From positions 1 through 64,000 of IMG/VR virus record IMGVR_UViG_3300028909_000018: 64,000 nt of DNA; one strand, given 5' to 3'. The position numbers were made by a program, and so were the translations under genes. Source of the DNA: a virus. How positions within the stretch are numbered: position 1 is the stretch's first letter; the number at the start of each line of letters is the position of its first letter. Below the pieces are notes generated by a model. It did not search any database. It worked only from the letters and a program-made list of their open reading frames with translations, and was not told where the DNA came from. Below, piece by piece: positions 1 to 64,000 of the stretch.

Positions 1-498
1 ATTGGCGGCTGAAGTTGTACCTACAAAGGATGTGTTGTTGGCCGTCATGGTGGCGACATTAGCTGCCAATCCTGCCGTTGTCTGATAAGACGCCGCAAGG
101 ACACCACCAAGATAATTTGAATTATTGGCCGTCATGGTGGCGACGTTAGCTGCTAGGGTAGAATTTAATTGATAAGATGCAGCGGCAATTCCGCCCAGAT
201 AATTTGAATTATTAGCCGATCCGGCGACGCCTGACCAATAATCATTCGCCGTTCCACCACCAGAAGTCAGCACATAACCGGCTGTTCCAACAGAGCCGTT
301 GACAGATATATTATTTGTGACGTTCAGGTTGGTGAGGTTGGCCCCAACAGCGAAGAAGGTCGTTCCGTTGGTGGAATATAAAATTCCGTCAGGAAGATTG
401 ATGGCCAACTCACCAACATTAAGGGTTGGAATATTAGTGGAGTTTGCGACTCTTCCTGATACAGTTGTCCTTTTAATTTGAATTATTTTGTCTGTCAT
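1..498 (-). CDS. Tail fibre protein, runs off the window (5' part only)
   Basis: ATG at 498 gives MTDKIIQIKRTTVSGRVANSTNIPTLNVGELAINLPDGILYST..., a paralog of the 534..1814 N-terminus, followed by ANNSNYLGG..AASYQ repeats shared with 12046..15162. Late box at 515-521. Confidence 0.85.
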   Translation of the reverse strand, partial: MTDKIIQIKRTTVSGRVANSTNIPTLNVGELAINLPDGILYSTNGTTFFAVGANLTNLNVTNNISVNGSVGTAGYVLTSGGGTANDYWSGVAGSANNSNYLGGIAAASYQLNSTLAANVATMTANNSNYLGGVLAASYQTTAGLAANVATMTANNTSFVGTTSAAN

Positions 499-533
499 CT
501 TTTTGCCTTTTTATTATTTATTTTAATATCAGA

Positions 534-1814
534 TCAGCTACCGATTGCCGTCCAGAGAAAACTCCCTGATGAAGCATTTGATGTTATACTCGCACCAACC
601 TTTGTGAATGTACCAATATAAAAATTTGCCGAGGTTGAATTAAAACTCATTACTGATAAAGAATAACAGTTGATCGTGAAGGATATAGGGAAGCTAATCG
701 TTGATGTTATGGAACCATAAGTTAAATGGCCCCATTGCATCAAGAGACCATTTGGAAGATAGGTGTAGCCGTTGGCGGCTACACTTGAGGTTCCAAGAGT
801 GAAGGTATTTGTTCCATGTTTCAGCGCCGTAGAATTGGCAAGAAATACGGATGCAGCATTGATTGAGCCCGTCGCAAATACCGTGGCCGTATTTACCGCA
901 CCTGTGACGTTAAGGGTATTGGTGTTGGTCAAACCAGTCACGGTTTGAGAGGCAGAGTTAACTGCACCTGTGACATTAACGGCAGCGGCGTTGACCAATG
1001 TGGAGTTGGCCGTGAATGTCGATCCTACTGAAAATGTGCCGGTGTTGACGCTGGTGGCGTTGATAAGAGTATTAGGCGTTGAACTACCAATATTTAAGAC
1101 GTTTAATGTTCCTGTTCCTAGAATGTTTCCATCTATGATGGCCGTCGTGCTGTTGGCGATGAAGACGCTGATAGTTCCAAACTGGTTCCCGATGGTGTAG
1201 TTGCCTGTTCGGGATGAAAGATTCATACCAACCTGATTCGCCACGGTGACGATACCTGTTCCAACCTGAGTAATTAAGAATCTGGAGTTGACAGGCATAG
1301 TGTTAGAAATGGTGATGGTGACAGACGCAGTATTTGTACACTGAATCAATGTTCCTGAATCTGTGTTGGCCGTCGTATAGGCGGTTCCGGTCTGGGTTGT
1401 GGTCTGAAGCAATGTTGATTTAACAGCGCCATTTACAGTAAGAACGTTGGATGAATAGTTGAACGTCAGGGCAGCAGACCCACCAAAACTTCCACTTTCA
1501 TTAATTTGTAGTTGGGTATCCGATCCTCCGGGACTTGCAGATACGGTTCCCCAATAATCATTTGCCGTCCCACCACCAGAGAGAAGCGCCTGACCGGCTG
1601 TTCCGACAGCGCCATTGACGGTGATCTGGTTTGTAACGTTAAGGTTGGTGAGGTTGGCTCCAATAGTGAAGAAGGTCGTTCCGTTGGTGGAATAAAGAAT
1701 ACCATCAGGAAGATTGAGGGCTAACTCACCGATGTTGAGGGTAGGCGTGTTGGTTGAATTTGCAGGCCTTCCTGATACTGTTGTTTTCTTGATCTGAATT
1801 ACGTTGTTTGCCAT
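534..1814 (-). CDS. Tail fibre / receptor-binding protein (Mtd_N-like start, gp53-like C-terminal tip)
   Basis: N-terminal IQIK..GELALN.PDG.LY motif; C-terminal NGYTYLPNGLLMQWG typical of fibre tip domains. Confidence 0.8.
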   Translation of the reverse strand: MANNVIQIKKTTVSGRPANSTNTPTLNIGELALNLPDGILYSTNGTTFFTIGANLTNLNVTNQITVNGAVGTAGQALLSGGGTANDYWGTVSASPGGSDTQLQINESGSFGGSAALTFNYSSNVLTVNGAVKSTLLQTTTQTGTAYTTANTDSGTLIQCTNTASVTITISNTMPVNSRFLITQVGTGIVTVANQVGMNLSSRTGNYTIGNQFGTISVFIANSTTAIIDGNILGTGTLNVLNIGSSTPNTLINATSVNTGTFSVGSTFTANSTLVNAAAVNVTGAVNSASQTVTGLTNTNTLNVTGAVNTATVFATGSINAASVFLANSTALKHGTNTFTLGTSSVAANGYTYLPNGLLMQWGHLTYGSITSTISFPISFTINCYSLSVMSFNSTSANFYIGTFTKVGASITSNASSGSFLWTAIGS

Positions 1815-1823
1815 ATGTTTGCC

Positions 1824-2588
1824 TTAGATTTGTAAGAATAAGAACATGTTTGCAATATAGTCATCATTATATTGGTACGGTGGGGTTTCGATGGCGTCAC
1901 CAATGGCCGTCCATGTTTGAACACTAGTTCCACCCGCGACACTTAGACCACTCTGAGCCCCTGTCCCTGTATAGGATTTATATTCTATGAGTAATTCATT
2001 TGTGGAGGACCCCGTGTTGTCGAGGTTGGAGCCGATCAATGTCATGCCTGTCCCTACACTCTGCGACGTGCCGAAGCTATCTGTATGCATAAACCCAAAT
2101 ACCAAGGCATCAGTATTTGTGGCGATACCCGTTACGGTGGGATAACTAGAACCTGATGACAGATAAGCCGTGGCGGGAAGGGAAACATTTTTTGACCAGA
2201 CAGGATAACTTACACCATCATAGTTGACACCAAAGGCAATGCCGTCTCCAATATCGTAGCTTAGACCAGACCATGTGACAGTAATTATTCCAACTGCACC
2301 CGATGTTGCCTTTTGAGCACTCCAAATTTCGAGAGAAGTGTATTCTTTGCCAAAGAACCCTACCACATCATCCATGTAGAGAGCACTACGGCGTGTAAAT
2401 GTAAGGCCCGTTGCTGTCACGTTAGAGACAACACAATGCCCAAGGGTCGTGCATTCTATGCCGATAACAACGACGATCAGGTCATTATTATACGACGTTA
2501 TAAATGAAGGTATTGTGCCGGTGCCACTTCCCCATCCGGTGGTATAATTACCACCAAACGTAGAAATGCCGTCAATTGTTAGCGCCAT
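1824..2588 (-). CDS. Putative virion-associated beta-rich protein
   Basis: 254 aa, T/G/S-rich, inside the fibre cluster. Confidence 0.55.
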   Translation of the reverse strand: MALTIDGISTFGGNYTTGWGSGTGTIPSFITSYNNDLIVVVIGIECTTLGHCVVSNVTATGLTFTRRSALYMDDVVGFFGKEYTSLEIWSAQKATSGAVGIITVTWSGLSYDIGDGIAFGVNYDGVSYPVWSKNVSLPATAYLSSGSSYPTVTGIATNTDALVFGFMHTDSFGTSQSVGTGMTLIGSNLDNTGSSTNELLIEYKSYTGTGAQSGLSVAGGTSVQTWTAIGDAIETPPYQYNDDYIANMFLFLQI

Positions 2589-2635
2589 ATATAGACCTTT
2601 TCAAAACTCTAGTATATACTAGGTATGTTTAAACA

Positions 2636-2857
2636 TTAAAATTCAGTAGAAGTATGTACTTCTTTTTTATTCTTTTTATTTATCTTTTCTTCTAGGTCGG
2701 ATAGACGTTTCTTCAAATCATTGTTTTCATTTTGTAAGGTCTGGACTAGCTGATTTGAAATCTCGGCCTGAGTCTGTGACATTATATCCTTCTTGATATA
2801 ATCCACGAGAGCCGCCATCGTCTTTTCGATGTAGGTATTGATAAAGATTTGATCCAA
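2636..2857 (-). CDS. Small coiled-coil hypothetical protein
   Basis: 73 aa with a heptad pattern, abuts the upstream gene. Confidence 0.6.
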   Translation of the reverse strand: MDQIFINTYIEKTMAALVDYIKKDIMSQTQAEISNQLVQTLQNENNDLKKRLSDLEEKINKKNKKEVHTSTEF

Positions 2858-2858
2858 G

Positions 2859-3545
2859 TTATATTCCTTTTCTTCTCTTCCACGCTTCCTTTAATTTATT
2901 TATTTGATCTTCATACATCTTTTTACCCTTATTTACAGGAGTCTGTCCCTTCTTATATTTTCTGATTTTTTCCTTTGTTTCTTCTGTGTGTGTTCCCGTA
3001 AATCCTTTATAAAATCCTTCAACATTTCTTCTCTTCATTTGTTTTTCTTGATACTCTGGATCATTCCATAAGTCTTTGGATTTTTGACGGCGCATTTCTC
3101 TTTGTTCTTCATTTTCAAATTGGATTTTGTTGGCTTTCCTAATTTTTTCTTTAGTTTCATCTGTCATAACTTTACCGATATTCCATGATCCCCAATTTGG
3201 ATCGTCTCTATGGGAAAGAGATATTTTATCGCCTACAGTTTTTACCTTGTCGGGGTACATTGTCCAATGTCCAACAGTTACGTGTAGGTTATAATATTTA
3301 TGACGTATTTCTTCTGGTTTTATTAAATTTAACCATTCTTGTTCTTTAAGAAATGTGTCAGTTTTGTTCGTGTATACACGAGATAATATACGTCTTTTGA
3401 AATCCTCTGGTCGGTGTTTGTATGCCTGCTTCATCCAAGATGAAGAACACACATATCCATCATCTTCCGATCCCCAATGACAGCCAATATAATAACGACC
3501 GTGCTTATGGTCTCTCCAAATGTAAACGAATCCGTATTTAGACAT
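2859..3545 (-). CDS. Free-standing GIY-YIG homing endonuclease (Seg-like) with NUMOD3-type repeats
   Basis: GFVY...YYIGCH..YVCSS N-terminus; TDETKEKIR and HTEETKEKIR repeats; lower GC than the flanks. Confidence 0.9.
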   Translation of the reverse strand: MSKYGFVYIWRDHKHGRYYIGCHWGSEDDGYVCSSSWMKQAYKHRPEDFKRRILSRVYTNKTDTFLKEQEWLNLIKPEEIRHKYYNLHVTVGHWTMYPDKVKTVGDKISLSHRDDPNWGSWNIGKVMTDETKEKIRKANKIQFENEEQREMRRQKSKDLWNDPEYQEKQMKRRNVEGFYKGFTGTHTEETKEKIRKYKKGQTPVNKGKKMYEDQINKLKEAWKRRKGI

Positions 3546-3549
3546 AAAA

Positions 3550-3583
3550 AAATACTCCTAAAGTTGCCTCTAGGAGTATTTAT
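3550..3583 (-). promoter_or_regulatory. RBS-sequestering hairpin with an embedded late promoter for the endonuclease
   Basis: 11-bp inverted repeat 3550-3560/3571-3581 covers the TAGGAG RBS; ATAAATA at 3577-3583 overlaps the 5' arm. Confidence 0.75.
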
Positions 3584-3599
3584 TAGAAAAGTATTCGTT

Positions 3600-4994
3600 T
3601 CAAAAACTTCCGCCGTCGAGAGAGCCGTAAGCAGGAAGGTTATTGGTGATTTGGAGCACCTGACCGTTGGCGGCGACGGATAGTCTCGTCAGCGCGGTAG
3701 GAGAGGCCGTGGCGGCATAAAGAATGTCACCAGCAGCATACGCAGACCCAAGCACACCAGTACCACCAGAAGTCGCCAAAAGCGCCGTGGTGAGGGTGAG
3801 AGAGTTGGCGATGATAGGCACCGCGAAGGTTGAGTTGGCCGTGATCGAAAGCTGGGTAGCGTTGGAGACTAGGGCATTATTCGAGGCGTAGAGGAATCCA
3901 GAAACCGTTAGATTCGAGGAAACGACCGTGTTTGTTCCACCGAAGATATTATTACCTGTGAAGGTGTAATTTCCCGTAGACGCCAGATAAGACGCCGCAG
4001 CGACACCACCAAGATAAGCCGCATTATTTGCCGATCCTGTATAGGTTGTGGAGTTTATCGTCGCATTGACTGTTGAGTTACCAAAGAACACCGCAGAAGA
4101 ATTGATGACGGTATTTGTGTTGACGCCGATCCATGCATCTGATAAAGCACTACCTGTCGTGTAGACTGTGCTGTTTCCAGAAACGAAGATGGTAGAATTA
4201 ACGACAGTGTTGACGGTGGAGTTACCGATGATGAATGATGTGGCGTTGATGAAGGCGTTTGAATATGTGTTGACGGTGGAGTTACCATTCCAGTAATTGA
4301 TCGAGAGAGAATTACCATTGATGATAGAATTGGCCGTCGTGTTGACGGTTCCTGAGACAACGACGTTGGCAAGAATGGTCAGTCCTGTGGTGTTGAAACC
4401 TAGGTTGGAGCCTACATTACCTGATGTTGTCGCGAATATCGTGGCCGTATTGACAGCACCGATGACGTTAATTGCCGCGACATTGGCGAGAGTTGAGTTG
4501 GCCGTGAAGGTTCCGACGACGATGGTGTTGGCGATAGTGACGGTATTTGTGGCGGGAACATAGATGAAACCAGCGTTACCAGAAAGAACACCGGCATTAT
4601 TAAACTGGACCTGAGTGGTTGAACCGGCGACGCCTGATGTAGGCGTAGCCCAATAGGCGTTGGCGGCAGCACCACCAGAAGTCAGAACATAACCGGCTGT
4701 TCCTGCGCCGCCGTTGGCCGAAATAACGCCGGAAGTGGTGGCGTTGCCCTGAAGGGTTAAAGTTCCTGTGACAAGATTATTGATGCCGGAAGTCGCATTC
4801 GCCACCAACATCGCATTGGCGGTAAGAATACCGGGATACATCTTACCACCGATAGGAATTACTGGTGTTCCTGTGGCGGGAGAACCGATGTAGAGAACGT
4901 CACCGTTCGAAGTATAGGCAAGTTGTCCATTCGCCAAGGAACCCGGTGTTGCCGTCGTATTAGAACGTAAGATTTGGATTAGATTATTTGCCAC
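3600..4994 (-). CDS. Tail fibre-like protein (GTG start)
   Basis: N-terminal IQILRS...GQLAYT..GDVLYIG, GNSTVN repeats, ends LDGGSF; GGGAG RBS and late box 5016-5022. Confidence 0.8.
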   Translation of the reverse strand: MANNLIQILRSNTTATPGSLANGQLAYTSNGDVLYIGSPATGTPVIPIGGKMYPGILTANAMLVANATSGINNLVTGTLTLQGNATTSGVISANGGAGTAGYVLTSGGAAANAYWATPTSGVAGSTTQVQFNNAGVLSGNAGFIYVPATNTVTIANTIVVGTFTANSTLANVAAINVIGAVNTATIFATTSGNVGSNLGFNTTGLTILANVVVSGTVNTTANSIINGNSLSINYWNGNSTVNTYSNAFINATSFIIGNSTVNTVVNSTIFVSGNSTVYTTGSALSDAWIGVNTNTVINSSAVFFGNSTVNATINSTTYTGSANNAAYLGGVAAASYLASTGNYTFTGNNIFGGTNTVVSSNLTVSGFLYASNNALVSNATQLSITANSTFAVPIIANSLTLTTALLATSGGTGVLGSAYAAGDILYAATASPTALTRLSVAANGQVLQITNNLPAYGSLDGGSF

Positions 4995-5034
4995 AGTTTA
5001 TCTCCCTTTTTTTATTATTTATTTAAAAGGATAT

Positions 5035-5280
5035 TTAGAAGCCTCCGTCGTCAATGTCTGAAATAGATATCGTCAGCGTTGAAAGAACAGATTGAAGATA
5101 GGTGTTGGAAACAATATTATTTCCTTCGATCAACGTAAGGTTATAACCAAAAGTATTTGTATTACTCATGAATGTGTTGGAGGCTGCATTTGTCAGATAT
5201 CCGTTGGTGATAATATAATCTGTCTCGCCCTCGGAGAGGGTCACATTATTTGATACGACAATTATACTGGCAACCATCAT
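5035..5280 (-). CDS. Small virion-associated protein
   Basis: 81 aa ending DIDDGGF; late box at 5295-5301. Confidence 0.55.
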   Translation of the reverse strand: MMVASIIVVSNNVTLSEGETDYIITNGYLTNAASNTFMSNTNTFGYNLTLIEGNNIVSNTYLQSVLSTLTISISDIDDGGF

Positions 5281-5289
5281 CTTCCCTTT

Positions 5290-6045
5290 TTAATTATTTA
5301 TGGTTGGCATTGATATGGAATTTGGAATGATGTTGGTGAATGGCGCGGAAGGTAAATCATCCATGCCAAACATTTTAAAACTATCTTCTGAGGGGGTGCT
5401 TCCGCCCCATGTAGAGAGGGCCACGTTGGCAAAGTTGATGACGGGGCTAGTCTTCTGAGGTCCATAAAAGTTTCCCTTCAGCGTGAATCCTAGATGCCAC
5501 ACGATGATTTCTCGATCTGCCAGCTTTTCATTGTCCTCATCATTAAGAGCCACACCATCAAGGATGATGGGAACGTCGAGAGAAGGCATACCGGCGAAGA
5601 GAACCGCCCTTATCGTGAAGTCAGGCGTGAAGAAGGGAACAATCTGCTCGATGATCTTGGTGCCATCCGCGTTATTTTTCACATAGACATAAAGGTTGAA
5701 ACGAACATCATAGGGAACGGAATTATAGTAGCTGACGGTCGTGTTGGATAAATTAAAAGAATTCTTCCCCATGGTGTTGAATTTTCTGTTGATATCATAC
5801 TTGATGTCTTCAATCTCAAATGAGATGGCCGGAAGGATGATGGCGTCTTCTCGATTGATGCTGGGATCAGAAAGCACTCTGGTCAGCATCTTTTCCTTCT
5901 TCGAATATTGAAGAGGGACGTTGACAATCTGGGTCAGATTTCCGTTGGTGTCTGTTCTATTAATCACGAGGTCGTTGAACATCGACCCGAAGATAACGAT
6001 GTACTTTCTAATTGTGTTATAATAGAAGTAATCCTGATTTAGAAT
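5290..6045 (-). CDS. gp15: Tail sheath stabilizer / tail terminator gp15 (predicted ATT start)
   Basis: The in-frame extension LNQDYFYYNTIRKYIVIFGSMFND matches gp15 N-termini; VPLQYSKKEK, LPAISFE and QIVPFFTP motifs; AAGGAG 8 nt before ATT at 6045. Confidence 0.88.
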   Translation of the reverse strand: MLNQDYFYYNTIRKYIVIFGSMFNDLVINRTDTNGNLTQIVNVPLQYSKKEKMLTRVLSDPSINREDAIILPAISFEIEDIKYDINRKFNTMGKNSFNLSNTTVSYYNSVPYDVRFNLYVYVKNNADGTKIIEQIVPFFTPDFTIRAVLFAGMPSLDVPIILDGVALNDEDNEKLADREIIVWHLGFTLKGNFYGPQKTSPVINFANVALSTWGGSTPSEDSFKMFGMDDLPSAPFTNIIPNSISMPTINN

Positions 6046-6057
6046 GTTTTTAACTCC

Positions 6058-6789
6058 TTAGTTCTCAAAGCCGAAGGCGTTGGTCTCCGAATTATCAGCA
6101 ATACTAATAATTTCTTTATTTAGGTCGTCATCATCGGTGATAGGATCAATATCCTCGGTGTCATATGATTTGATCGTGATTCTGTTAAGATTCTCATCGG
6201 TAAGAATCTTTCCATCTTCTGTTGTGTAGACATAATCGAAGACGTTAAGACTTGAAACATTCTGAATAGAATCAATTTCTGGGATGCCGGTGTTGAAGGT
6301 TTCGTCGGAATATTCAAACAATTCAAGCGTCATCTGATAGGTGGGAAGAACACCCAAGGGATAAAAGATTTCTTTATTATTTGTAAACCTGATCTGAAAG
6401 ACTTTTTTATTAAGTGTAAAGTAAATAAGGTCACCTTCCATGGGTCGAGGTTGGTTTGTAATCGGCTTGATGACACGATCAAAGGTTCTTGACGCCATCG
6501 ACAAGGTTATCTGATCTCGAATCTCCAGACCAAACTTGGTGAAGATATCTTTCTGACCCGAAAATCCATCGACGCTCTCGATATAAACAGGACACTGGAT
6601 CACCGTATTATACATAGACTGGTCGTCGGTTTCGTAAATTTTATCGAAGTTGACGATGTTACGAGGAATGTAATAAATCTCATGCCCGTTGATGGCGATG
6701 GCCTGCACGATCAAATCCTGATACAAGTCCTGCGTGGGCTTGTAGTCGAACTTATTAAAAAATGGGTTGAGATAGTTATCAAGTGCCAT
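6058..6789 (-). CDS. gp14: Neck protein gp14
   Basis: YYIPR, FTKFGLEIRD, RPMEGDLIY and ELFEYS motifs; gp13-gp14-gp15 synteny. Confidence 0.92.
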   Translation of the reverse strand: MALDNYLNPFFNKFDYKPTQDLYQDLIVQAIAINGHEIYYIPRNIVNFDKIYETDDQSMYNTVIQCPVYIESVDGFSGQKDIFTKFGLEIRDQITLSMASRTFDRVIKPITNQPRPMEGDLIYFTLNKKVFQIRFTNNKEIFYPLGVLPTYQMTLELFEYSDETFNTGIPEIDSIQNVSSLNVFDYVYTTEDGKILTDENLNRITIKSYDTEDIDPITDDDDLNKEIISIADNSETNAFGFEN

Positions 6790-7181
6790 TACTTATACTT
6801 CTTATCCAGATGAGGAAACGTTGCATCAGGATCGAGAGTATGTGGCTTGTTATGATCTGATCGTTCTCTCCATGTATTTGTGTTGGAAGAATGTAAGACT
6901 ACTCTGGCAGGATAACGTACTGATGCATTATCAGACGCATCCTTTTCATGATTATATGGACCCCAATATTTCTTTTCTTTAGGATGATAACAATAGAATC
7001 CATGTGGAATAGTGGTGGCAGTAGGAGCAGCAATAACCTTTGGGTTATCGGAAGGTGGTCTCATTCGATCCATCGCAGCCTTGGCAGCAGCCTTCTCTCC
7101 CGGTGTTCCCGGTCTATCATAAAGAGTCTTGACTTTATCGTATTTTTCTTGGGATTCGATGATATCTCTTAATCTTTTCAT
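6789..7181 (-). CDS. Putative head-packaged internal protein
   Basis: Leader MKRLRDIIE; PGTPGEKAAAKAAM helix resembling the DUF2786 motif; inserted between gp13 and gp14. Confidence 0.6.
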   Translation of the reverse strand: MKRLRDIIESQEKYDKVKTLYDRPGTPGEKAAAKAAMDRMRPPSDNPKVIAAPTATTIPHGFYCYHPKEKKYWGPYNHEKDASDNASVRYPARVVLHSSNTNTWRERSDHNKPHTLDPDATFPHLDKKYK

Positions 7182-7186
7182 TTAAA

Positions 7187-7921
7187 TTATCCGATCATCA
7201 TGCCAGCAGGGATCGAGAACGATCTGACCAGCTTGGCTTCCAGCATATCGATGTCGCTTCTGGCCTCATTATAGACGGTCTGGCCGTCGATCTTGCCTCC
7301 ACCCGGAAGCACCATGGGGATAATCTTTAGTACCGATCCCCAACGCTCCTTGATCTGCGCCGTGCAATAATCCTGAAGCCACTTGTCGGAGAACACGCCA
7401 GTATAAACGGCAGGGTCGAGGATGCCATAACATTCGACGCAGAGATATTCCCCTACGACAACCTGATCCCAATCCATATCAATATAAAGGATGTTGTTAT
7501 GACGATTGAAACGAATCGGCTGTTGGCCGACGAGCATCTGCTCAAGGAACTGAACATGCTCCATCACCATGTAATATGGAATCAGCGAGACGTTGGAGAT
7601 ATTATACAAATCATTTACGATGAACTGATAACGCATGTTGAACATGGAGTTTGTGTTCAGTGCATCACCGATAGGGAAAAGTCTCACGGCACCTATGATG
7701 TTGGCCGGAAGTGTGATATACTGGTTGGTGATGTCCTGTTGGCTGACGGAATATTTGTAATAAGTTTTATCCGACCCTTCCATATGGTACTGCGCATAGA
7801 GATACAGCGCCGTGTCGATGGCGTCGTCAACTTGCTGCTCGGAAACATTTATTTGAATAACGGGACTTCCAAGTTTTCTGAGGCAAAATTGGGCGAATTG
7901 TTCTCGTGATGTAGGGACCAT
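7187..7921 (-). CDS. gp13: Neck protein gp13
   Basis: CLRKLGSPVIQINV..QVDDAID, WLQDYCTA.IK..WG and LPGG..IDG motifs; late box 7943-7949. Confidence 0.93.
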   Translation of the reverse strand: MVPTSREQFAQFCLRKLGSPVIQINVSEQQVDDAIDTALYLYAQYHMEGSDKTYYKYSVSQQDITNQYITLPANIIGAVRLFPIGDALNTNSMFNMRYQFIVNDLYNISNVSLIPYYMVMEHVQFLEQMLVGQQPIRFNRHNNILYIDMDWDQVVVGEYLCVECYGILDPAVYTGVFSDKWLQDYCTAQIKERWGSVLKIIPMVLPGGGKIDGQTVYNEARSDIDMLEAKLVRSFSIPAGMMIG

Positions 7922-7970
7922 GGATATTCCTTTTATTTTATATATTTATCTTAAAGGAATATGACAAATA

Positions 7971-7998
7971 AAAAGGGGAGCCGAAGCCCCCCCCTTTT
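7971..7998 (-). terminator. Rho-independent terminator (TTCG loop)
   Basis: GGGGGGCTTCGGCTCCCCTTTT on the minus strand. Confidence 0.8.
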
Positions 7999-8020
7999 TT
8001 CATTTAGTAAAGTGATTAGA

Positions 8021-8179
8021 TCACTTACGAACAGAACCATGGCCCAGAGTAGCCGCCGTGGCAGGAGCCGTGGCAGCAGTATGACCACTGGTGCCAGTGG
8101 CGCTTCCGGTCTTCGCGACAGCAACGCCACTAAAACCAAGAGCAAGAGTGAGAGCAATAACAGTCAAAAGCTTATTCAT
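8021..8179 (-). CDS. 52-aa secreted peptide (not in the ORF track)
   Basis: MNKLLTVIALTLALGFSGVAVA-KTGSATGTSGHTAATAPATAATLGHGSVRK; AAGGAAA RBS; own promoter and terminator. Confidence 0.7.
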   Translation of the reverse strand: MNKLLTVIALTLALGFSGVAVAKTGSATGTSGHTAATAPATAATLGHGSVRK

Positions 8180-8237
8180 TTTTAGATTTCCTTTTCTTTA
8201 GTTTTCATATTTAGGAGGCCATCCCCCTATGAATTGA

Positions 8238-8266
8238 ATAATAGTCTATTATGATTTCGGTGTCAA
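8238..8266 (-). promoter_or_regulatory. sigma70-like early promoter
   Basis: TTGACA-17-TATTAT. Similar TTGAC(A/T)-16/17-TA...T elements lie near 8849, 9336, 9945, 40977, 45486, 46187 and 48538 (minus strand). Confidence 0.7.
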
Positions 8267-8277
8267 CCATTAAAATA

Positions 8278-8303
8278 AAAAAAGGGGAGCCGAAGCCCCC
8301 CTT
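8278..8303 (-). terminator. Rho-independent terminator (TTCG loop)
   Basis: GGGGGCTTCGGCTCCCCTTTTTT; near copy of 7971-7998. Confidence 0.8.
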
Positions 8304-8312
8304 AATTTTTAA

Positions 8313-8792
8313 TTAGTAAATTTTGACATCGGGTATGATCGTATCCACGTATCCATCCTCCTGATTTATGAAGACGCAGAAATTTTCTGCCTCCTTCTTC
8401 GAATCCGCCCTGTAATAACGCGCCTTGTTATTCATACGGAAGAGAACCAGTTGCGGCACGACAGGCTCCACATAGGGAGGGGTATAGGATTTGACATCAT
8501 TCGCGACATTAATTTGATCGAAGTTGTAAGCCACGATATCGCCAACGAGACGTTCAAAACCCATGATTGCATTATGATGCTCAAAGACATCCCCATAATC
8601 AGACTCAATCTTCTTGAGATGATGGAAGGACTCCACAATATTCTTGCTGTCCTTCAGCTTGAAACCGGTGATGGCGCGGAATTCCTTGATCTGGTTGATC
8701 ACATTTTTCTCGCGGGGTTGAAACTTGGCATCAACGTCGGCAGCGATTTCGTTGATCTTGGCGACGATGGCGATTTTGAAGATGGAATTCAT
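8313..8792 (-). CDS. Early protein with a ribosomal bL12 CTD-like motif
   Basis: Likely start at ATG 8792 (GGAG RBS); NQIKEFRAITGFKLKDSKNIVES. Confidence 0.6.
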   Translation of the reverse strand: MNSIFKIAIVAKINEIAADVDAKFQPREKNVINQIKEFRAITGFKLKDSKNIVESFHHLKKIESDYGDVFEHHNAIMGFERLVGDIVAYNFDQINVANDVKSYTPPYVEPVVPQLVLFRMNNKARYYRADSKKEAENFCVFINQEDGYVDTIIPDVKIY

Positions 8793-8857
8793 TTTAAATT
8801 CTCCGTTTGTTGATGTTGTGGTTATAAATGATTTGTATTGAAGTGTCAAACCTTTTT

Positions 8858-9067
8858 TTAAATTATTTCGACACTTTCGCATCGGTCGGGATAACCAATC
8901 CACTTAGGAAGACATTCCTCGAAAGTGGGGTGATATTTCCGGCTGGCGTCTCGTCCCGCCACCAACGGATAGAACTTCCATCTATAGTCGTCGTGTTGAA
9001 CCGCGACGCCAAGTTTCCCAACCGAACCATCAGAAAACTTTCTTTGAAGGCTGAAACTTTTGAACAT
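8858..9067 (-). CDS. Hypothetical early protein
   Basis: 69 aa, GGGAGAG RBS. Confidence 0.65.
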   Translation of the reverse strand: MFKSFSLQRKFSDGSVGKLGVAVQHDDYRWKFYPLVAGRDASRKYHPTFEECLPKWIGYPDRCESVEII

Positions 9068-9078
9068 GTTGCTCTCCC

Positions 9079-9279
9079 TTAACCCAGAACCTTGAATCCA
9101 TTCCAGCAGGCCATCATGAAGTCTTCACCCATGAAGTTCTTCCCGAAGATGGCAGTCCAACGGCCTTCCGGGGTACGAACGTGCAGGGAATTGAATTTGT
9201 CGAGGCCCAGCTTGGTGAGAGCCTTGTTGAGGTTTTCTTCGTTGGCGTAGGACTTGGTGGAAGACCAATCGTTGAACAT
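9079..9279 (-). CDS. Hypothetical early protein
   Basis: MFNDWSSTKSY... after a GGAG RBS and a sigma70 promoter. Confidence 0.65.
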   Translation of the reverse strand: MFNDWSSTKSYANEENLNKALTKLGLDKFNSLHVRTPEGRWTAIFGKNFMGEDFMMACWNGFKVLG

Positions 9280-9346
9280 GGTGTGTACTCCGTGGTTGAT
9301 ATTCAGAATATAAATCATTCAGATTGGTAAGTCAACACCTTTTATA

Positions 9347-9370
9347 AAAAAAAGGGGCCGAAGCCCCTTT
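9347..9370 (-). terminator. Rho-independent terminator
   Basis: AAAGGGGCTTCGGCCCCTTTTTTT. Confidence 0.8.
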
Positions 9371-9465
9371 AATTTCATTTTAGGTTCCCGATCCAGATGA
9401 GGCTGAAACCCAAGATCAACATGAAGATGGAAAGAAGATCACTCTGGATGATGGTGTCGGACATA

Positions 9466-9882
9466 TCACTCTCCCGTATTGGCCACGATCTTCACATTCC
9501 ATTCGTCGGGACGGGCCAGCAGGAAGTTCTTGAAACGCTCTGCCTCGGGAAGTGAAGCTGCCTCGTAAAAGTGCTTTCCTTGGGCATTGGAATAGAGGAC
9601 GATTTGGGGCATAGAGTTGACACCAGACACATCATTCTCACCCCAACGGAGATACTTATACATTATTTTTTCGATTATATCCTCCATAGGGGGAGAAGCA
9701 CCAAATTCTATGGACCAATACAAAAGGGTGGCAGCATCTTGTTGGCTAATACCGACCTGATTAGAGAGACTTTCTTCCTGTTCAAGGCAGTCTGAAGTGT
9801 CTTCTTTGACGTTTGATATCACTTCCGAGATGCGGTTAAAGATGGCATCACGAATTTGGAAACCTTTTTGGAAATAATTCAT
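9466..9882 (-). CDS. Hypothetical early protein, C-terminus paralogous to 8313..8792
   Basis: PQIVLY...HFYEAASLPEAERF vs PQLVLF...RYYRADSKKEAENF; AAGGAG RBS. Confidence 0.65.
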   Translation of the reverse strand: MNYFQKGFQIRDAIFNRISEVISNVKEDTSDCLEQEESLSNQVGISQQDAATLLYWSIEFGASPPMEDIIEKIMYKYLRWGENDVSGVNSMPQIVLYSNAQGKHFYEAASLPEAERFKNFLLARPDEWNVKIVANTGE

Positions 9883-9947
9883 CTATACATTCTCCTTACC
9901 GAAATTGGTCTGGAGAAGATATTCTAAGGCGCTTAGGAAGTCAAGCT

Positions 9948-10487
9948 CTATTTTGGAAAGAGAGCACTGAAAACGTTGTCGGCACGATCCGTGAAAATCT
10001 CACGGTCGTTAATTCCATTCGCGCCACCATTGATTCTTCTGGTGATGCCCTCTAGGTCGTCTTGGTCTGCTAAGGCATTGAGGTTGTGAGTCTTCCAGTA
10101 TTCACATGCCACTCTGACGGCGATTTCAGGCGTTGCAGCCAAATTTGGATTACCAACAAGATCGACACCGAGAATTTTACTCATGGTGCCGTAGTTAGCC
10201 CGTCCTGTAAGCTGGAAGATGCCACGTCCCTTGAAGAGTGGTCCATCACCATCCTCGGTGTTACCAAGGTCGTCACGGCCCTCGTATTCTCTCCCAGAGG
10301 CATATTCTACAAGAGTCCTAAAGCCAGCGGATTCTTCAGCGGCTTGACCAAAAAAATGATCCATGCGAAGCAGGGAAGTGATCCCATACTGTGGAAGATA
10401 CTGATTTAAATATGGAACGAGACCGGCGACGATCTGTCTATTGGCCTGTGGTGCGATGGTAATTAGCATCTGGTCGGTGATCTGCAT
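9948..10487 (-). CDS. Glycoside hydrolase family 19 endolysin
   Basis: HFFGQAAEESAGF..E, DLGN...DG..FKGRG.FQLTGRANY and ITRRING motifs; late box 10506-10512. Confidence 0.9.
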   Translation of the reverse strand: MQITDQMLITIAPQANRQIVAGLVPYLNQYLPQYGITSLLRMDHFFGQAAEESAGFRTLVEYASGREYEGRDDLGNTEDGDGPLFKGRGIFQLTGRANYGTMSKILGVDLVGNPNLAATPEIAVRVACEYWKTHNLNALADQDDLEGITRRINGGANGINDREIFTDRADNVFSALFPK

Positions 10488-10512
10488 GATATTTCTCCTT
10501 TCGACTATTTAT

Positions 10513-10992
10513 TTAGAAGGCGAAATTCATGAACTCGGCACTATAAGAACTGGTCTGATATGTGAATAAATCCGCGCTGGTATTGGCACTTGTCCCGAGC
10601 AAATTCTGAACAATGACATCAAGAGTTCCTTCGGCAACATTAACAGGAACCGTAGCGCTAATGGATGTTGAGTTGGTGACGCTATAAGAAGCCGCGATGG
10701 TTCCAAAGTAAACATTCTGTACATTTATAAATTGTGTTCCACTAATTACAACCATATTACCAGTATAGGTGATATTTGGACTAACGGATGTAACAGTAGG
10801 CGCGGTAACAGGCGTATATGTGATGATGATAAGACCATTGGCACCAGCAGCACCCGCAAAATCCGTGGTTGTATAGGCGTTGGTGGTTCCTCCACCCTTA
10901 CCACCAATAGTTGTTATGACATCATTTAAATTATAACCACCGCCACCACCACCACCACCATATAAAACTCCGGTACTTCCATTGTTAGACAT
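10513..10992 (-). CDS. Gly-rich domain end plus IPT/TIG Ig-like domain, virion protein
   Basis: GAAGANGLIIITY then PTVTSVSP...VVISGTQF..V.FG...S.TSISATVP. Confidence 0.7.
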   Translation of the reverse strand: MSNNGSTGVLYGGGGGGGGYNLNDVITTIGGKGGGTTNAYTTTDFAGAAGANGLIIITYTPVTAPTVTSVSPNITYTGNMVVISGTQFINVQNVYFGTIAASYSVTNSTSISATVPVNVAEGTLDVIVQNLLGTSANTSADLFTYQTSSYSAEFMNFAF

Positions 10993-10994
10993 AA

Positions 10995-11495
10995 TTAGTC
11001 GCCTCCACCACTACCAGCACCGCCGCCAGAACTACCACCACTACCACCACCACCAACATATCCACCAGAATTTGATGATGATGTATAAGTATAATCACCA
11101 CCAGCACCACCAGCACCACCAAGAGGGCCAGCGCCAGCGCCTCCACCACCACCACCAGTAGCGTGGCCACCAGCACCACCATAACCACCCGTCAAAATAG
11201 TCGTGCCTACAGAACCAGAGCCGCCTGCGCCTGTCGCCATCACGGTAGAAGTATTCACAAAGAATGAATTATAATATGCTTGTGATCCAACAACAACACT
11301 TAAATTTGATCCTACGGTGGTCGAATAATTTACAATTTTGGCATAATTTCCACCATTTCCACCGGCCCCACTTGTATTACCTACGGGTGTAACACCAGCA
11401 GCACCAGACCCGTAACATTCTATTGTATTATTGGTGGGATTCCAGTCATTAGGAACAGTCCAGAATGAATTCGCCGTGAAGGTAATAACCGTCAT
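10995..11495 (-). CDS. Glycine-rich adhesin-like protein (N-terminal half)
   Basis: WTVP.DWN..NNTIECYG.G and polyglycine tracts. Confidence 0.7.
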   Translation of the reverse strand: MTVITFTANSFWTVPNDWNPTNNTIECYGSGAAGVTPVGNTSGAGGNGGNYAKIVNYSTTVGSNLSVVVGSQAYYNSFFVNTSTVMATGAGGSGSVGTTILTGGYGGAGGHATGGGGGGAGAGPLGGAGGAGGDYTYTSSSNSGGYVGGGGSGGSSGGGAGSGGGD

Positions 11496-12046
11496 ACAAT
11501 GTCCTTCTTAAGCGTGAGTTGTTTTATATAGAGGTCTTCCTTATAGGGAACACTACCTATGACATATTTCTCAACAAATTCTTTATTTGGACCATTATAA
11601 TTTATGTCGCCAGCCTTAAGATCGAAGACTTCCACATCAAACTTTTTGAATGCCGGAACACCTTCGTTCTTTGTTTCATCATTAAATCCCGTCGAAGAAA
11701 GATAATAAAAGACATCGACGCCTCTTCTGATGTGTGTCTCTATAATTTCATTGACAAACAGATCATAATTTTTATCCCACCCAATATTATTCTTTGGCTT
11801 CTTCATTGAACATAAAAATACAGTAATACCTAGGTTTCCAAGTTTGAAGAGTAAGACAAATCTTTCAAGAATATCATTTTCAAATAAACCTAAATTAACA
11901 AACATATCGTTTCTAAAGTGTGCGTCAGAAGTAATGGTCGGAAGATACGTATTAAAATCAAACTCATGCCCCGTAAAGATATGATTACGTGATTTAAGTA
12001 TGGTCCGAATACCATCTTTGTCGGATGAATTTAATTCTCTGATCAT
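11492..12046 (-). CDS. Hypothetical protein, possibly GNAT-fold
   Basis: ATG overlaps the fibre stop (TAATG); MIRELNSSD start; AT-rich. Confidence 0.5.
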   Translation of the reverse strand: MIRELNSSDKDGIRTILKSRNHIFTGHEFDFNTYLPTITSDAHFRNDMFVNLGLFENDILERFVLLFKLGNLGITVFLCSMKKPKNNIGWDKNYDLFVNEIIETHIRRGVDVFYYLSSTGFNDETKNEGVPAFKKFDVEVFDLKAGDINYNGPNKEFVEKYVIGSVPYKEDLYIKQLTLKKDIV

Positions 12047-15000
12047 TAGATGTTTCCATCCACGACTACCCATGAACTATTTATTACGAAAAGAGAAATT
12101 GATCCATATTGGTTAAGAATGTTGTAATTGTTAGTTCTTGAACCAAGAGAAAGGCCGACAGCATTAGATATATTAACATTTCCTGTGTTGACTCTTGTAA
12201 TAAGAAGTTTTGCGTTGGTCGGAAGTGTATTTGGAAGATTGATATAGACGTTGTTACTAGAATTCACCACAAGAACGGTTCCCATATCCGTGTTACTTAC
12301 GGCATAGTTGGCGCTTACGGTTGTGGTTGTCATGGTCAATGACTGGATATGACCATTGACGAAGCCGTTGCCGGTTAAATTCATGTTGCCACCAACATTC
12401 AATGATCCTCCTCCAAGGGCAACGTTGCCACCAAATGTGGTTCCGACCCCGGTTCCGTCGATGGAGACAGCGCCAGTGGCGAGAGTGATGGTGAGTGGGC
12501 GAAGAGTATTCCAACTTCCATAGGTGTCGGCGGTATTTGAAAGGAGGACATAATAGCTCGTAGAATCAACTCTTTCAATGACACCATAGGTTCCACCAAT
12601 CATTCTTATGTTAGCGCCATTGGCGTCATATGCCGATGATATAATACCGGCCCCACCTGTTATGGTGCCGACAATATTCGCCGTGCTACTTGCATTGATG
12701 GTCGATCCGTTAAAGGCCCCATTAAAGTTCGTCGCGTTGGCGTAGAAGGCAACAGCATGTCCACCAAAGTTGGTTGAGTTATTTGAAGTCATGGTGGCCA
12801 CGTTTGCACCCAGCGTGGAATTTAATTGATAAGATGCGGCAACAGTTCCTCCCAGATAGAGAGCATTATTTGATGGAAGCATGGCAACGTTGGCAGCAAG
12901 TCCTGCGACAGTCTGATAGGCAGCAGAAGCCGCCCCACCCAGATAATTTGAATTATTTGAAGTGAGAACGAGAACGTTGGCAGCAAGGCCAGCCGTAGTC
13001 TGATAGTTGGACAGATTCGCAACCAACTGAGCATTTGACACCACATTAGCGGCTGAAGTTGTACCTACAAATAAAGTGTTGTTGGCCGTAAGAGGCAAGA
13101 CAGCAGCAGCCATACCAGAAACAGTCTGATAGGCCGTTAGATTCGCAACCAACTGAGCATTTGAAACCACGTTGGAGGCGGATGTGGCTCCAACGAAGGA
13201 CGTGTTGTTGGCCGTCATGGTGGCCACGTTGGCAATCAGAGTCGCTCCGGTAAGCTGATAAGAGGCGGGTGCGACTCCACCAAGGAAGGATGCATTGTTG
13301 GATGCCATTGTCGCCACGTTTGCAGCCAGCGTTGAATTTAATTGATAAGATGCCGCAGCGGTTCCACCAAGATATAGAGAATTGTTGGCGGTGCCTGTGA
13401 AGTTGGTTGTGTTGACGGTTGTGAAGACTGTAGAGTTTCCGATGGTGATGGCAGCGGTATTTGGAAGCGAGAGACTTCCTCCGAATGATACGCCGACGCC
13501 TGTTCCGTCGATGGTCACCGCGCCTGTACCAAGAGCCCATGATAATGGTCGGAAGGCATTCCATGTTCCGATGGCGTTGGCCGACACGGTTTGTAGGAAA
13601 CTCATGTTGGTTCCATCGTTTCTCAGGATGGTTCCATAGCTTCCAGCAATTATTCTGAAGTTGGCACCATTCTGATCATAGTTGGTTACGATGAATCCAG
13701 AATTACCCGTCACCTGACCTAGGATGCTGACGTTGCCAGACGCATTGATTGTGTTAGTTATAATTGTGTTGGATGAGATTGACGAACTGTTGATGACGGT
13801 ATTGACGGTGGAGTTACCGATGGAGGCGCTGTTGGCTGTGAGAGACGATAACACACCGATCCAACGATTGGTCGTGTTGCCTAGATAATAAAAATTATCT
13901 AGAGTTGGATTATTGTTGCCGGTTGAGGTTGTGGTTCCTGAGTAGATCAGGTTGCCAGAGACAGTAAGTGATCCTGTAACGATTCCGTTACCAGTGATGA
14001 CGAGGTTGGCACCATTGATTATGTTAGTTGTAATTGTGTTTGATGAGATTGTATTGGATGTGATTGTATTGGATGTGATTGAGATGGTAGCGATTGACGA
14101 ACTGTTGATAACGGTGTTGACGGTCGTGTTGCCGATAAGGATGGTTGTCGTGTTGGCAACAACATTGGCTCCCACGGCGACAGAGGCCGTGTGAACGGGA
14201 GAAGAGATGTTGGCGTAGAAGGCGACAGGATTTCCACCAAAGTTGATCGAGTTGTTTGATATAAGTGCAGTCAGGGCATTGTTGGCTGTTGAGGAATAGA
14301 ATGATGAGTTGACGGTCGTGTTGACGGTCGAGTTGCCAAAGGTGATTGTTGTGGGATTGATGACTAGGTTTGCTCCGACGGCGACGCCAGTGGAGTTGAC
14401 TGACGTGTTGGATAGAGGCGAGACGAAAATATCGGTCGTAGAATTTCTTGTTGTATAAACCGTGGTGTTTCCAGAAACATAAGTCGTGCTGTTGATGATG
14501 GTGTTGACGGTCGAGTTGCCTAATGACACAGAAGATGTGTTGATCATGACATTGACACCAAGGGTAAGCGCCGTCGTGTTGATGATAGCCGAAGACCCCG
14601 CATCAAGAACCTTGAAGACTGTGGTGTTGGCGACGGTATTAGGCCCAATGGCAAGAGATGTCGCATTAAGGGTAGCGTTGACAGTCGAATTACCGAAGCC
14701 GATCAGGGTGGCGTTTGCGACGAACGTATTTGATGCATAGATTCCAGCAGTCGCGTTGATGGATGAATTTACCACCATGCTGTTGGCGAAGTTGGTGTTG
14801 CCCACAATCGTTGTGAAATTATTTATGATAAGGTTGTTGGTCGAGATGTTGAATGTACTTCCTACAGATGTATTACCATAGATTCCGCCTAGGGGAGTAA
14901 GACCCTGACTGAAAAATGTATTGGAAGTGACATAGAGGTTGGCCGAGGCATTGATCGTTCCACCCTGAATAGAGTTCCCGACTGCAACGAGGGTAGCGCC

Positions 15001-15162
15001 AAAATAACCGTTGACATGTGCGTTACCTGTGGTCAATGATCCACTGGCCGACGCATCGGTCGTGACAACGTTGGACGAGATGATATCAGTAAGCTGGTTG
15101 GTTCTGGTTAACCACGTACCAAAATTCTGGCCGTTGGAAACTTCTGAAATTGTAATAGACAA
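12046..15162 (-). CDS. Long tail fibre protein (TTG start)
   Basis: FGTWLTRTNQ baseplate-docking-type N-terminus, GNSTVN repeats, two gp37/Stf-like RI..G.YG...R.D....WN..RPL modules, ANN..YLGG repeats. Confidence 0.85.
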   Translation of the reverse strand: MSITISEVSNGQNFGTWLTRTNQLTDIISSNVVTTDASASGSLTTGNAHVNGYFGATLVAVGNSIQGGTINASANLYVTSNTFFSQGLTPLGGIYGNTSVGSTFNISTNNLIINNFTTIVGNTNFANSMVVNSSINATAGIYASNTFVANATLIGFGNSTVNATLNATSLAIGPNTVANTTVFKVLDAGSSAIINTTALTLGVNVMINTSSVSLGNSTVNTIINSTTYVSGNTTVYTTRNSTTDIFVSPLSNTSVNSTGVAVGANLVINPTTITFGNSTVNTTVNSSFYSSTANNALTALISNNSINFGGNPVAFYANISSPVHTASVAVGANVVANTTTILIGNTTVNTVINSSSIATISITSNTITSNTISSNTITTNIINGANLVITGNGIVTGSLTVSGNLIYSGTTTSTGNNNPTLDNFYYLGNTTNRWIGVLSSLTANSASIGNSTVNTVINSSSISSNTIITNTINASGNVSILGQVTGNSGFIVTNYDQNGANFRIIAGSYGTILRNDGTNMSFLQTVSANAIGTWNAFRPLSWALGTGAVTIDGTGVGVSFGGSLSLPNTAAITIGNSTVFTTVNTTNFTGTANNSLYLGGTAAASYQLNSTLAANVATMASNNASFLGGVAPASYQLTGATLIANVATMTANNTSFVGATSASNVVSNAQLVANLTAYQTVSGMAAAVLPLTANNTLFVGTTSAANVVSNAQLVANLSNYQTTAGLAANVLVLTSNNSNYLGGAASAAYQTVAGLAANVAMLPSNNALYLGGTVAASYQLNSTLGANVATMTSNNSTNFGGHAVAFYANATNFNGAFNGSTINASSTANIVGTITGGAGIISSAYDANGANIRMIGGTYGVIERVDSTSYYVLLSNTADTYGSWNTLRPLTITLATGAVSIDGTGVGTTFGGNVALGGGSLNVGGNMNLTGNGFVNGHIQSLTMTTTTVSANYAVSNTDMGTVLVVNSSNNVYINLPNTLPTNAKLLITRVNTGNVNISNAVGLSLGSRTNNYNILNQYGSISLFVINSSWVVVDGNI

Positions 15163-15206
15163 TAAACAATCCTTTTTATTTCTTGTTTATTGTTATTTAT
15201 CTTGAC

Positions 15207-15233
15207 AAAAAAATGGCCCCCTTGCGGAGGCCT
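15207..15233 (-). terminator. Rho-independent terminator
   Basis: GGCCTCC-GCAA-GGGGGCC followed by a T run. Confidence 0.7.
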
Positions 15234-15255
15234 ATCTTTTCCTTTTTATGTTTAT

Positions 15256-15435
15256 TTATTTAGACTGAACGGCTTTTCTTATCTTTCCGTCATAAGTTCT
15301 TACTAAGTCCAGAAAGGCATATCCACTCATCTGCTCGGAAAGAAATTTAAGAGCATCCTCCTTGGATGAAGCCATGACAATGGTGGTATCCCTGTCGGTC
15401 TGAGACCAGACTTTATCTATGACATAATATTTCAT
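15256..15435 (-). CDS. Hypothetical protein (59 aa)
   Basis: MKYYVIDKVWSQTDRD...; GAAGG RBS. Confidence 0.55.
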   Translation of the reverse strand: MKYYVIDKVWSQTDRDTTIVMASSKEDALKFLSEQMSGYAFLDLVRTYDGKIRKAVQSK

Positions 15436-15715
15436 TCGTATTTCGCCTTCAGTGTGACCAAGAGTTGCCGTTCCTCCTGCTCCTTGTTTTTTTGTAGAGT
15501 TTTTTCTCTATACTTCTTGATTTCTGACCATCCCATGGTGACATTTTTGGCGAAAAGATCATCAAACATCTTATTATAGAATTCTGGTGTGCTTTCCTCT
15601 TCATCATCAATTTCAATCTTAAGAATAGGTGAGGCAAATTCGATGACGCCTCTGGATATCCCAGAAAAATGTTGCTTGGTAACATAAAAATCAAGATTTG
15701 TGGAGAGTTCCCTTC

Positions 15716-15985
15716 TTATGATTTGGGTATGAATCCATCGATTTGATCAAGAATGGCCTTGTCGAATTCCTCTGACATGCGGCACGGCTTCTCATCCATC
15801 AGGATGATAGCCGCTCTCAGCGCCGCGATATAGTTCGGAAGATACCGTTCAGGATGGATGAAGGCAAGATGGATCAATGGCGCATAGGTCAAATATGCGC
15901 CACCCATGGCAGATTCAAGAAGAAATTCCTGTTCGAAGTGTTCAAACAGAAGTCGTTCGGCCTGTGAATGTTCCATGATGATCAA
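15716..15985 (-). CDS. Hypothetical protein
   Basis: Overlaps the upstream gene's stop. Confidence 0.55.
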   Translation of the reverse strand: MIIMEHSQAERLLFEHFEQEFLLESAMGGAYLTYAPLIHLAFIHPERYLPNYIAALRAAIILMDEKPCRMSEEFDKAILDQIDGFIPKS

Positions 15986-16278
15986 TCCTCAAATTGGTGA
16001 AGTTTATAGGTGGTGATGATACGATCCCAATTGACCTTCAGCCACTCACGCGCCTCGGCTTCCTTGTCGAAACGGTATTTCACCCTCATCCAACGGAAAC
16101 AACAGGGATCATTCCCCGTCGCATCCTTGGGACAGGCAAGGCTGATGGTCCACTTGTAGTCGTTATTCCAGCGAGATGGGGGATAAATAATTCCCACCTG
16201 TTTCTTATCCCCCTTAATGGTGGTGAAAGGATTGGGACTAGCTACCTCCCTAGGGTTCTTTTTAAAAGATAGTTTCAT
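15982..16278 (-). CDS. Hypothetical protein
   Basis: 98 aa, ATGA coupling. Confidence 0.65.
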   Translation of the reverse strand: MKLSFKKNPREVASPNPFTTIKGDKKQVGIIYPPSRWNNDYKWTISLACPKDATGNDPCCFRWMRVKYRFDKEAEAREWLKVNWDRIITTYKLHQFED

Positions 16279-16487
16279 TTGGATTCCCTAATTACAATTT
16301 TCCAGTTCTTCCCACCCATGATTTTGACGAGACCGATGATGGCCCTGTCGCCCACCTTCGCACCGGGATAGGATTGAATATGAGGGGAAAGAAAAACGTT
16401 CTCGTGTTTATTGCTGTTGACAAATGTCCATTCCTGCATAAAATCAGGACGGATATTGATGCACTGGACTTCATATTCATCGCGCAT
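16275..16487 (-). CDS. Hypothetical protein
   Basis: AAGGAG RBS. Confidence 0.65.
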   Translation of the reverse strand: MRDEYEVQCINIRPDFMQEWTFVNSNKHENVFLSPHIQSYPGAKVGDRAIIGLVKIMGGKNWKIVIRESK

Positions 16488-16649
16488 ATCAAATCTCCTT
16501 CGTCGTTATAATAAGGCTCGGCGCGTGGCAATCGAACCACCCCAAATGGTTGGCTTTACGGGGCATACCCGCTGCCTTGAATTTAATCAAAACCATTCTT
16601 TGAATTCCGTTTACGCCGAGATAACCCTGAATTAGAAGGGCAGAATAAC

Positions 16650-16880
16650 CTAGGTGGTCTGGTTTGTCAATATCAATTTCAAAAGATTTTTAATTTCAGA
16701 AAGGTCGGTCTTCACCGTCTCAAATTCGTTGACCATATCCCGCACCTTCTGCTCATGGCTGCGCCGCTTCTTATAGGCGTTGAAGGCCTCTACATTGGTG
16801 TTTAGAATGGCCCCAGACTGCGTATCCCGAACGAGGGAGGGCTCACCCTCCACCTGATAATATCGAGGCTCTTCGCTCAT
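16650..16880 (-). CDS. Small conserved T4-like virion-region protein
   Basis: VEG..SLVRD..SGAILNTN plus a coiled coil; of the kind that follows DUF4815 genes. Confidence 0.75.
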   Translation of the reverse strand: MSEEPRYYQVEGEPSLVRDTQSGAILNTNVEAFNAYKKRRSHEQKVRDMVNEFETVKTDLSEIKNLLKLILTNQTT

Positions 16881-16881
16881 T

Positions 16882-19800
16882 TTAAACCGACGTGCAGACG
16901 GCCACCATGTCGGTCAGCCGTGGAACAAGATATGACCCGGCATTTGAAAGAAGCACCAGCTTGATGGCGAAGGTATCAAATGTGGCATAATTAACACCAG
17001 AATTAGATGTATAACTAACCAGACCATTATTCGCTCCGTTTAGATATGCCGTGTTGAGGAAGGCATTTCCAGAAGGAAGACTGTTGGCGAAGTTAAAGAT
17101 ATACTGGTTGAAATCCTGATTATTAATTTGTGATGATCTGGTCAGGTTAGTCGTGTACATAGGTGTCCATGACTTACTTGAGAATGGATCATTGTCATAC
17201 TGATTCAAAAGTTTTGCGTAGCAGTAGATCGAAGTATTCGCAGGATAATATGCCCCTAAATAGACTGTCAGATTTTCGGCTTCCATCCCCTGTAGAAGAG
17301 TAACGGTGGTGGAAATATACTTGTCGATGGCCTGACCACTGTTGGTGATTTCTGAAGTGAACACGTCATTGTTGGAATCTTCTCCATTGATGAGATTCTG
17401 AATGCAGAGAGCCCCAGACTTCACATTATTGATGGCGGGAGAAAGATAAGGCGAGGTCGAAGTCATGTTGCCATAGACGGTTAGTGACTTATTTCCTGAA
17501 TTATATCTCATTTCATTTGATTTCGACATGACGACACGTTCTTTATCCAAGAAATCTGTTGACTGACCGAAAGTTAGTGAAGTCTGGGATGGGTCGGCAG
17601 AATATGAATTAAATGAATTTGCCACACCCTTCATGGTGAAGTTCAAAGTTGTGACGGATGGAATCGACACCGCAAACTTAGGCATGAAGGTGTCATAAGG
17701 CACGTCATTTAGGGTGGCGATAGCCGCAGAGGCAAGAGAACGTGATCCGATGATGATCCCATTATTTGTTGAAAGGTAAACCGTCGAGTTGGCGGTAGAA
17801 TTTCCGACACTGATAACAGAACTGTTAACAGTCTTGATAATACCAGTCAGACCACCATTTGAGGTAAGCATACCCATTGAACAATTATTATCAGTAAAGA
17901 TAGGCACCGTGTTGATCACAAATGATCCTGTCGTCACCGAGTTAACATTGGCCACCATCGTAGAATTATTTGTATTACTGAATAGATAAATCTTTGTGTT
18001 GGCAAGCAGGCCTGTCGTATTTCCTGTAACCGTTGTCGAGACGTTGGAGACAGAAATATTAGCAGCCTGAATCACGGTGTTGGAATAATAAACAGGTTCC
18101 CCAAGGGTGAAAACTCTTGAAGTGCTGTAAACTTCCAAATAATCCGTGTCGTCGTTATTATAAACGGCCACACCCTGAGAGGCGGTGAAGTCAGCGATGT
18201 TAAGGTTAAACTTGATGGCCTCGTTCTGAAATGCTGTCCATGTAGAATTCTGTGATGACAAGAACATATCACCAATAAAACTCAATGTGTAAATTGGAGC
18301 ATTTGTCAAGACATCGGTTCCTGAAATGACGCCAGTCCACAGATCATAGTTAGGATTTGCGCCGTCAGGAATGATGACGAAGCAGTAATCCGATCCTGAC
18401 GCCAAGAATACGGGTTCAGGGAATAAAATATTCGTTCCCACAGAAGCATTTTGTGATGTGTTTATCTGACTTGGCAACACATGCACCTGAGAACCCGGCT
18501 GAATATCAATACCGGGATATCCATTAACCATATCTCTGATCATAACAGTTATTCCAAGACTTGGATCAGTCGCGGCAAAAAACACATCAAGAGATGTAAT
18601 ATACACACCTTGCACGTTTTGTGGAAGATTTGTTGAAAGAATAGAAAATGCCTGAGCAATTGGTTCATGTTCAACGAACCAATAAGTACCATTCCAAACA
18701 GCATTACCCGGATTTGGTGGAATAATTTGTGGCGTCGTTACTGTTGTGTTATTGGCATAGGTAACCATAGACTGAGAAACAGTTGTGGTGGAAATCTGTG
18801 GTTCTGTCGTCTGTAGGGTAAGGTTGTTCACCGTATACGCAAGGTTGGTGCCCTGATATTCACATGAGGCAATAGTAGTAATAATATTACTTTGGGTAAT
18901 AAGATTAGAAATATCCATAATCTGAAAATTAATGCTTCCTGTATAGAAAGTATTTGCGGGAAGGTAGAAATATCCCCAGAGTTGACCTATCGCGTCGGTG
19001 ATCATCGTGGACGTTGGAAGAATATTATAATTTGAATCCGTCTGTACACAATATTGTGAGATAGACTTGTCGTTGAAATAAGTCCATACCTGTGTATTTG
19101 GCTTCAGACCATTGGCATAGAATTTAATTAATTGCGCCTGACAGAATGGCTGAAGTGAAACATCGGTAACAACATTACCAAAACTATATGTACTTGTTAC
19201 AGGAGCCATAGAAAGTGTGGTTCCGGTCTGTGTATATGTATTGGCCTGAGATGTTGTTGTGGTTGTTGTGGTTCCAACCACGGATGTATTTTTTGATGTT
19301 GTACTAGAAGTTTCGTTCCAAGTTCCCCACTGAGTTGTCCATGCATTGGCAAGATCAACCCAATTTGAATATGAGTTTAGGTCAACAACGACGGCAGGAT
19401 TTACCGTAACGTCAGGCATATAGTTTCCAGATGGAGACAATACAACTGTTCCTGCCCAATTATAAAGAATACTTTCGGCGCAATTTCTTTCCTGTGAGGC
19501 GAAAGGCTGAGAAATCCATGGCTTAACTTCTGTATAATCAAGAGTCAACAGTAGTCCATCAGAAGATTGTTCAATATTTGTACTTGCACTATTTGCATAA
19601 TTTAGATTAACGAGGAACTGATTAAAGATAGGACGAGCCTCGGAAGAAGCGCCGTCGATGGCGATATTGAATGCGGGATCAAGTGTGTTGGCAATACTGA
19701 AATCATTAAAGGGATCGGCAAGCACACCATTCTGGAATACCGTCTGGCCAGACTGATTTGTAAGAAGAAGATTCTGGGCAGACTGTTCAAGAACCGACAG

Positions 19801-22791
19801 GGCCGAATAATATGTGGCCTGCTGAATCTGACGATCAAGCACACCTATATCCTGCATCGTATATCTTCTGTTGGTATTATAGACGAGACTTGAAACAGGA
19901 TTACCGTCAGAATTGTTAACATCGACAACATCTGTTGTCAGCGTTGGGTATGGCGGCACGTAGATTGTTGCCAAGGTCATACCCGACTGAATATCACCAG
20001 CCGGAACAGGATTTTCTGAAGGAATACCAGAATTTATTACAATACTTCCCTGTTGTGTCAGCCCAACAACGTCATATCTTCCGACATAATATTGAAGAGA
20101 AGATTCAAATTCGGCCCCATTGACAGGAATGAAAAGATTTCCTGTCGAGAATGACAGCGTGTTGGCCGGATTGACGATAACCGTGTTGGAGACGGCAAGA
20201 GCCGCGTTGGAGACATAGGGAATCGTGTTCTGGGCATAGATGCGGAAGTCGGCGCTATTTCTTAGGTTGAAGGTCGAACCGTTGGCCTGTGAGGTATAGG
20301 TCTGGATATCCTGCGTGAAGATTGAGTTGGCGGTGACGCCAGTGTCATCAACAGGATATGAATCAATTGAGAAGAATCCGGCCCCGGTTGAAACGTCCTG
20401 TTGATAGGCCTCACACTGAACGAGAAGAAATTCTGTGTTGGAGAGAGCCGCCCCATTTGGTGTCAGGTAGGAGAGACCATAATATTCGTCTGTCTGGTTT
20501 GTGTTGAGATGGAACTGGCCTGTGATCGATGGGTTGGTGTTGGCGTAGGATGAACCATACCAAACATTAGAAACCGCGAATACGTCAGGCACACCGAGAG
20601 ACCATGGTCCCTTGGTCCCATTGACGTTGTTTGATAGGTTGATCTTGACGAAGACAGAAGTCTGAAGGCGCTTCTTGGCCGGTGAGGCGGTGATACGCTG
20701 CACAGGATAAAGCACCGAGGCGTTAAGAGTTGTTGAAAGATTATTGTTGAGGTTGACTGTGAAAGTCGTCGTGCTGCCCACGGTGATGGAAGTGTTTCCA
20801 AGCGCCATGGGAATCTGCTGACCACCAAGGAACTGAAGCGCCACGTTGCCACCAGCCCATGTGTTGGTTGCTGGTTGTGTCAGCGTCAGATATGTTGCGT
20901 TGGCAATGGCGGCAACCTGTTTGATTTCGTTGACGGTAGAGTTGGCAAGCTGGATATAGGCCCCAACATAAAGATTTGTCGCGAAGGATGTCGAGGTTCC
21001 TGTGACCACGTTACCTGATGTGGCGACTGAACCGGCGAGATTCGCGCCTGTTGCATTGCCCTCAGCAACGATGATGAAGTTTTCCTTCTGGGGAGTGGTT
21101 AGGGCTCCGGTTCCAAATGGAAGCTCGTTGGTTCCACCAGTGTATGAAGGCACGGTGACGGAGACGAGACCTGTGTTGGAGAAGTTGACAGTTGATGACT
21201 GAACGAACTGAAATTGTGTGTCAACGGTGTTAGAACTTGTCTGAAGAGTCTTGATGGCACTCTGATTGAAAGGATAAACCATCGCACCGAGGGTCGAGTC
21301 CTGAAGTGAGAATGTTCCAGCGGTAAGCACAACGTCGGCCAGTCCATAGGTTCCGGCATTGTTGGCGAAGACAGAACGAACGGAAGAGAATGACTGCCCC
21401 GAATTCATCTGGATGTTGAAAAGATATAGGTCGTAGACGCACGTATTAAGCCCCTGCACACCGTTGTCATATTCTACGGACAGAACGTTGGCCTTGCCAA
21501 TTTCGACGCCGGGAGCCACTATAGAGTTGGCGGGAATGCCCTTTGAAAGGTTGTTCGACACCGCATAGGCTGCTGCGCTTCTCAATGAGATGGACTGAAT
21601 TGTTGTTGGATTAAAGACGCCAGCAAATTCATTCACCTGAAGATAGTTACCTAGCTGCGTGGTGACGATCTGGGTAGGCGCATTCTTGACGGTGTTGCCC
21701 TTGGGAAGAACACCGAGCAACTTACCAACGATTTGAATACGATATCCGTTGACGTAACAAAGACCGGCATCAACTTCTAGCTTGATGTTGTTTGTGTCGA
21801 TGGCCCCTGTTGAGGTATAATTAATTAATGTTCTGACATTGAAGGGATTGATGACGAAGTTACCATTTGTCTCATAAGAATATTCCGCCATCTTCGCGCC
21901 AATAGTTGAGTAGACGGTATTTGAGTTGACGATGGAAGGCTGACCCGCCACGAAGTCCACAATAGAGAAGAAATTATTTGTTGAAATTGAGGTAGACTGA
22001 CGAGTCACAAGGGTAGGAACGATCTTCAGACGGTCGGCACCGGGAGACGAATAGTTAGAAACTCCCTGAGAATTATCAAGAAGACTCTGATCCTGAAAGG
22101 ATGTGACGATGGATTCAATAGACTGGAAGCCGACAGAAATATTATTTGGTTGATTGTCATAGGTGTCGATAATTAATTCTTGCTTTTCGACCTGAAGAAG
22201 CTGACCCTTCTGGAAGATGGTGCCACTTCCAACAGCCACGGCATAACTTAGGCCTGTAGTGTTGGAACTACCTGATGAAATTGTGTTGGCAACCTGAACC
22301 TGACCAAGAACGAGGTTGGCCGACGTGACGAAGTTTAGAATTTCATCATTCTGGAATACCTTGATGGCGGCATTTGATGTTGATGAGTTTAAATATGAGA
22401 CGAAGAGGGTGTTTAGGTTAGGCGACTGTGAAAGATAACCCTGAAGAGATGTTCTGACATAGGCCTTGAGACCCGAATTACTTACGGCTGTCAGACCATT
22501 CAAGTCAGCGATGGTCAGCGCCGCCCCATTCGCATAGGTGTCATTCATCTTTACATAGGCGAGATTTGACTTATAGGTGATGTTGCAGCCATCGACAATC
22601 GTGCCGTTGACGAAGATGTTCTGACCAAAGGTGCCGATCTGATTTTGAAGGACGGATTGAACAGTGTTGAATTCACGCGCCTGAACGGCGAATCCCGGCT
22701 TGTTGAGGACACGGTAATACTGAGCATTTGCATTGAAATCATCAAAATAAGGTGACTGATTTAAATTTGTATCTAAATTTCCGGTTCCCAA
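16882..22791 (-). CDS. Large baseplate-associated structural protein (DUF4815/VrlC-like, TTG start)
   Basis: NLNQSPYFDDF, VLNKPGFAVQARE, PGADRLK, RYTMQDIG.L and PIAQAF...GVYITSLDVFF motifs; late box 22822-22828. Confidence 0.85.
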   Translation of the reverse strand: MGTGNLDTNLNQSPYFDDFNANAQYYRVLNKPGFAVQAREFNTVQSVLQNQIGTFGQNIFVNGTIVDGCNITYKSNLAYVKMNDTYANGAALTIADLNGLTAVSNSGLKAYVRTSLQGYLSQSPNLNTLFVSYLNSSTSNAAIKVFQNDEILNFVTSANLVLGQVQVANTISSGSSNTTGLSYAVAVGSGTIFQKGQLLQVEKQELIIDTYDNQPNNISVGFQSIESIVTSFQDQSLLDNSQGVSNYSSPGADRLKIVPTLVTRQSTSISTNNFFSIVDFVAGQPSIVNSNTVYSTIGAKMAEYSYETNGNFVINPFNVRTLINYTSTGAIDTNNIKLEVDAGLCYVNGYRIQIVGKLLGVLPKGNTVKNAPTQIVTTQLGNYLQVNEFAGVFNPTTIQSISLRSAAAYAVSNNLSKGIPANSIVAPGVEIGKANVLSVEYDNGVQGLNTCVYDLYLFNIQMNSGQSFSSVRSVFANNAGTYGLADVVLTAGTFSLQDSTLGAMVYPFNQSAIKTLQTSSNTVDTQFQFVQSSTVNFSNTGLVSVTVPSYTGGTNELPFGTGALTTPQKENFIIVAEGNATGANLAGSVATSGNVVTGTSTSFATNLYVGAYIQLANSTVNEIKQVAAIANATYLTLTQPATNTWAGGNVALQFLGGQQIPMALGNTSITVGSTTTFTVNLNNNLSTTLNASVLYPVQRITASPAKKRLQTSVFVKINLSNNVNGTKGPWSLGVPDVFAVSNVWYGSSYANTNPSITGQFHLNTNQTDEYYGLSYLTPNGAALSNTEFLLVQCEAYQQDVSTGAGFFSIDSYPVDDTGVTANSIFTQDIQTYTSQANGSTFNLRNSADFRIYAQNTIPYVSNAALAVSNTVIVNPANTLSFSTGNLFIPVNGAEFESSLQYYVGRYDVVGLTQQGSIVINSGIPSENPVPAGDIQSGMTLATIYVPPYPTLTTDVVDVNNSDGNPVSSLVYNTNRRYTMQDIGVLDRQIQQATYYSALSVLEQSAQNLLLTNQSGQTVFQNGVLADPFNDFSIANTLDPAFNIAIDGASSEARPIFNQFLVNLNYANSASTNIEQSSDGLLLTLDYTEVKPWISQPFASQERNCAESILYNWAGTVVLSPSGNYMPDVTVNPAVVVDLNSYSNWVDLANAWTTQWGTWNETSSTTSKNTSVVGTTTTTTTSQANTYTQTGTTLSMAPVTSTYSFGNVVTDVSLQPFCQAQLIKFYANGLKPNTQVWTYFNDKSISQYCVQTDSNYNILPTSTMITDAIGQLWGYFYLPANTFYTGSINFQIMDISNLITQSNIITTIASCEYQGTNLAYTVNNLTLQTTEPQISTTTVSQSMVTYANNTTVTTPQIIPPNPGNAVWNGTYWFVEHEPIAQAFSILSTNLPQNVQGVYITSLDVFFAATDPSLGITVMIRDMVNGYPGIDIQPGSQVHVLPSQINTSQNASVGTNILFPEPVFLASGSDYCFVIIPDGANPNYDLWTGVISGTDVLTNAPIYTLSFIGDMFLSSQNSTWTAFQNEAIKFNLNIADFTASQGVAVYNNDDTDYLEVYSTSRVFTLGEPVYYSNTVIQAANISVSNVSTTVTGNTTGLLANTKIYLFSNTNNSTMVANVNSVTTGSFVINTVPIFTDNNCSMGMLTSNGGLTGIIKTVNSSVISVGNSTANSTVYLSTNNGIIIGSRSLASAAIATLNDVPYDTFMPKFAVSIPSVTTLNFTMKGVANSFNSYSADPSQTSLTFGQSTDFLDKERVVMSKSNEMRYNSGNKSLTVYGNMTSTSPYLSPAINNVKSGALCIQNLINGEDSNNDVFTSEITNSGQAIDKYISTTVTLLQGMEAENLTVYLGAYYPANTSIYCYAKLLNQYDNDPFSSKSWTPMYTTNLTRSSQINNQDFNQYIFNFANSLPSGNAFLNTAYLNGANNGLVSYTSNSGVNYATFDTFAIKLVLLSNAGSYLVPRLTDMVAVCTSV

Positions 22792-22838
22792 GATATTTTC
22801 CTTCTTCTTTACAATATGTTTTATTTATTGTAAAGAAA

Positions 22839-23510
22839 TCAGACTATCTTCATGTGGTGGGTATGATTATGATATTCAAGAGTCTCGGCCCCATCAAAAT
22901 CTGCGGGAGGAACAGTATGTACTTTGGTCGTCGTCCTGAGATGTTTAAGTTTCGTCCCGCGAGGCAGCACCATCTCATCCTCACCATAATCAAGATGTGC
23001 GACAGGATGCCCTTTAGGGATTGTAAACTTCAGAAGATGACGATGCCTCACATGAAGTCCTACCGTGGATTTTTCCATATTTTGTCTATCATTTCTTTTG
23101 GCGAAGTTTTCCGCGACTGATCTGTTTATACTTGTTGATAAGTAGGCAGGATGTTCGACAATTCCATCTTTATCCTTTATTTTTCGAGGATCATGGCGTG
23201 TTCCTGAATATACCTGAATATCACGATGAGCCTTGATATGATTTATCGCCTCATCCATCTTCTTCGTATCATCTTCATTATCTCTATTAACATAAACATT
23301 CGATGAATTCTGGCTTTTATTCCAATGATAATTATTCAGTTCTTTTGAAGAATTCGAATAATTTTGCAACGCCTTTGTATGATTATAGTCATCATATTTA
23401 AAATGATCTCTTAATTCGTCATTTGCCTTCTTCGCCTTTCTGTAAAGATTCATAGTATTGGGTGGCGAAGTCTCCCATTTCTCGTTGAGTATTTCTTTTA
23501 ATTTTTTCAT
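22839..23510 (-). CDS. ADP-ribosyltransferase-like (VIP2/Alt-type) protein with packaging-like leader
   Basis: MKKLKEILNE; VYSG, YLSTS, GEDEMVLPRG. Confidence 0.8.
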   Translation of the reverse strand: MKKLKEILNEKWETSPPNTMNLYRKAKKANDELRDHFKYDDYNHTKALQNYSNSSKELNNYHWNKSQNSSNVYVNRDNEDDTKKMDEAINHIKAHRDIQVYSGTRHDPRKIKDKDGIVEHPAYLSTSINRSVAENFAKRNDRQNMEKSTVGLHVRHRHLLKFTIPKGHPVAHLDYGEDEMVLPRGTKLKHLRTTTKVHTVPPADFDGAETLEYHNHTHHMKIV

Positions 23511-24127
23511 TTGACAATATCCATTGAATGTTCGTGAACCGTCGTGGCTGGATTAATAACACCCCCATAAGGAACCTGATGTGTCTGTGTACCTCGATAC
23601 TTCAGCTTTGTTCCTCGTGGAAGGATGAATTCCTCTTCGCCGGGGTTATTAGTATGATGTTCCACATAACCACCGGGATGACCCTTGGGAACATTAATCT
23701 TCAGTACATGACCGACAACATTTTTATCTGTGATATCTGTTCCAGAGAAGAACTTGGCCGTGTGTTTATGAAGACTACTAGAAAGATAGGCAGGATGCTC
23801 CACCACACCCTTGGAATCCATTTTATTCCTTGGATCATATTTAATACCGGAATAGACAGAAAGCTTGTGAGGCGTCTTGTGTCTATTCAGTGCCGCATCC
23901 ATGTCTTCCTGATTAGATTCATGATTTATTTTGATAGGATATTTCTTATCCTGATGTCTTTCCCATGCATAATTATTCATGTCTTCTGAACTTGTTGTAT
24001 AATGATGAATTATGTCTTTATCTTCATCATTATACTTGCTGTAATGTTGAGTGAGAGTATTATTGAGATGTTTTGGTTTGGCCTGAGACTTCCAATTTGT
24101 TTCTAGGATGAGACTAAGCTTTTTCAT
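23507..24127 (-). CDS. ADP-ribosyltransferase-like (VIP2/Alt-type) protein
   Basis: MKKLSLILE; VYSG, YLSSS, GEEEFILPRG. Confidence 0.8.
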   Translation of the reverse strand: MKKLSLILETNWKSQAKPKHLNNTLTQHYSKYNDEDKDIIHHYTTSSEDMNNYAWERHQDKKYPIKINHESNQEDMDAALNRHKTPHKLSVYSGIKYDPRNKMDSKGVVEHPAYLSSSLHKHTAKFFSGTDITDKNVVGHVLKINVPKGHPGGYVEHHTNNPGEEEFILPRGTKLKYRGTQTHQVPYGGVINPATTVHEHSMDIVK

Positions 24128-24687
24128 TTCAACTCCTTGACGTGACTTCCATTAGGCACCACGGCTGAAATAGAACCAACATCCTCGCCATCATTCTTAT
24201 AAAAATAACCCTTCTTGGCGTTACCCTTCTTCAGTGATCCTTTCATCAGACCATTGGCCTTACTATCAGAGTGGGGAGAATACTTGGTATTGGTCATTGG
24301 CCCTGTGATGGCGTAAGGTTTAATCGATGGTCTGACATTCATCGGCATCTCTTCCCCATTGTCATATTTAATAGGATGATCGGGATGCTCATGGGGAAAG
24401 TAATCATTATCCATCTTATGACAATTATGACCAGACTTTGTGTATGGTCCAATTTTCTCTAGTGTTCTGTTCCCGGCTAGTTTGGTCTTGCCGTATTCTC
24501 TCGTCCCATCCCATGTGCCTTCTGCTGGTATGCCTATACGGGCATTGAGGGCAACCTTAGCCGCCTCATGGGTTCCTAGGTGGAGGCCTGATGTTCCGCC
24601 TCTCAGGTCACCAGAAGCCGACCCATGCCACCACCATGCATTTCTTAGATGATCCTCGTTCTCTGTGATATGGCGAAGTTTTTTCAC
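24124..24687 (-). CDS. Putative ART-PolyVal-like (His-class) ADP-ribosyltransferase fold protein
   Basis: MKKLRHITE; WHGS...GLHLGT..AA and C-terminal GYFYKNDGEDVGSISAVV...HVK. Confidence 0.55.
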   Translation of the reverse strand: MKKLRHITENEDHLRNAWWWHGSASGDLRGGTSGLHLGTHEAAKVALNARIGIPAEGTWDGTREYGKTKLAGNRTLEKIGPYTKSGHNCHKMDNDYFPHEHPDHPIKYDNGEEMPMNVRPSIKPYAITGPMTNTKYSPHSDSKANGLMKGSLKKGNAKKGYFYKNDGEDVGSISAVVPNGSHVKELK

Positions 24688-27600
24688 ATCTGCACCGTGA
24701 GGTTAAATGAAGACTTAGAATTCGCCGTCATGGTGAAGGGCGAGGTATAACTTAGATAGATGACATCACCTGTATTTCTGATCAGATCAGGATAGGAAAT
24801 CGTGTTGGCGATTTGCACCAGACCTTGAGCCCCGGAAGTATTTCCTGTGATGGTGTTAGGCGCGACTTGGAAGGGGAATTGATTGAGAAGATCACCGACG
24901 ATGAGAACAGTATAGACGTTGCCCACGGTGCCGTTGGCGGTGATGGTCGAGATGGTATGACCATTACCGAAGGTTCCGTTGACGGCTGTCAGCTTGAGAT
25001 AGGTGGTGTTGGCATATTTGATGATGGCCGTCGCGGCTGAATTCGCATCAGTCACCACGATACCTGTGCTCATCACGCCTGTAATTGGTGTATAAGAAAG
25101 ATCAACATCATGCGTGGTGTCAAGGATCAAGGCGTTGGCGTTGGTGACGGCCTGATTAATGAATTCTCCCACCTGAAACAGGACCAGATTGTTGGATGAA
25201 AGAGTGAGACGCGATGTCTGATTGAATCTCTGACCAAAGGATGTGGTGGCGTCGATGGTGCCATTCGCAATCGCCATAGAAATCACATTGGCGTATGCGT
25301 TGGTTGTCGAATCAAAGATTTGCTGGTTGGATGAGAACTTCCCGCCTACCGCCGTCAGTCTGATTTGATTGTTGGTGACGACCTCCGAAAGAAGGCCATT
25401 GGCGGAATTGTTGGTTCCCCTCACCACCTGATTGTTGGCGATATAGTTGAATAGCTCTGGTGTGAAGGTGAGCAGCCTGCTTGAGGCTCCTGACTTCAGG
25501 CCCAGCACCGTGCTGTTGGCCGATGAGTTTGATGTGTTGGAGACAAAGTTTCCATTGATATTATCCAATTCGAGGAAGGTCGAGTTGGCAGTTTTCACCA
25601 GACCGGCAGAATTGGTTGATGGTTGATAGATGATTTCCCCATTGACGAAATTATTCGACACCGACACCGTGATATTTGCTGATGAGCGATGTACATTATC
25701 CGTGTTGACATAAAGGTCAAAGAACAGAGGATTCTTGATGATTCCCACCTTGCGATACTGACCCATCGAAGGATAATAATAATTTTCGTTTGCCGCCGTA
25801 TCGATGGTCACGGCGATACCGGCATATCTCGCCCCTAGTTCTGAATAGGCATTGGCCCCATGGCCTTCCGCAGGTGAGAGGACGGGATAGATGTTGGCCC
25901 CGCTACCATAGAGACCATTGGAAGAGATATAGGCGCTGGCGTTGGTGTATTGCTGTCCTGTGTTGATCATGACAATATCAGAGATGGGATAATTAGCCCC
26001 GAATGCGGTGTTGACGACCGAATAGGCCTGAGCCCCATTTCCATCACCGACGAAATTTACCGTGGGAGAAATGATATACTGAGTCAGACCCGATGGCGAA
26101 AAGAATGAGGACAGCAATGTCGCATTACCCGAGACCTGACCGTTGGCGTAATATGACTGGACCTTGTTGCCAGAGATAAACTGACCCAAAGAACTTCCCA
26201 ATGTGATATTAGGATATGAAGAAATGCTCTGCACCTGTGCCTTCAGGGTGGAAGACTGGCCCACAAGAAATAGATTGTTGTTGACCACACCGTTGATGGA
26301 TGAAAGAACCATGGCGGTGGAGTTGACGAAGGAGACGATGGCGTTTGTACTCTGATCGACCCCATTGGCGTTATATTCCTTCAACGTCTCACCGAGGATG
26401 AATGAGAGGCTGTTGGACGAGACGTTGCCATAGTTGATGATGATCGAATTAAGATTGGTCTGGATGATCACGCCGTTGGCTGTCGATAATGTCGAAGAGA
26501 CGGGTTCGGCGGCGAAGGACATGTTATAATGAACGTTGGCCACCAACGTATTATTGAAAGGAATCGATACCGTCGCATATGACGAATTTGTGATCGAGGT
26601 AATTCTTCGCACATTGTTATAGGTGTTGCTGCCCACCTGAATGAAGTTGTTGACGGAATAGGTGAGAAGGTTGGCCCCGGCTCCCCCTGTCACGACGTTG
26701 GAGGTTGCGGTGATCGAGACCACACCGGCCTTTAATGATCCTGATGAGACGGTATCAACTAATGGATAGTTGGCGCTGAAGTTTGTGTTTGAAGTTTGAT
26801 TTAGGGCGATGGTCGTTGAGTTGGAAGTCTCGATGACGCCTGACGCGCCAGTGTCGGATTGAAGCAGCGTATCGCCAGCATTGAAATATCCCTGTGGGAA
26901 TATGTAGGAAACATAGGTGACATTCTGAATCACCGACTCGCCAATGATAAAGTTTCCTAGGAGATCGGGTGCAAGATATAAATTAATGAAAGTATTAAGG
27001 GACGGGGTGACGCCGACAGTCTGGGTTCCACCATGGTAGGATGTGATGAGACGAAGCTGATTCGCCCCCAACCCCCCATTCAAATAAATAGATGATCCCA
27101 CATAATATCCATCAATTCCGACGCCTGTTGTGCCAATCTTGATGGTATTTTGATCAACAACAGATGTGATATAATTCTGATCATACGCCTGATACCCCGA
27201 TCCTCCACTGACGATGCGCGTGATATCTATGGTGCCGGGAACAGCATTATTGGAAACAAATGTGTTGGGAACAACAGGAACAAAATTATTAGATGTGAAT
27301 GTAGTATTAGCGTTAGTTGGAATAGTGAACATGAACTTCCAATTGTAACCATCAGAAGTTTGAAATGTGCCTGAAGTAGGAGTAATAAGTGGCTGAACAG
27401 TTGATGGTGCTCCATTATTGTTGTCGATACACTTGTAAAGAGAATTATTATTATTCAGAACATAAAACTGCTTGTTGAAAAGATTCGCATCATTGGGATC
27501 ATACTGTGTGTATACGGTGTTGGCCAGCCATGTGTACTGTGGCACGAGGAAGGAAATATTGTTGTTGGTGATCTGCTTGCCTAACACGATAGAATGAAAA

Positions 27601-27770
27601 ATATCCTGTTCAAAGTTTTGATAATCATTCTGGGCGGAAGGAGGGATGCTGTCGTTGGGCCATGGGATCGTGCCACCGACGAAGAAGTAATAGGCCGAGT
27701 TGGGACTATTCACGTCATTGATGAAGTTTTCAATGTTATTTACAAAAAATTTCTCTGTTAATACTGGCAA
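24684..27770 (-). CDS. gp8: Baseplate wedge gp8-like protein, enlarged by Asn-rich inserts
   Basis: YFFVG...W, W..NTVYTQYD, FYV.N...LYKCIDNN.GAPSTVQP, TSDGY.WKFMFTI and YRKVGIIKNP motifs; TTG start 27770 (or 27776). Confidence 0.8.
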   Translation of the reverse strand: MPVLTEKFFVNNIENFINDVNSPNSAYYFFVGGTIPWPNDSIPPSAQNDYQNFEQDIFHSIVLGKQITNNNISFLVPQYTWLANTVYTQYDPNDANLFNKQFYVLNNNNSLYKCIDNNNGAPSTVQPLITPTSGTFQTSDGYNWKFMFTIPTNANTTFTSNNFVPVVPNTFVSNNAVPGTIDITRIVSGGSGYQAYDQNYITSVVDQNTIKIGTTGVGIDGYYVGSSIYLNGGLGANQLRLITSYHGGTQTVGVTPSLNTFINLYLAPDLLGNFIIGESVIQNVTYVSYIFPQGYFNAGDTLLQSDTGASGVIETSNSTTIALNQTSNTNFSANYPLVDTVSSGSLKAGVVSITATSNVVTGGAGANLLTYSVNNFIQVGSNTYNNVRRITSITNSSYATVSIPFNNTLVANVHYNMSFAAEPVSSTLSTANGVIIQTNLNSIIINYGNVSSNSLSFILGETLKEYNANGVDQSTNAIVSFVNSTAMVLSSINGVVNNNLFLVGQSSTLKAQVQSISSYPNITLGSSLGQFISGNKVQSYYANGQVSGNATLLSSFFSPSGLTQYIISPTVNFVGDGNGAQAYSVVNTAFGANYPISDIVMINTGQQYTNASAYISSNGLYGSGANIYPVLSPAEGHGANAYSELGARYAGIAVTIDTAANENYYYPSMGQYRKVGIIKNPLFFDLYVNTDNVHRSSANITVSVSNNFVNGEIIYQPSTNSAGLVKTANSTFLELDNINGNFVSNTSNSSANSTVLGLKSGASSRLLTFTPELFNYIANNQVVRGTNNSANGLLSEVVTNNQIRLTAVGGKFSSNQQIFDSTTNAYANVISMAIANGTIDATTSFGQRFNQTSRLTLSSNNLVLFQVGEFINQAVTNANALILDTTHDVDLSYTPITGVMSTGIVVTDANSAATAIIKYANTTYLKLTAVNGTFGNGHTISTITANGTVGNVYTVLIVGDLLNQFPFQVAPNTITGNTSGAQGLVQIANTISYPDLIRNTGDVIYLSYTSPFTMTANSKSSFNLTVQM

Positions 27771-27804
27771 AATCAATCCTCTTTTTGATTATTTATTAGA
27801 GGAA

Positions 27805-28452
27805 TTATACGACCTCCATGTGGTGGGTATGTGTGGTGGTTCTCCACATGGTTTCTTCTGGATCGACCTTGGTCTCTGTTCTGATATGTTTCATATTGGT
27901 GCCACGAGGCAACATGAATTCCATCTCAGACTTTAGTGCCAGACCAGAGTGGGCGATATAGGCACCGGGATGACCTTCTGGAACATGAATCTTCAGCACA
28001 TGCCTATGAAGCATCTCACCTTTTCTTGTTGCTAATCTGTCACCAAATTGCTTGGAGACACCTTTATCCAATGAGGTAGAAAGATAAGATGGATGATGAA
28101 CAATATTATTTTCATCCTTTATCTCCCGAGGATCATGCTTGGTCCCTGAGTAGACCACCATTTTCTTTGGCGTCTTATGAGAATGAATGATCGAATCCAA
28201 GTCCCGTGACTTCTCATCAATGTTTTCATTAGGAACCCTGCTACCCTTGGCCTTCTTCCAGTGGTAATCATTAATGGTCCGAGAGTTATTGGTGTAGGCA
28301 TCCAAGGCTTTTTTGTGTGGCAAATCCATGCTCTTGGCGTCGATGTCGGAGTAATGCTTCGCCAGTTCATGATGTAGAATATAAATCTTCCCATCCTTAT
28401 GTGGCAACACATCCCATGGACCTTCGTTTAAAATATCCTTGAGTTTTTTCAT
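27805..28452 (-). CDS. ADP-ribosyltransferase-like (VIP2/Alt-type) protein
   Basis: MKKLKDILNE; VYSG, YLSTS, SEMEFMLPRG. Confidence 0.8.
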   Translation of the reverse strand: MKKLKDILNEGPWDVLPHKDGKIYILHHELAKHYSDIDAKSMDLPHKKALDAYTNNSRTINDYHWKKAKGSRVPNENIDEKSRDLDSIIHSHKTPKKMVVYSGTKHDPREIKDENNIVHHPSYLSTSLDKGVSKQFGDRLATRKGEMLHRHVLKIHVPEGHPGAYIAHSGLALKSEMEFMLPRGTNMKHIRTETKVDPEETMWRTTTHTHHMEVV

Positions 28453-28892
28453 CGTAGTTTATCCGCCTTTATATTGAATTGTGTCTCACCATTACTAACA
28501 CTATGTTGATAGTCAGGATCGATGTGTTTGGCCATCGCATGATAAAGCTTGGTCCTACCACCATCATCATTCTTGGATGTGAAATTTAGGTGGGTAATCT
28601 GTGGATTCGCCTTGAGATGTTGCCTGATGACGTTCTTGACCGTGCTGAATACCTTATGGGCGTGTCTTCCCTCGGTGCCAGTCATATCCATCGAATCCAT
28701 CGAATCGTTCGTGAAGTATACATCAGCCACATGATTTTTTGGGTGGCTCATATTTCTGATGAAGGCGTTATATGCACCACCATTCTTAGAATTGAAGTAG
28801 GCGTCTGACTGATCAGGCTTGTATGACTTGTTGGTGAATTTATAGGATGAGTCACCAATCTCATTGATTACGATATCTCTAAGCTTTTTCAT
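28449..28892 (-). CDS. Putative head-packaged internal protein of unknown function
   Basis: MKKLRDIVINE; KVFSTV...FTS....GRTKLY. Confidence 0.6.
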   Translation of the reverse strand: MKKLRDIVINEIGDSSYKFTNKSYKPDQSDAYFNSKNGGAYNAFIRNMSHPKNHVADVYFTNDSMDSMDMTGTEGRHAHKVFSTVKNVIRQHLKANPQITHLNFTSKNDDGGRTKLYHAMAKHIDPDYQHSVSNGETQFNIKADKLR

Positions 28893-30895
28893 GGCTGCAC
28901 CAATCCTGTGTTGGTCTGTTGATAATCATTTACCTTGTATCGACCGAATAATTTCATCTGAACAGGATGCATGATATCATTAACAAACTTTTGATAAGTA
29001 TCCAACATGCGTGGAGCCTGAACCTCGTAGGCGAAGGTCTGATAGTAGAATGAATCCTGAAGGTATGTGGTGTCGGAAGTGAAGGACTGATTATTGAGGT
29101 AATATCCTTGTGACTTGCCTGTTCCATCGACAATGGCCGTTCCCTGTGCGTAGATTTGACCGTTGCCATAGATCGACACCGGCTCACCCGGCTGAAATCC
29201 ATAACCAGAATCCACCACCTGAAGAGATGTCATGATTCCTGCCAGATTATTCGCCGTCGCAACCACATTGGCGTCACCACCAAGATAACCACCATGACCA
29301 TCGGGAATCTGCATCTGGAAGATCAATGGCTCCACGATGGTCACGGCTGGGCTTGACGTATAGAAGTCGCCGGGACTCTCGCGGGTCAGGGTAGAAATCT
29401 TACCGGCGACAATTGTCTGATAGGTGAGGGCCAGATTGATTGGTGTGTCAAAGTTAGAATTTAATAAAATACCAGGGAAAATCCAATTGGTGTCTCTAAC
29501 GGTGGAATTGATATAGGCATGGGCGAGGGAAGTCTGACCATGGACATTTGATGTGGGGAGGAAATAACCGTTGGCGACATCAATATTCAAGGTGGATGTG
29601 TTGGCGAAGGTCACCGTGCCATTGGCGTTATAATTAATTAGATTGCCCACCGAATTCACCCTGATGACATTACCCGATGAAGAGCCGACCAGAGAGACGC
29701 CGCTAATCAGGTTGGCGTTTAGAAGCTGCGTCTGTGGTCCTGTAAGCGCCACATAGGAAGGGTTGTCAATCGCGATGACCTGAAGCCCACTGATGCCGAG
29801 AGACGTGTTGGAGAGGGTTTCCAGATTGGTGAGAGCATTTCCCACCGTATAGGCGAAATCAAGATAGATGCCGTTGGCGTTTGAGTTGACGACCTCTCCC
29901 ACGGTGAAGGAGGCCGAGGCATTGGAAATATTCAGGGTGAAGCCTTCGGCCGAGTTATCCAACTGTGTGTTATAATATCCACTGATGATATCCGTATCGA
30001 TGGAATAAACTTTTTGATCGATGATATTTCCGATGGAAAATGTCGCGCCTGATCCGCCTCCACCAACCACGGTGATCTGGGCATTAACGGAGAATCCGTC
30101 GCCACCATCCGCCAGCGTGAACACCACCTTGCCATTTTCTGAATGGATCGAGGCGACTCTTCCTAGGGCCGAGGCACCGCTACCAGTGATATTGACCACA
30201 TCACCGACATTAAACTGACCACCACCATCATCAATCGAGATAGCCGAGAGAGAGCCGATGATTGTCGCCGTGTTGAAAGTTGTGAGTTGAGGAAGATCAA
30301 CCGAGAGAACATATTCACCATATCTGAAGTTGCCCACCACGTTGGAGAGCGTCAGAACATTGATAACCTTGTTGTTCAGCGTGATGAGGTTATAATCTTC
30401 CACCAGCGCCGTGGCGAGGCTGGATGAGGAATAGATGGTGCAACCAACCATCTCTGGCAGGAATTGATTGTTGGTGACCTCGATATAGGATTTCTGGACC
30501 CATGTGTTGTTGGATGTTCTGAAAAGATTCTGGCCGGGATAATAGAACTCGATATCTTCGTTGAAGAGAATTCTGAACAGCAACTCATAACCACGCTTGG
30601 TTCCTGTGGCTCTCCATAGGTCTTGAATATGTTTAATTAGAAGTCTCGTATCAACCATGAGATTGTTGGGCAGGGAGCCGAGATATTCGTCCTTGAAATA
30701 TTGTACAAAATCATCGGGCGTGGTGTCGATGTCACTATATTCGCCCAACTTTCTAGAATGATAAAGAACGTTGTTGGCCGACTCCATCCACTGATAATAG
30801 GCCTTGGTGAAGGAGACGAAGGTGTTGCCGTCAGGACCACGATAGAAGGCAGGGAACTGACCCGGAATATATTGGTTTGTGATTAATTCGGTCAT
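28889..30895 (-). CDS. gp7: Baseplate wedge gp7-like protein
   Basis: F..AYYQWME, LIKHI.D.W...GT...YELLFRILFNE and LQDSFYYQ.FAYE...MHP..MKLFG motifs; follows gp6. Confidence 0.75.
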   Translation of the reverse strand: MTELITNQYIPGQFPAFYRGPDGNTFVSFTKAYYQWMESANNVLYHSRKLGEYSDIDTTPDDFVQYFKDEYLGSLPNNLMVDTRLLIKHIQDLWRATGTKRGYELLFRILFNEDIEFYYPGQNLFRTSNNTWVQKSYIEVTNNQFLPEMVGCTIYSSSSLATALVEDYNLITLNNKVINVLTLSNVVGNFRYGEYVLSVDLPQLTTFNTATIIGSLSAISIDDGGGQFNVGDVVNITGSGASALGRVASIHSENGKVVFTLADGGDGFSVNAQITVVGGGGSGATFSIGNIIDQKVYSIDTDIISGYYNTQLDNSAEGFTLNISNASASFTVGEVVNSNANGIYLDFAYTVGNALTNLETLSNTSLGISGLQVIAIDNPSYVALTGPQTQLLNANLISGVSLVGSSSGNVIRVNSVGNLINYNANGTVTFANTSTLNIDVANGYFLPTSNVHGQTSLAHAYINSTVRDTNWIFPGILLNSNFDTPINLALTYQTIVAGKISTLTRESPGDFYTSSPAVTIVEPLIFQMQIPDGHGGYLGGDANVVATANNLAGIMTSLQVVDSGYGFQPGEPVSIYGNGQIYAQGTAIVDGTGKSQGYYLNNQSFTSDTTYLQDSFYYQTFAYEVQAPRMLDTYQKFVNDIMHPVQMKLFGRYKVNDYQQTNTGLVQP

Positions 30896-32670
30896 CAGTT
30901 ATTCGCGATGTTGATGAAGAGCCCACCGATGGAGTCCACTTCGATAATATCATTTCCCACAGGGTAAATATCCTGATTCTGTGGCGTGGCGTAGATCGAG
31001 AGACTTGTGTACCCATTGGGATATCCAGAAATATTCATGTTGGTCATATTTATGTAGCCATTCGCATAGTTGACCGTGCCAATCTGGGTCGGATTTATAA
31101 CCGCGTTATTGGAGAAATATTGGATGATATAAACCAATGAGGAAGGCGTGTTGGGAACAATCTTATCCGTCAGCACATAAGTATTTGATCCCATCATGAA
31201 AGGCGACGACGCCATGGCGGTGATGGGATTATTGAAGACGACAGTAGCCGAGGCGTTGGTGTTGAGGATGACGCTTACATCCTTTCGCATCATGATAGAA
31301 GTCTCATTACTCAGGATGGATTCATCGATATCATTGATACTCTGGACCAGCTTTGAATATCTGAATGGCGTGGTGAACTTCTGAAGATTGTTGCTGGAGA
31401 AGTTGATGATGTTATTCGAGACCACGGTCTTGTAGTCGGAGGCCGAGATGGTTGACTGTGTGAAGTCCACATGCACGTTAGAAGTCACCTGAAGGTAGAG
31501 AATAGAAGGATCAACGAACATCACCTGATAATTTATGATGTCATAGTTTTGAATGAAAGTCTGGATTTGATTTTTGAGAGCGGCGGTGGCGGGGTTGCCG
31601 TTGTTTGTCACCAGCGCAATGAAGATGATACCGAACTGCACCCCTGTCGTCGTGATCCCGCCTGAGTAGACGCTACAGTCGGTAATAGACGGGAAATTTT
31701 CCAAAACCAGAGTCTTGAAGTTATTCGTGGTAACGGCGTTTTCCTGCGTCTGATAATGACGAGGATTATTAAAACGAATCGAGTCGATTGATTCCGCCGA
31801 TGATCCACCCGAGGAAGAACTTAAAGGCGTGATGGAAACGTAGTAAGTCGAGCCGCCATTATAGGCAGAGAGACTAGATGAAAGTGAGAACATGTTGACG
31901 TAGTTAGCATCCGCGCCATTGGTGACGCGATAGGTGGCGACGAGGGTGGAACCAGACTGAGGAACATATCCCATCACGCCATCACCAAATTGAATCTGAT
32001 AGTTGTTAGATGAAGCCGCCTGAAGGAAGTAAATATGTGAATTACTATTCAGACCATAAAGATTCTTGGCCTCGGTGAAGATTGTGTTGGTCGATCCGGC
32101 ATTTTCCGCGACATAGACGGAGAGCGAATTGGTGTCGATGTTGGGGCTTGAAAGAGTGAATAGTTGGTTGTTGACGCTGTTGTCCACAGAAAATATGTCG
32201 GCCTTGTTATAGCCTTCGTATATCACCACATTGGCGAAGTAGAAATTATTGTTGGATGAGGTAATCACATAGTTCTGGTCGGTGACAAACGAGAATGATC
32301 CGTTGGAATTCTGTCCACTGAAAATACTGCCACGAGGAATTTCAAATGTGTTGATGTTATTTGCCTGAATGGTGATGTTCAGGGATGTCGAGGCGGAAGA
32401 CATCGAGTAAGGAATATAATTCAGTTCCTTGGCCTTGGAGACCAGACTGTCACGAAGTTGGGCCGAATCATTGAAACGTTCCGAGAACGACATATTCATA
32501 TAGAAAGAGTTGATGAATGTGTTACGCGCCAGCACATCGAGCAGCACGTTCATGTTCGATCCGCTGAAATCATAGTCACGGAAAATAGACTGATTCTGGA
32601 GCCAATTTATTTGATTGGCCTTCAGGGTATCAGGATCAAGGCTCGTGAGGGTGATATTTGTGTTGGCCAT
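30895..32670 (-). CDS. gp6: Baseplate wedge gp6
   Basis: LD.D.LK, DYDFSGSNMNVLLDVLA.NT, SAQLRDS, FGDG..G and ESIDSIR..P..Y.TQ motifs; ATG 32670 after late box 32691-32697. Confidence 0.92.
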   Translation of the reverse strand: MANTNITLTSLDPDTLKANQINWLQNQSIFRDYDFSGSNMNVLLDVLARNTFINSFYMNMSFSERFNDSAQLRDSLVSKAKELNYIPYSMSSASTSLNITIQANNINTFEIPRGSIFSGQNSNGSFSFVTDQNYVITSSNNNFYFANVVIYEGYNKADIFSVDNSVNNQLFTLSSPNIDTNSLSVYVAENAGSTNTIFTEAKNLYGLNSNSHIYFLQAASSNNYQIQFGDGVMGYVPQSGSTLVATYRVTNGADANYVNMFSLSSSLSAYNGGSTYYVSITPLSSSSGGSSAESIDSIRFNNPRHYQTQENAVTTNNFKTLVLENFPSITDCSVYSGGITTTGVQFGIIFIALVTNNGNPATAALKNQIQTFIQNYDIINYQVMFVDPSILYLQVTSNVHVDFTQSTISASDYKTVVSNNIINFSSNNLQKFTTPFRYSKLVQSINDIDESILSNETSIMMRKDVSVILNTNASATVVFNNPITAMASSPFMMGSNTYVLTDKIVPNTPSSLVYIIQYFSNNAVINPTQIGTVNYANGYINMTNMNISGYPNGYTSLSIYATPQNQDIYPVGNDIIEVDSIGGLFINIANN

Positions 32671-32701
32671 ATCTTCTTTCTTTTTATAGATATTTATTGC
32701 T

Positions 32702-33301
32702 TCATACAACCTTCATGTGGTGGGTGTGGACCATGGTTCCAAAATCTGTTTCTTTGGATTCTGTCTTGATGTGTTTTAAGTTTGTTCCACGAGGCAGGAT
32801 CATCTCTCTCTCGGTCGATAATCCTAAATTCGCGGCATAGGCGGTAGGATGACCCTTGGGAACATGAATTTTCATGATATGTTTCACAAGATTTGATTTT
32901 GATACATGATTCCCGGCGAATTCATGTGCAACTCTTTCCCTCAATGAGGTAGAAAGATAGGCAGGATGATGAACAATACCCCCAGAATTCATGTGCTCCC
33001 TTGGGTCGATCTTGGTTCCACTATAGACTTTTAGGCTTGTGGGTGACTTGTGACTTGCTATGGCGGCATCAAGAGCCTGTGATTTGTCGTGTAACTCATG
33101 ATTAGTATAGTCATCATGTTCATATTCTTCCCCATGATGCTTCGCCCAATGATAACCATTCATGGCTCGGGCCACACGAGACTTCTGATAGTCTCTAATC
33201 GCTCCAAAATGAGGATATTCATAGTCATAATGACTAGATATTTTATGATCTACAGTTGAGGCTCTGCTTTTATCATCAACAATTTCTCTTAAATATTTCA
33301 T
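32702..33301 (-). CDS. ADP-ribosyltransferase-like (VIP2/Alt-type) protein
   Basis: MKYLREIVD; VYSG, YLSTS, TEREMILPRG. Confidence 0.8.
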   Translation of the reverse strand: MKYLREIVDDKSRASTVDHKISSHYDYEYPHFGAIRDYQKSRVARAMNGYHWAKHHGEEYEHDDYTNHELHDKSQALDAAIASHKSPTSLKVYSGTKIDPREHMNSGGIVHHPAYLSTSLRERVAHEFAGNHVSKSNLVKHIMKIHVPKGHPTAYAANLGLSTEREMILPRGTNLKHIKTESKETDFGTMVHTHHMKVV

Positions 33302-33717
33302 TATCGCACCCTTGTTAAAATAACCGTGACGGAAAGATTTGGAGCATTCTGTATAGAGAAGTAAATCACCACACTGAGGGCATTGGGGATGGTTTGTGAA
33401 TCGACAGTGATGCCAAGCACGGCGGCGCGAGGCTCGTTATGGCCGATAGCATCCATGAGCGTCTGCTTGACGACGGATTCTGTCAGCGTGTCGGATAATC
33501 CAAATAATCCATAGTTACCAGACTGACCGATGGTCTCATCATAAAGTCTTTCCCCCAGAATGGTTCTGGCAATATTTTTGATGGACTGCTTGACGGAATT
33601 TTCATTGGTGACCTTGGCCAGATCATTCGAGAAGGGAGCCTTGAGGAAATTATCGGTGAAGTCGGAGTAGAGAACTCCTAACTTGCTGGTGATGGTCTGA
33701 TTGTTGGCGATATTCAT
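33301..33717 (-). CDS. gp25: Baseplate wedge gp25
   Basis: YSD, SVKQSIKNI..T..GER, EPR and C-terminal L.RVR motifs. Confidence 0.9.
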   Translation of the reverse strand: MNIANNQTITSKLGVLYSDFTDNFLKAPFSNDLAKVTNENSVKQSIKNIARTILGERLYDETIGQSGNYGLFGLSDTLTESVVKQTLMDAIGHNEPRAAVLGITVDSQTIPNALSVVIYFSIQNAPNLSVTVILTRVR

Positions 33718-33741
33718 CTAACTTCCTTTTAATTATTTATT

Positions 33742-34959
33742 TTACCACGTACCGCCATCAAGATCAGCTAGGTCTGATGTCAGAAGAGCCTGAAGATATG
33801 TATTTGTGACATCTCCTGTTCCAAAAGATGATGTTGAATTTATGACGACATTAACAGTAGAATTACCAATAGTTATAGAATTTGATACCGAAATTATATT
33901 ATTAACTGATAAATTATTACTTATATTTACGGTATTTGTAGAATAATCGAATGAAAATGCATTCGTTGCGTTAAATGTATTTCCCTGATTAAATTGAATA
34001 TTGGTGTTGGTCCCAGCAGCCGAGATGGTTGTGGTTGTCCAAAAGGCACCATTACCATTAGAGGCGAGAGACTGCCCCGGTGTTCCCAAGGAACCATTGG
34101 CCATCACACCAAGCTGGCCGATATTTAGAACGGAGGTATTGACAAATTGAACAGGATCACCGATCATAATTGCTGGCGTGATGATCATCGTGGAATTAAT
34201 CTGGGTGTTTGTCACGCTGTTGCCGACCACCAGCAGGGTGTTGCCAGAAATATTATTCATAAAGTAGAAGGTAACGTTGGCGTAGGCGTTGGGCGTCGTG
34301 ATATTATGGTTGGCGGTGGCGTTATGTTGAATATAATTATTACTATTCAACGTCATGGTGTCAACGGAGGTAAGCTGAAGCTTCTTCTGACCTAGAACGT
34401 CATAGTTTCCACCTGTGTACTGACCAAATTCGGAGTTGACATTTTCATACTTGACGCCACCGATGAAGGTAACCTTGTCGCCCATGACATTATGATGTTG
34501 ATCACCATCATTAACATCTGACGTGACGCTGCCGGATGTCGAATGAATATGAGCACCCGTGCCATGCGTGTAATGGGTACCCTTGGTTACCTGTGTGGTG
34601 TCTCCACCAGCCGCTTGCCACTTATCCCCACCATGCTCGTTATGGTGGTCGGAAGTGACCTGAGAGACCGTGGAGCCTCCAACTTTATTATGGTGATTAA
34701 GATCGACGGTGGAAGTATGTCCCAGCTTGGAATAGTTGAAACTCTGACCCATCTTAAGGTGTTTGTGACCCGCGCTGTTGTCAACCTCTTCGAAGGTTCC
34801 TAGCTTATGCCCCATCGCCTGTGACTCATTATTAGGCGTCTCATCGACACGGTTCCATGATCCATCTCGAAACTGTTCGAATCTGACGTAGGGATAATCT
34901 CCCGGCAACATTAGGCTGGGTAGACGAACATTTGTGTTAGATGTTGTATTTGATACCAA
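33742..34959 (-). CDS. gp5C: gp5 C-terminal part (beta-helix spike region) fused to a fibre-like tail
   Basis: YPY......DETP.NE....H..GTFEEVD motif then V.GD/V.G.-type repeats; likely TTG start 34959 (AGAGGA RBS, late box 34980-34986). Confidence 0.75.
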   Translation of the reverse strand: MVSNTTSNTNVRLPSLMLPGDYPYVRFEQFRDGSWNRVDETPNNESQAMGHKLGTFEEVDNSAGHKHLKMGQSFNYSKLGHTSTVDLNHHNKVGGSTVSQVTSDHHNEHGGDKWQAAGGDTTQVTKGTHYTHGTGAHIHSTSGSVTSDVNDGDQHHNVMGDKVTFIGGVKYENVNSEFGQYTGGNYDVLGQKKLQLTSVDTMTLNSNNYIQHNATANHNITTPNAYANVTFYFMNNISGNTLLVVGNSVTNTQINSTMIITPAIMIGDPVQFVNTSVLNIGQLGVMANGSLGTPGQSLASNGNGAFWTTTTISAAGTNTNIQFNQGNTFNATNAFSFDYSTNTVNISNNLSVNNIISVSNSITIGNSTVNVVINSTSSFGTGDVTNTYLQALLTSDLADLDGGTW

Positions 34960-35041
34960 AAAATCATTCCTCTTTTTTATATTTATCGCTTGACGTGGCC
35001 TTCTTTTTCGTTTAGAAGTGTCAGACACAAGGAGTTTTAAA

Positions 35042-35437
35042 ATGCCTGATCCAAAAATTCGATACACCAATCTGGTCTGTGTTTCCTACAAGGCCAACGC
35101 CTTAACGACCGAGTACCATTTCATGGGCCTCACCAAGGAAGAGGCCGACGCCAAGCTTCAGGAGTTTCTGAATAAGAAGTCTCCTGAGCCTGCTCCCGCC
35201 CCTGTGGTGGAGGCTCCCAAACCCATTCCCGTCGTCTTCCCCTCTTTCGCCCCGTCTGCGTCTCCCTCTCTCACCTTCTCCGACACCAAACATGATCAAC
35301 CCCTTTATGGCAACACCGGAAAGACGTGGATGATTTCTAAGGAGAAACATGAGCGTGTCAGAGTAGACGCCGACAAGGTGGAGAGCTATCTTGCTGCCGG
35401 ATATATCAAGGGTGGACCCCGCACTTCAATCGATTGA
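35042..35437 (+). CDS. Hypothetical early protein
   Basis: AAGGAG RBS; Pro-rich linker; C-terminal GKTWM...YL..GY.KG. Confidence 0.7.
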   Translation: MPDPKIRYTNLVCVSYKANALTTEYHFMGLTKEEADAKLQEFLNKKSPEPAPAPVVEAPKPIPVVFPSFAPSASPSLTFSDTKHDQPLYGNTGKTWMISKEKHERVRVDADKVESYLAAGYIKGGPRTSID

Positions 35438-35451
35438 GAAGGAGATTTAAA

Positions 35452-35619
35452 ATGGAATATCGTGCTAGTTACATACGTGAGTTGATGCCGAAGAAGCCTT
35501 CCACCTTCGAACTGATGCAGGAGCAAATGGTCGTTGTGGCGAAAGGGTGGACATCGAGTTCTTCATTATGCAATGTATTTTTCCGAGGAAGAGGCTGTTT
35601 CTCTTCGGGAGAAATTTGA
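35452..35619 (+). CDS. Hypothetical protein
   Basis: AAGGAG RBS before ATG 35452. Confidence 0.45.
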   Translation: MEYRASYIRELMPKKPSTFELMQEQMVVVAKGWTSSSSLCNVFFRGRGCFSSGEI

Positions 35620-35717
35620 AAAACTTGGGTTCATCGTAAATGTAAATAAAAATGCATTTGGTGATGAATATGACAATTCTCACTTGATTTCTATTCATTG
35701 GTGAAAGGAATAATATC

Positions 35718-35999
35718 ATGGAAAAGCATCCTCTACAGGTGGCGCTGGAATCCTTGGCCGAGGAATATGACTTCAGGGTTCGGTCCTATTCAGGTCGTGG
35801 AATGTATGGGGCCGAATGCCTCGCCATCTTCGGTGAAGACATTAACCCGATGCAAATCGGCTTTCTCGTAGGCCGAGATTATAGTATGGATTTTCATCAT
35901 CTAGATGGTTGGAAAAAAGACACCATGGGTCATCATCGAGTTGTTTACTATTGGCCTCAGATCGATTATGTTGGAGGTTGGTTGAATGACGATGACTAA
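35718..35999 (+). CDS. Hypothetical phage protein
   Basis: RSYSGRGMYG.ECL motif; AAGGA RBS. Confidence 0.7.
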   Translation: MEKHPLQVALESLAEEYDFRVRSYSGRGMYGAECLAIFGEDINPMQIGFLVGRDYSMDFHHLDGWKKDTMGHHRVVYYWPQIDYVGGWLNDDD

Positions 36000-36064
36000 C
36001 CACCAAATTTGGTTTTCGATTGTTTTGTTTTGTCTTATCTTACACTTTTTGGGAGTATTTTAAA

Positions 36065-36379
36065 ATGGTAAATTATGAACGAAAGTATGTAGAAGTGATG
36101 CTTGCCGGATGGCTTGGTTTTCACATGAAGAGCCTAGACGAGGCCATCACATATCTACAAGGACTGAAGGCGCAATATGGTGACAACTGCACCATCAATG
36201 AGTATAATGATAGTTATGATAGTAAATATCTCGGTCTTTTTCAGGAGATTCCTGAGACCGACGCACAGATGAAAGTTCGTATCTCTCAGGAAGAGGATTT
36301 GGAAAAGCGCCGTTACAAGCAAGAGCGTCTTCAATATGAAGAACTGAAGAAGAAGTACGGAAAAATTTCTGCACTATAG
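36065..36379 (+). CDS. Hypothetical protein
   Basis: GGGAG RBS; C-terminal YEELKKKYG. Confidence 0.65.
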   Translation: MVNYERKYVEVMLAGWLGFHMKSLDEAITYLQGLKAQYGDNCTINEYNDSYDSKYLGLFQEIPETDAQMKVRISQEEDLEKRRYKQERLQYEELKKKYGKISAL

Positions 36380-36814
36380 GCCTAGCTCATTCTCTGTTAT
36401 TATCTGAAATTCCCATTCACGAGATTTACAATATTCTCGTGCATATTTCCATTTTGCATCGTTGATGGCGTAGGTCAGAACATCGTTAATAAACCCTTTA
36501 GACATTCTTTTTCCCTTGACAGGTGGAAGAGTCTGTTTGAAGGGTTTTATTTCGACCATGATAGTTTTAATAACTCCGTTACGATCCCGAATCTTGATCA
36601 CGGCGTCAGGAAAGTATCGGTGCTTCTTGTTATCCTTGGGAGAGATGTAAGGAACTATAACTTCTTCCGACGACCACTCCAAGACATCAGGCCGGGAGTC
36701 GAACTGCATATAAAGTTTTAATTCCCATGAGGATCGGTAGACGATGTTTGAAGGATCACCTTTATATTTCTGTGGGTTCTTCGCCCTGAACATTCCTTGA
36801 TGATATCTGGGCAT
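36374..36814 (-). CDS. gp4: Head completion protein gp4
   Basis: NPQKYKGD..NIVYRSSWE, WSSEE..VPY.SP.D.K.HRYFPD, EIKP..QT.PP and N.AKW motifs. Confidence 0.92.
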   Translation of the reverse strand: MPRYHQGMFRAKNPQKYKGDPSNIVYRSSWELKLYMQFDSRPDVLEWSSEEVIVPYISPKDNKKHRYFPDAVIKIRDRNGVIKTIMVEIKPFKQTLPPVKGKRMSKGFINDVLTYAINDAKWKYAREYCKSREWEFQIITENELGL

Positions 36815-36826
36815 TCATTCTTTCCA

Positions 36827-36849
36827 ATAAATATGTTTGTAATATTTAT
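36827..36849. promoter_or_regulatory. Pair of oppositely oriented late promoters for gp48 (+) and gp4 (-)
   Basis: ATAAATA on plus at 36827-36833 and on minus at 36843-36849. Confidence 0.7.
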
Positions 36850-36863
36850 CAGAAGGAACGAAC

Positions 36864-37880
36864 TTGGCCTTTATAACAAATATATTAAATGACCTTGAGA
36901 TTGCTGGTGTCATCACCGCTGCCGTTGGAACTGCGGCGCTGGTGGCGACAGCAGCAGAGGTATATAGTCTTTCGGGATCAACAAACGCAACAGATTATAC
37001 TAATTCTCAGACCACAGTATATCCTACTGATCTTTTAAGTTCATCATCGGCCAACAACGACTTCTGTATGAAGTTTGATTTTTATCAATATCAAAGACCG
37101 ACCATCTTCAGTAACGTTTTTACAAAACCGTTCGGAACAATCGTCCTTCCCATTCCCACGAACATCGTGGATCACCAGAGCATCGGTTATGTGGATTCAG
37201 ACCCAACAAATCCCGCCCTAGGCGCGGCGCTGGATGGCATGGTGGGCTCCTATAGGAATAATCAGGCCAACTGGATGGCGTCGGCCGTAGAGTCTCTTGG
37301 ACCAGCGTTATATGGCGCTGGAACGGCCGGGGCCGTTGGTGGGGCAACAAATATCTTGAATACTCTCGGAAAGACCGTTGGACTCGGTAATGCCGCCAAC
37401 AGAATCTTCCAGACATCCGGTCTCGCTGTCAACCCATATCTCACGGTTTTATTCACCGCCCCAACATTTAAAAGACATACTTTCATTTGGAAATTCATGC
37501 CTAATAATCTTCAGGAATCCAACACGATAAAATATATCATCAACAAATTTAAATATCATCAGCTTCCTGACACAAATCAGGCCACCGCAGGATCACTATT
37601 ACAATATCCCGATGTGGTTAGACCGACGATCATTCCCCAAGGATATGTCTACAGCTTTAAACATTGTGTGATTCAGGATTCCATCGCTAACTATGCCCCC
37701 GGCACGACGCCATCATTTGTCGGATCATCCAATGCGCCATCGGCTATTGAATTCACTATTCAGCTTCTTGAAATTGAGTATTTCCTTAAGCGTGATATGG
37801 TAAATACGACTGATCCAAATTTCTTGCCGCCTACAAGTGAAACGACAACAACAATAATTCCTCCATCGGCTAACGGTTAA
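36864..37880 (+). CDS. gp48: Baseplate tail tube cap gp48 (TTG start)
   Basis: IVLPIP, NPY..VLF.AP.FKRH.F.WKFMP.N..ES, YP and L.E.E motifs. Confidence 0.8.
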   Translation: MAFITNILNDLEIAGVITAAVGTAALVATAAEVYSLSGSTNATDYTNSQTTVYPTDLLSSSSANNDFCMKFDFYQYQRPTIFSNVFTKPFGTIVLPIPTNIVDHQSIGYVDSDPTNPALGAALDGMVGSYRNNQANWMASAVESLGPALYGAGTAGAVGGATNILNTLGKTVGLGNAANRIFQTSGLAVNPYLTVLFTAPTFKRHTFIWKFMPNNLQESNTIKYIINKFKYHQLPDTNQATAGSLLQYPDVVRPTIIPQGYVYSFKHCVIQDSIANYAPGTTPSFVGSSNAPSAIEFTIQLLEIEYFLKRDMVNTTDPNFLPPTSETTTTIIPPSANG

Positions 37881-37887
37881 TCAAATC

Positions 37888-38778
37888 ATGGATACATATT
37901 TTTCAAAATTCCCTCTTACTTCATATAATGGGATGCCTGTGGTGGATATCACCAGACGCGCCGTCATATCCAATACTGACCTCCTGAATCCATTCTTTTA
38001 TTATCCTGTGACTATCAATAATAATGAAAGAACCGATCAGATATCCAGAAAATATTATCAAGACCCCTATCAGGAGTGGGTTTTGTTCTTGACGAACCAA
38101 ATCTATGATCCCTATGACCAGTGGTATATGAATAATGAAGAGTTTCAGGATTATATGTATCAGAAGTACACCAACATTCCTCTGACAACCCAGACCATCA
38201 TGTACTATACAAATAATTGGTTTTTAAACACCGACCGTGTGAGCGTGGCGTATTTTGATGCTCTCGACCCTTCGCTTATGAAATATTATCAGCCGAATCT
38301 TGACGGATTCGGATCGGTAACGAGCTACAGCAGGATTCAGGAAGATTGGACGATCAACACAAATCATTTGGTTTCTTTTAATTTCTCCAACACAATCCCA
38401 CAATTCATCAACAATGAAATCGTCGCCATCAATTATGGTGCCAATCTGGTGGGCTCAGGACAGGTTGCGGTATGCACAAATAATGTTCTGAATATTCAGC
38501 ACGTCTCGGGATATTATCTCCCCAACGGGGTCGTCAATGCCGCTGCCTTCTCGATTCTGGGAAGTCAGTCCAATGCCTTAATAACTATTCCAAACGCCAA
38601 CGCCGTGACCATCTTATCCTTCGACACCATTCCACCAGAAGAGGATGTGTTTTATAGTCCTGTCTACGTCTTCGATTATGAAACGAATATGAATGAAAGC
38701 AATAAGGTTTTGAACATTTTGGTCAGTGGATATGAGACCCAAGTTTCTGACGCCTTGCAGAAGGCTCTTAATTCATGA
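37888..38778 (+). CDS. gp53: Baseplate wedge gp53
   Basis: YFSKFP..Y, ER.DQIS..YY.DP...WV..L.N.I.DP..QW and YE...NE.. motifs. Confidence 0.85.
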   Translation: MDTYFSKFPLTSYNGMPVVDITRRAVISNTDLLNPFFYYPVTINNNERTDQISRKYYQDPYQEWVLFLTNQIYDPYDQWYMNNEEFQDYMYQKYTNIPLTTQTIMYYTNNWFLNTDRVSVAYFDALDPSLMKYYQPNLDGFGSVTSYSRIQEDWTINTNHLVSFNFSNTIPQFINNEIVAINYGANLVGSGQVAVCTNNVLNIQHVSGYYLPNGVVNAAAFSILGSQSNALITIPNANAVTILSFDTIPPEEDVFYSPVYVFDYETNMNESNKVLNILVSGYETQVSDALQKALNS

Positions 38779-39971
38779 TTCCCGGCTATAATCCCGGCGA
38801 CGTATTCATCACCGACCTAACGATGTCGTCACCCCGAGGGTCTTTAAACCTCGGATCGATGTTTGCCACCATGAAAGTTTTTGAAAGTATTTTCGTGCCT
38901 AATGTCATTGCCGAGATTACCGTCTTCGACGTTAACGACGCGCTGGGCAACATGAACATCATCGGAGACGAGACCGTGACGACCACCTTCGGGGCTCCCG
39001 GAGGCACCATGGCGTCATATACATTCGCCCTTGATCAGATCACCAACATACATGGCGAGGGCTCCACAAAGTCAAAAATCTACACCCTGCATGGCGTTGG
39101 CGAAGAGACGATGTATGCCAAGACGAACTTCGTTCAAAAGAATTATCAGACCGATATCGCTTCCATCGTTTCTGATATTCATAGGACATTTTTAATGAGT
39201 GGTAAGTCTCTCTCGACAGAATCAACGAGCGGCACCCAGAATATCATGATCCCGAACTACGATCCCTTTAAGGCTATTGACATGGTGAGACGCCGCGCGG
39301 TGTCGGCATCAAATCCATCATCAACATTTCTTTATTTTGAAAATGCTCTGGGGATGTATTTTAAAACGATGGAAGGAATGCTTCAACAGGGGCCGATAAA
39401 GACCTTCTTACATCAGGATACTGTAGGTAATTCTCTCTATATCGACACCAGCACCAACATCATCGCACTTGATGTTCCACAGATTGCTTCCTCGACCGAA
39501 AGAATCTCGATGGGTGGACTGATGCAGCGGATATCGACCTATAATATCAGAACACGAAGTTATCAATATAAGGATGTCGCGCCACCGACCAGCGGCTTCA
39601 ATTCATCGGCCTTCACGGCGAAGTATGGCAACAAGTATGGATCAACTTCAATGATCCCTGTTGACACCGCAAGCCGTCCCTTCACCGGGATCGATACGAT
39701 GACGCCTAATCAGCTTGGTTATATTTCAAATCTTATGCAGACGCAAGTGAAGATCAAGGTTAATGGTGACGCGCTGGTCAAGGCCGGGGATGTCATCCAA
39801 TTAAAAATTCCCGAAATGATTAATATCACGTCACCACAACCCCTCGACCCACAGATTGCGGGTAACTATCTGGTCACAAGGATGTGTCGGAATATCGGCC
39901 CTTCCCAACAGCATCCAAGATATACAGATTCCATTGAGTGTATTAAGGGTGATCTGAACGGCGCATCTTAG
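38775..39971 (+). CDS. Baseplate hub protein (gp27-like)
   Basis: VFESIF, IIGDE, IPN..PF.AI, FLYFEN..G.YFKT and V.GD..VKAGD.I...G.YLVT motifs. Confidence 0.7.
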   Translation: MIPGYNPGDVFITDLTMSSPRGSLNLGSMFATMKVFESIFVPNVIAEITVFDVNDALGNMNIIGDETVTTTFGAPGGTMASYTFALDQITNIHGEGSTKSKIYTLHGVGEETMYAKTNFVQKNYQTDIASIVSDIHRTFLMSGKSLSTESTSGTQNIMIPNYDPFKAIDMVRRRAVSASNPSSTFLYFENALGMYFKTMEGMLQQGPIKTFLHQDTVGNSLYIDTSTNIIALDVPQIASSTERISMGGLMQRISTYNIRTRSYQYKDVAPPTSGFNSSAFTAKYGNKYGSTSMIPVDTASRPFTGIDTMTPNQLGYISNLMQTQVKIKVNGDALVKAGDVIQLKIPEMINITSPQPLDPQIAGNYLVTRMCRNIGPSQQHPRYTDSIECIKGDLNGAS

Positions 39972-40149
39972 GCTCACTCACAATATGTGTTTGCCGCCAT
40001 ATGCTCACCCTCGATCCTTATGATATAGATCGTGAGCCCTTTGCTGATATCCATAAATTTCTGTCTGGCCTCACGAATATCCGAAGCATAGATGGTTTCA
40101 TATCCTGAAATTCCATACTTCGGATTTTCGTAGTGTATCACAAATTCCT

Positions 40150-40917
40150 TCACTTGAGAAGGAATTTGTTGGCACCGGGAAGGTTGCCAGTGGAGCGTGA
40201 TCCGCCACCCAACTGGTTATCGAGGGAGATGGTGTTGGCTGCGTTATGACCGGCCATGGAAGCCGAATTGAGGGAAGTGGCGCGTTGCTTACGCTTCTTC
40301 ATGAATTCTGTATCAGACAGGAATTCCTCGACCAGCGCCAATTCGGTGGAATACAACGCGGGAAGGTTGGACTTCTCACCAGCCGGGGTAACCGGGGCCT
40401 TCACCGCCTCGATCTTGTCGTAAACGCGACGGGTCAGACGCAGACCACAACCCATTTCGAAGTGATAACGCTGCGTGGCCTCCGACGAGAACTTGCGGGA
40501 AAGACGAACTACAGTCTTTTCGAGATATTCGAACATCGAAATTGCGATGGCCCGATTATGTTCCTTACCTACGAAGACGAACTTGGCGACGCGCTTCAGG
40601 TTGCCGGTCTTGCCATATTCGGTGCTGGTGCTGATATAGCCCTTGCAGAAGAACAGCTTGGCGACGACACCCATGAGGGTCTGACGCCACTTGATATGAC
40701 CATAGGAAGTCTCGTAAATGGTCTTGTCCATGGTGGCCATGTCGGCCTCTTGGGCTTCCTCGGTGACCATCGACATATCGAGGTTATGGGCGGCGAGAAG
40801 CAACTGAGCCTTGTTCATGAAGGCCATCGCCTCTTCCTCGGTGACCGAGGCGTCTTTCGACATGGCGAGAAGCTTCTTGATTTTTTCGATCATGGAGGCG
40901 TTGGAAGAAGCTGACAT
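40150..40917 (-). CDS. DUF2786-domain protein
   Basis: IEKIKKLLAMS...EEEA.....AQ.LL..HNL; sigma70 promoter upstream. Confidence 0.8.
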   Translation of the reverse strand: MSASSNASMIEKIKKLLAMSKDASVTEEEAMAFMNKAQLLLAAHNLDMSMVTEEAQEADMATMDKTIYETSYGHIKWRQTLMGVVAKLFFCKGYISTSTEYGKTGNLKRVAKFVFVGKEHNRAIAISMFEYLEKTVVRLSRKFSSEATQRYHFEMGCGLRLTRRVYDKIEAVKAPVTPAGEKSNLPALYSTELALVEEFLSDTEFMKKRKQRATSLNSASMAGHNAANTISLDNQLGGGSRSTGNLPGANKFLLK

Positions 40918-40989
40918 TTAAAATCTCCTATCATTGATTCGATGACCCTTTATAGGCGATTTTTAAAAACTTGTCAAATGAATTCGAAC

Positions 40990-41062
40990 GAATTTGTCCG
41001 AAGAATGTAACATTTTTAGGACAAATTCATCTTTGTCAGAAAAACGTATACATTCTTCGGAC
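40990..41062. repeat. Two tandem imperfect palindromes (four related half-sites)
   Basis: 40990-41008/41010-41028 and 41032-41048/41049-41062; perfect 14-bp inverted repeat 40996-41009/41049-41062. Confidence 0.75.
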
Positions 41063-41070
41063 TTATTTTT

Positions 41071-42165
41071 TTAATGAATCTCTAAGTCATTGACAACAGT
41101 GAGTTTTCCGTCTCGTAGAAGTGTCAGGCTCACCTTGTCGCCAACATTATGCATCGCGACTTCCTTGATAAGAGCGGCAGGAGTAGAAATGTTGACCGTA
41201 TCAATTTTCAAAATGATATCACCAGCCTTCAGCTTATCGTTATGGTTAAGAATCTGATCATCATCCATGATCCCCTGAAGCCTGATGCCCTTATAGAAGG
41301 TATCACCGGCCACAAGCGACAACATCTCTGTATTTTCGATGATGACAAGGCCGATATGCTTCTGTTGGAATCTTCCCGTCTTGATAATCTCGGTCACCAC
41401 CACCTTGGCATACTTAGAAGGGATGGCGAATCCAAGACCGGCAGAAGTATGTGATGGTGAATATATGGCCTGATTAATCCCGATGACTTCACCATTCATA
41501 TTGAAAAGAGGGCCACCAGAATTGCCGGGATTGATAGGCGTATCAGTCTGAAGTGAATCATCGAAAGGCGAATCCAGACCTTCGGAGTTTTCACGATCAA
41601 CAGCCGAAATGACACCAGCCGTCAGGGTATGATTAATTCCATAGGGACTTCCCACGGCAAAAACTTGTTGACCAACCTTCATCTTCTCACTATCACCAAA
41701 GGCGACGGTAGGAAATTCACGATCAGTTTCGCTCTTGACAATCTTTAGAACGGCGATATCAGTTGCTCTATCCGATCCTACTACTTCCACGTCACGTTCC
41801 GATCCATCCTCAAGGACGATGGTTATGTTTCTATTACCAGAACCCTGAATGACGTGATTGTTGGTGATGATCAGCCCATCGGTGCTGATAATGAAGCCAG
41901 AACCGATTGCACCACCAGTCTTGTGCGGTGAAAAAGGAAGAAGAACATCCTTTTCTTTATGTTTCTTTATAATGATTTCATTGACAATATGATCCAGATC
42001 AGACATCTGTGTCCACAGAATAGGAATATCCAACTGTGGTGCATGGATGGTGACGACAGCGGGAGACACCCGTTGATATACGTCGCTTATTTCTTCTCCA
42101 AAAGCCGCCCCATAGGCGAATAGAAGAGCTACGGCGGTGACGATAAAGACGATAAGATACTTCAC
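41071..42165 (-). CDS. degP: HtrA/DegP-family serine protease with signal peptide and one PDZ domain
   Basis: GSGFII..ITNNHVI, DIAVLK and INPGNSGGPL catalytic triad motifs. Confidence 0.93.
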   Translation of the reverse strand: MKYLIVFIVTAVALLFAYGAAFGEEISDVYQRVSPAVVTIHAPQLDIPILWTQMSDLDHIVNEIIIKKHKEKDVLLPFSPHKTGGAIGSGFIISTDGLIITNNHVIQGSGNRNITIVLEDGSERDVEVVGSDRATDIAVLKIVKSETDREFPTVAFGDSEKMKVGQQVFAVGSPYGINHTLTAGVISAVDRENSEGLDSPFDDSLQTDTPINPGNSGGPLFNMNGEVIGINQAIYSPSHTSAGLGFAIPSKYAKVVVTEIIKTGRFQQKHIGLVIIENTEMLSLVAGDTFYKGIRLQGIMDDDQILNHNDKLKAGDIILKIDTVNISTPAALIKEVAMHNVGDKVSLTLLRDGKLTVVNDLEIH

Positions 42166-42518
42166 TTTGGGGCCACCGTGTTATCATCAGCAATAATTGA
42201 ATCAAAAAGATTACGAAACTTTTCGAGACTCATGGTAGAATTTATTTCCGTTGTGCCGTAAGAGATGACACAAACCTTTTCGGTCTCGGTGGATGCGGAA
42301 AGGACCATCGTCTCCTTGGTTTTAAAGTTGAAGAAGATGCTGAATTTATCCTTGACCAGCTTATCCGCAATGACCAAGACAGGTTCGAAACCTTTCTTCT
42401 CGATGCCTTTAACGAAGTCTGCATTTCTGCTGCAATCAGGAACATCCTGAGTATAGGTTACAGCCATGGCAGAGGTAGAGAGAGCAAAAATAAATCCAAG
42501 TGCGGCTAGAAGTCTCAT
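42162..42518 (-). CDS. Secreted hypothetical protein
   Basis: Signal peptide ...SAMA-V; two Cys; coupled to degP. Confidence 0.7.
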   Translation of the reverse strand: MRLLAALGFIFALSTSAMAVTYTQDVPDCSRNADFVKGIEKKGFEPVLVIADKLVKDKFSIFFNFKTKETMVLSASTETEKVCVISYGTTEINSTMSLEKFRNLFDSIIADDNTVAPK

Positions 42519-42586
42519 TACATTTCCTTATGTGGGAGGGGGTTTTAACACTTCTATTTATGGCAGACTTCTAAGGCTTTGTCAAA

Positions 42587-42661
42587 TGGAGGCGCTACTG
42601 AGGATCAAACTCAGGTCTCAAGATTTGCAGTCAAGCGCATGGGTCACTCTGCTACAGCGCC
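42587..42661 (-). tRNA. tRNA-Cys(GCA)
   Basis: GGCGCTG/TAGCGCC acceptor, loop CTGCAAA, encoded TCCA. Confidence 0.85.
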
Positions 42662-42671
42662 GAAAAAGTCT

Positions 42672-42902
42672 TGGTGGGGTAAACTGGTGTGCTTACCTCT
42701 TTCTTGACATCCAAGTATGCCGACCCCTCTTACCAATGCCATTCATTACGCCTAGTAGAGCAGTAATGAACTGGGGTAGATATCCATGATCCACAAAGCC
42801 TCTACTAAGGTGACGGATCAGAAGGAACATCTAGCTACTATCTTGCATGATGGCTGAGAGGGCTCACCTGTCATTTAATCCTCTTGCACAGAGGAACCAC
42901 CC
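42672..42902 (-). ncRNA. Unknown structured RNA (~231 nt) ending in CCA
   Basis: Nested helices with G-U pairs on the minus strand, 8-nt complementary loops, late box 42906-42912 directly upstream. Confidence 0.7.
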
Positions 42903-42912
42903 AAGTATTTAT

Positions 42913-42961
42913 CCTCTGCCGGGAAGATTCCCCTAGATGCCTTATCAGGGCATGACAGAAG
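42913..42961 (-). ncRNA. D-armless tRNA-Ile-like mini element
   Basis: CTTCTGTC/GGCAGAGG stem, ATGCC-CTGATAA-GGCAT arm, GGGA-ATCT-TCCC arm. Confidence 0.45.
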
Positions 42962-42963
42962 TT

Positions 42964-43037
42964 TGGAGCGGGATAAGAGATTCAAACTCTTTTCATTAGC
43001 TTGGAAGGCTAAGGCACAATCCATATACCAATCCCGC
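42964..43037 (-). tRNA. tRNA-Gly(TCC)
   Basis: GCGGGAT/ATCCCGC acceptor, loop CTTCCAA, TCCA end. Confidence 0.9.
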
Positions 43038-43053
43038 GATTAGTGTATTCTAT

Positions 43054-43372
43054 TTATACTAAATCTATCTCGTCTATCTCGTAAAAGTCTTCAGAAGGTG
43101 TAAGAAGACGGTTTTCATCTATAATTTTTGAATATCTACAATCAAACATATCATAATTTATGCGCTTTCCGTACTTGTCATATACAAATTTATTCTGAAT
43201 TTCCATCATTTCTGACATAAGTTCATTGTGTTTCAGAACATCCTTTGCTTGTTTTTCTTTCAACTCCACAACAAATGCATTGGCGTCGGCCTCATTATGG
43301 AAGGCCTTTTAAATCCACACGTTTAAATTCCTCGTAAATCAACTCTTGTCGGTAAACAACATAAATCTTCAT
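43054..43372 (-). pseudogene. Frameshifted hypothetical gene (or single-base assembly error)
   Basis: MKIYVVY...RVDL continues in the +1 frame as KAFHNEADANAF...FYEIDEIDLV at GATTTAAAAGGCC (~43304-43315). Confidence 0.55.
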
Positions 43373-43376
43373 ATCA

Positions 43377-43481
43377 CTAATCCTTCATTTTCTTACGGTC
43401 ATAGACTTTCTTGGACTTCACCACCCGCATCTTGTACTTAGGAGTTCGAAGGTCTTTGGCAATCATGTTTCGCGTTTTCAT
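43377..43481 (-). CDS. 34-aa basic peptide, ArfA-like
   Basis: MKTRNMIAKDLRTPKYKMRVVKSKKVYDRKKMKD; AAGGA RBS. Confidence 0.6.
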   Translation of the reverse strand: MKTRNMIAKDLRTPKYKMRVVKSKKVYDRKKMKD

Positions 43482-43500
43482 GACAAATATCCTTTAAAAA

Positions 43501-43578
43501 TGGCGGGGAATGACGGAATTGAACCGACATTGCACTGGTTGAAGGCCAGTTTTCCTAGTCCTGTTAGAAGAATTCCCC
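43501..43578 (-). tRNA. tRNA-Glu(TTC) with C33
   Basis: GGGGAAT/ATTCCCC acceptor, Glu-type D arm, loop CCTTCAA, GCCA end. Confidence 0.8.
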
Positions 43579-43626
43579 AATTCTTTATTTATATGCAATA
43601 TACGAATTTGCATACAATGTCAACCC

Positions 43627-43908
43627 TTATAGGAAATAATTTGTATCCTTTACCTTATCCCATGGAGCCGTGTACAACTTGAAAGGACATCCACAGCCTC
43701 GAAATGTCTCCTGCCAGACTCGAATCGTCTCTTCCTCCAACGGACCCAGCACAATCTCGGCCTGATTAGGCGGCGAAATCTTTTCGATGAAGTTAACATG
43801 CACGTTTCGAAACATGAATTTGGCGAAGACTTGTGGATAGTTAACGTCTACATCGAAGACGAATCGGGCAACGTAGTGCATTTTTTTCCTTTTGAAGAAG
43901 TTAAACAT
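43627..43908 (-). CDS. Hypothetical protein
   Basis: 93-aa ORF on the operon strand. Confidence 0.55.
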   Translation of the reverse strand: MFNFFKRKKMHYVARFVFDVDVNYPQVFAKFMFRNVHVNFIEKISPPNQAEIVLGPLEEETIRVWQETFRGCGCPFKLYTAPWDKVKDTNYFL

Positions 43909-43915
43909 TTGTTAT

Positions 43916-44281
43916 TTATAGAATAAAATACGCGGTGACGAACAGGGTAAGAAAATGAATCGTCTGATCCAGACCCACGACGACGAAGAAATTATGCCTG
44001 TCACCTTTCTTATAGAAATATGACGATGCCCTAGACGTGATGAAGTCAACACCAAAATGGATGACGCCATTTATTAAGGCAAATAGGAGAATATCGTTTG
44101 TGTCTATACCAAAACGAAAAATAAAAATACCCAAAAATAATATCAGGGTATACACACCGACATGTGCTGCCAGCGCCTCGTTGTTAACACTTTTATTCTG
44201 TGCCATCCAATCATTTTGGAGAAAGAAGTCTCCATACCAATGTATAAGAAGCAACACGAGAATGAGAGGTAGACTAATCAT
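43916..44281 (-). CDS. DUF3307-like membrane protein
   Basis: H..GDF.LQ..WMA..K, H and H..VD, DQ..H motifs; hydrophobic. Confidence 0.8.
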   Translation of the reverse strand: MISLPLILVLLLIHWYGDFFLQNDWMAQNKSVNNEALAAHVGVYTLILFLGIFIFRFGIDTNDILLFALINGVIHFGVDFITSRASSYFYKKGDRHNFFVVVGLDQTIHFLTLFVTAYFIL

Positions 44282-44299
44282 TTCAAATCCTTTTTAAGT

Positions 44300-44375
44300 T
44301 GGTAGTCCGTGTCAGGTTCGAACTGACAACCTTGGAATTAAAAGTTCCTTGCTCCACCCATTGAGCTAACGGACT
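44300..44375 (-). tRNA. tRNA-Lys(TTT)
   Basis: AGTCCGT/ACGGACT acceptor, loop CTTTTAA, TTCGAA T-loop, ACCA end. Confidence 0.9.
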
Positions 44376-44379
44376 GGAA

Positions 44380-44456
44380 TGGTAGACTTGGAGTGATTCG
44401 GACACTCGACCTTTCGCTTAAGAGGCGTCTGCTCTAACCAACTGAGCTACAAGTCC
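44380..44456 (-). tRNA. tRNA-Lys(CTT), atypical
   Basis: Loop CTCTTAA; only 3 anticodon-stem pairs; T-loop TCCGAAT; ACCA end. Confidence 0.8.
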
Positions 44457-44462
44457 AAAAAG

Positions 44463-44675
44463 TTATTTATCTTTCCTGTTTCTGATGTAATCCTCGACGT
44501 TCAAAAGATTCCTGAGCATTTCTCTACGCGCCATCGCATATTCAGGTCCAAGAACCAGAAGATCATTAGTCAAACGATTAAACAGAACACGAAGTTTTTC
44601 CAGTTCTTCATCAGTGACATGATCACCGTAGTAAAACTTTTTATAAATTCCGGCCAACTCTGTATCAAATCTCAT
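44463..44675 (-). CDS. Hypothetical protein
   Basis: GAGG RBS, 70 aa. Confidence 0.6.
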   Translation of the reverse strand: MRFDTELAGIYKKFYYGDHVTDEELEKLRVLFNRLTNDLLVLGPEYAMARREMLRNLLNVEDYIRNRKDK

Positions 44676-44697
44676 ATTATATCCTCTCTAAAAAGTA

Positions 44698-44994
44698 TGT
44701 GGGAGACTCGCGGTATCACGCGAATAATATACCCCTCTGTGCCTGTCGGTCAGTAGATAAATGCATGTCATCACACACATTCAGGGCTCCTATCTCATCT
44801 CCAAATAAGTTCTGGAGCTATGCCTAGCTTCAACGAGACCGATTTTACTCGTCCCTCCACTCCTAACATTAATTTAAGTCCCGCCCTCCAGATAGCGGTT
44901 CCGAGGTAGTTCCCGATCTCGTCCTAGAACACGTCTACCTGTGTTCAGGACCAGCCAGATAGCGACTCTGGCAATTCCGTAATCTTACTCTCCC
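44698..44994 (-). ncRNA. Unknown large structured RNA (~297 nt) with pseudoknot potential
   Basis: GGGAGA/TCTCCC terminal helix, at least 6 hairpins, loop-to-downstream complementarities, no credible ORF. Confidence 0.65.
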
Positions 44995-44996
44995 TC

Positions 44997-45428
44997 TTAG
45001 AGATTGTCAATGGCCTCTTTTAGAGATTCTAGAGTATCGACACCTTTTTGAGAATAACCAACCTTCCATTCTTTTCCGTCCCAAACGTAGGCATATTCCG
45101 TCCAACAGTCGGGCATAGGCCATATATATTCCAGAGTCTCGGCTTCAAAAGCCTTGACATCTTCCCAAGGTTCATTACCACGATCCCTAAAGTAGGCGAC
45201 ACAATAGCCGTCAACCTTATTCTCCCAGCTATGCCCCTTGGGTTTGGTGCATTTCGGACCAAGAATCGACAAATTCCCCAGCCCGATCAGCTTCTCGGCC
45301 TTCTTGGTGGAATTATAATTCTCGAATAATATCTTACCATTATGTCTCACATAACCATCCCAATGGCAGTAAATACGACGCCAGACGCCATCCTTACACA
45401 AAACAATAATATCACTTCTGGTTCCCAT
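44997..45428 (-). CDS. Conserved phage hypothetical protein
   Basis: MGTRS.I...IYCHWDGY....G..L and EYAY.WDG..W motifs. Confidence 0.75.
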   Translation of the reverse strand: MGTRSDIIVLCKDGVWRRIYCHWDGYVRHNGKILFENYNSTKKAEKLIGLGNLSILGPKCTKPKGHSWENKVDGYCVAYFRDRGNEPWEDVKAFEAETLEYIWPMPDCWTEYAYVWDGKEWKVGYSQKGVDTLESLKEAIDNL

Positions 45429-45472
45429 GATACATACTCCTATGATTTGAACAATATCACTTTAAATCATTT

Positions 45473-45748
45473 TTAAACGTTGTCAACCACTTTTTTCTCT
45501 TTCATCGGAGAAACAGAAGGAACCTTCGCCTTCTCTTGAAACTTTCCGCCCCACACCGCGTCGTAGACACCCAAGTTATAGGCCGACGCCAGAATTTGCA
45601 TCACTTCTCTATAAGAAACAAATTCGTCTGGCGTATTAAACACCGACTGACATTGTTTATGCATCCATGCCAGCGTCGCCGGATCAGTGATACGCAGTTC
45701 TACCGGAAGCGGAAAGAAAGGTATGTAATCAAGAAAATGTTGTGACAT
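45473..45748 (-). CDS. Hypothetical protein
   Basis: MSQHFLDY... with GAGG RBS. Confidence 0.5.
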   Translation of the reverse strand: MSQHFLDYIPFFPLPVELRITDPATLAWMHKQCQSVFNTPDEFVSYREVMQILASAYNLGVYDAVWGGKFQEKAKVPSVSPMKEKKVVDNV

Positions 45749-46215
45749 GGCACCCTCACTTGAACCCCATAAAAAAATCATTGATGGAAAGCGTATCAAT
45801 CCCACCAAAATATTGGATGATTCCTGCGAAAATTATCATAATAGTAATGATAAGCATGAGGGCGAGGCAATGTTCAACGAATCGCCGGATTATCTGTTCT
45901 CGACGCCACACCTTGGCGAAATCTTCCATGTGGCTCATTTCAATATTCCTCCAGAATTTCGCCAGTATCTTTGTTCTTGATGAAAGCATACTGATAAGAA
46001 TGTTGACGATACTCCCTCACCGTCTCAATAGCCTCCGAAAGGGTGAAACAATCCTCCAGATGCTCGGGCTCGGCACCATATCCGTAGACATCATTCCAGC
46101 CGCCCCAAATTTCATAATGTGGATAATTCATGATAAAAAACCTCCGCGTTGATATGATCAATATAAATGGTTTTGATTCTATGTCAAGCGATAAATATCA
46201 AAAAAGAAGGATTTT

Positions 46216-47571
46216 ATGACAGAACGAGCATTTGGTTTTGATAACAGGCATTGGTGGGGCGTCGTCGTCAACGTCATGGACCCTGACAAGGAGGGTCGTG
46301 TCCAAGTTAGAATCCATGGCCTGCATGACGATGCGACTAATATTCCTGATTCTGCTCTACCATGGGTCAAACCTCTACAAAATATAACTTCGGCAGCACA
46401 TAATAAAATTGGCAAGATTCCTGTCGGCCTGATCGTCGGATCGACGGTATTTGGGGTCTTCCTCGACGGGGATCAACAACAGCCGATAATGATGGGAACC
46501 ATCGCCAAGGCTGGTGACGCAAGTAGTACAGAAACAACAGGAGGATCGGAATCTCTAAAACAAGGAACCAATTCTACGCCTCCCGGTGGGAGAATATTTG
46601 ATAATGGTTTCTCGACCAGAAGCACTCAGAATATTAAGACAGATGACCAGACCAAGATCACATATCCAAATTACACACCAACCGAGCAAAATGATTCCGA
46701 TGGCAAGGATATCACCGAGGATGCCCGTAAGAAGACAAAGTTCTATAGTATTCCCACCGTAGCATCATTAACTTCTATCGGTGGATCGATTCTTCAGCAG
46801 CTTCAGACTGTTGATCCACAGAATCTCAATGCAGTTCTTCCCAATGCGATTTCATCATTTATTAAGATGAAAGATATTTCCGACCTCGGATCGACCTCGG
46901 GACTTCAAGGCGCGATGGGGAACATGTTGGGATCGGCGTTATCATCGATTTCTGGCCAGCTAGGAGCCTCCACAGTCATCAACGCACTATCGGCAGGACT
47001 GTCGGGTGCCACCCTATCCAGCACGGCCCAGAGCGTCTTATCGACGGCCCTGATGAACATGGGTCAGACGCCCGTTCTTTCCGACACCATGAATAGCGTG
47101 ACGAATCAGTCTCTCCAGTCTTTAATTAATATGATTTTACCGCTGCTACAGAACGGTTCCGTCTCGGCCTCTGCCCTCGAATCCATCATCGCGCTGTTTT
47201 TAGAACAACTTCAAAATAATGGAATGCAGAGCATTCTCGGTGCTGGGATCACGCCTGCCAGCATCCTATCAAACCTATCGAGTGTTCTACCGACCATCGC
47301 CGGGGCAATTAACACCACGCTCGATACCCACCTTCCAAAATCTGTTTTAGATAATTCTATATTGACTCAGGCGCTTCAGAAGTTTTCAACGAATCAGGCC
47401 TTTCTGAAGGCTCCTACGAACGGCAGGAAGGCACTTGCCATCAAGGCGGCGGAAGGGTCGGCCAATCAGCCCCAGAGCGTCATGGACACCATCTCTTCCC
47501 TTCCCGGAGTTGCACAAGGAGTGACCACCAATACAATCCAAGGTCTAGGAAATCTATTCGCAGGAAGTTAA
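46216..47571 (+). CDS. gp5N: gp5 N-terminal OB-fold fused to a helical Ser/Leu/Ala-rich domain
   Basis: WWGVV....DP...GRVQVRI.GLH......LPW and G..V.G.FLDG..QQP..MGT motifs; late box 46191-46197. Confidence 0.85.
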   Translation: MTERAFGFDNRHWWGVVVNVMDPDKEGRVQVRIHGLHDDATNIPDSALPWVKPLQNITSAAHNKIGKIPVGLIVGSTVFGVFLDGDQQQPIMMGTIAKAGDASSTETTGGSESLKQGTNSTPPGGRIFDNGFSTRSTQNIKTDDQTKITYPNYTPTEQNDSDGKDITEDARKKTKFYSIPTVASLTSIGGSILQQLQTVDPQNLNAVLPNAISSFIKMKDISDLGSTSGLQGAMGNMLGSALSSISGQLGASTVINALSAGLSGATLSSTAQSVLSTALMNMGQTPVLSDTMNSVTNQSLQSLINMILPLLQNGSVSASALESIIALFLEQLQNNGMQSILGAGITPASILSNLSSVLPTIAGAINTTLDTHLPKSVLDNSILTQALQKFSTNQAFLKAPTNGRKALAIKAAEGSANQPQSVMDTISSLPGVAQGVTTNTIQGLGNLFAGS

Positions 47572-47927
47572 TAAATTATTCCTTTTACTTCCTTAATTTT
47601 CTTAAGCTTGGCACCAATAAGATCAAACGACTCATTATCGATCAGCCAATCGTTCTTGCGAGTCTTATTAATTTGATCACGCCTTGCGAGACTCAACATC
47701 ATATAGGCATATTCAAGCAATTTTTCTGTTGAATAGTTGTCAGGATCGTAGGTCATTTTTATTCTCCCCGAATGAATGTCAAAAGACGATTTAGAAAATT
47801 GATTTCATTATCAATTTCCCAATAACTGTCTCCCTTATCAGAGAGACAGGATTGTTCGATAATTCTCATAGCGAGGCGGGTTTTAATCATACCCGCCGTG
47901 TTTATGAGTTTTTCTTTATTATCCATA

Positions 47928-48482
47928 TTATACCACCTTTTCAAACTTGGGACGGGAGACAATGGTCTGATTCACGCCTTCACGAACCGAATGATCCTTG
48001 ACCGTCGCCTTGCCCTTTACGGCATCACCACGAGCGGCTTCCAGATACTTCGAACCCTTGTAAACGACGACGTTACCGGCCTCGTCCTTAAGGATATGAA
48101 TATGGAGCATACCGAAGTCAGTCTCGTAAGAGAAGTGGTTTTGCATGGTGAGGGTGAAATCCTGACGCTTACCAACCTCACCAACGAAGACCGAAGCGGC
48201 GTCAGCAGCCTTCCAAGCCGCCTTACGCTCGTCTTCCTTGGCGAAAATCTTACGAACGGCAGCTTCCTGACCAGCGGTGAGGGAGCCCCAATCGGCATAA
48301 TTCGTCAGCATGGTGCTGATGAAGCTGTTAGAAGACTTGTACATCTTCTCGACCAGAACGGCGCGGGTGGCGTCTTCGGCCATCCAACGTGCAGCTTTGC
48401 TCTTTTTCGCATTGGCCATCTTGTAGCCCTCAATCGCGGGAAAGTAACGGTCGGCGTGGTCATGTTGTTCGTCGTAGGCCAT
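47928..48482 (-). CDS. Hypothetical early protein (possible C-terminal OB fold)
   Basis: WGSLT.GQ, FVGEVGKR and KATVKDH..REG..QT...RP motifs; sigma70 promoter at 48510-48538. Confidence 0.7.
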   Translation of the reverse strand: MAYDEQHDHADRYFPAIEGYKMANAKKSKAARWMAEDATRAVLVEKMYKSSNSFISTMLTNYADWGSLTAGQEAAVRKIFAKEDERKAAWKAADAASVFVGEVGKRQDFTLTMQNHFSYETDFGMLHIHILKDEAGNVVVYKGSKYLEAARGDAVKGKATVKDHSVREGVNQTIVSRPKFEKVV

Positions 48483-48724
48483 GATGTTTCTCCGTTGTTC
48501 CGATGATATGAATATAAATCATTCATATCGGGATGTCAACGGATATTTTTAAAAAATTAGAGAAATTTCTGATTAAACGCCTTTGGATCAATCCAAGCAC
48601 AAAAAATTAGGAATGCAACCATAGGGTTACGTGTCATCCAGATCACGAGGGCAGCACCGGCGATGATGGCCAGATCGATGAGGAATGTTTTCACATGTTT
48701 CATGACAAAAATCCTTTAAAAGAA

Positions 48725-48858
48725 GAGAATAACAGGGGTCGAACCTGTCACCTTACGTCATTTCCATGGTTGGATCGTAAGGTATGGAGCCTTGCAAACT
48801 TCACTTGACGCTACTCAACTAGCCTTTCACGCCATATTACTGTGCATACCGTATTCTC
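48725..48858 (-). ncRNA. tRNA-like RNA (~134 nt)
   Basis: 7-bp GAGAATA/TATTCTC helix stacked on the T-arm ACAGG-TTCGACC-CCTGT; inner ACCTTACG/CGTAAGGT stem; no CCA. Confidence 0.6.
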
Positions 48859-48863
48859 ATAGA

Positions 48864-48952
48864 TGGCGGAAACACCCATATCCGACATGGACTCCCTTTC
48901 GAGAGCAATCTGTTTAGCAAACAGTTGCCGATCCCCTCGGCTTGTCATTTCC
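48864..48952 (-). tRNA. tRNA-Ser(GCT), non-canonical fold
   Basis: GGAAATGAC/GTGTTTCC-GCCA, 5-bp D stem, loop TTGCTAA, long variable arm, 4-bp T stem lacking TTC. Confidence 0.75.
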
Positions 48953-48960
48953 ATTAAATT

Positions 48961-49053
48961 TGGCGGAAGAGTGGCTGTGTCGATCACCATACGATTACTC
49001 ATCGTACCATCCGATTTCAAGTCGGTGAAGGGAGCCGTCCCTCATACTCTTCC
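48961..49053 (-). tRNA. tRNA-Ser(TGA) with a tRNA-Sec-like 8-bp acceptor fold
   Basis: GGAAGAGT/ACTCTTCC-GCCA, 6-bp D stem with 4-nt loop, loop CTTGAAA, 7-bp variable arm. Confidence 0.8.
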
Positions 49054-49079
49054 ATATTTCTATTTATTCTTTTTAATTT

Positions 49080-49145
49080 AGTATTTTGACCTTTGTATGT
49101 TAGCGTCTGAGAATGACAATTAGGACATATAACCATAAGATTTTT
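49080..49145 (-). pseudogene. HNH endonuclease C-terminal remnant
   Basis: KNLMVICPNCHSQTLTYKGQN without the upstream HNH core. Confidence 0.6.
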
Positions 49146-49326
49146 ATTTGAAATCCGAAGGTACGGTTTCAATCCAAGTTTGTTTTTCATCAGAAACATA
49201 CAAAACCTTGTCATAATTCTCGAAAAACTCCTTACTATCCACGTCATCCCGGAAATTCCGAAGATGCTCGTTTATCTGATCATTGTCAAGTCCCTTATCG
49301 ACCCTAACGTGAAAAATATATTTCAT
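49144..49326 (-). CDS. Hypothetical protein (60 aa)
   Basis: AGGAG RBS before ATG 49326. Confidence 0.6.
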   Translation of the reverse strand: MKYIFHVRVDKGLDNDQINEHLRNFRDDVDSKEFFENYDKVLYVSDEKQTWIETVPSDFK

Positions 49327-49336
49327 TTTTTTTCTC

Positions 49337-50341
49337 CTATTTAAAATAAAGTAAACGAGTGTCACCCACGAGATGACGGTTTGTTGATGTGGACTGAATG
49401 AAAAGTTCATACTGTCCATGATCCTTCGGAGAGACACGAACCTCACGATCCGTTGGAAGGCCTAGAAGATCACGAGCATCATCGCCAGAATAGGTCTTTC
49501 CAGACTTCTTATGCTTGATACAAATTTTCTTTGATGCCTGCACCTTCTCAGATTTATTTAGCTGATAATATGCCGAACCAATATTATATTCTCCAAAATG
49601 CTCGATACAGAAGTCGCGAATCTCAGTCTTGTTATACTTCTCAGGAACCCATAGAATTTGAACCTTGTCGGTGATATCATCAAGATTACGCTTGACTTCA
49701 GATATGGAGACATTCGAAAGGTCTGTGTAGAACGAGCTAGAACTGGTTAGACCACGAGTACGATCACTGAAATAAGCCCGTGTGGCCTGTGTCGAAACCT
49801 GTGTGGACTGACGAAGACCCTTCTCGGTGACTTCCCATTCGATGACGTTGCCAACGGGAATACCAAGATTGGTGATGTATGAACCATAACCCTTGGGAAC
49901 ACGGAAGGCGAAAGTCCACTTATCAGTAGACTGGAGATGACGGATACGAGATGCAACCTGTGGGGCTATTTCGCCGTGAACATTATTTCCACCGTCAGTG
50001 ATAACCATGATCAGGTAGGCGGTATCGCTATTCTCGTTTTCCTCGGAAATTGTATCAATCATCAAATTAATGGCATCTAGAAGCGGCGTCGATCCACCAT
50101 TCGCATAGTAGGATGTAATATTTCTAAGCGTCGCGACGTTCTCGTCTTTGATGATGACGCGATTTATGGTTCTAAAGTTGACGGCCACGCCACATTCCAC
50201 GACAGTCACAAGACCCTTGTGGTTCTTGTCGATGGAAGACTTCAGACTATCAACGGTAAGGTTGTAATCGTTGATGGCTCCTGTGATATACGACTGCATG
50301 GAGCCGGAATGATCACGAATAATACCAATTTTAGTTTTCAT
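49337..50341 (-). CDS. von Willebrand factor A domain protein
   Basis: MIDAS motifs DHSGSM, TPLLDA and VITDG. Confidence 0.85.
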   Translation of the reverse strand: MKTKIGIIRDHSGSMQSYITGAINDYNLTVDSLKSSIDKNHKGLVTVVECGVAVNFRTINRVIIKDENVATLRNITSYYANGGSTPLLDAINLMIDTISEENENSDTAYLIMVITDGGNNVHGEIAPQVASRIRHLQSTDKWTFAFRVPKGYGSYITNLGIPVGNVIEWEVTEKGLRQSTQVSTQATRAYFSDRTRGLTSSSSFYTDLSNVSISEVKRNLDDITDKVQILWVPEKYNKTEIRDFCIEHFGEYNIGSAYYQLNKSEKVQASKKICIKHKKSGKTYSGDDARDLLGLPTDREVRVSPKDHGQYELFIQSTSTNRHLVGDTRLLYFK

Positions 50342-50343
50342 GT

Positions 50344-50610
50344 TTATGATAATCTCTTTCCTATATTTTTTGAAAAGCCTTCTTTGTATTCTACATTCTC
50401 CTGAATGGCTTCTTTAAATTTCTTGAATGCTGATATCAAGACAGCAATTTGAAATCTGACCTTTTCCAATTCAAAAATATCAGGATTATTGTTCCAATTT
50501 TTGACCATCAATTCTTCTTTTTGTTTGAGGAATTTGATCTGTTTCTGAAAGGTATCGAATTTTTGCTCTTGCCATTCGTCTTCAAACACTTTGACTGGTT
50601 CGTAAGTCAT
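50344..50610 (-). CDS. Hypothetical protein
   Basis: Coupled ORF. Confidence 0.6.
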   Translation of the reverse strand: MTYEPVKVFEDEWQEQKFDTFQKQIKFLKQKEELMVKNWNNNPDIFELEKVRFQIAVLISAFKKFKEAIQENVEYKEGFSKNIGKRLS

Positions 50611-50846
50611 TTGTTATCCTTCTTGATAAGTTTGATGTTGTAATTCACGATCTTAGAATAGCTGGAATGGTCAAGATATGCCCGAACCGATGTCTCAAAG
50701 TCTGACTCCGCATTCTTGATAACCTTTTCGACTTCCTCCGTGGCCGTCTTCATAAGCACTTCCCGAAGGGCATCCCTAAGAGCAGACTTCAGAAGTGTAT
50801 TATACAGTCCTTCATCAGGAAGTTTTGTCGGGTCTAACATCGCCAT
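50607..50846 (-). CDS. Hypothetical protein
   Basis: Coupled ORF (TAATG). Confidence 0.6.
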   Translation of the reverse strand: MAMLDPTKLPDEGLYNTLLKSALRDALREVLMKTATEEVEKVIKNAESDFETSVRAYLDHSSYSKIVNYNIKLIKKDNK

Positions 50847-51460
50847 TATTTTTTCCTCTTTTCATATTCTTCAATGATACTTTGATGCACGGCCATCTCA
50901 TCCTTACTCGCGTCGATCATGGCGAAACGATCCTGATTAGCCCACAGAGATTGAAAGTCGCCTCTTGCCTTGTCATAAAATTCAAAGGGACGTTGGTCAA
51001 AGGTGTTGAGGTTTCCTCTAATCCTAAGACGTTCTAGGGCCTCGCTGACGGGCATGTCAAGCAAGAAGGTAATATCTGGCATGGCATACCACTCTTTGCT
51101 ACCAGTCTCGACCTTGATCGAATTCCATTTGGTTGACCGACGCAGATTAATATCTACATCCTGCTGGTAGACTTCGGTGGAATCAAAAAACCTATCACAA
51201 ATAACGACCTTCCCGGCGTCGATAGCTGGCCTGATCGTGTTTAAAATGTGATCCCGACGAGCGGCATAAAAAAGAAAGAATTCCGTATATTGGTCCAGAT
51301 CGTTGTTGATAATGATATTACGGATTTGTTCCGCGATATAGGAGCCGCCCGGCTCTCTAGTTAGCAGAACGGGAATATTCTGTGCCTCAAGGTAAGAAGC
51401 CAAAAGTTTGGCCTGTGTACTCTTTCCGGTACCGTCTATGCCTTCAAATGTAATAAAAAT
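50846..51460 (-). CDS. tmk: Thymidylate kinase (predicted ATT start)
   Basis: The upstream in-frame FITFEGIDGTGKST P-loop lies outside the track ORF; TREPGG, VICDRF and PD.TF.LD motifs. Confidence 0.92.
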   Translation of the reverse strand: MFITFEGIDGTGKSTQAKLLASYLEAQNIPVLLTREPGGSYIAEQIRNIIINNDLDQYTEFFLFYAARRDHILNTIRPAIDAGKVVICDRFFDSTEVYQQDVDINLRRSTKWNSIKVETGSKEWYAMPDITFLLDMPVSEALERLRIRGNLNTFDQRPFEFYDKARGDFQSLWANQDRFAMIDASKDEMAVHQSIIEEYEKRKK

Positions 51461-51722
51461 CGTGTTCTTCCTCTTTATGGAGTAATTCTTTCTTCAGCAA
51501 GATAGGTTCATTAAATTTTTCAGAAAGAACCTTACAGATTTCATGCAAAAGACGTGATCTGTCGTATGGTGACCACTCATTTCTACCTTCACAAGTATTT
51601 GAAAGGATGTCCTGTGCGATGCATTTACCTACGAGCCATGCGGCAAGCTTTGTACTATCAGGATTATTGATTACAATCTTATCCAGATTTTCTTCAATAA
51701 TCGACTCAACATTATAAGACAT
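51444..51722 (-). CDS. Hypothetical protein
   Basis: GGAGG RBS before MSYNVES. Confidence 0.55.
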   Translation of the reverse strand: MSYNVESIIEENLDKIVINNPDSTKLAAWLVGKCIAQDILSNTCEGRNEWSPYDRSRLLHEICKVLSEKFNEPILLKKELLHKEEEHDFYYI

Positions 51723-51723
51723 T

Positions 51724-51945
51724 TTAATCCTCCAAAAGTTCAAATCTAAACCAACGCCCTCCAAACATCGCAAATTGTTTGATAGCGAAGTCAGTAATTT
51801 CCCCGTCCTTACCCACGATGAACGTCATCTCATAACGAGAATCTTCTGGTATCAGCAACGTATCGATCCGCAACTCACGATTATCGATTATCTCTTGTGT
51901 ATTGTTCGTGGCGTCACAGATGACCTCAAAATCATCAAGTCCCAT
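51724..51945 (-). CDS. Small protein resembling the tail sheath (gp18) C-terminus
   Basis: DFEVICDATNNTQEIID.REL.ID..L.P. Confidence 0.55.
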   Translation of the reverse strand: MGLDDFEVICDATNNTQEIIDNRELRIDTLLIPEDSRYEMTFIVGKDGEITDFAIKQFAMFGGRWFRFELLED

Positions 51946-52092
51946 AAAAACTTTCTTATTTGAGAAGGCGGATCATTTCAGTTTCGAAACGCCTAAAGAA
52001 ATGCCACTGTTCATCGAGCATCTTCTTATGAAATTCATCATAAGTTCGAATTTTCATCCATTCGCCCATCTTGGTGTAGAAATCAAAAGGCG

Positions 52093-52368
52093 TCATTGTG
52101 TTTCCTTCTGAGCATTATCAAGATACTTCTGCACGGCCACGGCATGGTTGTGACAGTATTGATTATGCTTCCAAAGCTTGACGTAGCTCTTCGCCACGTC
52201 CTTGTTAGACTTAAACTTCTCTGGAAGCTTGACTGACCCACAGGCCAACAGATTCGATGGAGGCATGATAACCTCATAATGTGTCACCTTAATGTCCACA
52301 GGCTGTGGCGTGGCACAACCGGCCAGACACACACCAATAATCAACGCGGCGATTGTAAGCTTAATCAT
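52093..52368 (-). CDS. o-spanin-like lipoprotein
   Basis: Lipobox LAGC, PP..LL.C; follows the i-spanin. Confidence 0.75.
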   Translation of the reverse strand: MIKLTIAALIIGVCLAGCATPQPVDIKVTHYEVIMPPSNLLACGSVKLPEKFKSNKDVAKSYVKLWKHNQYCHNHAVAVQKYLDNAQKETQ

Positions 52369-52727
52369 TATTTTCTTCCCTTTAGACTTCCTAAAATTTG
52401 GTTAAAGATTGGATCGAGTTGATCGTCCTTTGTGGCGTCAACTGCGGCATTGGCGATACCGGCAGATTCTTTCACTCTCCCATCAAGGACAGAATTCTGT
52501 TCCTGAAGCTGTTGGAGATTGGTGGCGAGGGTTTTATTAACCGCCGCCATCGCGTCTTTTTCCTTGATGACTTCTTCAAGCTGCATCTGATTAAACGATG
52601 CCAAGGCTTCTTTCTTGGCCTCGTGAATTTTGAGTTCATACCACCCAAATACGAGACCGACCAACATGATGCCACCGGCAACATATCCAACAATTCTTCC
52701 GAATGGCGTGAGTAGGAAAGCAAGCAT
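52368..52727 (-). CDS. i-spanin-like protein
   Basis: N-terminal TM plus coiled coil; TATAAATA late box at 52746-52753. Confidence 0.7.
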   Translation of the reverse strand: MLAFLLTPFGRIVGYVAGGIMLVGLVFGWYELKIHEAKKEALASFNQMQLEEVIKEKDAMAAVNKTLATNLQQLQEQNSVLDGRVKESAGIANAAVDATKDDQLDPIFNQILGSLKGRK

Positions 52728-52748
52728 AAAAAACCCTTTTGTGCCTAT

Positions 52749-53069
52749 TTATAATTTATAACGCCACTGTTCATTCGGAGGAATTGATTTATAACGCCAC
52801 TGTTCATTCGGAGGAATGAAGCCATGAGGGTACTTATAACTACATTGTTCTTGTATGACACCCTGATTGTCGGGTTTACCTATATAACAATCCTTAGACT
52901 GTATATAAGCCCCTATCCCCGCGAAGATGAAAAGTATAACGAAGAACACAACAAGACCTATAACACGAAATAGAATGTAGTACAAGATAGCCTTACCGGC
53001 TATATTACCGATACTGGTGTTCAGAAGGCCGTTGCCGATTTCTTTCGGTGTTGCATCAAAAAGACCCAT
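52749..53069 (-). CDS. Membrane protein with a C-terminal duplication
   Basis: TM segment; IPPNEQWRYK twice. Confidence 0.6.
   Translation of the reverse strand: MGLFDATPKEIGNGLLNTSIGNIAGKAILYYILFRVIGLVVFFVILFIFAGIGAYIQSKDCYIGKPDNQGVIQEQCSYKYPHGFIPPNEQWRYKSIPPNEQWRYKL
52754..52817. repeat. 31-bp direct repeat, period 33
   Basis: atttataacgccactgttcattcggaggaat at 52754-52784 and 52787-52817. Confidence 0.9.
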
Positions 53070-53086
53070 GATGAATAATCCTTGTG

Positions 53087-54085
53087 TTACCAGCGGTTCA
53101 TTTGCGCCTGATGAAAATAATATACCTTATTTCCGTAGGTGTCAAGGAGAAAATCCTCAATCCACGCCTTGTCCACATTCTCAGGCAAGGTAGATTTCAT
53201 GGCTGCATCTTCGACATCCACAAACAATTCCTCAATCTTTTCAGACACTTCCTTGTATGGAAGCCATCCCTTCTTGATATTTAGAAGTTCGGGAGCATTG
53301 GGACGAGGAAAAATAATGTTATGGGTTCTGAATAGCTCCACCGCCTGCTGCCCAATTCGAACAGCATGAGATAATGCCTTCCAGTCCACGCCTTCATTCT
53401 TTTCGGCCTGTAGAGCCCTCTTTCCATACCCGTCCACGATCTTCTCGACCACAGAGAAGGCGCTTCCGACAGAGGCGGTAAAGGGTAGCAGACGATCACA
53501 TACATCCAGATGACGAATCTCCTGACCACTGGCCAGAGGGATATCCACGATCTTGATGAATTCCTTGTCCTTGGCCCATACGTCGATCTTGGTGGCATAA
53601 TCACCCAGCTTCTTATTCATTCCCAAAATACTAACAAGATGGTTAAGAAATTCAAGCGCATCACGAGCGGCGGCGACGCGGGAGCCCTTGATGCCGTATT
53701 TGTTGGCTTGTTGACGACAATAGCCGATGAAGGCCTTGGACTGCCGGGAGATGAGTTTTTTCCGATTATTCTGAATACGAGTCCACATAGGAGAGTGTTC
53801 AAGAATATAATTATTCGGAGCGAAGAGCATGTCCAGAGAAACCGTCTGACCTTCCGCGACAAGCTTCAGATACTTATCGAGACTGTAAATTTCCTCATCG
53901 ATGTCGGCGGAAGAATTTTTCTCAAACTCAGGCTTCTCCTTAGAGTAAGAAATTGATTCCTTGACGCGACGCAGAAGAATATCCTCGGCGGTGGGAATAT
54001 AAACCGCCTTGTAATCTGTATCGCTTGTGGGAGTATTTGTCCCATATAAGGATGATCCGAAGAGCAATCTAACAATCTTTTCCAT
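53087..54085 (-). CDS. Pol-beta-superfamily nucleotidyltransferase (RlaP/T4-like)
   Basis: FGS.LYG..TP.SD.D, QA.KY..KG.R and DWKALSHA.R motifs. Confidence 0.85.
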   Translation of the reverse strand: MEKIVRLLFGSSLYGTNTPTSDTDYKAVYIPTAEDILLRRVKESISYSKEKPEFEKNSSADIDEEIYSLDKYLKLVAEGQTVSLDMLFAPNNYILEHSPMWTRIQNNRKKLISRQSKAFIGYCRQQANKYGIKGSRVAAARDALEFLNHLVSILGMNKKLGDYATKIDVWAKDKEFIKIVDIPLASGQEIRHLDVCDRLLPFTASVGSAFSVVEKIVDGYGKRALQAEKNEGVDWKALSHAVRIGQQAVELFRTHNIIFPRPNAPELLNIKKGWLPYKEVSEKIEELFVDVEDAAMKSTLPENVDKAWIEDFLLDTYGNKVYYFHQAQMNRW

Positions 54086-54198
54086 GATTAATCCTTTTAC
54101 TTCTTACACTTGTTCCGATTGCGGCGCTTCTTGGAGCCGATCTTCCGACGCCCCTTACGTGGGCGGTTCTTCTTAGGTGTAGGCAATTTCTTTCCTTT

Positions 54199-55455
54199 CT
54201 AGAACGTATAGATGCGTTTTGTAGGTCTCGTTGCCGCAACGTAAAGACACTGGAAGGCTTCCTGTGACTTGTGGTTACAGAGGATGTCCTGCTGGTCAAT
54301 GTAGCACTCGGTTATTGTCGAACCTTGGGCTCTATGCGCCGTCAGGGCATATCCATATCTTACCTCATCGAGGTAATTCTTCAAATCCCAGAATTCCTTC
54401 CATGCGGCTCTTTTTCCGCCCTTACTGACATTCTTGGCTTCGATGGCCTTGCGTGATAGTAGCACATTTAATGCGTCTTGATCAACAGGAACTTTCAAAA
54501 TAATTTCCTGATTGTTGTTCTTAACGTACAATTCCCAATATTCGATATCATGAATATCATCGATCACCACATAATTTTCATTGGTGGCTTCCTCGACAAT
54601 ATATTCATCATCGGTGTGGGCGATAAATTCATCGTTCCTGACGACAGGCTTGCCGATCAGGATAATATCACCAGCCTCGTACTTTTGGGTGAACAACAAC
54701 TTGCGGCGAATAATTGTGTTATAATAATTAACCGTATCATTGCGCCATGCGATGACCTTGGTTTCATTGAAGTTGACACTTCTAATTTTACTCAAAAGAT
54801 GATCTTCAAATTCTCTCTTCGAATCAAAAAGAAAGACACCATCACCCTCGGCGCTGACATCCTGCCGGATCGGAGAGATATAATTCTTTTCACGGAGACA
54901 GGCGCGGATTTCAGTCGCCATATTCAGCAACTCATTATCATTCCGCATGACTGTTCGAAGAATGGCTCTATTACTCTCCTTATCAATTGTTTTCCACGCT
55001 GGACTTGATATTTCATTAACCGGAGGAAGCTGCGCCGGATCACCAACGAAGATGACGCGAATGGCAGGCATGGAGATGATGACGTTTAGAAGTTCTCGAC
55101 CGACCATGGAAGCCTCGTCCACGACGATGATCGAGCCCTTGGGGAAGTAGATTGGCTTGTCAGATTTTGTCAGGACGAGTCGGTCTTCCCGCTCTTCCAT
55201 CTTTAGGCCGAGCAGGGAGTAAATCGTCTTGACGGAGACGCCAAGATTATTTTCCAACACCTTGGAGGCCTTGTTCGTCGTCGCGCTGAAATAGAGGTTC
55301 GGGATATTACTCTGGGCTATCAATTTGGTCAGGAAGGTCTTCCCGGTTCCTGCGAAGCCTTGAAGGAGGAAGAACCGTTCCTTCGTCTTAATCCACTTCT
55401 TGATGGCCTTCAGTGCTTCCTGCTGGTCCACACTCAGATTAATTTTGTTTGTCAA
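54199..55455 (-). CDS. dda: Dda-like SF1B DNA helicase
   Basis: GFAGTGKT, VDEASM, GDPAQLPPV, YALT.H.AQGST and YVA.TR motifs. Confidence 0.9.
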   Translation of the reverse strand: MTNKINLSVDQQEALKAIKKWIKTKERFFLLQGFAGTGKTFLTKLIAQSNIPNLYFSATTNKASKVLENNLGVSVKTIYSLLGLKMEEREDRLVLTKSDKPIYFPKGSIIVVDEASMVGRELLNVIISMPAIRVIFVGDPAQLPPVNEISSPAWKTIDKESNRAILRTVMRNDNELLNMATEIRACLREKNYISPIRQDVSAEGDGVFLFDSKREFEDHLLSKIRSVNFNETKVIAWRNDTVNYYNTIIRRKLLFTQKYEAGDIILIGKPVVRNDEFIAHTDDEYIVEEATNENYVVIDDIHDIEYWELYVKNNNQEIILKVPVDQDALNVLLSRKAIEAKNVSKGGKRAAWKEFWDLKNYLDEVRYGYALTAHRAQGSTITECYIDQQDILCNHKSQEAFQCLYVAATRPTKRIYTF

Positions 55456-55490
55456 TGTTATTTCTTTCTTTGTGTGAAAATTTCTGTATT

Positions 55491-55736
55491 CTAAGTATCC
55501 TGATCCTTCCGCAGCTTATAATTATTAGGATCGAGGATGACGAAATTCATCATCCCATGGTAGCCTTTTTCAAGAAGTGGGGAACCGAGATTGACATAAT
55601 AAATCTCACCACAAGAAAGGGTCTCGCCGGTCCACTTAGCTTCATGGACTATAATCACCCAGCCTTTCATTGTCAACATCCAAGATAGAAGTTCTTTACA
55701 GACTTCGACGTGACAAGTTCCCCAATTTTTCATCAT
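55491..55736 (-). CDS. Hypothetical protein
   Basis: Coupled ORF, GGAGG RBS. Confidence 0.55.
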   Translation of the reverse strand: MMKNWGTCHVEVCKELLSWMLTMKGWVIIVHEAKWTGETLSCGEIYYVNLGSPLLEKGYHGMMNFVILDPNNYKLRKDQDT

Positions 55737-56167
55737 CCCTCCAAAATTACTGGTAGTTTCAAATCATTATTATTCATGGCCAATTCAATCAGGAGCCGGA
55801 TATTCGGAGCCAAATTATTGTAAAAATAATAAGATGGGTTGAACAAGTCCTTGATGGCGAAAACATGAAGCTGCTCATCCGTCAAGGGCCTGATCATATT
55901 TAGATCATGATCTGGAGTATAAAAGAAATGAACTTCAAAGGTGGAAGTCTTGTAGACGGCCAAATATTTCCAAAAAGCCTTACTACTAATGGTGGATTCT
56001 TCCTTGGCCTCACGATACATGCATTCTAGCGGGGTTTCCCCTTCCTCGACATGACCACCGATGCCGTTGAAAAGTCCTTCTTGCCACTTTGGACGGCGCT
56101 TCTGGATTAGCATGACGTTCTGTTTTGGTTCATCAAAAATAAGGCCACACGAATAGAGTTGTGTCAT
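55733..56167 (-). CDS. Nudix hydrolase
   Basis: GGHVEEGETPLECMYREAKEE Nudix box. Confidence 0.9.
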   Translation of the reverse strand: MTQLYSCGLIFDEPKQNVMLIQKRRPKWQEGLFNGIGGHVEEGETPLECMYREAKEESTISSKAFWKYLAVYKTSTFEVHFFYTPDHDLNMIRPLTDEQLHVFAIKDLFNPSYYFYNNLAPNIRLLIELAMNNNDLKLPVILEG

Positions 56168-56601
56168 AAAATAATTCCTTCTCTTGGTAAGAATAATTGA
56201 ATAGGAACCTTTTTCTTTATTGAATAATCAAAAGTGTACCATGTTCCACCCTTGCTCTGGTGTTCCATCTCCCACGGCACCGCCATCATCACGTCAGAAT
56301 TATCAACGATATCCCTGTTGCGTTTCATGTAGGTCTGGGGAGCGTGGATAATATCAGACTTGTGATTATAACGCAAGATAAATTCTAAAGGTGGAAAACA
56401 AACAATTTCATACCCCAAATCCATCGCGATATCAGCGGCTTCGCCGTCCACCCCGATACAATCTCCATGATTAAATTGTGCTACATCAACGCCTTCAATA
56501 ATATCATAAAGGTACTGGTATACATTTTGTTTTTGGTAATTGGTCATACCCGATCTGGTGCCTGTCACACCGACGCGAAACACTGGTTTATCAGTCAACA
56601 T
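56164..56601 (-). CDS. SLOG/DprA-like nucleotide-binding protein
   Basis: GVTGTR, HGDC.G.D, RN..IV..SD and GGTW.T motifs. Confidence 0.75.
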   Translation of the reverse strand: MLTDKPVFRVGVTGTRSGMTNYQKQNVYQYLYDIIEGVDVAQFNHGDCIGVDGEAADIAMDLGYEIVCFPPLEFILRYNHKSDIIHAPQTYMKRNRDIVDNSDVMMAVPWEMEHQSKGGTWYTFDYSIKKKVPIQLFLPREGIIL

Positions 56602-57469
56602 CTTCTCCATTAAATTCTCTGACAGCGGCTTCAGAGACTCTCTTGATGATATTATTTGTGTCACAGGCATAAAGTCCCGAGCATGAGAAGGCATTGAATT
56701 CGATGATCCTAGGACCATCCACGGTCAGCGCCGTATCAACCACATAGACATTATCTGGTTGATACTCTTCTCTTGAAATCTGTTTCGCCAAGGCCTGACA
56801 ATCAGGTTCAACATCGATTCTGATGTCAAGCTTTCCGTCACGCTGATATTGGGACTGCGCGATAACCTCTCGATTACAGATCACATGGCGATACTCACCA
56901 ATAATTGATTTCTCCCGCGCGATGACACAAAGTTCTTCGTCAGAAATATGTTCGTACCTCGATAGCTGCTCTGGGTTATCCTCGGCGGTATTAAAGTCGA
57001 AGACACGGCCAGCAAATGATTTGGTCACCACGTCAGGCCTGATGAACATGCGGTGATCATCAAAATAAGGAGGTTGGAGACCATCAGAAAGGTCGGCATC
57101 CAACCTACGCTTCAACTCACCATAGGGCAGAATCTGCCACCGATCACTCAGCATGAGGCCGGGATATCTCCAACAATAATTGGAGAACTTCAGCGCCTCC
57201 TTCTTGAAATATGCCCCCGGATATCCCAGATTTTTCAAAATCCCACATCGCTCAACCTGATTCAAAAACTGAATCGAACCATAAAGGATGGTCGGCACTG
57301 GATCAAGTTGAGTGAAATTAAAAATAGGTTGAACACTGAAGGGAACATACTTTGTCACAAAGACATTATGTCCCTGATCGACGGCGGCACTTCCTAGGCT
57401 TGGAAATCCCCTGTCACCATCATGACGTTCCAGAAGGATTTCATCGATGACCCAATTACATTTTTCCAT
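56591..57469 (-). CDS. ATP-grasp protein (R2K/DUF4343-like)
   Basis: FIRP...KSF.G, EYR, YVVD and IIEFN.FSCSGLY motifs. Confidence 0.8.
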   Translation of the reverse strand: MEKCNWVIDEILLERHDGDRGFPSLGSAAVDQGHNVFVTKYVPFSVQPIFNFTQLDPVPTILYGSIQFLNQVERCGILKNLGYPGAYFKKEALKFSNYCWRYPGLMLSDRWQILPYGELKRRLDADLSDGLQPPYFDDHRMFIRPDVVTKSFAGRVFDFNTAEDNPEQLSRYEHISDEELCVIAREKSIIGEYRHVICNREVIAQSQYQRDGKLDIRIDVEPDCQALAKQISREEYQPDNVYVVDTALTVDGPRIIEFNAFSCSGLYACDTNNIIKRVSEAAVREFNGEDVD

Positions 57470-57653
57470 GAAAGAAGATTCCAATTTTTTTGCCTAAATT
57501 CATAAAGAACCAAATAAAAATTGTTATGGGCCATAGGATTGATGCAAGGTATAAACCTTGATTCGTAAAAACCTCTTCACCAGTTTTTATATGTGTATAT
57601 CCACAGAAGATGAAGGCGAAAGCAAAATAGAGAAATAGATAAACCCAATCCAT
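57456..57653 (-). CDS. Small membrane protein
   Basis: Two hydrophobic segments, LWP motif. Confidence 0.55.
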   Translation of the reverse strand: MDWVYLFLYFAFAFIFCGYTHIKTGEEVFTNQGLYLASILWPITIFIWFFMNLGKKIGIFFHGKM

Positions 57654-57844
57654 CAGAACATCTCCGATATTTTTACACCTAGTTTAAAGCCCCCCAATAA
57701 CAGGAATCATGAAAGGCCAGAATAACGCTCCACATATAACAATAGGAGCAGACCAAAATTTGTGTTGCGCATAGCCGCCAAACAAGGCAGCTATTGCAAA
57801 GTATCCAATCACAAAAAGAAACGTTAAAATCAAATTCCAATCCA

Positions 57845-58243
57845 TCAGCCTTTAACTCCAATGTTATATTTCACGACAAAATTCCAATCCGGCTTCTCGG
57901 CAAAGGGAACCACACGAATTGTCTTCATGCTGGCCACAGGTGACTCGGTGACGGAGGGATTGACAATCTTGACCAGATTCCACTGTTGCAGAAGGTTGGC
58001 GATGGTGTTGCGACGGCCCCGATCCTCGTCGGAGAAATGTTTGCCCTTACCATCCAACATGAACATCTCTAGAAAATGAACGATGTAATACCGGCCTCGC
58101 TTATGTAGAATGTGACAAGTCTGATACAGTGTCTTGTCCTTATGTGAGGCAATCCCGATTCGGGAAAGAGTTTCCTTGACCTTTAAAAAGTCTTCATCAT
58201 ATTTTAGTTCAATCTCTACGAGAGAATCAACGACAGTAGACAT
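57845..58243 (-). CDS. regA: Translational repressor RegA
   Basis: DFLKVKETL.RIGIAS...LYQ.CHILHK.G.YYIVHF.E motif. Confidence 0.95.
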   Translation of the reverse strand: MSTVVDSLVEIELKYDEDFLKVKETLSRIGIASHKDKTLYQTCHILHKRGRYYIVHFLEMFMLDGKGKHFSDEDRGRRNTIANLLQQWNLVKIVNPSVTESPVASMKTIRVVPFAEKPDWNFVVKYNIGVKG

Positions 58244-58244
58244 A

Positions 58245-58628
58245 TTAATCTCCTTTTCTTATTATTGTTTCTTCATACCATTCTTTGATATACTGTAACT
58301 GTTCCTCGGTAAGGATTTTTAATGTATCCGCCGCGTGGTTAATGGAACAATCATAATATTCTGATATTATCTTGATGTTTTCGTCGGCCTCACTTTTAAA
58401 CCATTTCGAATATCTCTTCCTTCCTTTGATGGAGTTGAAGTAAAAATCCTTATGGAATTCTTTCGGGATATCTTTGGAGAACGAAGCCGCCTCGGCAGCA
58501 TAAAGGATCGTGTCAACATGATACGAGAAGAATCGATCCGTAAGGTATTTGTCGTAGCCCTTGTCTAGTTCCGTCTCCTGACGGTTACTGAGAGCCGCAA
58601 TATGCTCAAAAGGTTTTAACAAAGGCAT
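58245..58628 (-). CDS. gp62: Clamp loader small subunit gp62
   Basis: RKRYSKW.K and EYY..S...A motifs; position between gp44 and regA. Confidence 0.85.
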   Translation of the reverse strand: MPLLKPFEHIAALSNRQETELDKGYDKYLTDRFFSYHVDTILYAAEAASFSKDIPKEFHKDFYFNSIKGRKRYSKWFKSEADENIKIISEYYDCSINHAADTLKILTEEQLQYIKEWYEETIIRKGD

Positions 58629-58809
58629 ATGTCATCACAATAAATATAAAGTAAAACATGAAAAGATATATATAATCATCCTTCTTTAATTCACGATGGA
58701 GCATCATAAATGTTCCTGAAAGAAGAGCCAAGATGGAAAATCCATATATGACAAATATGGAGCACCAGATGAAACCGTAAAAAATATTAAATATAAGATC
58801 AAGCAACAT
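58606..58809 (-). CDS. Small membrane protein inserted between gp44 and gp62
   Basis: Hydrophobic 67 aa. Confidence 0.5.
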   Translation of the reverse strand: MLLDLIFNIFYGFIWCSIFVIYGFSILALLSGTFMMLHRELKKDDYIYLFMFYFIFIVMTYAFVKTF

Positions 58810-58812
58810 GGT

Positions 58813-59769
58813 TTATTCCTTCCACACCATTTCAGACATAATCTGTGTTAAAAATGCCACGGTATTGATTTCTTTATCAATCACGAAGGCCTGTTTGTAG
58901 TCATATTCATTGTATAGCACAACGAAGGACGGAAGGCAAGAAATTTGAACCTTCAATCTGACGCCATTTAGGAGCCGACGCGCGAAGGCGTTGAAATCAT
59001 TGACGGAGTTGTAGTTCTCTCCGACCCACTTTCGCATACCATTCCAGTTCTTCGACTTTAAAAGGTCGATGATATCATCTACCGACTCTTCCGAGGAAAT
59101 AGACAAAATTCCTGTGTCAATTGTCTTGGCCTTCACCGAATAGGCATGTAGCTCCACCAGCGTCTTACGCCAGTCAGGATAATACTTCTTGACAACCTCG
59201 GCCACAACCTTCTTGTCATAGGTGACACTTTCCTGATCGAGAATAGTAAATACGGAAATCAGAAACTCCCGACCAAGAATGGGTAGGTCTTCCTTGGTTA
59301 GGTTGAAATCTATGGTGGCGAAGCGGGAGAAGTAGGCGCTATCCAGCCGTTCCTTATGATTACACGTTATGATGAAACCTGCGTTGGAAGCAAACTCTTC
59401 TATGAAGCTTTTAAGCGCCTCCTGAGAGGCCTTCAGCATTCCGTCACCTTCGTCAAAGACAATGTACTTTCTGCCGTCCTTGAAGCTTACAGACGAGGCA
59501 AAGTCCATTACCTCGTTGCGGATCACATCAATCCCCTTCTTTAGGGATGAGTTGATCTTAATATAATCCGCATCAATTTCATCAAGCATGGCAAGAGCCA
59601 CGGAAGTCTTCCCAACACCGGGAGGGCCAGCCAGAACAAGATTTGGAATATTCTTATCATCAACATATCCTTGAAAGAGGCTCTTGATACGCTCTGGTAG
59701 GATGCATTCTTTTACCGTCGTTGGACGATATTTGTCGGCCCATCCAAAATATTTTCTATCGCCCTGCAT
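58813..59769 (-). CDS. gp44: Clamp loader large subunit gp44
   Basis: W..KYRP..V.ECILP, GPPGVGKT and DE.D motifs. Confidence 0.95.
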   Translation of the reverse strand: MQGDRKYFGWADKYRPTTVKECILPERIKSLFQGYVDDKNIPNLVLAGPPGVGKTSVALAMLDEIDADYIKINSSLKKGIDVIRNEVMDFASSVSFKDGRKYIVFDEGDGMLKASQEALKSFIEEFASNAGFIITCNHKERLDSAYFSRFATIDFNLTKEDLPILGREFLISVFTILDQESVTYDKKVVAEVVKKYYPDWRKTLVELHAYSVKAKTIDTGILSISSEESVDDIIDLLKSKNWNGMRKWVGENYNSVNDFNAFARRLLNGVRLKVQISCLPSFVVLYNEYDYKQAFVIDKEINTVAFLTQIMSEMVWKE

Positions 59770-59868
59770 GATCCTTAAATCCCTTCATAAACAATAAAAT
59801 CATTTTTGTCACACAATACGCCAAGAAACCACAAACAATAACCGTGGGTCCATAGGCGAGAAGGCAAA

Positions 59869-60531
59869 TCAACACGAAGACTTATCTTTGTTATATGCGA
59901 AGTAGTAAGAAATTCTGTCGGATTTGAAGGAGATGGCCCCCTTCTTGGAAACGCCGACGGCATAATCCGCATCAATTAGGTTTAATAGCTCACGCGGCAC
60001 GACAATTTTAAAAACCGCCTCGGTCTCTCCGATCAGCGTCGCTGCCGAGTCGCCATTCTCGTTGGCGTTGACCACTTCCAGATAAATCTTGGTTCCATTA
60101 CCCCGGAAGGTGATGTAGTCCGACTTCAGGATATTGGCCAGCTTCATGGTACTCGAATAATCTTCGTACTTCAAGCCAAAAGAAACATCATTCGTCATCT
60201 TGGCATACTTGGCCGGATTCTTTTCAAATTTAATGAATTCTGGCTTTGTAAGCTGATAATTACAGACATTTGTCTTGCCCTCGGTCGAAATCTTCAGAAA
60301 ACGATCCGAAACGACGACTTCGGGGTTATCATAAAGACTGAGGATGGAGAGAAGCTTTGGCAGGGAAAAGATCGAGAATGCTGTTTCGACCTCAACATCT
60401 GACTTCGTGGAGGCGAAAACACTTCCAGCAGCCGAGATGACCGACTGCTCAAATCCCTCAACAAAATGCATTTGAGGGTTAATTGTGGAGAAGTTTTTCA
60501 AAATCTCCACAAACGCCTTTGTAAACTTCAA
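59869..60531 (-). CDS. gp45: Sliding clamp gp45 (TTG start)
   Basis: (M)KFT....EILKNFSTIN N-terminus; upstream of gp44. Confidence 0.88.
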   Translation of the reverse strand: MKFTKAFVEILKNFSTINPQMHFVEGFEQSVISAAGSVFASTKSDVEVETAFSIFSLPKLLSILSLYDNPEVVVSDRFLKISTEGKTNVCNYQLTKPEFIKFEKNPAKYAKMTNDVSFGLKYEDYSSTMKLANILKSDYITFRGNGTKIYLEVVNANENGDSAATLIGETEAVFKIVVPRELLNLIDADYAVGVSKKGAISFKSDRISYYFAYNKDKSSC

Positions 60532-60532
60532 A

Positions 60533-60763
60533 TTACCAACCCCAGACTGAGAAGAAACCACCACTACGAAGGACGATGAGAGTCAAAATCCCACTTAGAA
60601 AGAAGACAAGTCCTGTACCGATATTCTTCCCCTTCCTTTCTTCATCGAAGTTTTTATGGTGATAAATTTCATAAAAAGTAACACTAGAACTGTATATTAG
60701 ACGTATCAATCCATTGATGATTATATACATATTCCAAATCAACATCCAATACTGAGGCCACAT
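60533..60763 (-). CDS. Small membrane protein
   Basis: AAGG RBS, hydrophobic segments. Confidence 0.5.
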   Translation of the reverse strand: MWPQYWMLIWNMYIIINGLIRLIYSSSVTFYEIYHHKNFDEERKGKNIGTGLVFFLSGILTLIVLRSGGFFSVWGW

Positions 60764-60841
60764 AGTTTACTTACCTTTATTTTTTGTTGGAGCAACATCT
60801 ACTTGTAGTTATTATTTAAAATAATTTAACCTATCTTATTG

Positions 60842-61837
60842 TTATTTATTCTTTTTTCCAAGTTTTGATATTTCCGCCGTTGGAGAAGCGCCGATACCCG
60901 CAAGATCGGCCAGACTTCCGCCGTAAACCATCGTGCCGGTGTGATTTGTCTTCATCCATGGGCAAAGCCAGATATGCAGACCGATCTGTTGGATTTTCTG
61001 GGAGAACCAATAATCCTCGGAAAGATATCTCTTAGAAGAACGACTGAAGGCATTGTTATACTCTTCTAAGAGCGTTGTCAAGTCGGCCTGAAGACCGGCT
61101 AGAACCTTTGTGTCTTCGGCTTCCTTGGTCTTCTCAAGCGCCATCACGACGCGATTTTTAAAGACGTTCAAATCAGGAACGTCGATTTCTGCCTGAAAGA
61201 ACTGGCAAATCTCTCTTGAACCGTCGAAATGCTCAGTACGAACATGATCTGGACGATACATATATTGAGGGAAAGACTCCTGAAACTTGACCAAGGTGCT
61301 GCGGCGGATCATCATGAATCCGGTCCCACCTTCTAGAATTTCACAAGGCTCTCCAATCGGAATGTTGCCGGTTCCCGACTTGGGATTGAACACGAAGTCA
61401 CCAACGAACTTATCCAGAACTTGGGGATTCTCGTCGTTGGGTCCACAGACGCCTGAATTGACGGCCTGAACGATCTTCTCCCAGCTAATGCACTTCTTGG
61501 GGTAAGGAGCACAAAGCACATCGTATGGTGAATCATCGGTCATGATGCCCATCATGGCGATAACATCGCCGGGATCGAAGCCGATGTCGGCGTCTAGGAA
61601 CAGAAGATAATCCATCTTCGAACGAAGAAATTCATCGACGCAGTAATTACGGGCTCTGGTAATCAGAGACTCGTTGAAAAGTGCAAAGAATTGAAGTTCA
61701 ATATTATAACGTGTGCAGATGGCCGTCAGGTCGGCCATTGATTTGGTATACATACCACCACACATACCGCCATACATTGGCGTAGCAACAAATAATTTCT
61801 TCTTGGCCAATTCCTCATGAGTTAACTTAATTTCCAT
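60842..61837 (-). CDS. GT-A-fold glycosyltransferase-like protein
   Basis: VATPMYGG, NESLITRARN, FLDADI (DxD), GTGFM.IRR and YLSEDY motifs. Confidence 0.75.
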   Translation of the reverse strand: MEIKLTHEELAKKKLFVATPMYGGMCGGMYTKSMADLTAICTRYNIELQFFALFNESLITRARNYCVDEFLRSKMDYLLFLDADIGFDPGDVIAMMGIMTDDSPYDVLCAPYPKKCISWEKIVQAVNSGVCGPNDENPQVLDKFVGDFVFNPKSGTGNIPIGEPCEILEGGTGFMMIRRSTLVKFQESFPQYMYRPDHVRTEHFDGSREICQFFQAEIDVPDLNVFKNRVVMALEKTKEAEDTKVLAGLQADLTTLLEEYNNAFSRSSKRYLSEDYWFSQKIQQIGLHIWLCPWMKTNHTGTMVYGGSLADLAGIGASPTAEISKLGKKNK

Positions 61838-61843
61838 ATGGTT

Positions 61844-62071
61844 TTATATTTCCTTTTCTTGTTTTTGGGATTTTCTTGTTAGGATCAGTCTATTATTTTT
61901 CATTACTGAATCCCACTCTTCCATGTCGATTGTAACCGTATTCCAGTTGTCACTTATCTTTATTGCATACTCAGATAAGATATATCCGGCCAAACTTATA
62001 TCGATATCCGCGACATGTATAGATGAAATTCCTGTTGTCGTTGTCCATGGTGCTACGTAATCTTTAAACAT
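61844..62071 (-). CDS. Hypothetical protein
   Basis: Coupled ORF. Confidence 0.55.
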   Translation of the reverse strand: MFKDYVAPWTTTTGISSIHVADIDISLAGYILSEYAIKISDNWNTVTIDMEEWDSVMKNNRLILTRKSQKQEKEI

Positions 62072-62490
62072 TAGAATTTTTTGCCACCCTTTTTTTCACG
62101 GTTCTCAACCTTATGGTCGGCGCGAGTGGTGTTATAAAGAAACTTTTCCACCACGGCCCCACCGATATCCAACCCCTGTTGTGCGGCAAGATCGAAGATG
62201 CGGATCACGGCGTCGGCCAGTTCGGCCTCAATTCCCTTGCGGTTCGGTAGATGGTCATCCATCAGGCCCTTGCGCTGCGCCTCCAACGCCTCGGATAGTT
62301 CCGAATGAATCAGGGCAATCATGGTGGAAATGAGATAGTTTTCGAAGACCGGAACCAGCTTAGGCGCGTGTTCAGTCAAAATGCTGGTGATTTCATCGGA
62401 CTTGTTACGCCAGCCCTGCTTGATATTGAAATCACCAACAATCTTCGACATTAAATTTAGGTTGTCACCATCATAGTCTGTAAGTTTCAA
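62071..62490 (-). CDS. MazG-like nucleotide pyrophosphohydrolase
   Basis: LIHSELSEALE and ELAD..IRI.D motifs. Confidence 0.85.
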   Translation of the reverse strand: MKLTDYDGDNLNLMSKIVGDFNIKQGWRNKSDEITSILTEHAPKLVPVFENYLISTMIALIHSELSEALEAQRKGLMDDHLPNRKGIEAELADAVIRIFDLAAQQGLDIGGAVVEKFLYNTTRADHKVENREKKGGKKF

Positions 62491-62493
62491 AAC

Positions 62494-62994
62494 TCAATCC
62501 TTTGTGTAATAGTCTAGGTTACGGGGAGTATAGTTATCTAGCATCTCGACGCAGATATTATAACGACGAGCCATATTTGCGACTCGGGAATCTCCAATTT
62601 CATCATGAACGTGACCATAGAGATGGATGGAACCATGGAATTTCTTGTTCCACGACTCGATGGGATAGTGATCCATCACGACATGTTTGCTGTTATGAAC
62701 GAATTCAAGCCGCGTGTGGATGGCCTTCCAGCCCAAATTTCTCGTCGCCGTATGGTCATGGTTGCCCAGCACCAATTCCTTATAACCCTTCAGGCGTTGA
62801 AATATTCCGGTATCACTCTTGTAGAACATGAAGTCGCCATTACAAATCACCCGATCTGTAGGTTCGACAACAGAATTCCAATTTTTAATCAGAGCCTCGT
62901 CCATCTCCGTGACGGAGGCGAAGGGGCGGTTACAAAACTTGATGATATTCGCGTGTCCAAAGTGTGGATCGGAGATTACCCATGTGTTTGTCAT
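62494..62994 (-). CDS. Calcineurin-like metallophosphoesterase
   Basis: SDPHFGH, GD, GNHD, HYP and GHVH motifs. Confidence 0.9.
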   Translation of the reverse strand: MTNTWVISDPHFGHANIIKFCNRPFASVTEMDEALIKNWNSVVEPTDRVICNGDFMFYKSDTGIFQRLKGYKELVLGNHDHTATRNLGWKAIHTRLEFVHNSKHVVMDHYPIESWNKKFHGSIHLYGHVHDEIGDSRVANMARRYNICVEMLDNYTPRNLDYYTKD

Positions 62995-63023
62995 TCTAAA
63001 ATTCCTTCTTCATTTTCATCATT

Positions 63024-63413
63024 CTACTTCAAAGACTTCAAACATGCAAGCAAAAACCCCTGCACGTCTTCAAAATTATTCTGGTCATTCAAACGGTCGA
63101 TTCCGTTATATCCGTTAAGATAGGACATTCTGTTAAGAAAAGCTAACGTTTTTGTGTCGGCATCTAGCCTATAGGCGGCACCAAGAATACAAAACTTACA
63201 GGCATCTGCACTGGAAGGATCGAATAGATGTATGTTATTTATATCCTTTGCGAGAGCATATTGACACCAATTCTCTTCTTTTTTGATTAATTCTGAAATA
63301 TTTTCGATATCGGTACGAATAACCAGCTTGGCCTCTTCATAGTCTTTGTTAATGACAGGTTTCCTAGAAAAAGTCTTTGAAAGCCGACTTGTCAAGTTTC
63401 TTACTAGTATCAT
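63024..63413 (-). CDS. Hypothetical protein
   Basis: WCQ..A...FCILGA...ND motif; start uncertain. Confidence 0.55.
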   Translation of the reverse strand: MILVRNLTSRLSKTFSRKPVINKDYEEAKLVIRTDIENISELIKKEENWCQYALAKDINNIHLFDPSSADACKFCILGAAYRLDADTKTLAFLNRMSYLNGYNGIDRLNDQNNFEDVQGFLLACLKSLK

Positions 63414-64000
63414 TTATAAATCTTTCCTTCTCTTCCTTAGTGTTGGACATGGTATTCTGGTCTGTCGCGCCGAGATTGAACAACTGCATCTTGGCCTTGT
63501 TAATCCCGACGAGAAACTTCTTATAGGTGTTCACGTCGTTATATCTATTTTTAATTTGAACGAACTGCATCTGACGATCCCGCTCTAGCTCTTCTGACGA
63601 CATGAGAGCCCAGATATGATCCGCCGTCATGGCGGTGCCAAAACTTTCAGAAACATCTTCCATGCCGGGATCAGACGAGGTATAACCCGATCTATTAAAT
63701 TGAGTCGCGGTGATAATCGGCACCGAGAATTCAACCGATAGACCACGTATTTCTTCACCCACCACCTTGACATATTCATAAATGCTGCCACCACCCATCT
63801 TCATGGTGGAGGAAAGACAGATATTCAGATAATCAATATAGATGATGTCGGGAACGAAATTCTTCTTTAATTTCAATTCCTTGATAACGGCCCGAAAGTT
63901 GGCCGAGCCAGCCTGTCGGGTAGGATATTCCTTGACGACTAGCCGTCCTGTCGTCTTGGCCTTCAATCTATTGATACTATTAACGAAATGTTCCTTTGGA
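63364..64000 (-). CDS. gp41: Replicative helicase gp41, C-terminal part (starts beyond the window)
   Basis: KEYPT, IDYLNIC, ATQ.NR.GY..SD, SESFG...TAD and KNRY.D motifs. Confidence 0.93.
   Translation of the reverse strand, partial: PKEHFVNSINRLKAKTTGRLVVKEYPTRQAGSANFRAVIKELKLKKNFVPDIIYIDYLNICLSSTMKMGGGSIYEYVKVVGEEIRGLSVEFSVPIITATQFNRSGYTSSDPGMEDVSESFGTAMTADHIWALMSSEELERDRQMQFVQIKNRYNDVNTYKKFLVGINKAKMQLFNLGATDQNTMSNTKEEKERFINDTSKKLDKSAFKDFF

Follow-up and report, generated by a model that had tools for sequence, protein, structure and literature searches.

The window analysed here, the first 64,000 nucleotides of a 107,554-base viral record, carries seven short genes on its minus strand that begin with the same MK-x-L-x-x-I leader. 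A first-pass annotation had picked out these open reading frames, and a check of the ORFs at their coordinates confirmed all seven together with the N-termini it had quoted. Their surroundings are neck and baseplate genes rather than head genes, and the identities that had been proposed for the neighbours were upheld, gp15 also being confirmed among them. The features are listed below.

6058..6789, minus strand: neck protein gp14 (phrog_679; PF11649, T4 neck protein), downstream of the 130 aa tagged gene
6789..7181, minus strand: tagged protein, 130 aa, MKRLRDIIE..., between neck genes gp13 and gp14
7187..7921, minus strand: neck protein gp13, head-tail adaptor (phrog_211, E 1e-33), upstream of the 130 aa tagged gene
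7943..7949, minus strand: ATAAATA box ahead of gp13
22822..22828, minus strand: late-promoter-like ATAAATA box that follows the third cluster and precedes a 1969 aa structural gene
22839..23510, minus strand: tagged C3/VIP2-type ADP-ribosyltransferase (ART), 223 aa, MKKLKEILNE... (PF03496, 37 bits), with an ATGA overlap with the upstream gene
23507..24127, minus strand: tagged C3/VIP2-type ART, 206 aa, MKKLSLILE... (PF03496, 64.7 bits)
24124..24687, minus strand: tagged protein with a probable H-Y-E-type ART fold, 187 aa, VKKLRHITE..., with a GTG start in a GTGA overlap (AF2 fold)
24684..27776, minus strand: 1030 aa baseplate wedge subunit with a weak resemblance to gp8 (phrog_438, E 1.5e-66; weak PF09215 match)
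27790..27796, minus strand: ATAAATA box that follows the second cluster and precedes the 1030 aa wedge gene
27805..28452, minus strand: tagged C3/VIP2-type ART, 215 aa, MKKLKDILNE... (PF03496, 67.6 bits)
28449..28892, minus strand: tagged protein with a probable GNAT fold, 147 aa, MKKLRDIVINE..., DUF6934-related (AF2 and Foldseek)
28889..30895, minus strand: baseplate wedge subunit, 668 aa, in the gp7 position (phrog_17744, E 2e-104)
30895..32709, minus strand: baseplate wedge protein gp6 (phrog_219, E 2e-135)
32691..32697, minus strand: ATAAATA box that precedes gp6, behind the 199 aa ART
32702..33301, minus strand: tagged C3/VIP2-type ART, 199 aa, MKYLREIVDD... (PF03496, 48.4 bits)
33301..33717, minus strand: baseplate wedge protein gp25 (phrog_261, PF04965)
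33734..33740, minus strand: ATAAATA box ahead of gp25, opening the unit in which the 199 aa ART is the last gene

The true start of gp6 is probably near 32670, past the box at 32691-32697. The tagged genes follow their upstream neighbours closely, as had been described: stop and start codons overlap by 4 bases (ATGA or GTGA) at five of the junctions and by a single base behind gp25, and gp13 is separated from the tagged gene behind it by 5 bases. A fresh ATAAATA box does indeed follow each of the three baseplate clusters (at 22822, 27790 and 32691). This heptamer occurs 35 times against 13.3 expected, a number reached in none of 100 shuffles, and 30 of the 35 occurrences are on the minus strand. 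Every tagged gene lies within, or at the 3' end of, a unit headed by such a box, and at the level of sequence the tagged genes would belong to late transcription units together with virion genes.

When the whole record was scanned, the leader followed by a [LIVTFM]-x-E site was found on 7 of 506 ORFs of at least 50 aa, exactly the seven tagged genes and all in late structural operons, while the background of the leader pattern at internal Met positions of the same record was 4 of 697. No tagged ORF was found in the other 80 kb of the 107.5 kb scanned. Chance is ruled out as the source of the shared pattern. Position 4 is Leu and position 7 is Ile in all seven leaders, and six carry I/L-x-E, its Glu being residue 9, 10 or 11. 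The leaders had been described as ending in Glu, which holds for these six but not for the seventh, that of the 199 aa ART, where L-R-E occupies residues 4-6 and I-V-D residues 7-9, so that Asp replaces Glu at residue 9. Across relatives, position 4 is Leu or Phe and position 7 is Ile, Leu or Phe in each of 61 non-redundant leaders, with Glu maxima at positions 9 and 10. Where a downstream x-E site is missing, L4-x-E6 is found in 15 of 17 leaders, compared with 7 of the 44 others (Fisher p = 2e-7, a value inflated by shared ancestry). Leader codons vary from gene to gene and the DNA upstream is unconserved, so the conservation is at the protein level. In the AF2 models of the 187 aa and 147 aa proteins the leader forms a short helix and the first ten residues have a pLDDT of 52 to 56, as would be expected of a flexible appendage. 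Furthermore, hhalign between the ART, H-Y-E and GNAT-fold families gave alignments limited to residues 1-9 or 1-13; the tag is modular, placed on families that differ in fold and have nothing else in common at the profile level.

All seven proteins are single-domain and small (130 to 223 aa), and they are basic and rich in His and Lys as previously noted, with a pI of 8.9 to 9.5 (record median 5.96) and a His content of 5.4 to 11.1% (record 1.8%). Four are ARTs of the VIP2/Alt type, as annotated, scoring 37 to 67.6 bits against PF03496, for which the gathering cut-off is 23.4 bits. Their STS and catalytic ExE motifs are invariant and align to those of CdtA, and the 215 aa ART has profile matches to CdtA, iota Ia, C3 and Vip2. 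The beta-1 Arg (the Y/F-R motif of the R-S-E triad) is replaced by Ser in all four and in most of 49 relatives, YRG being kept by a minority subclade of four relatives, while D-P-R is conserved five residues past the Ser-for-Arg site (V-Y/W-S-G) in the C3-type ARTs. Since most of these ARTs are without the canonical beta-1 Arg, their catalytic activity is not assured. Similarity to the R-S-E toxins CdtA, iota Ia, C3, Vip2 and C3larvin, for which profile matches reach E-values down to 2e-11, does not extend to secretion or binary-toxin domains, which the window ARTs do not have.

The 187 aa protein had been called ART-PolyVal-like, an assignment that Pfam does not bear out: neither it nor any of its 57 aligned homologues matched any Pfam family at E up to 1, ART-PolyVal included. 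The resemblance to ARTs is at the level of structure. Its AF2 model (pLDDT 91) has the ART fold in about 40 of its top 50 structural neighbours, but with Z only up to 5.1; these neighbours include AcrIF11, RES, MbcT, ParT, PARPs and diphtheria toxin/exotoxin A, and H21, Y65 and E168 are invariant in the family. Two proteins had been left as unknowns. For the 130 aa protein this description stands, as it had no Pfam or PHROG match and its ESM Atlas model was of low confidence and gave no usable structural match, while homologues with the same leader were found in relatives L013 and L006. The 147 aa protein, on the other hand, probably has a GNAT fold: with its AF2 model (pLDDT 88), all top Foldseek matches were GNAT acetyltransferases (probability 1.00, E about 4e-4, TM 0.4 to 0.5). 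PF22028 is matched by its HMMER relatives and Atlas neighbours, not by the window protein itself, and in relatives the PF22028 domain is found fused to Tad3, Zeta toxin or NT5C.

The tag is conserved across relatives. Among metagenomic homologues it is carried by most of those of the ARTs (no fewer than 99 of the 120 best), by about half of 120 for the H-Y-E family (for example MKTFKDFIAEAK) and by nearly all standalone DUF6934-like relatives, each of these counts being inflated by shared ancestry. The slots between conserved structural genes of relatives, likewise located between tail and neck genes, hold from 0 to 8 tagged genes each, which is the variation that the first-pass annotation had suggested looking for. 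ART paralogues, four here, number up to about a dozen in relatives, and one L013 slot holds seven ARTs that all have the same window gene as their best match. The head module (gp20 to gp23, including gp21) was not found in the record, which is 62% complete. Since gp21 is missing from it, protease specificity has to be read from relatives. A gp21-family prohead protease was found in relatives G001 and G003; in relatives the protease itself begins with MKLLSELQE or MKLITEIID, and the gene between portal and protease, the position of a core protein, begins with MKTFRELLEAK or MKRFSELLEDK. In G001 the major capsid protein keeps L-x-E where T4 gp23 is cleaved, its LAE aligning with LTE65.

These features closely parallel the internal proteins of T4, where IPII and IPIII begin with MKTYQEFIAE and IPI with MKTFKEF...ITE, and the leaders of some metagenomic homologues are near-identical to those of T4. 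In both cases a leader of about ten residues starts with MK, is hydrophobic at positions 4 and 7 and ends in [L/I]-x-E, which is the motif of the T4 head protease (PMC9026906). Mutagenesis of the T4 capsid targeting sequence (CTS) has traced targeting to residues 4 and 7, and processing to residues 8 and 10, and Asp at the position of the cleavage-site Glu blocks processing (PMC9026906). The T4 proteins are likewise small, basic (PMC9026906) and expressed late, and are unrelated cargos with the tag alone in common (PMC3012670). The cargos here differ in being recognisable enzymes of ART and GNAT folds, whereas those of T4 are small inhibitors such as IPI*; the seven genes occupy neck/baseplate slots and are translationally coupled, unlike the separate ip loci of T4; the position of the cut site varies (E6, E9, E10 or E11); and the lineage is very distant from cultured phages, none of which has a gp6 more than 37% identical to the one here.

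T4 Alt offers a second parallel. It too is an ART of the PF03496 superfamily with an N-terminal pro-peptide (MELITELFDE, removed by gp21), and its gene adjoins baseplate genes 48 and 54; Alt is delivered with the DNA, as the window ARTs would be by inference. However, Alt is a single-copy protein of 682 aa, whereas the window ARTs have about 200 aa, barely beyond the catalytic domain, and YS where Alt has YR. Comparison by hhalign gave a probability of 53% over 94 columns, in the catalytic region only, and the PHROG 802 matches are weak (E about 1e-6). Given the difference in size and the confinement of similarity to the catalytic region, orthology with Alt was rejected. The polyvalent proteins of phages and conjugative elements, for which host RNA polymerase or defence has been proposed as the target, are also described as injected payloads that join ART and GNAT domains (Iyer et al. 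2017, as cited in PMC7824862). DUF6934-like domains, fused to Tad3, Zeta toxin or NT5C, are found in proteins of this type. In contrast to one giant polypeptide, the window has one small, individually tagged protein per domain; membership of this class was rejected on that single-domain organisation and on the absence of an ART-PolyVal Pfam match.

Since the tag is very like the T4 capsid-loading signal with its protease cut site, the tagged enzymes are probably packed in the head and injected with the DNA. We propose, with a probability of roughly 0.7, that they are capsid-targeted, protease-processed, host-modifying enzymes, the 9 to 11 residue leader being this lineage's own version of the T4 CTS. 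The first-pass annotation had likewise suggested one address tag on several head-packaged cargo folds, and each prediction that this makes for sequence held (CTS match, modularity, restriction, slot variation and late units). From this we infer core binding, cleavage, packaging, injection and the targets of the proteins, as follows. The seven genes would be transcribed late from the promoters of the preceding structural genes, with translation mostly coupled. The leader would dock on the scaffolding core of the assembling prohead via its hydrophobic positions 4 and 7, and a gp21-type prohead protease would then cut it off after the Glu of [L/I]-x-E. The basic mature enzymes would be kept in the head alongside the DNA and be delivered to the host together with it, modifying host proteins ahead of any phage gene expression; ADP-ribosylation would be the reaction of the five ART-fold proteins, acylation that of the GNAT-fold protein. 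They may serve to take over transcription or translation, or to inactivate defence proteins.

The location of the genes also suggests another destination. The leader could be a docking or assembly tag for a different virion compartment, with the enzymes in or on the neck, the baseplate or the tail lumen, since all seven genes are inside neck/baseplate operons, coupled in translation to gp13, gp25 and two wedge proteins, and the slots of relatives have similar surroundings. Gene position is a poor predictor, however, as the location of alt in T4 illustrates, and the leader resembles the T4 CTS, which is specific to the head, as well as the way the prohead protease and the core-position gene begin, and carries the head protease motif; we consider this destination improbable. 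It is similarly unlikely that the enzymes are late but unpackaged, the leader being a removable pro-peptide or regulatory helix that inactivates them or directs them within the producing cell, where late modification of phage or host proteins, or a block to superinfection, could be their role. Such a role is consistent with expression from ATAAATA units and with the short helix of the AF2 models, but would leave unexplained one tag on unrelated folds, the mimicry of the CTS capsid-targeting residues and the uniform basicity of the proteins.

MKK starts are frequent in well-expressed genes, and tandem paralogues are many, as in the L013 slot with its seven ARTs, so the shared N-terminus might have no targeting role and reflect either the common descent of duplicated 5' ends or selection at the translation start (AAA-rich MKK). 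We give this very little credence: the leaders are encoded by differing codons and preceded by unrelated DNA, families of different folds bear the tag and no other gene in the record does, and conservation at positions 4 and 7 and at the x-E site extends well past the first three codons, with the E6 site compensating where the later x-E site is missing.

If the proteins are capsid-targeted as we propose, the locus would be a variant and not the new system for which it had been put forward. That diverse T4 internal proteins have only a CTS in common and that the ART Alt is packaged are both established (PMC3012670, PMC9026906), and since these proteins already embody the principle, the novelty had been overstated; what is new here is the cargo set and its layout. 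A broader reading is possible, but we hold it only tentatively and think it rather doubtful: that in widespread uncultured T4-related phages a sequence-readable tag defines the whole injected set, that its main cargo is a new ART subtype in which the NAD-binding Arg has been relocated (Y-S-G...D-P-R), and that rapid tandem expansion, from none to eight genes per slot, tracks a defence arms race rather than RNA polymerase takeover. Were this so, the tagged ARTs and the GNAT-fold protein would be anti-defence enzymes loaded in advance, with novel targets or a novel chemistry.

The seven minus-strand open reading frames that the first-pass annotation had grouped by a common N-terminal leader of 9-11 residues (MK-x-L-x-x-I, for example MKKLKEILNE) are present as described, and for the one beginning at 24687 the frame and leader are real while the start codon is GTG.

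6789-7181, minus strand, 130 aa protein
22839-23510, minus strand, C3/VIP2-type ADP-ribosyltransferase (ART)
23507-24127, minus strand, C3/VIP2-type ART
24124-24687, minus strand, 187 aa protein, putative H-Y-E-type ART fold
27805-28452, minus strand, 215 aa C3/VIP2-type ART
28449-28892, minus strand, 147 aa protein, predicted GNAT fold
32702-33301, minus strand, C3/VIP2-type ART

The genome-wide scan that had been proposed, taking in every ORF of at least 50 aa in all of the 107,554-base record, found the leader with a nearby [LIVTFM]-x-E in exactly these seven of 506 ORFs, the background for the same pattern being 4 of 697 internal Met positions. Since the leader codons vary between the seven genes and the DNA upstream is unrelated, selection acts on the peptide; a leader kept as a DNA recombination signal is ruled out by the same differences in codons and flanks. 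All seven proteins are basic, with a pI of 8.9 to 9.5 where the median is 5.96, and their His content is high (5.4 to 11.1%, compared with 1.8%).

This IMG/VR virus record is linear, with completeness estimated at 62%, and the window covers its first 64 kb. The structural genes in it are of T4 type (gp13, gp14, gp15, gp25, gp6, a pair of large baseplate wedge proteins, tail fibres and lysozyme), with the closest cultured gp6, that of Caulobacter phage Cr30, at 37% identity. Megablast of 12 kb against 50,697 cultured phage records gave no nucleotide match, and tblastn against these records found none for the 215 aa ART or for the 187 aa protein, so that there is no annotated relative from which function could be taken; judged by these searches, the lineage is remote from any cultured phage. 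Searches of this record for gp21, the prohead protease (PF03420), and gp23 (PF07068) found neither, as the head module from portal to major capsid protein lies outside the fragment. We therefore examined the head genes of the related genome G001 (145 kb, 84% complete).

The leader behaves as a module. When the ART family profile is compared with the profiles of the H-Y-E and GNAT-fold families, the alignment is confined to residues 1-9 or 1-13, which bears out the earlier proposal of one tag on several cargo folds. Across 27 related IMG/VR loci there are 72 leader-bearing ORFs, and with the first 12 residues removed these group as a large ART family plus at least five further families. Some database leaders, MKTFKDFIAEAK and MLRFKEFIAESGD among them, are nearly identical to the T4 capsid targeting sequence (CTS), which begins IPII and IPIII as MKTYQEFIAE; IPI begins MKTFKEF...ITE, Alt begins MELITELFDE and T4 gp21 has LIE at residues 7-9. 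Mutagenesis of the CTS has assigned capsid targeting to residues 4 and 7 and processing to residues 8 and 10, with Asp at residue 10 blocking processing while targeting is kept (PMC9026906). All of 61 non-redundant leaders have L or F at position 4 and I, L or F at position 7; Glu stands at position 9 in 25 and at position 10 in 15, with a hydrophobic residue two positions before it. L4-x-E6 occurs in 15 of the 17 leaders that have no later site versus 7 of the 44 others (p = 2e-7, relatedness not corrected for), which is the outcome expected if selection keeps one or more protease sites in each leader. In G001, the prohead protease starts MKLLSELQE, a gene between portal and protease starts MKTFRELLEAK, and LAE in the major capsid protein aligns to the LTE65 cleavage site of T4 gp23; the related locus L020 has the same pattern. 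From these relatives we infer that the prohead protease would act on the leaders. A complex prediction that paired the G001 protease with residues 1-40 of a tagged ART from G001 scored 0.00, which speaks neither for nor against binding. The G001 portal gene itself (L031:1186-4707) encodes 1,173 aa with HNH-endonuclease-like matches at residues about 580 to 710, a stretch that suggests an intein or inserted homing element.

Taken together, we put the probability that the leader is a capsid-targeting sequence at about 0.7. The tagged genes stand among neck and baseplate genes, and the leader could instead be a docking tag for tail or neck; with such N-termini also found on head genes of G001, we hold this to be unlikely. 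Cut sites could also belong to pro-enzymes that are made late and not packaged, and here the constancy of positions 4 and 7 has to be set beside the cut sites; the chance of this seems to us similarly small. That the leader has no targeting role, with its peptide kept on otherwise unalignable families, is the least probable reading of all.

Returning to the cargos of a putative capsid-targeting sequence, four are PF03496 ARTs whose STS and ExE motifs align with those of their relatives CdtA, iota Ia, C3 and Vip2; to T4 Alt they are only weakly related. All four have Ser (V-Y-S-G) in place of the canonical beta-1 Arg of the R-S-E triad, and D-P-R is conserved five residues after it. This pattern, V-Y/W/F-S-G across the family, is found in most of 49 ART relatives from loci that include L001-L024, and Y-R-G is retained in a small subclade of four (L030:8719-9429, L011:4237-4947, L023:10561-11880 and L009:16726-17433). 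R109 is a candidate substitute for the missing Arg. Of the 120 best-matching ART homologues in large protein databases, at least 99 have both leader and cut site.

The 187 aa protein has no Pfam match, alone or via 57 homologues. The structural neighbours of its model (pLDDT 91) are nearly all of the H-Y-E-type ART fold, including AcrIF11, RES, MbcT, ParT, PARPs, diphtheria toxin and exotoxin A, at modest Z (up to 5.1); Foldseek returned nothing below E 0.1, and the fold assignment comes from the VIA-align ranking. His21, Tyr65 and Glu168 are invariant in the family, and about half of 120 database homologues have the leader. The contigs that carry four of its homologues (P0050, P0053, P0056 and P0075) are 200 to 555 kb long, so the family is also present in cellular genomes or very large phages. 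The model of the 147 aa protein (pLDDT 88) matches the GNAT acyltransferase fold in Foldseek with probability 1.00. Its HMMER relatives include multi-domain proteins combining DUF6934 repeats with Tad3, Zeta toxin or NT5C, and nearly all standalone DUF6934-like relatives in large protein databases have the leader; a full-text literature search found no paper on DUF6934 function. The relatives P0243-P0391 reach 1,500 aa with 2 to 7 DUF6934-like repeats, Tad3 (a Thoeris inhibitor), Zeta toxin, NT5C and a nucleotidyltransferase-like motif being fusion partners, and many start M-R-x-x-E-[LFI]-x-E, which may be another type of leader for head loading or cleavage. Pfam, PHROGs and ESM Atlas gave no usable match to the 130 aa protein, and a homologue was found at one extra viral locus and no more.

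The tagged genes join their neighbours by ATGA/GTGA overlaps (five junctions), a 1-base overlap (one) or a 5-base gap (one). ATAAATA occurs 35 times versus 13.3 expected (0 of 100 shuffles reach 35), with strong strand bias, and precedes gp13, gp25, gp6, the 1030 aa wedge gene and the 1969 aa gene. By these positions the tagged clusters close box-headed late units, as had been claimed, with the exception of the 130 aa gene, which sits within one. The full T4 late box TATAAATA was rejected as the enriched signal (5 matches versus 2.5 expected), only the 7-mer being enriched. One box, at 34980, lies inside the 5' end of a predicted 442 aa ORF upstream of gp25 (33742-35070), which shares 86% identity with a portion of a 1,346 aa ORF in the close relative L001 (L001:546-4586). 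The gene after the third tagged cluster (16882-22791) encodes a structural protein of 1,969 aa that contains DUF4815 and is kept in L013 and G001 at 65 to 73% identity. A homing-endonuclease-like gene (2859-3545, phrog_314) lies amid the structural genes, and its homologues adjoin gp13 or gp14 in L009, L011 and L024.

Variation of the slots among relatives, raised at first pass, is found: the structural genes are fixed anchors and the number of tagged genes between them differs greatly.

Tagged genes per slot in related viral genomes and loci
G001 slots: none or one
L004, gp6 to 668 aa wedge gene: four
L013, after 1030 aa wedge gene: eight in a row
L009, around gp14 and gp15: about a dozen

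Since all the L013 copies have as their best match the window gene in the corresponding slot, their sequences point to local tandem expansion.

It is already established in T4 that the internal proteins are diverse, with only a CTS in common, and that Alt is a packaged ART (PMC3012670, PMC9026906). ART and GNAT domains are known from injected polyvalent proteins as well (PMC7824862). A full-text literature search found no paper linking the CTS to ART cargo other than Alt. New here, besides the remote lineage, are a predicted cargo set of enzymes only in which small ART paralogues dominate, a putative ART subtype without the beta-1 Arg, the apparent provision of each single-domain protein with its own tag, and the placement of these genes within neck and baseplate operons, in slots that appear to be translationally coupled. 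Should the tag function as its T4 counterpart does, sequence alone would suffice to list the proteins that uncultured T4-related phages inject, and enzymes modifying host proteins would dominate among them. Candidate effectors for takeover or anti-defence in the first minute could be catalogued in this way, among them the ART variants, the GNAT/DUF6934 family and an H-Y-E ART family without a Pfam model. The leaders would also offer naturally occurring variants with which to engineer phage capsids for protein delivery, and a concrete test of how far CTS and gp21 processing reach beyond the T-even phages.

Follow-up and report, generated by a model that had tools for sequence, protein, structure and literature searches.

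Does the interval that separates two tRNA genes in an uncultured T4-like phage encode a folded RNA of its own, and if so, how are its complementary hairpin loops, its CACCA end and the late-type box in front of it to be read? We analysed a 64,000-nt window (positions 1–64,000 of the 107.5-kb IMG/VR record IMGVR_UViG_3300028909_000018), which belongs to a distant T4-like myovirus whose baseplate genes encode a wedge protein resembling gp53 and the OB domain of gp5. The cultured phages nearest to it by baseplate protein, including Caulobacter phage Cr30, Sinorhizobium phage phiM12, Pelagibacter phage HTVC008M and cyanophages, reach only ~25% identity. The locus lies on the minus strand within a tRNA island, flanked by tRNA-Gly(UCC) upstream (42964–43037, minus strand; Rfam tRNA model and ARAGORN) and tRNA-Cys(GCA) downstream (42590–42661, minus strand; Rfam tRNA model, 46.6 bits; called by ARAGORN in its mitochondrial mode only and missed by the standard mode). 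Two tRNA-Lys genes and a tRNA-Glu gene stand farther upstream in the island. Directly downstream of the island is a gene for a DegQ/HtrA-type serine protease with a PDZ domain (41071–42165, minus strand), whose nearest non-phage relatives are bacterial DegQ proteins (35–47% identity).

A structured RNA between tRNA-Gly and tRNA-Cys

An initial annotation, made from the letters of the DNA, had proposed a structured non-coding RNA on the minus strand at 42672–42912. The 233-nt body analysed here (42672–42904, minus strand, with approximate ends; its homolog, described below, is at L002:5248–5488) has a minimum free energy of −80.9 kcal/mol (z = −3.4), equalled by none of 200 shuffles. Together with the consensus energy of the two versions (z = −4.55, below), this value bears the proposal out. 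The motifs listed at the time, CCTCT/AGAGG, TGACA/TGTCA, TGATCC/GGATCA (42787–42820) and TTCATTAC/GTAATGAA (42742–42770), are all present on the minus strand.

The fold is closed by a 5-bp terminal helix, P1, whose 5' strand GGUGG (42897–42901, minus strand) pairs with CCACC (42673–42677, minus strand), followed by A42672; in the homolog the helix is GGUGG/UCACC. Next to the 5' strand stands the hairpin P2 (UCCUC/GAGGA; 42879–42895, minus strand). The central domain carries a long arm (42777–42833, minus strand), in which P5 (UAGAU/AUCUA plus an inner UCC/GGA) is capped by P6 (UGAUCC/GGAUCA), and a short arm, P7, (G)UUCAUUAC/GUAAUGAA(U) (42741–42771, minus strand). Abutting the 3' strand of P1 is a 3' hairpin, P8 (GGUAAGC/GUUUACC; 42678–42697, minus strand).

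When 42672–42912 was searched against Rfam 15 at E ≤ 10, no family was matched, the tRNAs alone giving matches in the region. ARAGORN made no call within the RNA in its tRNA and tmRNA modes; its mitochondrial mode made one call (Pro) inside the window version and none inside the homolog. The earlier statement that RNase P, tmRNA and riboswitch signatures are lacking agrees with these results, and RNase P, 6S, SRP and Y RNAs, riboswitches and ribozymes were all rejected on the Rfam result. The sole overlapping open reading frame is antisense, 107 aa long, without a Pfam match and lost in the homolog, and a coding region was rejected on these grounds; indels of 1, 2, 4 and 13 nt separate the two versions. 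An RNA on the opposite strand was rejected as well, since the G.U pairs and the weaker fold of that strand (−73.8 kcal/mol) speak against it, as were decayed tRNA genes, since alignment shuffling puts the fold under selection. We conclude that 42672–42904 (minus strand) is a genuine structured non-coding RNA of ~230 nt that lies outside all Rfam families.

A rare family with two known lineages

Homologs were sought in IMG/VR by way of the protease neighbour, the gp5 neighbour, an alignment of a 118-aa neighbour and six DNA patterns. One other version of the RNA was found in all collections searched, on IMG/VR contig 3300029922_000439 (L002) and on two JGI contigs (L026 and L027) whose RNA is identical to that of L002. 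The neighbour-protein and DNA-pattern searches in IMG/VR returned nothing beyond this second lineage or chance matches. All 117 loop-pattern matches in IMG/VR were rejected by nhmmer, and the candidate L147 was rejected by covariance model. A pattern match in a JGI metagenome (L025) was a chance match in a coding region, and a GTDB match on a Bellilinea contig, where, as for L025, only the 31-nt 5' pattern fits, is probably a chance match as well. Distant-mode blastn against cultured phages, T4 included, matched tRNA-Gly alone. The covariance model R1 was run on the 107.5-kb genome, where it brought up no paralog, and on related phage records, where it matched nothing. A 66%-identical protease (P0003) encoded on an ENA contig implies that there is probably a third lineage. 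The RNA represents a new, rare and narrowly distributed family of a known general kind, the phage tRNA-island RNAs. Such rarity, with two lineages, limits comparative proof and suggests a niche role; covariation statistics are weak because only two distinct sequences are available.

The fold is conserved while the sequence drifts

The window version and its homolog are 73% identical over aligned sites (27% differing), with 32 gap columns, and the four-fold degenerate sites of the flanking genes are 76–77% identical (24% differing). Because these values are so close, the primary sequence of the RNA as a whole is judged to drift at about the neutral rate. The pairing behaves differently. A core of six helices comprises 38 pairs, every one of which is standard in both versions (76 of 76 cells), against 31–50% of cells paired in slid controls. 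Neutral simulation from the window sequence kept 25.6–29.6 of the 38 pairs and all 38 in none of 20,000 runs. The core holds four double changes, of which three fall in the inner part of P5 (UCC/GGA to GUU/AAC) and the fourth in P2 (U-A to C-G), along with five one-sided changes; P6 is invariant. Divergence is 17% at paired columns versus 33% at unpaired ones, and all 32 gap columns (32/32) are unpaired.

This 38-pair core was selected with both sequences in view and is to that extent circular, and two less biased tests were therefore applied, column shuffling and a test of helices drawn from the window alone. With the first, the two-sequence consensus energy was −43.55, and column-shuffled alignments averaged −25.8 ± 3.9 (z = −4.55; 0 of 150); the structure conservation index (SCI) was 0.55 compared with 0.39 ± 0.06. 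With the second, a strict column-by-column test of the helices in the initial annotation, 42 of 55 pairs were kept against 37–38.6 expected by drift, a difference that is not significant taken by itself (p about 0.1–0.2). The losses fell in the GGGTGG/TTACCC terminal stem, in one long-range helix and in a register shift of P7. The inner half of P7 and the whole of P8 escape column-wise scoring, yet both point the same way as the core. For the inner four pairs of P7, the window has UUAC/GUAA where the homolog has GUUG/CAAC. No alignment of the two genomes is possible from P8 through tRNA-Cys. P8 is replaced in the homolog by an entirely different hairpin (GACUU/AAGUC) at the same place, still directly abutting the 3' strand of P1, and within this otherwise replaced segment the YCACC-A of P1 and the spacing of 10 nt to the tRNA persist. 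The fold is thus conserved while the sequence drifts about neutrally.

The overall sequence constraint on this RNA is weak relative to that on a neighbouring one. A second ORF-free structured RNA lies at 44698–44996 (minus strand), upstream of the tRNA-Lys pair (fold z = −2.8), and its layout, in which a 3' hairpin abuts the closing helix, is that of the 42672–42904 RNA. The sole Rfam match it gives is sub-threshold (sR1, 18.1 bits versus a gathering score of 45). Compared with L027 it is ~90% or more identical, as estimated by eye, where silent sites are 76% identical, and it is therefore under much stronger sequence constraint than the 42672–42904 RNA.

Two arms with complementary loops

The initial annotation had singled out perfectly complementary segments in the two arm loops, TAGTAGAG (42800–42807) and CTCTACTA (42753–42760), one in each loop. 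They are there, and the two arms with their complementary loops are kept in the sole homolog. When the flanking C-G and U.G pairs are counted, the complementarity reaches 10 bp in both versions, joining the loop-1 segment CUUAGUAGAG (42800–42809, minus strand) to the loop-2 segment CUCUACUAGG (42751–42760, minus strand). The isolated loop duplex is predicted at −14.2 kcal/mol in the window and −15.0 kcal/mol in the homolog, compared with at most −4.5 kcal/mol for local alternatives. An 8-nt inverted repeat is in itself unremarkable, being present in 31% of dinucleotide shuffles; what is specific here is that each complementary half occupies a hairpin loop and that the relative retains both. 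The chance of an 8-mer match between these two loops is ~1e-3 (analytic, roughly 90 placements × 4^-8). Three loop substitutions separate the versions, all of them one-sided transitions that keep standard pairs (U.G to C-G, A-U to G.U and G-C to G.U), and the putative loop–loop pairing is compatible with all three.

Conceivably, the loops do not pair with each other at all. They might instead be closed by local stems, CCUU/GAGG around an AGUA tetraloop and GCU/GGC around the loop CUACUA, and offer the loop bases to another partner, a reading we regard as possible and hold only tentatively. Two of the loop substitutions (U to C and A to G) also amount to a U-A to C-G double change in the loop-1 stem CCUU/GAGG, as this arrangement would have it, and minimum-energy folds show the stem extensions. 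These stems are weak, however (−2.7 and −1.8 kcal/mol in the window, −2.9 and 0 kcal/mol in the homolog, against −14 to −15 kcal/mol for the inter-loop duplex), and in the homolog the loop-2 extension consists of three wobble pairs.

Were the loops to pair, they could also do so between molecules, giving dimers, rings or larger homo-oligomers in the manner of phi29 pRNA, manA, ROOL and GOLLD. The loop duplex of 10 bp is strong; in the homolog loop 2 has 12 nt, of which 10–11 nt would lie in the duplex, tight for an intramolecular contact, and the two arms are unequal (about 15 versus 9 bp). There are precedents in ROOL and GOLLD (PMC12286853) and in manA (bioRxiv 10.64898/2026.07.01.735769). 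The sequence nevertheless fits a contact within one molecule equally well, a triangle with sides of about 42, 25 and 28 Å (our own estimate) permits such a contact, and there is no Rfam similarity to the oligomerising families. Pairing between molecules seems rather unlikely. The fuller version of this idea, a late phage RNA that self-assembles through its 10-nt loops into defined homo-oligomers (rings or cages) after being freed from its precursor by tRNA punctuation, strikes us as similarly doubtful; if true, it would be a much smaller, unrelated counterpart of ROOL, GOLLD and manA in a T4-like phage.

The genome also encodes an amber-suppressor tRNA (anticodon CUA; whole-genome positions 97847–97924, minus strand) with the anticodon loop UUCUAAA. 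A link between this tRNA and the UAGUAG/CUACUA of the RNA loops was considered; it is unsupported and may be coincidence.

A late-type box and the flanking tRNA structures

The RNA had been described as driven by a late promoter, on the strength of an ATAAATA 3 nt upstream of GGGTGG. This box is present (42906–42912, minus strand) and agrees with TATAAATA at seven of eight positions, which makes it a candidate T4-type late promoter; with one more position, GATAAATA at 42906–42913 classes as a TATAAATA-like late box. In T4 the late box occupies −13 to −6, and its first T is poorly kept among other T4-like phages (PMC1524935). The window contains 35 copies of ATAAATA, compared with 13 expected. 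The motif stands 10–25 nt before the ribosome-binding sites of structural (late) genes and 1–13 nt before most tRNAs, a placement in keeping with the T4-type late box. The copy in front of the RNA falls within a block (42893–42933) that is identical between the two versions at 41 of 41 positions, an event with a chance of about 1e-5 at 76% neutral identity. Late-promoter drive of the RNA from this box is plausible. A T4-type start 6 nt past the box would lie near 42900 and leave a P1 of 4 bp.

Across the whole genome, ATAAATA boxes likewise precede most tRNAs by 1–13 nt, for example at 97932, 98027, 99810 and 100631 (minus strand). The box at 97932 stands 1 nt before the suppressor tRNA, too close for a start 6 nt downstream; either the spacing differs in this phage or the AU-rich box also serves processing.

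Between tRNA-Gly and the box lies a tRNA-like element without a D arm (42913–42961, minus strand), a three-way junction with an 8-bp closing helix (CUUCUGUC/GGCAGAGG), a 5-bp arm carrying the anticodon-style 7-nt loop CUGAUAA, and a GGGG/CCC hairpin. The element is kept in L002 with one double and three one-sided changes, and its copy there is called Ile(gat) by the mitochondrial mode of ARAGORN. The tRNA-Gly gene (42964–43037) differs from its counterpart at L002:5111–5186 at one place only, where L002 has 2 nt (TA) inserted ahead of the anticodon stem. The tRNA-Cys(GCA) gene (42590–42661, minus strand) and its counterpart at L002:5498–5572 are unalignable, the gene having been swapped between the lineages with both flanks conserved. 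The spacer between the RNA and tRNA-Cys (42662–42671, minus strand) measures 10 nt in both versions and differs in sequence.

With tRNA structures on both sides and a fixed 10-nt spacer, the RNA could be taken for a structured spacer of the tRNA operon that has no function in trans and whose fold guides or protects the processing of tRNA-Gly, the tRNA-like element and tRNA-Cys. Its roughly neutral drift in primary sequence and the very narrow family would suit such a role. Yet ~230 nt with six conserved helices, complementary loops and a conserved box of its own are more than a spacer needs, and the other tRNAs in this genome are packed 2–12 nt apart. We consider this explanation improbable.

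The terminal helix contains the CACC

The 5' GGGTGG had been paired with TTACCC before the CACCA, as if the RNA were matured like a tRNA to a CCA end. This stem is outcompeted by P1 (5 bp, GGUGG/CCACC) and the abutting P8 (7 bp), both of which have pair probabilities of ~1.0 in the window, and in the homolog only two of its six pairs can form. The CACC is itself a strand of P1 (GGUGG/YCACC plus one A), and thus the CCA is not free and the conserved CACCA needs no reading as a CCA end. We looked for a 7-bp acceptor stem with an unpaired NCCA and found instead the conserved 5-bp terminal helix that contains CACC; a T arm with a T-loop (GUUCRANYC) was not found either, the loop of the 3' hairpin being ACACCA and that of the homolog an unrelated 19-nt loop. 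The tRNA and tmRNA covariance models gave no match in 42672–42912 at E ≤ 10. It is accordingly very improbable that the RNA is tRNA-like, has a free CCA end and undergoes aminoacylation or handling by tRNA enzymes. Although CACCA stands exactly 10 nt before tRNA-Cys in both versions, and P1 and P8 together stack over 12 bp in the window, as long as an acceptor/T minihelix, the proposed terminal stem is outcompeted in the window and absent from the homolog, and T-loop, D-loop and tRNA/tmRNA model signatures are all lacking.

The central junction can be drawn in two ways. Long-range helices proposed earlier, TGACA/TGTCA and GAGCCCTCT/AGAGGGGTC, suit the window (−80.3 kcal/mol) and not the homolog (−57.6 kcal/mol); both strands of the latter helix are present, though it contains a G.G mismatch and it too fits the window and not the homolog. 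A model with local hairpins around P7 (UGACRGG/CCUSUCA, GCCAUC/GRUAGY and CCCC/GGGG) gives −72.1 and −71.6 kcal/mol for the two versions. Summed energies favour this local model; the long-range helix has a single C-G to G-C double change in its favour.

A probable stand-alone RNA gene, with loops proposed to join within one molecule

Our best explanation, to which we give a probability of roughly 0.55, is that a stand-alone gene in the tRNA island specifies a stable RNA of ~230 nt, with its loops paired intramolecularly and with an accessory role. The architecture of the RNA is a 5-bp P1 stacked on the abutting P8, a 5' hairpin P2 and a central domain bearing the long arm P5–P6 and the short arm P7. 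The two arm loops would pair over 10 bp within one molecule and so lock a compact shape. Synthesis would be late, from a gp55-type ATAAATA box of its own and/or as part of a polycistronic tRNA precursor. As the layout suggests, the 3' end may arise by RNase P cleavage 10 nt downstream, at tRNA-Cys, after which exonucleases would trim it as far as the P1/P8 clamp. The RNA would then most likely have an accessory function in the tRNA island, as is presumed for RNAs C and D of T4; its most likely role, though this is a guess, would be to scaffold or decoy a host or phage factor directed at tRNAs.

Comparison with known phage RNAs

RNAs C and D of phage T4 were found in the 1970s, and the roles of folded RNAs in phage tRNA islands have stayed unexplained since. 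The present RNA joins this growing set as a compact, well-delimited new example, with a terminal clamp, two arms, a 10-bp loop–loop match and a putative late-type promoter box of its own. The pool of candidates is large, a survey of structured RNAs in viruses listing 10,006 (PMC10690425).

An analogy to T4 RNAs C and D, ROOL and GOLLD had been suggested at the outset, and the position of the RNA, a non-coding RNA in a tRNA island, bears it out. RNA C and RNA D (species 1 and 2; rnaC/rnaD, at NC_000866 70908–71171) are small stable RNAs whose roles are unknown (PMC3014915). Like them, the present RNA is a non-coding RNA inside the tRNA cluster of a T4-type phage and adjoins tRNA genes. It shares with them neither sequence similarity, by distant-mode blastn, nor a common motif, by visual and fold comparison. 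RNA C is 139 nt long and has a canonical T arm, CCGGGUUCGAAUCCCGG, in contrast to the ~230 nt, the lack of a T-loop and the two arms with complementary loops seen here.

ROOL and GOLLD are RNAs of phages and prophages that often lie near tRNA islands and have kissing loops central to their architecture; one such loop, at first interpreted as a tertiary contact, turned out to be quaternary (PMC12286853). Self-assembly by way of kissing loops is a recent result for both of them, as it is for manA. The present RNA resembles them in its tRNA-island setting and in its complementary, kissing-type loops. Unlike it, they are 2–4 times larger, and no Rfam model, theirs included, matches here at E ≤ 10.

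The pRNA of phage phi29 is a short phage RNA in which two complementary loops of one molecule pair between molecules. The manA RNAs of cyanophages are also short and assemble into pentamers and 60-mers through intermolecular kissing loops (bioRxiv 10.64898/2026.07.01.735769). With both, the present RNA has in common that it is a short phage RNA with two mutually complementary loops; it differs from both in matching no Rfam model, in its fold and type of phage, and in a kiss that, at 10 bp, is much longer.

What the first reader, a model, noticed from the sequence alone, without database searches (positions are those of the whole stretch)
44698..44994. ~297-nt multi-pseudoknot RNA with tRNA-like ends
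Seen (minus strand): GGGAGA/TCTCCC-ACA closing helix preceded by a T-arm-sized TCGCG/CGCGA hairpin; hairpins GCCAGA/TCTGGC, GTCCT-GAACAC/GTGTTC-AGGAC, CCGC/GCGG, ACGAG/CTCGT and TGAATGTGTGT/ACATGCATTTA (G-U pairs fix the strand). Loop pairings are AGGTAG/CTACCT (44935-44940/44904-44909), TCTGGAG/CTCCAGA and TCGGTC/GACCGA; CGCTATCTGG occurs twice. The layout recalls tmRNA but lacks G3-U70, the TTC loop and a tag frame. Inference: an undescribed ncRNA or ribozyme.
Basis: partly seen in the sequence, partly recalled or inferred. Interest (0 to 1): 0.75.

Follow-up and report, generated by a model that had tools for sequence, protein, structure and literature searches.

The report
Conserved structured RNA beside phage tRNAs
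An uncultured T4-like peat phage carries a strongly conserved, protein-free stretch of about 270 bases with its own early promoter just upstream of two lysine tRNA genes; it is probably a new structured RNA of unknown job, but its supposed tRNA-like ends and pseudoknots do not hold up.

Summary
The window is a 107.5-kb IMG/VR contig of a distant T4-like myovirus from peat.

**What holds up**
- The only relative found (L003/L022) keeps the core, 44704-44972, at about 93% identity.
- The upstream ORF is only 68% identical and the downstream ORF is replaced by an unrelated one.
- Third-position divergence in 12 genes is 14-44%; the core has 5% substitutions. It is under purifying selection.
- One 11-bp hairpin shows compensatory changes.

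**What does not hold up**
- The "closing helix" loses 2 of 6 pairs in the relative. Its 5' arm lies in the spacer of a conserved TTGACA-17-TAAGAT promoter.
- The loop-to-distant-segment pairings are no more frequent than in shuffled sequence.
- Rfam, ARAGORN and the tmRNA model give nothing. A covariance model finds no paralog or homolog in 42 viral records.

**Verdict**
This is a real, lineage-restricted, promoter-driven structured RNA module at the head of a small-ORF and tRNA-Lys unit. I think it most likely acts on its own, as T4 RNA C/D or ROOL/GOLLD are thought to. A cis-acting leader is the main rival. Function is unknown and only two sequence variants exist.

The parts
45005..45010 (-). 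-35 hexamer TTGACA of a sigma-70-type (phage early) promoter
   Evidence: 10 of 12 match, 17-nt spacer. Identical in L003. The pattern TTGACA-N16-18-TAnnnT occurs 9 times in the window against 2.4 expected, 8 of them on the gene strand.
   Evidence: The hexamer is identical in L003 while the spacer has 4 substitutions. In L003 the upstream ORF runs 4 codons further and stops at the TAA of this hexamer.
44704..44976 (-). Conserved structured RNA module. The 5' end near 44975 is inferred from the promoter; the conserved core is 44704-44972.
   Evidence: 14 substitutions and 4 single-base indels in about 270 nt against L003. The neutral proxy is 14-44%. z = -2.09.
44954..44972 (-). Hairpin H1: GCCAGA / 7-nt loop / TCTGGC, containing the first copy of CGCTATCTGG
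   Evidence: Predicted in all folds. Invariant in L003.
44921..44951 (-). Hairpin H2: an inner 9-bp helix CCTGAACAC/GTGTTC(T)AGG with an 8-nt loop
   Evidence: In L003 the bulged T is lost, one outer pair becomes G-U and one breaks. A rival long-range pairing of this segment is predicted.
44881..44898 (-). Hairpin H3: CCGC / 10-nt loop / GCGG, containing the second copy of CGCTATCTGG
   Evidence: Invariant.
44832..44853 (-). Hairpin H4: GACGAG / 10-nt loop / CTCGTT
   Evidence: The sequence shows the pairing; partly predicted. Invariant.
44786..44818 (-). Two-part hairpin: GCTCC...GGAGC enclosing CTTATT/GATGAG
   Evidence: The L003 change T to C falls in its 4-nt loop. A TAT insertion variant in two peat runs falls just 5' of it, in unpaired sequence.
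44758..44783 (-). Hairpin H6: 11 bp with a GATG loop. This is the only helix with comparative support.
   Evidence: In L003, G-C becomes U-A, U.G becomes C-G, G.U becomes A-U, and one base is inserted on each strand, which keeps 11 pairs. The same haplotype appears in run X19. Three G.U pairs would be A.C mismatches on the other strand.
44706..44725 (-).
   Evidence: Invariant. The loop is 6 nt and has no TTC.
44692..44703 (-).
   Evidence: Six substitutions and a 2-nt deletion in L003. No intrinsic terminator was found here.
44673..44691 (-). Conserved ribosome-binding region (AGAGAGGA) and ATG of the next ORF
   Evidence: 18 of 19 bases identical in L003 although the ORF behind it is unrelated.
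44463..44675 (-). 70-aa ORF of unknown function. L003 has an unrelated 63-aa Cys-rich ORF in its place.
   Evidence: No PHROG or significant Pfam match.
44300..44456 (-). tRNA-Lys(CTT) and tRNA-Lys(TTT), next on the same strand
   Evidence: 98% identical in L003.

Best explanation
The element is a discrete RNA module of about 270 nt (about 44976 down to 44704, minus strand). It is found only in one lineage of an uncultured, distantly T4-like peat myovirus.

Transcription starts at the element's own sigma-70-type early promoter (TTGACA-17-TAAGAT, 45010-44982). No terminator follows, so the transcript should run on into a small ORF and the two tRNA-Lys genes. The RNA folds into a chain of at least seven hairpins.

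The module is kept almost unchanged while the gene behind it was exchanged. I therefore infer that it works on its own as a stable phage RNA. It would be released from the early tRNA-operon precursor by cleavage in the variable, A/U-rich linker. It would then act in trans during early infection, as a binder or decoy for a host or phage factor. This is the kind of RNA seen next to tRNA islands in other phages.

Shown: it is non-coding, conserved above the neutral rate, has a conserved promoter-like element, has one covarying hairpin, and matches no known family. Inferred: the start site, release from the precursor, trans action and the target.
For: - No ORF of 40 aa or more on the gene strand. 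The four 1-nt indels against L003 are incompatible with coding.
- It is a conservation island: 92-98% identity per 50 nt. The upstream ORF is at 52-82%, the downstream ORF has no homology, and the tRNAs are at 98%.
- The core has 5% substitutions. Four-fold-like third positions in 12 neighbouring ORFs diverge by 14-44%.
- Both promoter hexamers are conserved while the spacer varies. The promoter pattern is enriched on the gene strand.
- Conservation begins 3-4 nt after the inferred start and ends before a variable linker.
- Hairpin H6 has compensatory changes. The other substitutions and indels fall mostly in loops, linkers or terminal pairs.
- It folds better than shuffles in both phages.
- The downstream ORF is swapped while the module and RBS are retained.
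- ROOL and GOLLD show that phages place large structured RNAs of unknown function near tRNA islands (PMC12286853).
Against: - Only two sequence variants exist, so seven of the eight helices counted show no compensatory change (six are invariant), and one search has no statistical power.
- No RNA data: no holder on record as RNA was listed, so a discrete transcript is not shown.
- No terminator or recognisable processing signal marks a 3' end.
- The RBS and ATG directly after the linker are conserved together with the module. That fits a cis-acting leader equally well.
- A recent recombination patch could inflate the apparent conservation, because identity between the two genomes is mosaic at 68-95%.
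- Folding z-scores are modest and similar on both strands.
Confidence: 0.45

Rival explanations
1. It is a cis-acting 5' leader. The hairpin chain is the untranslated head of the early mRNA. It would stabilise that mRNA against 5'-end-dependent decay, or control translation or processing of whatever follows (the small ORF and the tRNA-Lys precursors). No independent RNA species would exist.
For: - It lies exactly between a promoter and an RBS, with no terminator between them.
- The RBS and ATG are conserved together with the module.
- Other promoters of this pattern in the window lie about 30 nt from an ORF start, so this one has an unusually long leader.
Against: - The regulated ORF is exchanged for an unrelated one in L003, which is unexpected for a gene-specific riboswitch.
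- No anti-SD segment or terminator/antiterminator alternative was found in the conserved core.
- No riboswitch, T-box or leader family matches even at E up to 10.
Confidence: 0.3
2. One reading: a 297-nt tmRNA-like or tRNA-like RNA. Its 5' and 3' ends would pair in an acceptor-like helix next to a T-arm, with several pseudoknots in between.
For: - GGGAGA/TCTCCC and the adjacent 5-bp hairpin exist in this genome.
- The size and the tRNA-cluster context resemble those of tmRNA.
Against: - The closing helix loses 2 of 6 pairs in L003.
- Its 5' arm lies in a promoter spacer, which is coding sequence in L003.
- There is no ARAGORN tmRNA. Rfam tmRNA models do not match here at E up to 10.
- Position 3 is G-C, not G.U. 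The loop is UGATAC, not a T-loop. The 3' end reads ACA, and the aligned L003 bases read AAA.
- No tag frame is present.
- The pseudoknot pairings are not above chance.
Confidence: 0.03
3. There is no RNA-level function. The island would be a DNA-level element (a promoter or regulatory region, or a recombination or replication site), or simply a patch recently exchanged between the two phages.
For: - Identity between the two genomes is mosaic, and breakpoints flank the island.
- Both strands fold about equally well relative to shuffles.
- The 10-bp direct repeat could be a protein-binding site on DNA.
Against: - The substitution rate (5%, and 1.6% in the central 129 nt) is below the lowest synonymous-like divergence of any neighbouring gene, which is 14%.
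- The changes in H6 preserve pairing, and the window's version needs G.U pairs that exist only in minus-strand RNA.
- 270 bp is long for an operator region.
Confidence: 0.12
4. The conserved centre encodes a micropeptide: the 24-aa ORF at 44795-44869 on the minus strand is open in both phages.
For: The ORF is intact in both phages.
Against: - Both differences inside it are non-synonymous and none is synonymous.
- The nearest SD-like GGAGG lies 15 nt before its ATG.
- Conservation extends about 100 nt on either side of it.
Confidence: 0.04

Closest known systems
ROOL (RF03087) and GOLLD (RF01998) large ornate RNAs
   Same: Both are phage-encoded, sit beside tRNA islands, are rich in hairpins with predicted pseudoknots, have no known protein partner and have unknown function (PMC12286853).
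   Different: There is no Infernal match at gathering score or at E up to 10. This element is about 270 nt, against about 580 and about 800 nt. The host is a distant T4-like peat phage. Its pseudoknots and any multimer contacts are untested. Only two sequences are known.
Phage T4 stable RNAs C and D (species 1 and 2) in the T4 tRNA cluster (from my own knowledge of T4 biology)
   Same: Both are non-tRNA, non-coding RNAs encoded among phage tRNA genes and made from the same transcripts. Their function is still unknown.
   Different: The T4 RNAs are about 120-140 nt and are matured through tRNA-like ends. Here the tRNA-like ends fail the comparative test. No sequence similarity to any GenBank phage was found.
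tmRNA (RF00023 and related models)
   Same: Similar length and several hairpins. In this one genome there is also a 5'/3' complementarity followed by a short unpaired tail.
   Different: All defining features that were tested are absent. See the membership test.
Long structured bacterial 5' leaders (riboswitches, T-box, glmS-type)
   Same: It sits between a promoter and an RBS, and its size is comparable to T-box or cobalamin leaders.
   Different: No family matches. No expression platform was recognised. The gene behind it is not conserved.

Membership tests
tmRNA | Recognised by the tmRNA covariance models or by ARAGORN | tested here: not met
   ARAGORN finds 4 tRNAs and no tmRNA. Rfam gives no hit at E up to 10 on the region. 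RF00023 run on the whole record hits only tRNAs at 97.8-100.6 kb.
tmRNA | Conserved tRNA-Ala-like acceptor stem with G3.U70 and a 3' (A)CCA end | tested here: not met
   Pair 3 is G-C. The helix loses 2 of 6 pairs in L003. The tail reads ACA, and the aligned L003 bases read AAA. The 5' arm lies in a promoter spacer.
tmRNA | T-arm with a 7-nt T-loop (TTCRANY) | tested here: not met
   The hairpin at 44706-44725 has a 6-nt loop, TGATAC.
tmRNA | Resume codon and short tag reading frame | tested here: not met
   No suitable frame exists. The small ORFs present are not tag-like, and the frame of the 30-aa ORF hits a stop right after its ATG in L003.
tmRNA | SmpB partner | tested here: inconclusive
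   There is no PF01668 match in the 107.5-kb record. The record is only 62% complete, and a host SmpB could serve.
ROOL / GOLLD | Match to the family covariance model | tested here: not met
   No hit at gathering score or at E up to 10.
ROOL / GOLLD | Encoded in a phage or prophage next to a tRNA island | tested here: met
   It is in a T4-like contig. tRNA-Lys x2 begin 240 nt downstream and more tRNAs follow.
ROOL / GOLLD | Covariation-supported pseudoknots and intermolecular contacts | tested here: inconclusive
   All three proposed loop pairings are invariant in L003 and are not above chance. One change from GATC to CATG keeps a 4-nt palindrome, but it has another explanation.
Riboswitch / cis-regulatory leader | Lies between the promoter and the RBS of the regulated gene | tested here: met
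Riboswitch / cis-regulatory leader | An expression platform (terminator/antiterminator or SD-sequestering helix) and a stable association with one gene family | tested here: not met
   No terminator was found. No conserved anti-SD was found. The downstream ORF is replaced in L003.
C/D box sRNA (weak Rfam look-alike) | Conserved C, D', C' and D boxes scoring above the gathering score | tested here: not met
   sR1 scores 18.1 bits against a cut-off of 45. The D' box CTGA becomes CCGA in L003, where the score falls to 14.8 bits.
Generic functional structured ncRNA | Non-coding, conserved above the neutral rate, with covariation and a discrete transcript | tested here: inconclusive
   It is non-coding and conserved: met. 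Covariation is seen in one helix only, with n = 2. The transcript is not testable, because no holder on record as RNA was listed.

The most novel reading that the evidence does not exclude
The module could be the founding member of a new, smaller class of 'ornate' phage RNAs tied to tRNA islands. In that reading the loop pairings (AGGTAG/CTACCT, TCTGGAG/CTCCAGA, TCGGT/ACCGA) are real pseudoknots. The GATC to CATG switch in L003 would preserve a self-complementary contact between copies, as in ROOL/GOLLD multimers. Alternatively, it is a ribozyme that cuts itself out of the early tRNA precursor.
Probability: 0.15. Interest if true: 0.75.

Novelty: new variant of a known kind. Interest (0 to 1): 0.4.

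Why it matters
Phages repeatedly place large structured RNAs of unknown function next to their tRNA genes (T4 RNA C/D, ROOL, GOLLD). What these RNAs do is an open question.

This element would add a compact example with its own promoter, from a soil and peat T4-like lineage. It has clear module boundaries, set by variable linkers on both sides. That makes it easy to clone, probe and image.

Its value is limited for now. Only two near-identical variants exist, the host is unknown and no expression data are available.

The check also removes a misleading reading: tmRNA-like ends that are really a promoter spacer.

Tried and rejected
**Searches for homologs, all negative**
- blastn 'distant' against 50,697 GenBank phages found only tRNA matches.
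- Exact 16-24-mers from four parts of the RNA in IMG/VR found only L022, plus chance hits: L021 in GC-rich coding DNA and L231-L237.
- My single metagenome scan used a pattern that was too loose: the 10-mer repeat twice with a variable gap. Metagenomes are therefore effectively unsearched.
- A 19-mer in GTDB genomes gave 4 chance matches, which is about the number expected.
- nhmmer over about 230 fetched loci found nothing.
- BLAST and covariance model R1 over 31 and 42 whole related viral records found nothing.
- Loci found through the upstream 143-aa protein (80 loci at 35-54% identity) gave no RNA match; in the four closest I saw no comparable gap after the gene.

**Expression**
- No RNA holder is listed. 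Three peat metatranscriptome runs listed from a shared study (RNA contigs; I did not lay them) hold next to none of the sampled words.
- Laid DNA contigs gave only the L003-type haplotype and one loop insertion.

**Other readings considered and rejected**
- C/D-box look-alike: sub-threshold, and one box is not conserved.
- CsrA or SD-sponge idea: five GGAG words in the core. I estimated about 2 expected from base composition by hand. This was not formally tested, so it was dropped as unsupported.
- An internal promoter-like site, CTGACC-16-TATATT at 44753-44726, is weak (9 of 12), and such sites are not enriched in this region.
- H1 as an anticodon-arm mimic: position 37 is a pyrimidine, and the supposed D-arm is not conserved.
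- No paralog in the phage's own record. No similarity to the other putative RNA at 42672-42912.

Full report
**Context**

The window is the first 64 kb of a 107.5-kb linear IMG/VR virus record, estimated 62% complete. PHROG matches to baseplate hub and wedge proteins, and 37% identity to baseplate wedge proteins of Stenotrophomonas phage DLP_6, Caulobacter phage Cr30 and Sinorhizobium phage phiM12, make it a distant T4-like myovirus.

Near-identical DNA is present in 20 runs from 19 studies, mostly peat metagenomes.

The finding lies in a tRNA region on the minus strand, arranged in this order:
- a 143-aa ORF (44997-45428, phrog_1987/23089, function unknown);
- a 320-nt gap;
- a 70-aa ORF (44463-44675);
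- tRNA-Lys(CTT) and tRNA-Lys(TTT);
- further small ORFs and tRNAs.

**Checking the observation**

The 10-mer CGCTATCTGG occurs exactly twice.

The gap has no ORF of 40 aa or more on the gene strand. The 297-nt stretch folds at -100 kcal/mol, against -86.4 +/- 5 for shuffles, so z = -2.73.

Long-range complementarity by itself is not remarkable. Perfect pairs of 6 bp or more number 9, against 6.95 +/- 2.5 in dinucleotide shuffles, and 78 of 300 shuffles have as many. Two hairpin loops have a 6-nt distant complement, against 0.95 expected, and 486 of 2000 shuffles have as many. The 'multi-pseudoknot' description is a possibility, not a finding.

**Known families**

Rfam 15 at gathering thresholds finds only tRNAs in the window. 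With lax filters and E up to 10, on 1.1 kb and on the RNA alone in both phages, nothing relevant appears.

The only recurring sub-threshold hits are C/D-box snoRNA models (sR1 at 18.1 bits against a cut-off of 45). They are caused by the words GAGATGA, CTGA, GTGATGA and CTGA. The D' word is lost in the relative, so I reject this reading.

ARAGORN finds no tmRNA. The tmRNA model run over the whole record hits only tRNAs elsewhere. No SmpB gene is present.

**The one relative**

A search with the nearby gp5-like protein found IMGVR_UViG_3300029922_000439 (L003/L022, 14.7 kb, 90% protein identity). It carries the element at 92% identity.

Identity along the alignment, in 50-nt bins (ORF swap):

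| Segment | Identity to L003/L022 |
|---|---|
| Element | 41-49 of 50 per bin |
| Upstream ORF | 26-41 of 50 per bin |
| Downstream ORF | no homology; replaced by an unrelated 63-aa Cys-rich ORF |
| tRNAs | 49 of 50 per bin |

As a neutral yardstick I used four-fold-like third codon positions. These differ by 14-44% in 12 neighbouring ORFs. The core, 44704-44972, has 14 substitutions and 4 single-base indels in about 270 nt (5%). The central 129 nt has about 1.6%. The element is therefore under purifying selection, and the 1-nt indels exclude coding.

**The ends**

The comparative data speak against the tRNA-like ends:
- The closing helix GGGAGA/TCTCCC becomes AGGCGA/TCTTCG in L003, with 2 of 6 pairs broken.
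- A sigma-70-type promoter lies on the minus strand: TTGACA (45010-45005), a 17-nt spacer, then TAAGAT (44987-44982).
- The pattern TTGACA-N16-18-TAnnnT occurs 9 times in the window against 2.4 expected, 8 of them on the gene strand.
- In L003 both hexamers are identical while the spacer has four substitutions. The upstream ORF there even reads four codons further and stops at the TAA of the -10 hexamer.

Conservation begins at TTGCCAGAG, 3-4 nt after the inferred start near 44975. At the 3' side it ends at GAGTCT (44704). After that comes a conserved RBS and ATG. No intrinsic terminator lies between the module and the ORF.

**Structure**

Folds of the trimmed RNA from both phages and the two-sequence consensus agree on a chain of local hairpins. 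Their coordinates are in the parts list.

Counting on a model of eight helices and 56 pairs gives 98% of cells paired, against 32-44% when the partners are slid by one to three columns. With two sequences there is almost no power.

The exception is the 11-bp hairpin at 44758-44783. In L003, G-C becomes U-A, U.G becomes C-G, G.U becomes A-U, and one base is inserted on each strand, so 11 pairs remain. The same haplotype is seen in a contig of peat run X19. The window's version needs three G.U pairs, which fits minus-strand RNA.

Other differences fall in loops, linkers or terminal pairs. A TAT insertion found in two peat runs lies in unpaired sequence.

The 5' third has two competing folds: two local hairpins, or one long irregular hairpin (against 53, 55). 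I cannot decide between them.

One change, GATC to CATG at 44915-44918, keeps a 4-nt palindrome and could mark a contact between RNA copies. However, the C-to-G change and the neighbouring G-to-A change also extend a small GAGG/CCTC hairpin in L003. This stays unexplained.

**Distribution**

I found no further homolog or paralog. The full list of searches is under Tried and rejected. The statement 'restricted to this lineage' therefore holds only for IMG/VR, GenBank phages and GTDB genomes at the sensitivity used.

**Interpretation**

The evidence supports a real, RNA-level, promoter-driven module of about 270 nt at the head of an early transcription unit that continues into a small ORF and two tRNA-Lys genes.

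The ORF behind it is exchangeable while the module is kept. I therefore favour an autonomous, probably trans-acting stable RNA released from the precursor (confidence 0.45). This parallels the T4 tRNA-cluster RNAs C and D (my own knowledge) and ROOL/GOLLD, which are 'often near tRNA islands' in phages and have unknown function (PMC12286853).

The main rival is a cis-acting leader (0.3). It is favoured by the missing terminator and by the RBS being conserved together with the module. A DNA-level element or a recombination patch (0.12), a micropeptide (0.04) and the tmRNA-like reading (0.03) are less likely.

**Verdict**

This is a new, unclassified phage RNA candidate of moderate interest. It has two known variants and no functional evidence.

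Noticed in passing
window 44463-44675 (-) versus L003:3831-4022 (-): The ORF after the RNA is exchanged between the two phages: a 70-aa ORF here, an unrelated 63-aa Cys-rich (CxxC) ORF there. The RBS and ATG in front are almost identical, so the recombination joint sits at the start codon.
   Followed up: partly
window 44997-45428 (-): The 143-aa ORF upstream belongs to a large phage family of unknown function (phrog_1987/23089; 312 homologs). It has invariant YCHWDG and YxRDR motifs and no Pfam match. In L145 a homolog also sits inside an 11-tRNA cluster. In L003 the ORF is 4 codons longer and ends in the -10 hexamer.
   Followed up: partly
window, whole (for example 45459-45486, 46160-46187, 48511-48539, all -): Perfect TTGACA-N16-18-TAnnnT promoter-like sites occur 9 times against 2.4 expected, 8 of them on the gene strand. 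This suggests the phage uses host sigma-70 for early genes. T4-type late boxes (TATAAATA) occur 5 times, three of them in the tRNA region (43051, 43586, 43913).
   Followed up: partly
window 42590-42661 (-): Rfam calls a tRNA here (46.6 bits) that ARAGORN does not report. The segment is only 50-60% identical in L022.
   Followed up: no
window 42672-42912 (-): The other putative 231-nt RNA noted by first readers is poorly conserved in L022, at about 60% identity with gaps. The present element is far better conserved.
   Followed up: partly
window 44795-44869 (-): A 24-aa ORF inside the most conserved part of the RNA is open in both phages. Both differences are non-synonymous (G to R, W to R).
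   Followed up: partly
window 44915-44918 (-): GATC in the window is CATG in L003. Two substitutions turn one 4-nt palindrome into another, in a segment predicted to be unpaired. This could be a self-complementary contact or a coincidence.
   Followed up: partly
window 44818/44819: A TAT insertion variant is present in contigs of two peat runs (X20, X19). On the RNA it duplicates AUA in an unpaired segment.
   Followed up: no
G000:C1:97853-100593 (outside the window): The tmRNA-model search picked up several tRNA-like matches here. They point to a second tRNA cluster in the same phage record.
   Followed up: no

Follow-up and report, generated by a model that had tools for sequence, protein, structure and literature searches.

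The locus considered here raises the question of whether two irregular serine tRNA-like genes in the tRNA array of a peat phage, W1 and W2, are working tRNAs with an 8-bp acceptor and a 4-bp T stem (8/4), or whether they are ordinary 7/5 tRNAs read in the wrong register, decaying remnants, tRNA-shaped RNAs with no part in translation, or pieces of a recoding system. The carrier is an IMG/VR virus contig of 107.5 kb with an estimated completeness of 62%; its first 64 kb (64,000 nucleotides) are the stretch analysed here and referred to as the window. The phage is T4-like, the products of the contig include a T4-type baseplate hub, Dda helicase, gp44 clamp loader and gp45 clamp, and near-identical DNA is present in many peat metagenomes. 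All six serine codons are in use in this phage, together accounting for 7.9% of codons and split into 79% UCN and 21% AGY, and serine is absent from the tRNA calls on the contig (14 by Rfam, 13 by ARAGORN). No serine tRNA other than W1 and W2 was found on the 107-kb contig, and the anticodons of these two, UGA and GCU, can between them cover UCN and AGY codons. Two further members of the tRNA repertoire may be noted in passing: a tRNA-Cys(GCA) at window 42590-42661 on the minus strand, scored at 46.6 bits by Rfam and not called by ARAGORN, and, beyond the window at contig 96889-96976 on the minus strand, an 88-nt tRNA whose anticodon is CCA (Trp) and which has G73, a variable arm that is long and structured, and a T stem that is weak. 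Among the matches of the Rfam tRNA-Sec model to this contig the latter ranks second, at 28.7 bits, and it may represent a class II body on a Trp anticodon. Synteny of the upstream 334-aa protein was found at one locus (L001, 55% identity), which carries no tRNAs downstream.

W1, an (8/4) tRNA-Ser(UGA) of 93 nt at 49053..48961 on the minus strand, is delineated by its sequence, its MFE cloverleaf, the family covariance model and covariation within the family. Its 8-bp acceptor is formed by GGAAGAGU (49053-49046) and ACUCUUCC (48972-48965), with the linker AU after the 5' strand, and is followed by a D arm (49043-49028) in which a 6-bp stem, GAGGGA/UCCCUU, closes the loop CGGC (49037-49034). The anticodon UGA (49019-49017) sits in the loop CUUGAAA, the variable arm has a stem of 6-7 bp, the 4-bp T stem GGUG/CA(G)CC carries one bulged G on its 3' strand and a loop AUCGACA, and the gene ends with G73 at 48964 and an encoded CCA at 48963-48961. 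On the same strand, after an AU-rich spacer of 8 nt (AAUUUAAU, 48953..48960, minus) that is kept in a sister phage, follows W2, a divergent (8/4) tRNA-Ser(GCU) of 89 nt at 48952..48864, for which sequence, MFE cloverleaf and the covariance model are the evidence. Here the 8-bp acceptor GGAAAU(G)AC/GUGUUUCC has G7 (48946) bulged and the linker AA after the 5' strand; the D arm has a 5-bp stem, GCCGA/UCGGC, and a 5-nt loop, GGGGA; the anticodon GCU (48918-48916) lies in the loop UUGCUAA; the variable arm GCUCUC-GAAA-GGGAGU forms a 6-bp stem with a GAAA loop; the T arm consists of the 4-bp stem CCAU/AUGG and the loop GUCGGAU, which has neither U54 nor A58; and G73 again precedes an encoded CCA. 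The anticodon loops of both are canonical, with U33 and a purine at 37, and unconstrained MFE folding returns five-arm, long-variable-arm cloverleaves for both (z = -2.5 for W1 and -2.1 for W2). The original prediction of two Sec-like serine tRNAs at this place is thus borne out on the minus strand by sequence, MFE folds and the covariance model, as is its warning that standard scanners may miss them: ARAGORN at default settings calls neither gene, and the Rfam tRNA (RF00005) and tRNA-Sec (RF01852) models give no match at W1 or W2 even at E<=10. Running ARAGORN over 48601-49200 with relaxed thresholds or in its intron and mitochondrial modes produced implausible calls only, namely a Trp(cca) inside the neighbouring RNA W3, an intron-containing Gly and two-base anticodons, which we rejected.

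Whether the body of W1 is truly 8/4 can be read from its relatives. A pattern made from the W1 D arm recovered a first homolog, L002:508-594, in a 247-kb phage contig, with tRNAs 5 nt away on both sides and compensatory changes in every stem. A second pattern, made from the T loop and 3' end, matched at least 116 loci on viral contigs, and among those listed there were 41 distinct W1-like genes, 34 of which, all from viral contigs, were aligned. The 8/4 cloverleaf imposed on this alignment comprises 28 pairs, with 99.1% of cells paired over these 34 of the matches listed; 22 of the 28 pairs change on both sides, a degree of covariation matched by 0 of 500 shuffles, and controls with slid partners pair in 39-50%. 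The eighth acceptor pair (col8:col85) is formed in 34/34 sequences, as UA in 16, GC in 10, AU in 6 and CG in 2. The competing fifth T-stem pair that a 7/5 fold would need (col68:col85) draws on a U that does not vary, situated on the T stem's 5' side and best interpreted as position 48, and is unpaired in 16/34. Because the eighth acceptor pair covaries and the rival fifth T pair fails in 16/34, the W1 family is 8/4 and not 7/5, and refolding of W1 as an ordinary 7/5 tRNA-Ser, the outcome that would have overturned the original prediction, is not what the covariation gives. All six pairs of the 6-bp D stem covary, and the CGGC D loop is invariant in 34/34 sequences even though it lay outside the search pattern; the T loop and 3' end, being fixed by that pattern, carry no information through their invariance in this alignment. 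The bulged base in the 3' strand of the T stem, which defines the subtype to which W1 belongs, is present in 8/34 of the aligned relatives.

With a covariance model of the W1 family built from these relatives, W1 reaches 86.5 bits (E 2e-18), a match far beyond chance and on a par with typical members of the family, and the W1 homologs lie 3-10 nt from ordinary tRNAs inside phage tRNA arrays. A BLAST of the 2-kb region, of W1 and of one family member against 50,697 deposited phage genomes returned nothing for W1, the sole weak matches being in one 735-kb uncultured phage. A metagenome scan with the combined W1 D-arm and T-loop pattern gave six matches, which were discarded as chance occurrences in coding-like DNA. 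As a separate observation, five phage loci (L060, L081, L106, L120 and L128) carry a tRNA-Ser(GCU) with an ordinary 7/5 body and the unusual A54 T loop AUCGACA, so that this T loop is common to both architectures.

The next consideration is which amino acid such a body would carry. The covariance model was run on 100 fetched viral loci among the matches listed and gave at least 86 matches, at least 66 of them distinct. Serine anticodons account for 65 of the 66 distinct matches listed (UGA 31, CGA 13, GCU 11, GGA 9, AGA 1), and the one left over is a false positive, a class I tRNA-Ala. Within the family G1:C72 and G2:C71 do not vary, A3:U70 is common and G73 is present. In bacteria, the long variable arm, G73 and acceptor pairs make up the set by which SerRS recognises its tRNAs, and the anticodon is not read (PMC7609411); W1 and W2 both possess the long variable arm, as well as G73, of this SerRS identity set.

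The likeness to selenocysteine tRNA that had drawn attention to the locus is real. In W1 as in bacterial tRNA-Sec (selC), the acceptor has 8 bp and starts GGAAGA..., a linker of 2 nt follows, the D stem has 6 bp and closes a CGGY loop, the anticodon stem likewise has 6 bp, the variable arm is long, the T loop has UCGAC, and G73-CCA is present. Across 151 alphaproteobacterial genomes, one of them unpublished and supporting none of the statements made here, the best cellular matches of the family model were genuine tRNA-Sec genes at 45-57 bits, with UCA anticodons, an 8/5 fold, a 6-bp D stem, a CGGU loop and a UUCGAC T loop, and ordinary cellular tRNA-Ser scored ~40 bits or less; the phage family therefore resembles selC more than it resembles tRNA-Ser. 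Combined with the 8/4 fold established by covariation, this upholds the notion of a Sec-type scaffold carrying serine anticodons. It also invites the thought that W1 and W2 belong to a selenocysteine or stop-codon recoding system, as relatives of tRNA-Sec or as latent opal suppressors, a thought to which the acceptor length, D arm and T loop of W1, the ranking of tRNA-Sec genes as best cellular matches and the presence of a CUA suppressor tRNA elsewhere in the phage all lend some weight. We nevertheless find it barely credible. The anticodons UGA and GCU read serine codons; selC, which requires SelA and SelB, has UCA and a T stem of 5 bp (8/5, 13 bp), in contrast to the 12-bp 8/4 branch and UGA of W1; the Rfam tRNA-Sec model finds no match at W1 or W2; and the 107-kb contig, at 62% completeness, has no SelA (PF03841), no SelB wing domain (PF09107) and no SerRS. 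That one anticodon change would turn such a tRNA into a UGA reader, as had been suggested, is formally true, but none of the 66 distinct family matches listed has a UCA, CUA or UUA anticodon. The amber-reading tRNA (CUA) itself lies beyond the window, at contig 97847-97924 on the minus strand, although the phage ORFs need no TAG recoding. Global recoding of a stop codon in this phage was considered and rejected, the stop-free frame coverage under code 11 being 72-100% per 10 kb, with no sign of need. The 13-bp branch of tRNA-Sec steers it to SelB and away from EF-Tu; with a branch of 12 bp rather than 13, the phage family should use EF-Tu.

W2 is the more irregular of the pair, and it is mainly for W2 that one might suppose a decaying pseudo-tRNA left behind in the array. 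The family model gives it a low score, 36.3 bits (E 2e-6 in 95 kb, filters off), and the acceptor bulge, the 5-nt D loop, the non-canonical T loop and the rejection of both genes by ARAGORN and Rfam could all be expected of debris. The model does, however, match W2 far beyond chance and align it from end to end, inserting just one base, at acceptor position 7, and a search with a pattern of its D arm and anticodon found relatives of four kinds: a near-identical copy in the sister phage (L004:14426-14514, minus), one in a complete 181-kb phage (L003:6394-6480, plus), one in a tRNA-array contig binned with a Roseiarcus MAG (L054:5933-6022, minus), and a GC-rich trio (L005, L006 and L009) that is unambiguously 8/4 with G8:C. 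When W2 and the first three of these were aligned, the bulged 8/4 fold paired 98.3% of cells, the unpaired ones arising solely from a one-column alignment shift in the T stem of L054, and 12 pairs changed on both sides. The eight acceptor pairs, with one bulged base, are 100% paired and the T stem has 4 bp, which places the W2 type within 8/4; at the pair that follows the bulge, three sequences have C:G and one has U:A. Three phage lineages thus keep the bulged fold through compensatory changes, which in L003 and L054 fall in the acceptor, anticodon, variable and T stems. Between W2, its homolog in the sister phage and a DNA contig of run X17, the differences are confined to the variable arm (U.G to C:G, and one loop base). 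Since the bulged fold is both conserved and covarying, W2 is a divergent but conserved member of the 8/4 class and not debris. As W1 scores like typical family members and is found 100% identical in a second genomic context, we hold it very improbable that either gene, W2 included, is a decaying remnant.

Other registers for the W2 type were tried. Reading W2 and L003 as ordinary 7/5 requires 4 nt to link the acceptor to the D stem and U.G as the fifth T pair, and was rejected because covariation favours the bulged 8/4 register (C9:G to U9:A); a 9/3 reading of W2 was rejected because it fails in L003. Scanning the genome contigs with the W2 pattern gave 39 matches, one of which (L054) was real, and the family model, with 150 of ~3,600 candidates scored in the Roseiarcus MAG, matched only in the array contig. 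That contig, on which at least 12 tRNAs lie, probably represents phage DNA that was binned into the MAG. We note that its tRNA-Ser(GCU) has nine nt per acceptor strand with a 4-bp T stem, possibly a 13-bp branch (8/5- or 9/4-like), and that a tRNA-Ser(UGA) at L003:2035-2118 (plus) is readable as either 9/3 or 7/5.

The sister phage L004 offers a natural comparison. It is collinear with window 35363-49214 at ~86% identity, and the alignment spans W3, W2, the spacer and W1's final 13 nt; homology breaks over the W1 body and its upstream region only and resumes at 49152. Exactly in the slot of W1, L004 carries a canonical 7/5 tRNA-Ser(UGA) called by ARAGORN (L004:14523-14617, minus), which the 8/4 family model scores at 24.9 bits. 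Like W1, this tRNA has the UGA anticodon, the same position in the array, a similar acceptor, a long variable arm and G73-CCA, and the two presumably do the same job; unlike in W1, its acceptor has 7 bp and leaves U8 free, its T stem has 5 bp and a UUCGAAU loop, and its D stem has 3-4 bp and a large GG-containing loop. The presence of a 7/5 tRNA-Ser at this very slot means that the 8/4 and 7/5 forms are interchangeable cassettes. A low-depth DNA contig from run X17 has the W1 upstream region in common and diverges at 49052 into unrelated sequence; within the peat population, the slot of W1 seems variable.

Just beyond W2 lies a third RNA, W3, in the same array as W1 and W2 but not a serine tRNA. 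This 135-nt tRNA-like RNA begins 5 nt downstream of W2 (48724..48858, minus strand) and is recognised by sequence, fold and its L004 homolog (L004:14282-14420, minus), the only one that a W3 pattern scan of viral contigs found. It has a perfect 7-bp acceptor, GAGAAUA/UAUUCUC, and a canonical T arm, ACAGG-UUCGACC-CCUGU, with extra hairpins between the acceptor and a D-like arm and a conserved AUCCAAC loop; it lacks CCA and any convincing anticodon arm. A 165-nt permafrost metatranscriptome contig covers W3, and its population variants include A.C or A.G mismatches in the T stem. Also in the neighbourhood, at window 53087-54085 on the minus strand, a 332-aa protein that adjoins dda matches Pfam RlaP (E 3.5e-14), an RNA-repair-pathway polymerase-beta-type nucleotidyltransferase, and may have a role in tRNA repair or end-healing.

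Such surroundings bring up another explanation, that W1 and W2 are tRNA-shaped RNAs that do not translate and act instead as decoys or sponges that occupy the host's tRNA nucleases or its modification enzymes, or as regulators. They adjoin an RNA without an anticodon arm, the gene for the RlaP-type protein is 4 kb away, W2 has an acceptor bulge and an odd T loop, and a non-translating role has been proposed for some irregular allo-tRNAs, among which allo-tRNA(UAU) and the irregular polycistronic tRNAs of peat and forest were inactive or uncharged in E. coli (PMC5389517). We consider this quite unlikely here, given that the anticodon loops of W1 and W2 are canonical with U33 and a purine at 37, that the anticodons of 65 relatives listed are restricted to serine, which a decoy would not need, that the sister phage fills the W1 slot with an ordinary tRNA-Ser, and that the phage has no other serine tRNA among those found.

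As to expression, a T4 late-promoter-like motif, AATAAATA, putatively functional, lies on the minus strand at 49061..49068 and ends 7 nt upstream of G1 of W1; no sigma-70-like site was found upstream of W1 on the minus strand. Over the whole contig, the minus (coding) strand has 32 copies of [T/A]ATAAATA where ~9 would be expected, and the motif precedes seven tRNA starts (Met, Ala, Val, Glu, Gly, Arg-like and W1) at distances from a few to ~13 nt, mostly 4-8 nt, which suggests near-leaderless, late-transcribed tRNAs in this phage; further examples of the motif lie at window 43586-43593 and 43051-43058. In a peat metatranscriptome (run X19), a 193-nt contig is 100% identical to W1 over precisely the stretch G1 to G73 and diverges on both sides. 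On its 3' side W1 is followed by 'A' and then the first 29 nt of a D-armless Arg(UCU)-like tRNA, which in the phage genome is 40 kb away at contig position 88602, and on its 5' side stands foreign sequence, ...UUCCAGCUCC; this contig could stem from another phage, in which tRNA genes lacking CCA abut each other, or be a chimeric cDNA. As the contigs covering W1 and W3 come from RNA libraries, DNA carry-over is a possible source of both. No contig covered W2 in two metatranscriptome runs, a result that says nothing on its expression.

Taking these observations together, we regard it as very likely that W1 and W2 are working phage (8/4) tRNA-Ser isoacceptors. The fold, its conservation and covariation, the serine-only anticodons of the family matches listed, the placement in an array and the interchangeability with a 7/5 tRNA-Ser support this reading; we infer processing, charging, EF-Tu use, ribosome use and the timing of expression. 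In the scheme we propose, W1 and W2 would be transcribed with the neighbouring RNA from the late-type promoter just upstream and would be excised from the short-spacer array. Host SerRS would then charge them through the long variable arm, G73 and the pairs G1:C72/G2:C71/A3:U70 rather than the anticodon, and EF-Tu would deliver them, the acceptor/T branch having 12 bp and not the 13 bp of tRNA-Sec. During infection they would supply serine decoding beside the ~16 other tRNAs of the phage.

The class to which W1 and W2 belong is not new, as (8/4) tRNA-Ser in bacteriophages were already reported, together with allo-tRNAs having 8/4 and 9/3 branches, a tRNA-Sec-like D arm with a tetraloop and bulged 8/4 variants (Mukai et al., 2017, PMC5389517); the original prediction was right in taking 8/4 allo-tRNAs as known. 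Allo-tRNAs have been efficiently serylated and used in translation in E. coli (PMC5389517; review, PMC7609411), and some irregular peat-soil tRNAs failed there in aminoacylation or in translation (PMC5389517). Judged from the published description, our pair resembles the (8/4) tRNA-Ser of Mukai et al. in the 8-bp acceptor and T stem of 4 bp (a branch of 12 bp), the long variable arm, G73, the longer anticodon stem, the serine anticodons, the location within phage tRNA clusters and the invisibility to standard finders, and, for W1, in the long D stem with a tetraloop. This Sec-like D arm is complete in W1 and partial in W2, with its 5-bp stem and 5-nt loop. What differs is, in W1, the one base bulged out of the T stem's 3' strand and, in W2, the bulge in the 5' acceptor strand together with the shortened D stem and enlarged D loop. 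Mukai et al. (2017, Fig. 4) describe irregular extra-loop polycistronic tRNAs in metatranscriptomes of peat and forest. These share with the present array a peat origin and tandem irregular tRNAs, and W3 resembles them in its extra hairpin between the acceptor and D region. Unlike W1 and W2, however, they have non-serine or suppressor anticodons and U73 or G-1, and they are linked to toxin-antitoxin loci attributed to acidobacteria, whereas the present array is in a T4-like phage.

What advantage the 8/4 body might bring is a matter for speculation. It could be a counter-defence or insulation device, with phages exchanging a 7/5 tRNA-Ser for an 8/4 one, as seen against L004; this we think unlikely, and the evasion of tRNA-targeting toxins that the original prediction suggested would be of this kind. 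On the same, equally doubtful reading, the 8/4 body would keep serine decoding running against a host nuclease or modifier that recognises the canonical class II acceptor, T and D geometry. Phage tRNAs are reported to evade anticodon nucleases via changes in the anticodon loop (PMC10264068), and defence nucleases can even prefer phage tRNAs (PMC13056530); nothing in these two accounts ties escape to an 8/4 body.

With the class already published, the existence of W1 and W2 would be no surprise to a tRNA specialist. What this study adds is a quantitative covariation proof of the 8/4 fold, the serine-only spectrum of the family, the exchange of 7/5 and 8/4 forms in one slot, and two bulged subtypes. 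Phage genomes annotated with ARAGORN or Rfam seem to be without serine tRNAs while carrying 8/4 ones, and with at least 66 distinct members in 100 viral loci, analyses of codon supply and tRNA repertoire in large phages are biased by this gap. The 8/4 versus 7/5 swap between sister phages, lastly, constitutes a natural pair that makes the question of why a phage should have an 8/4 body testable.
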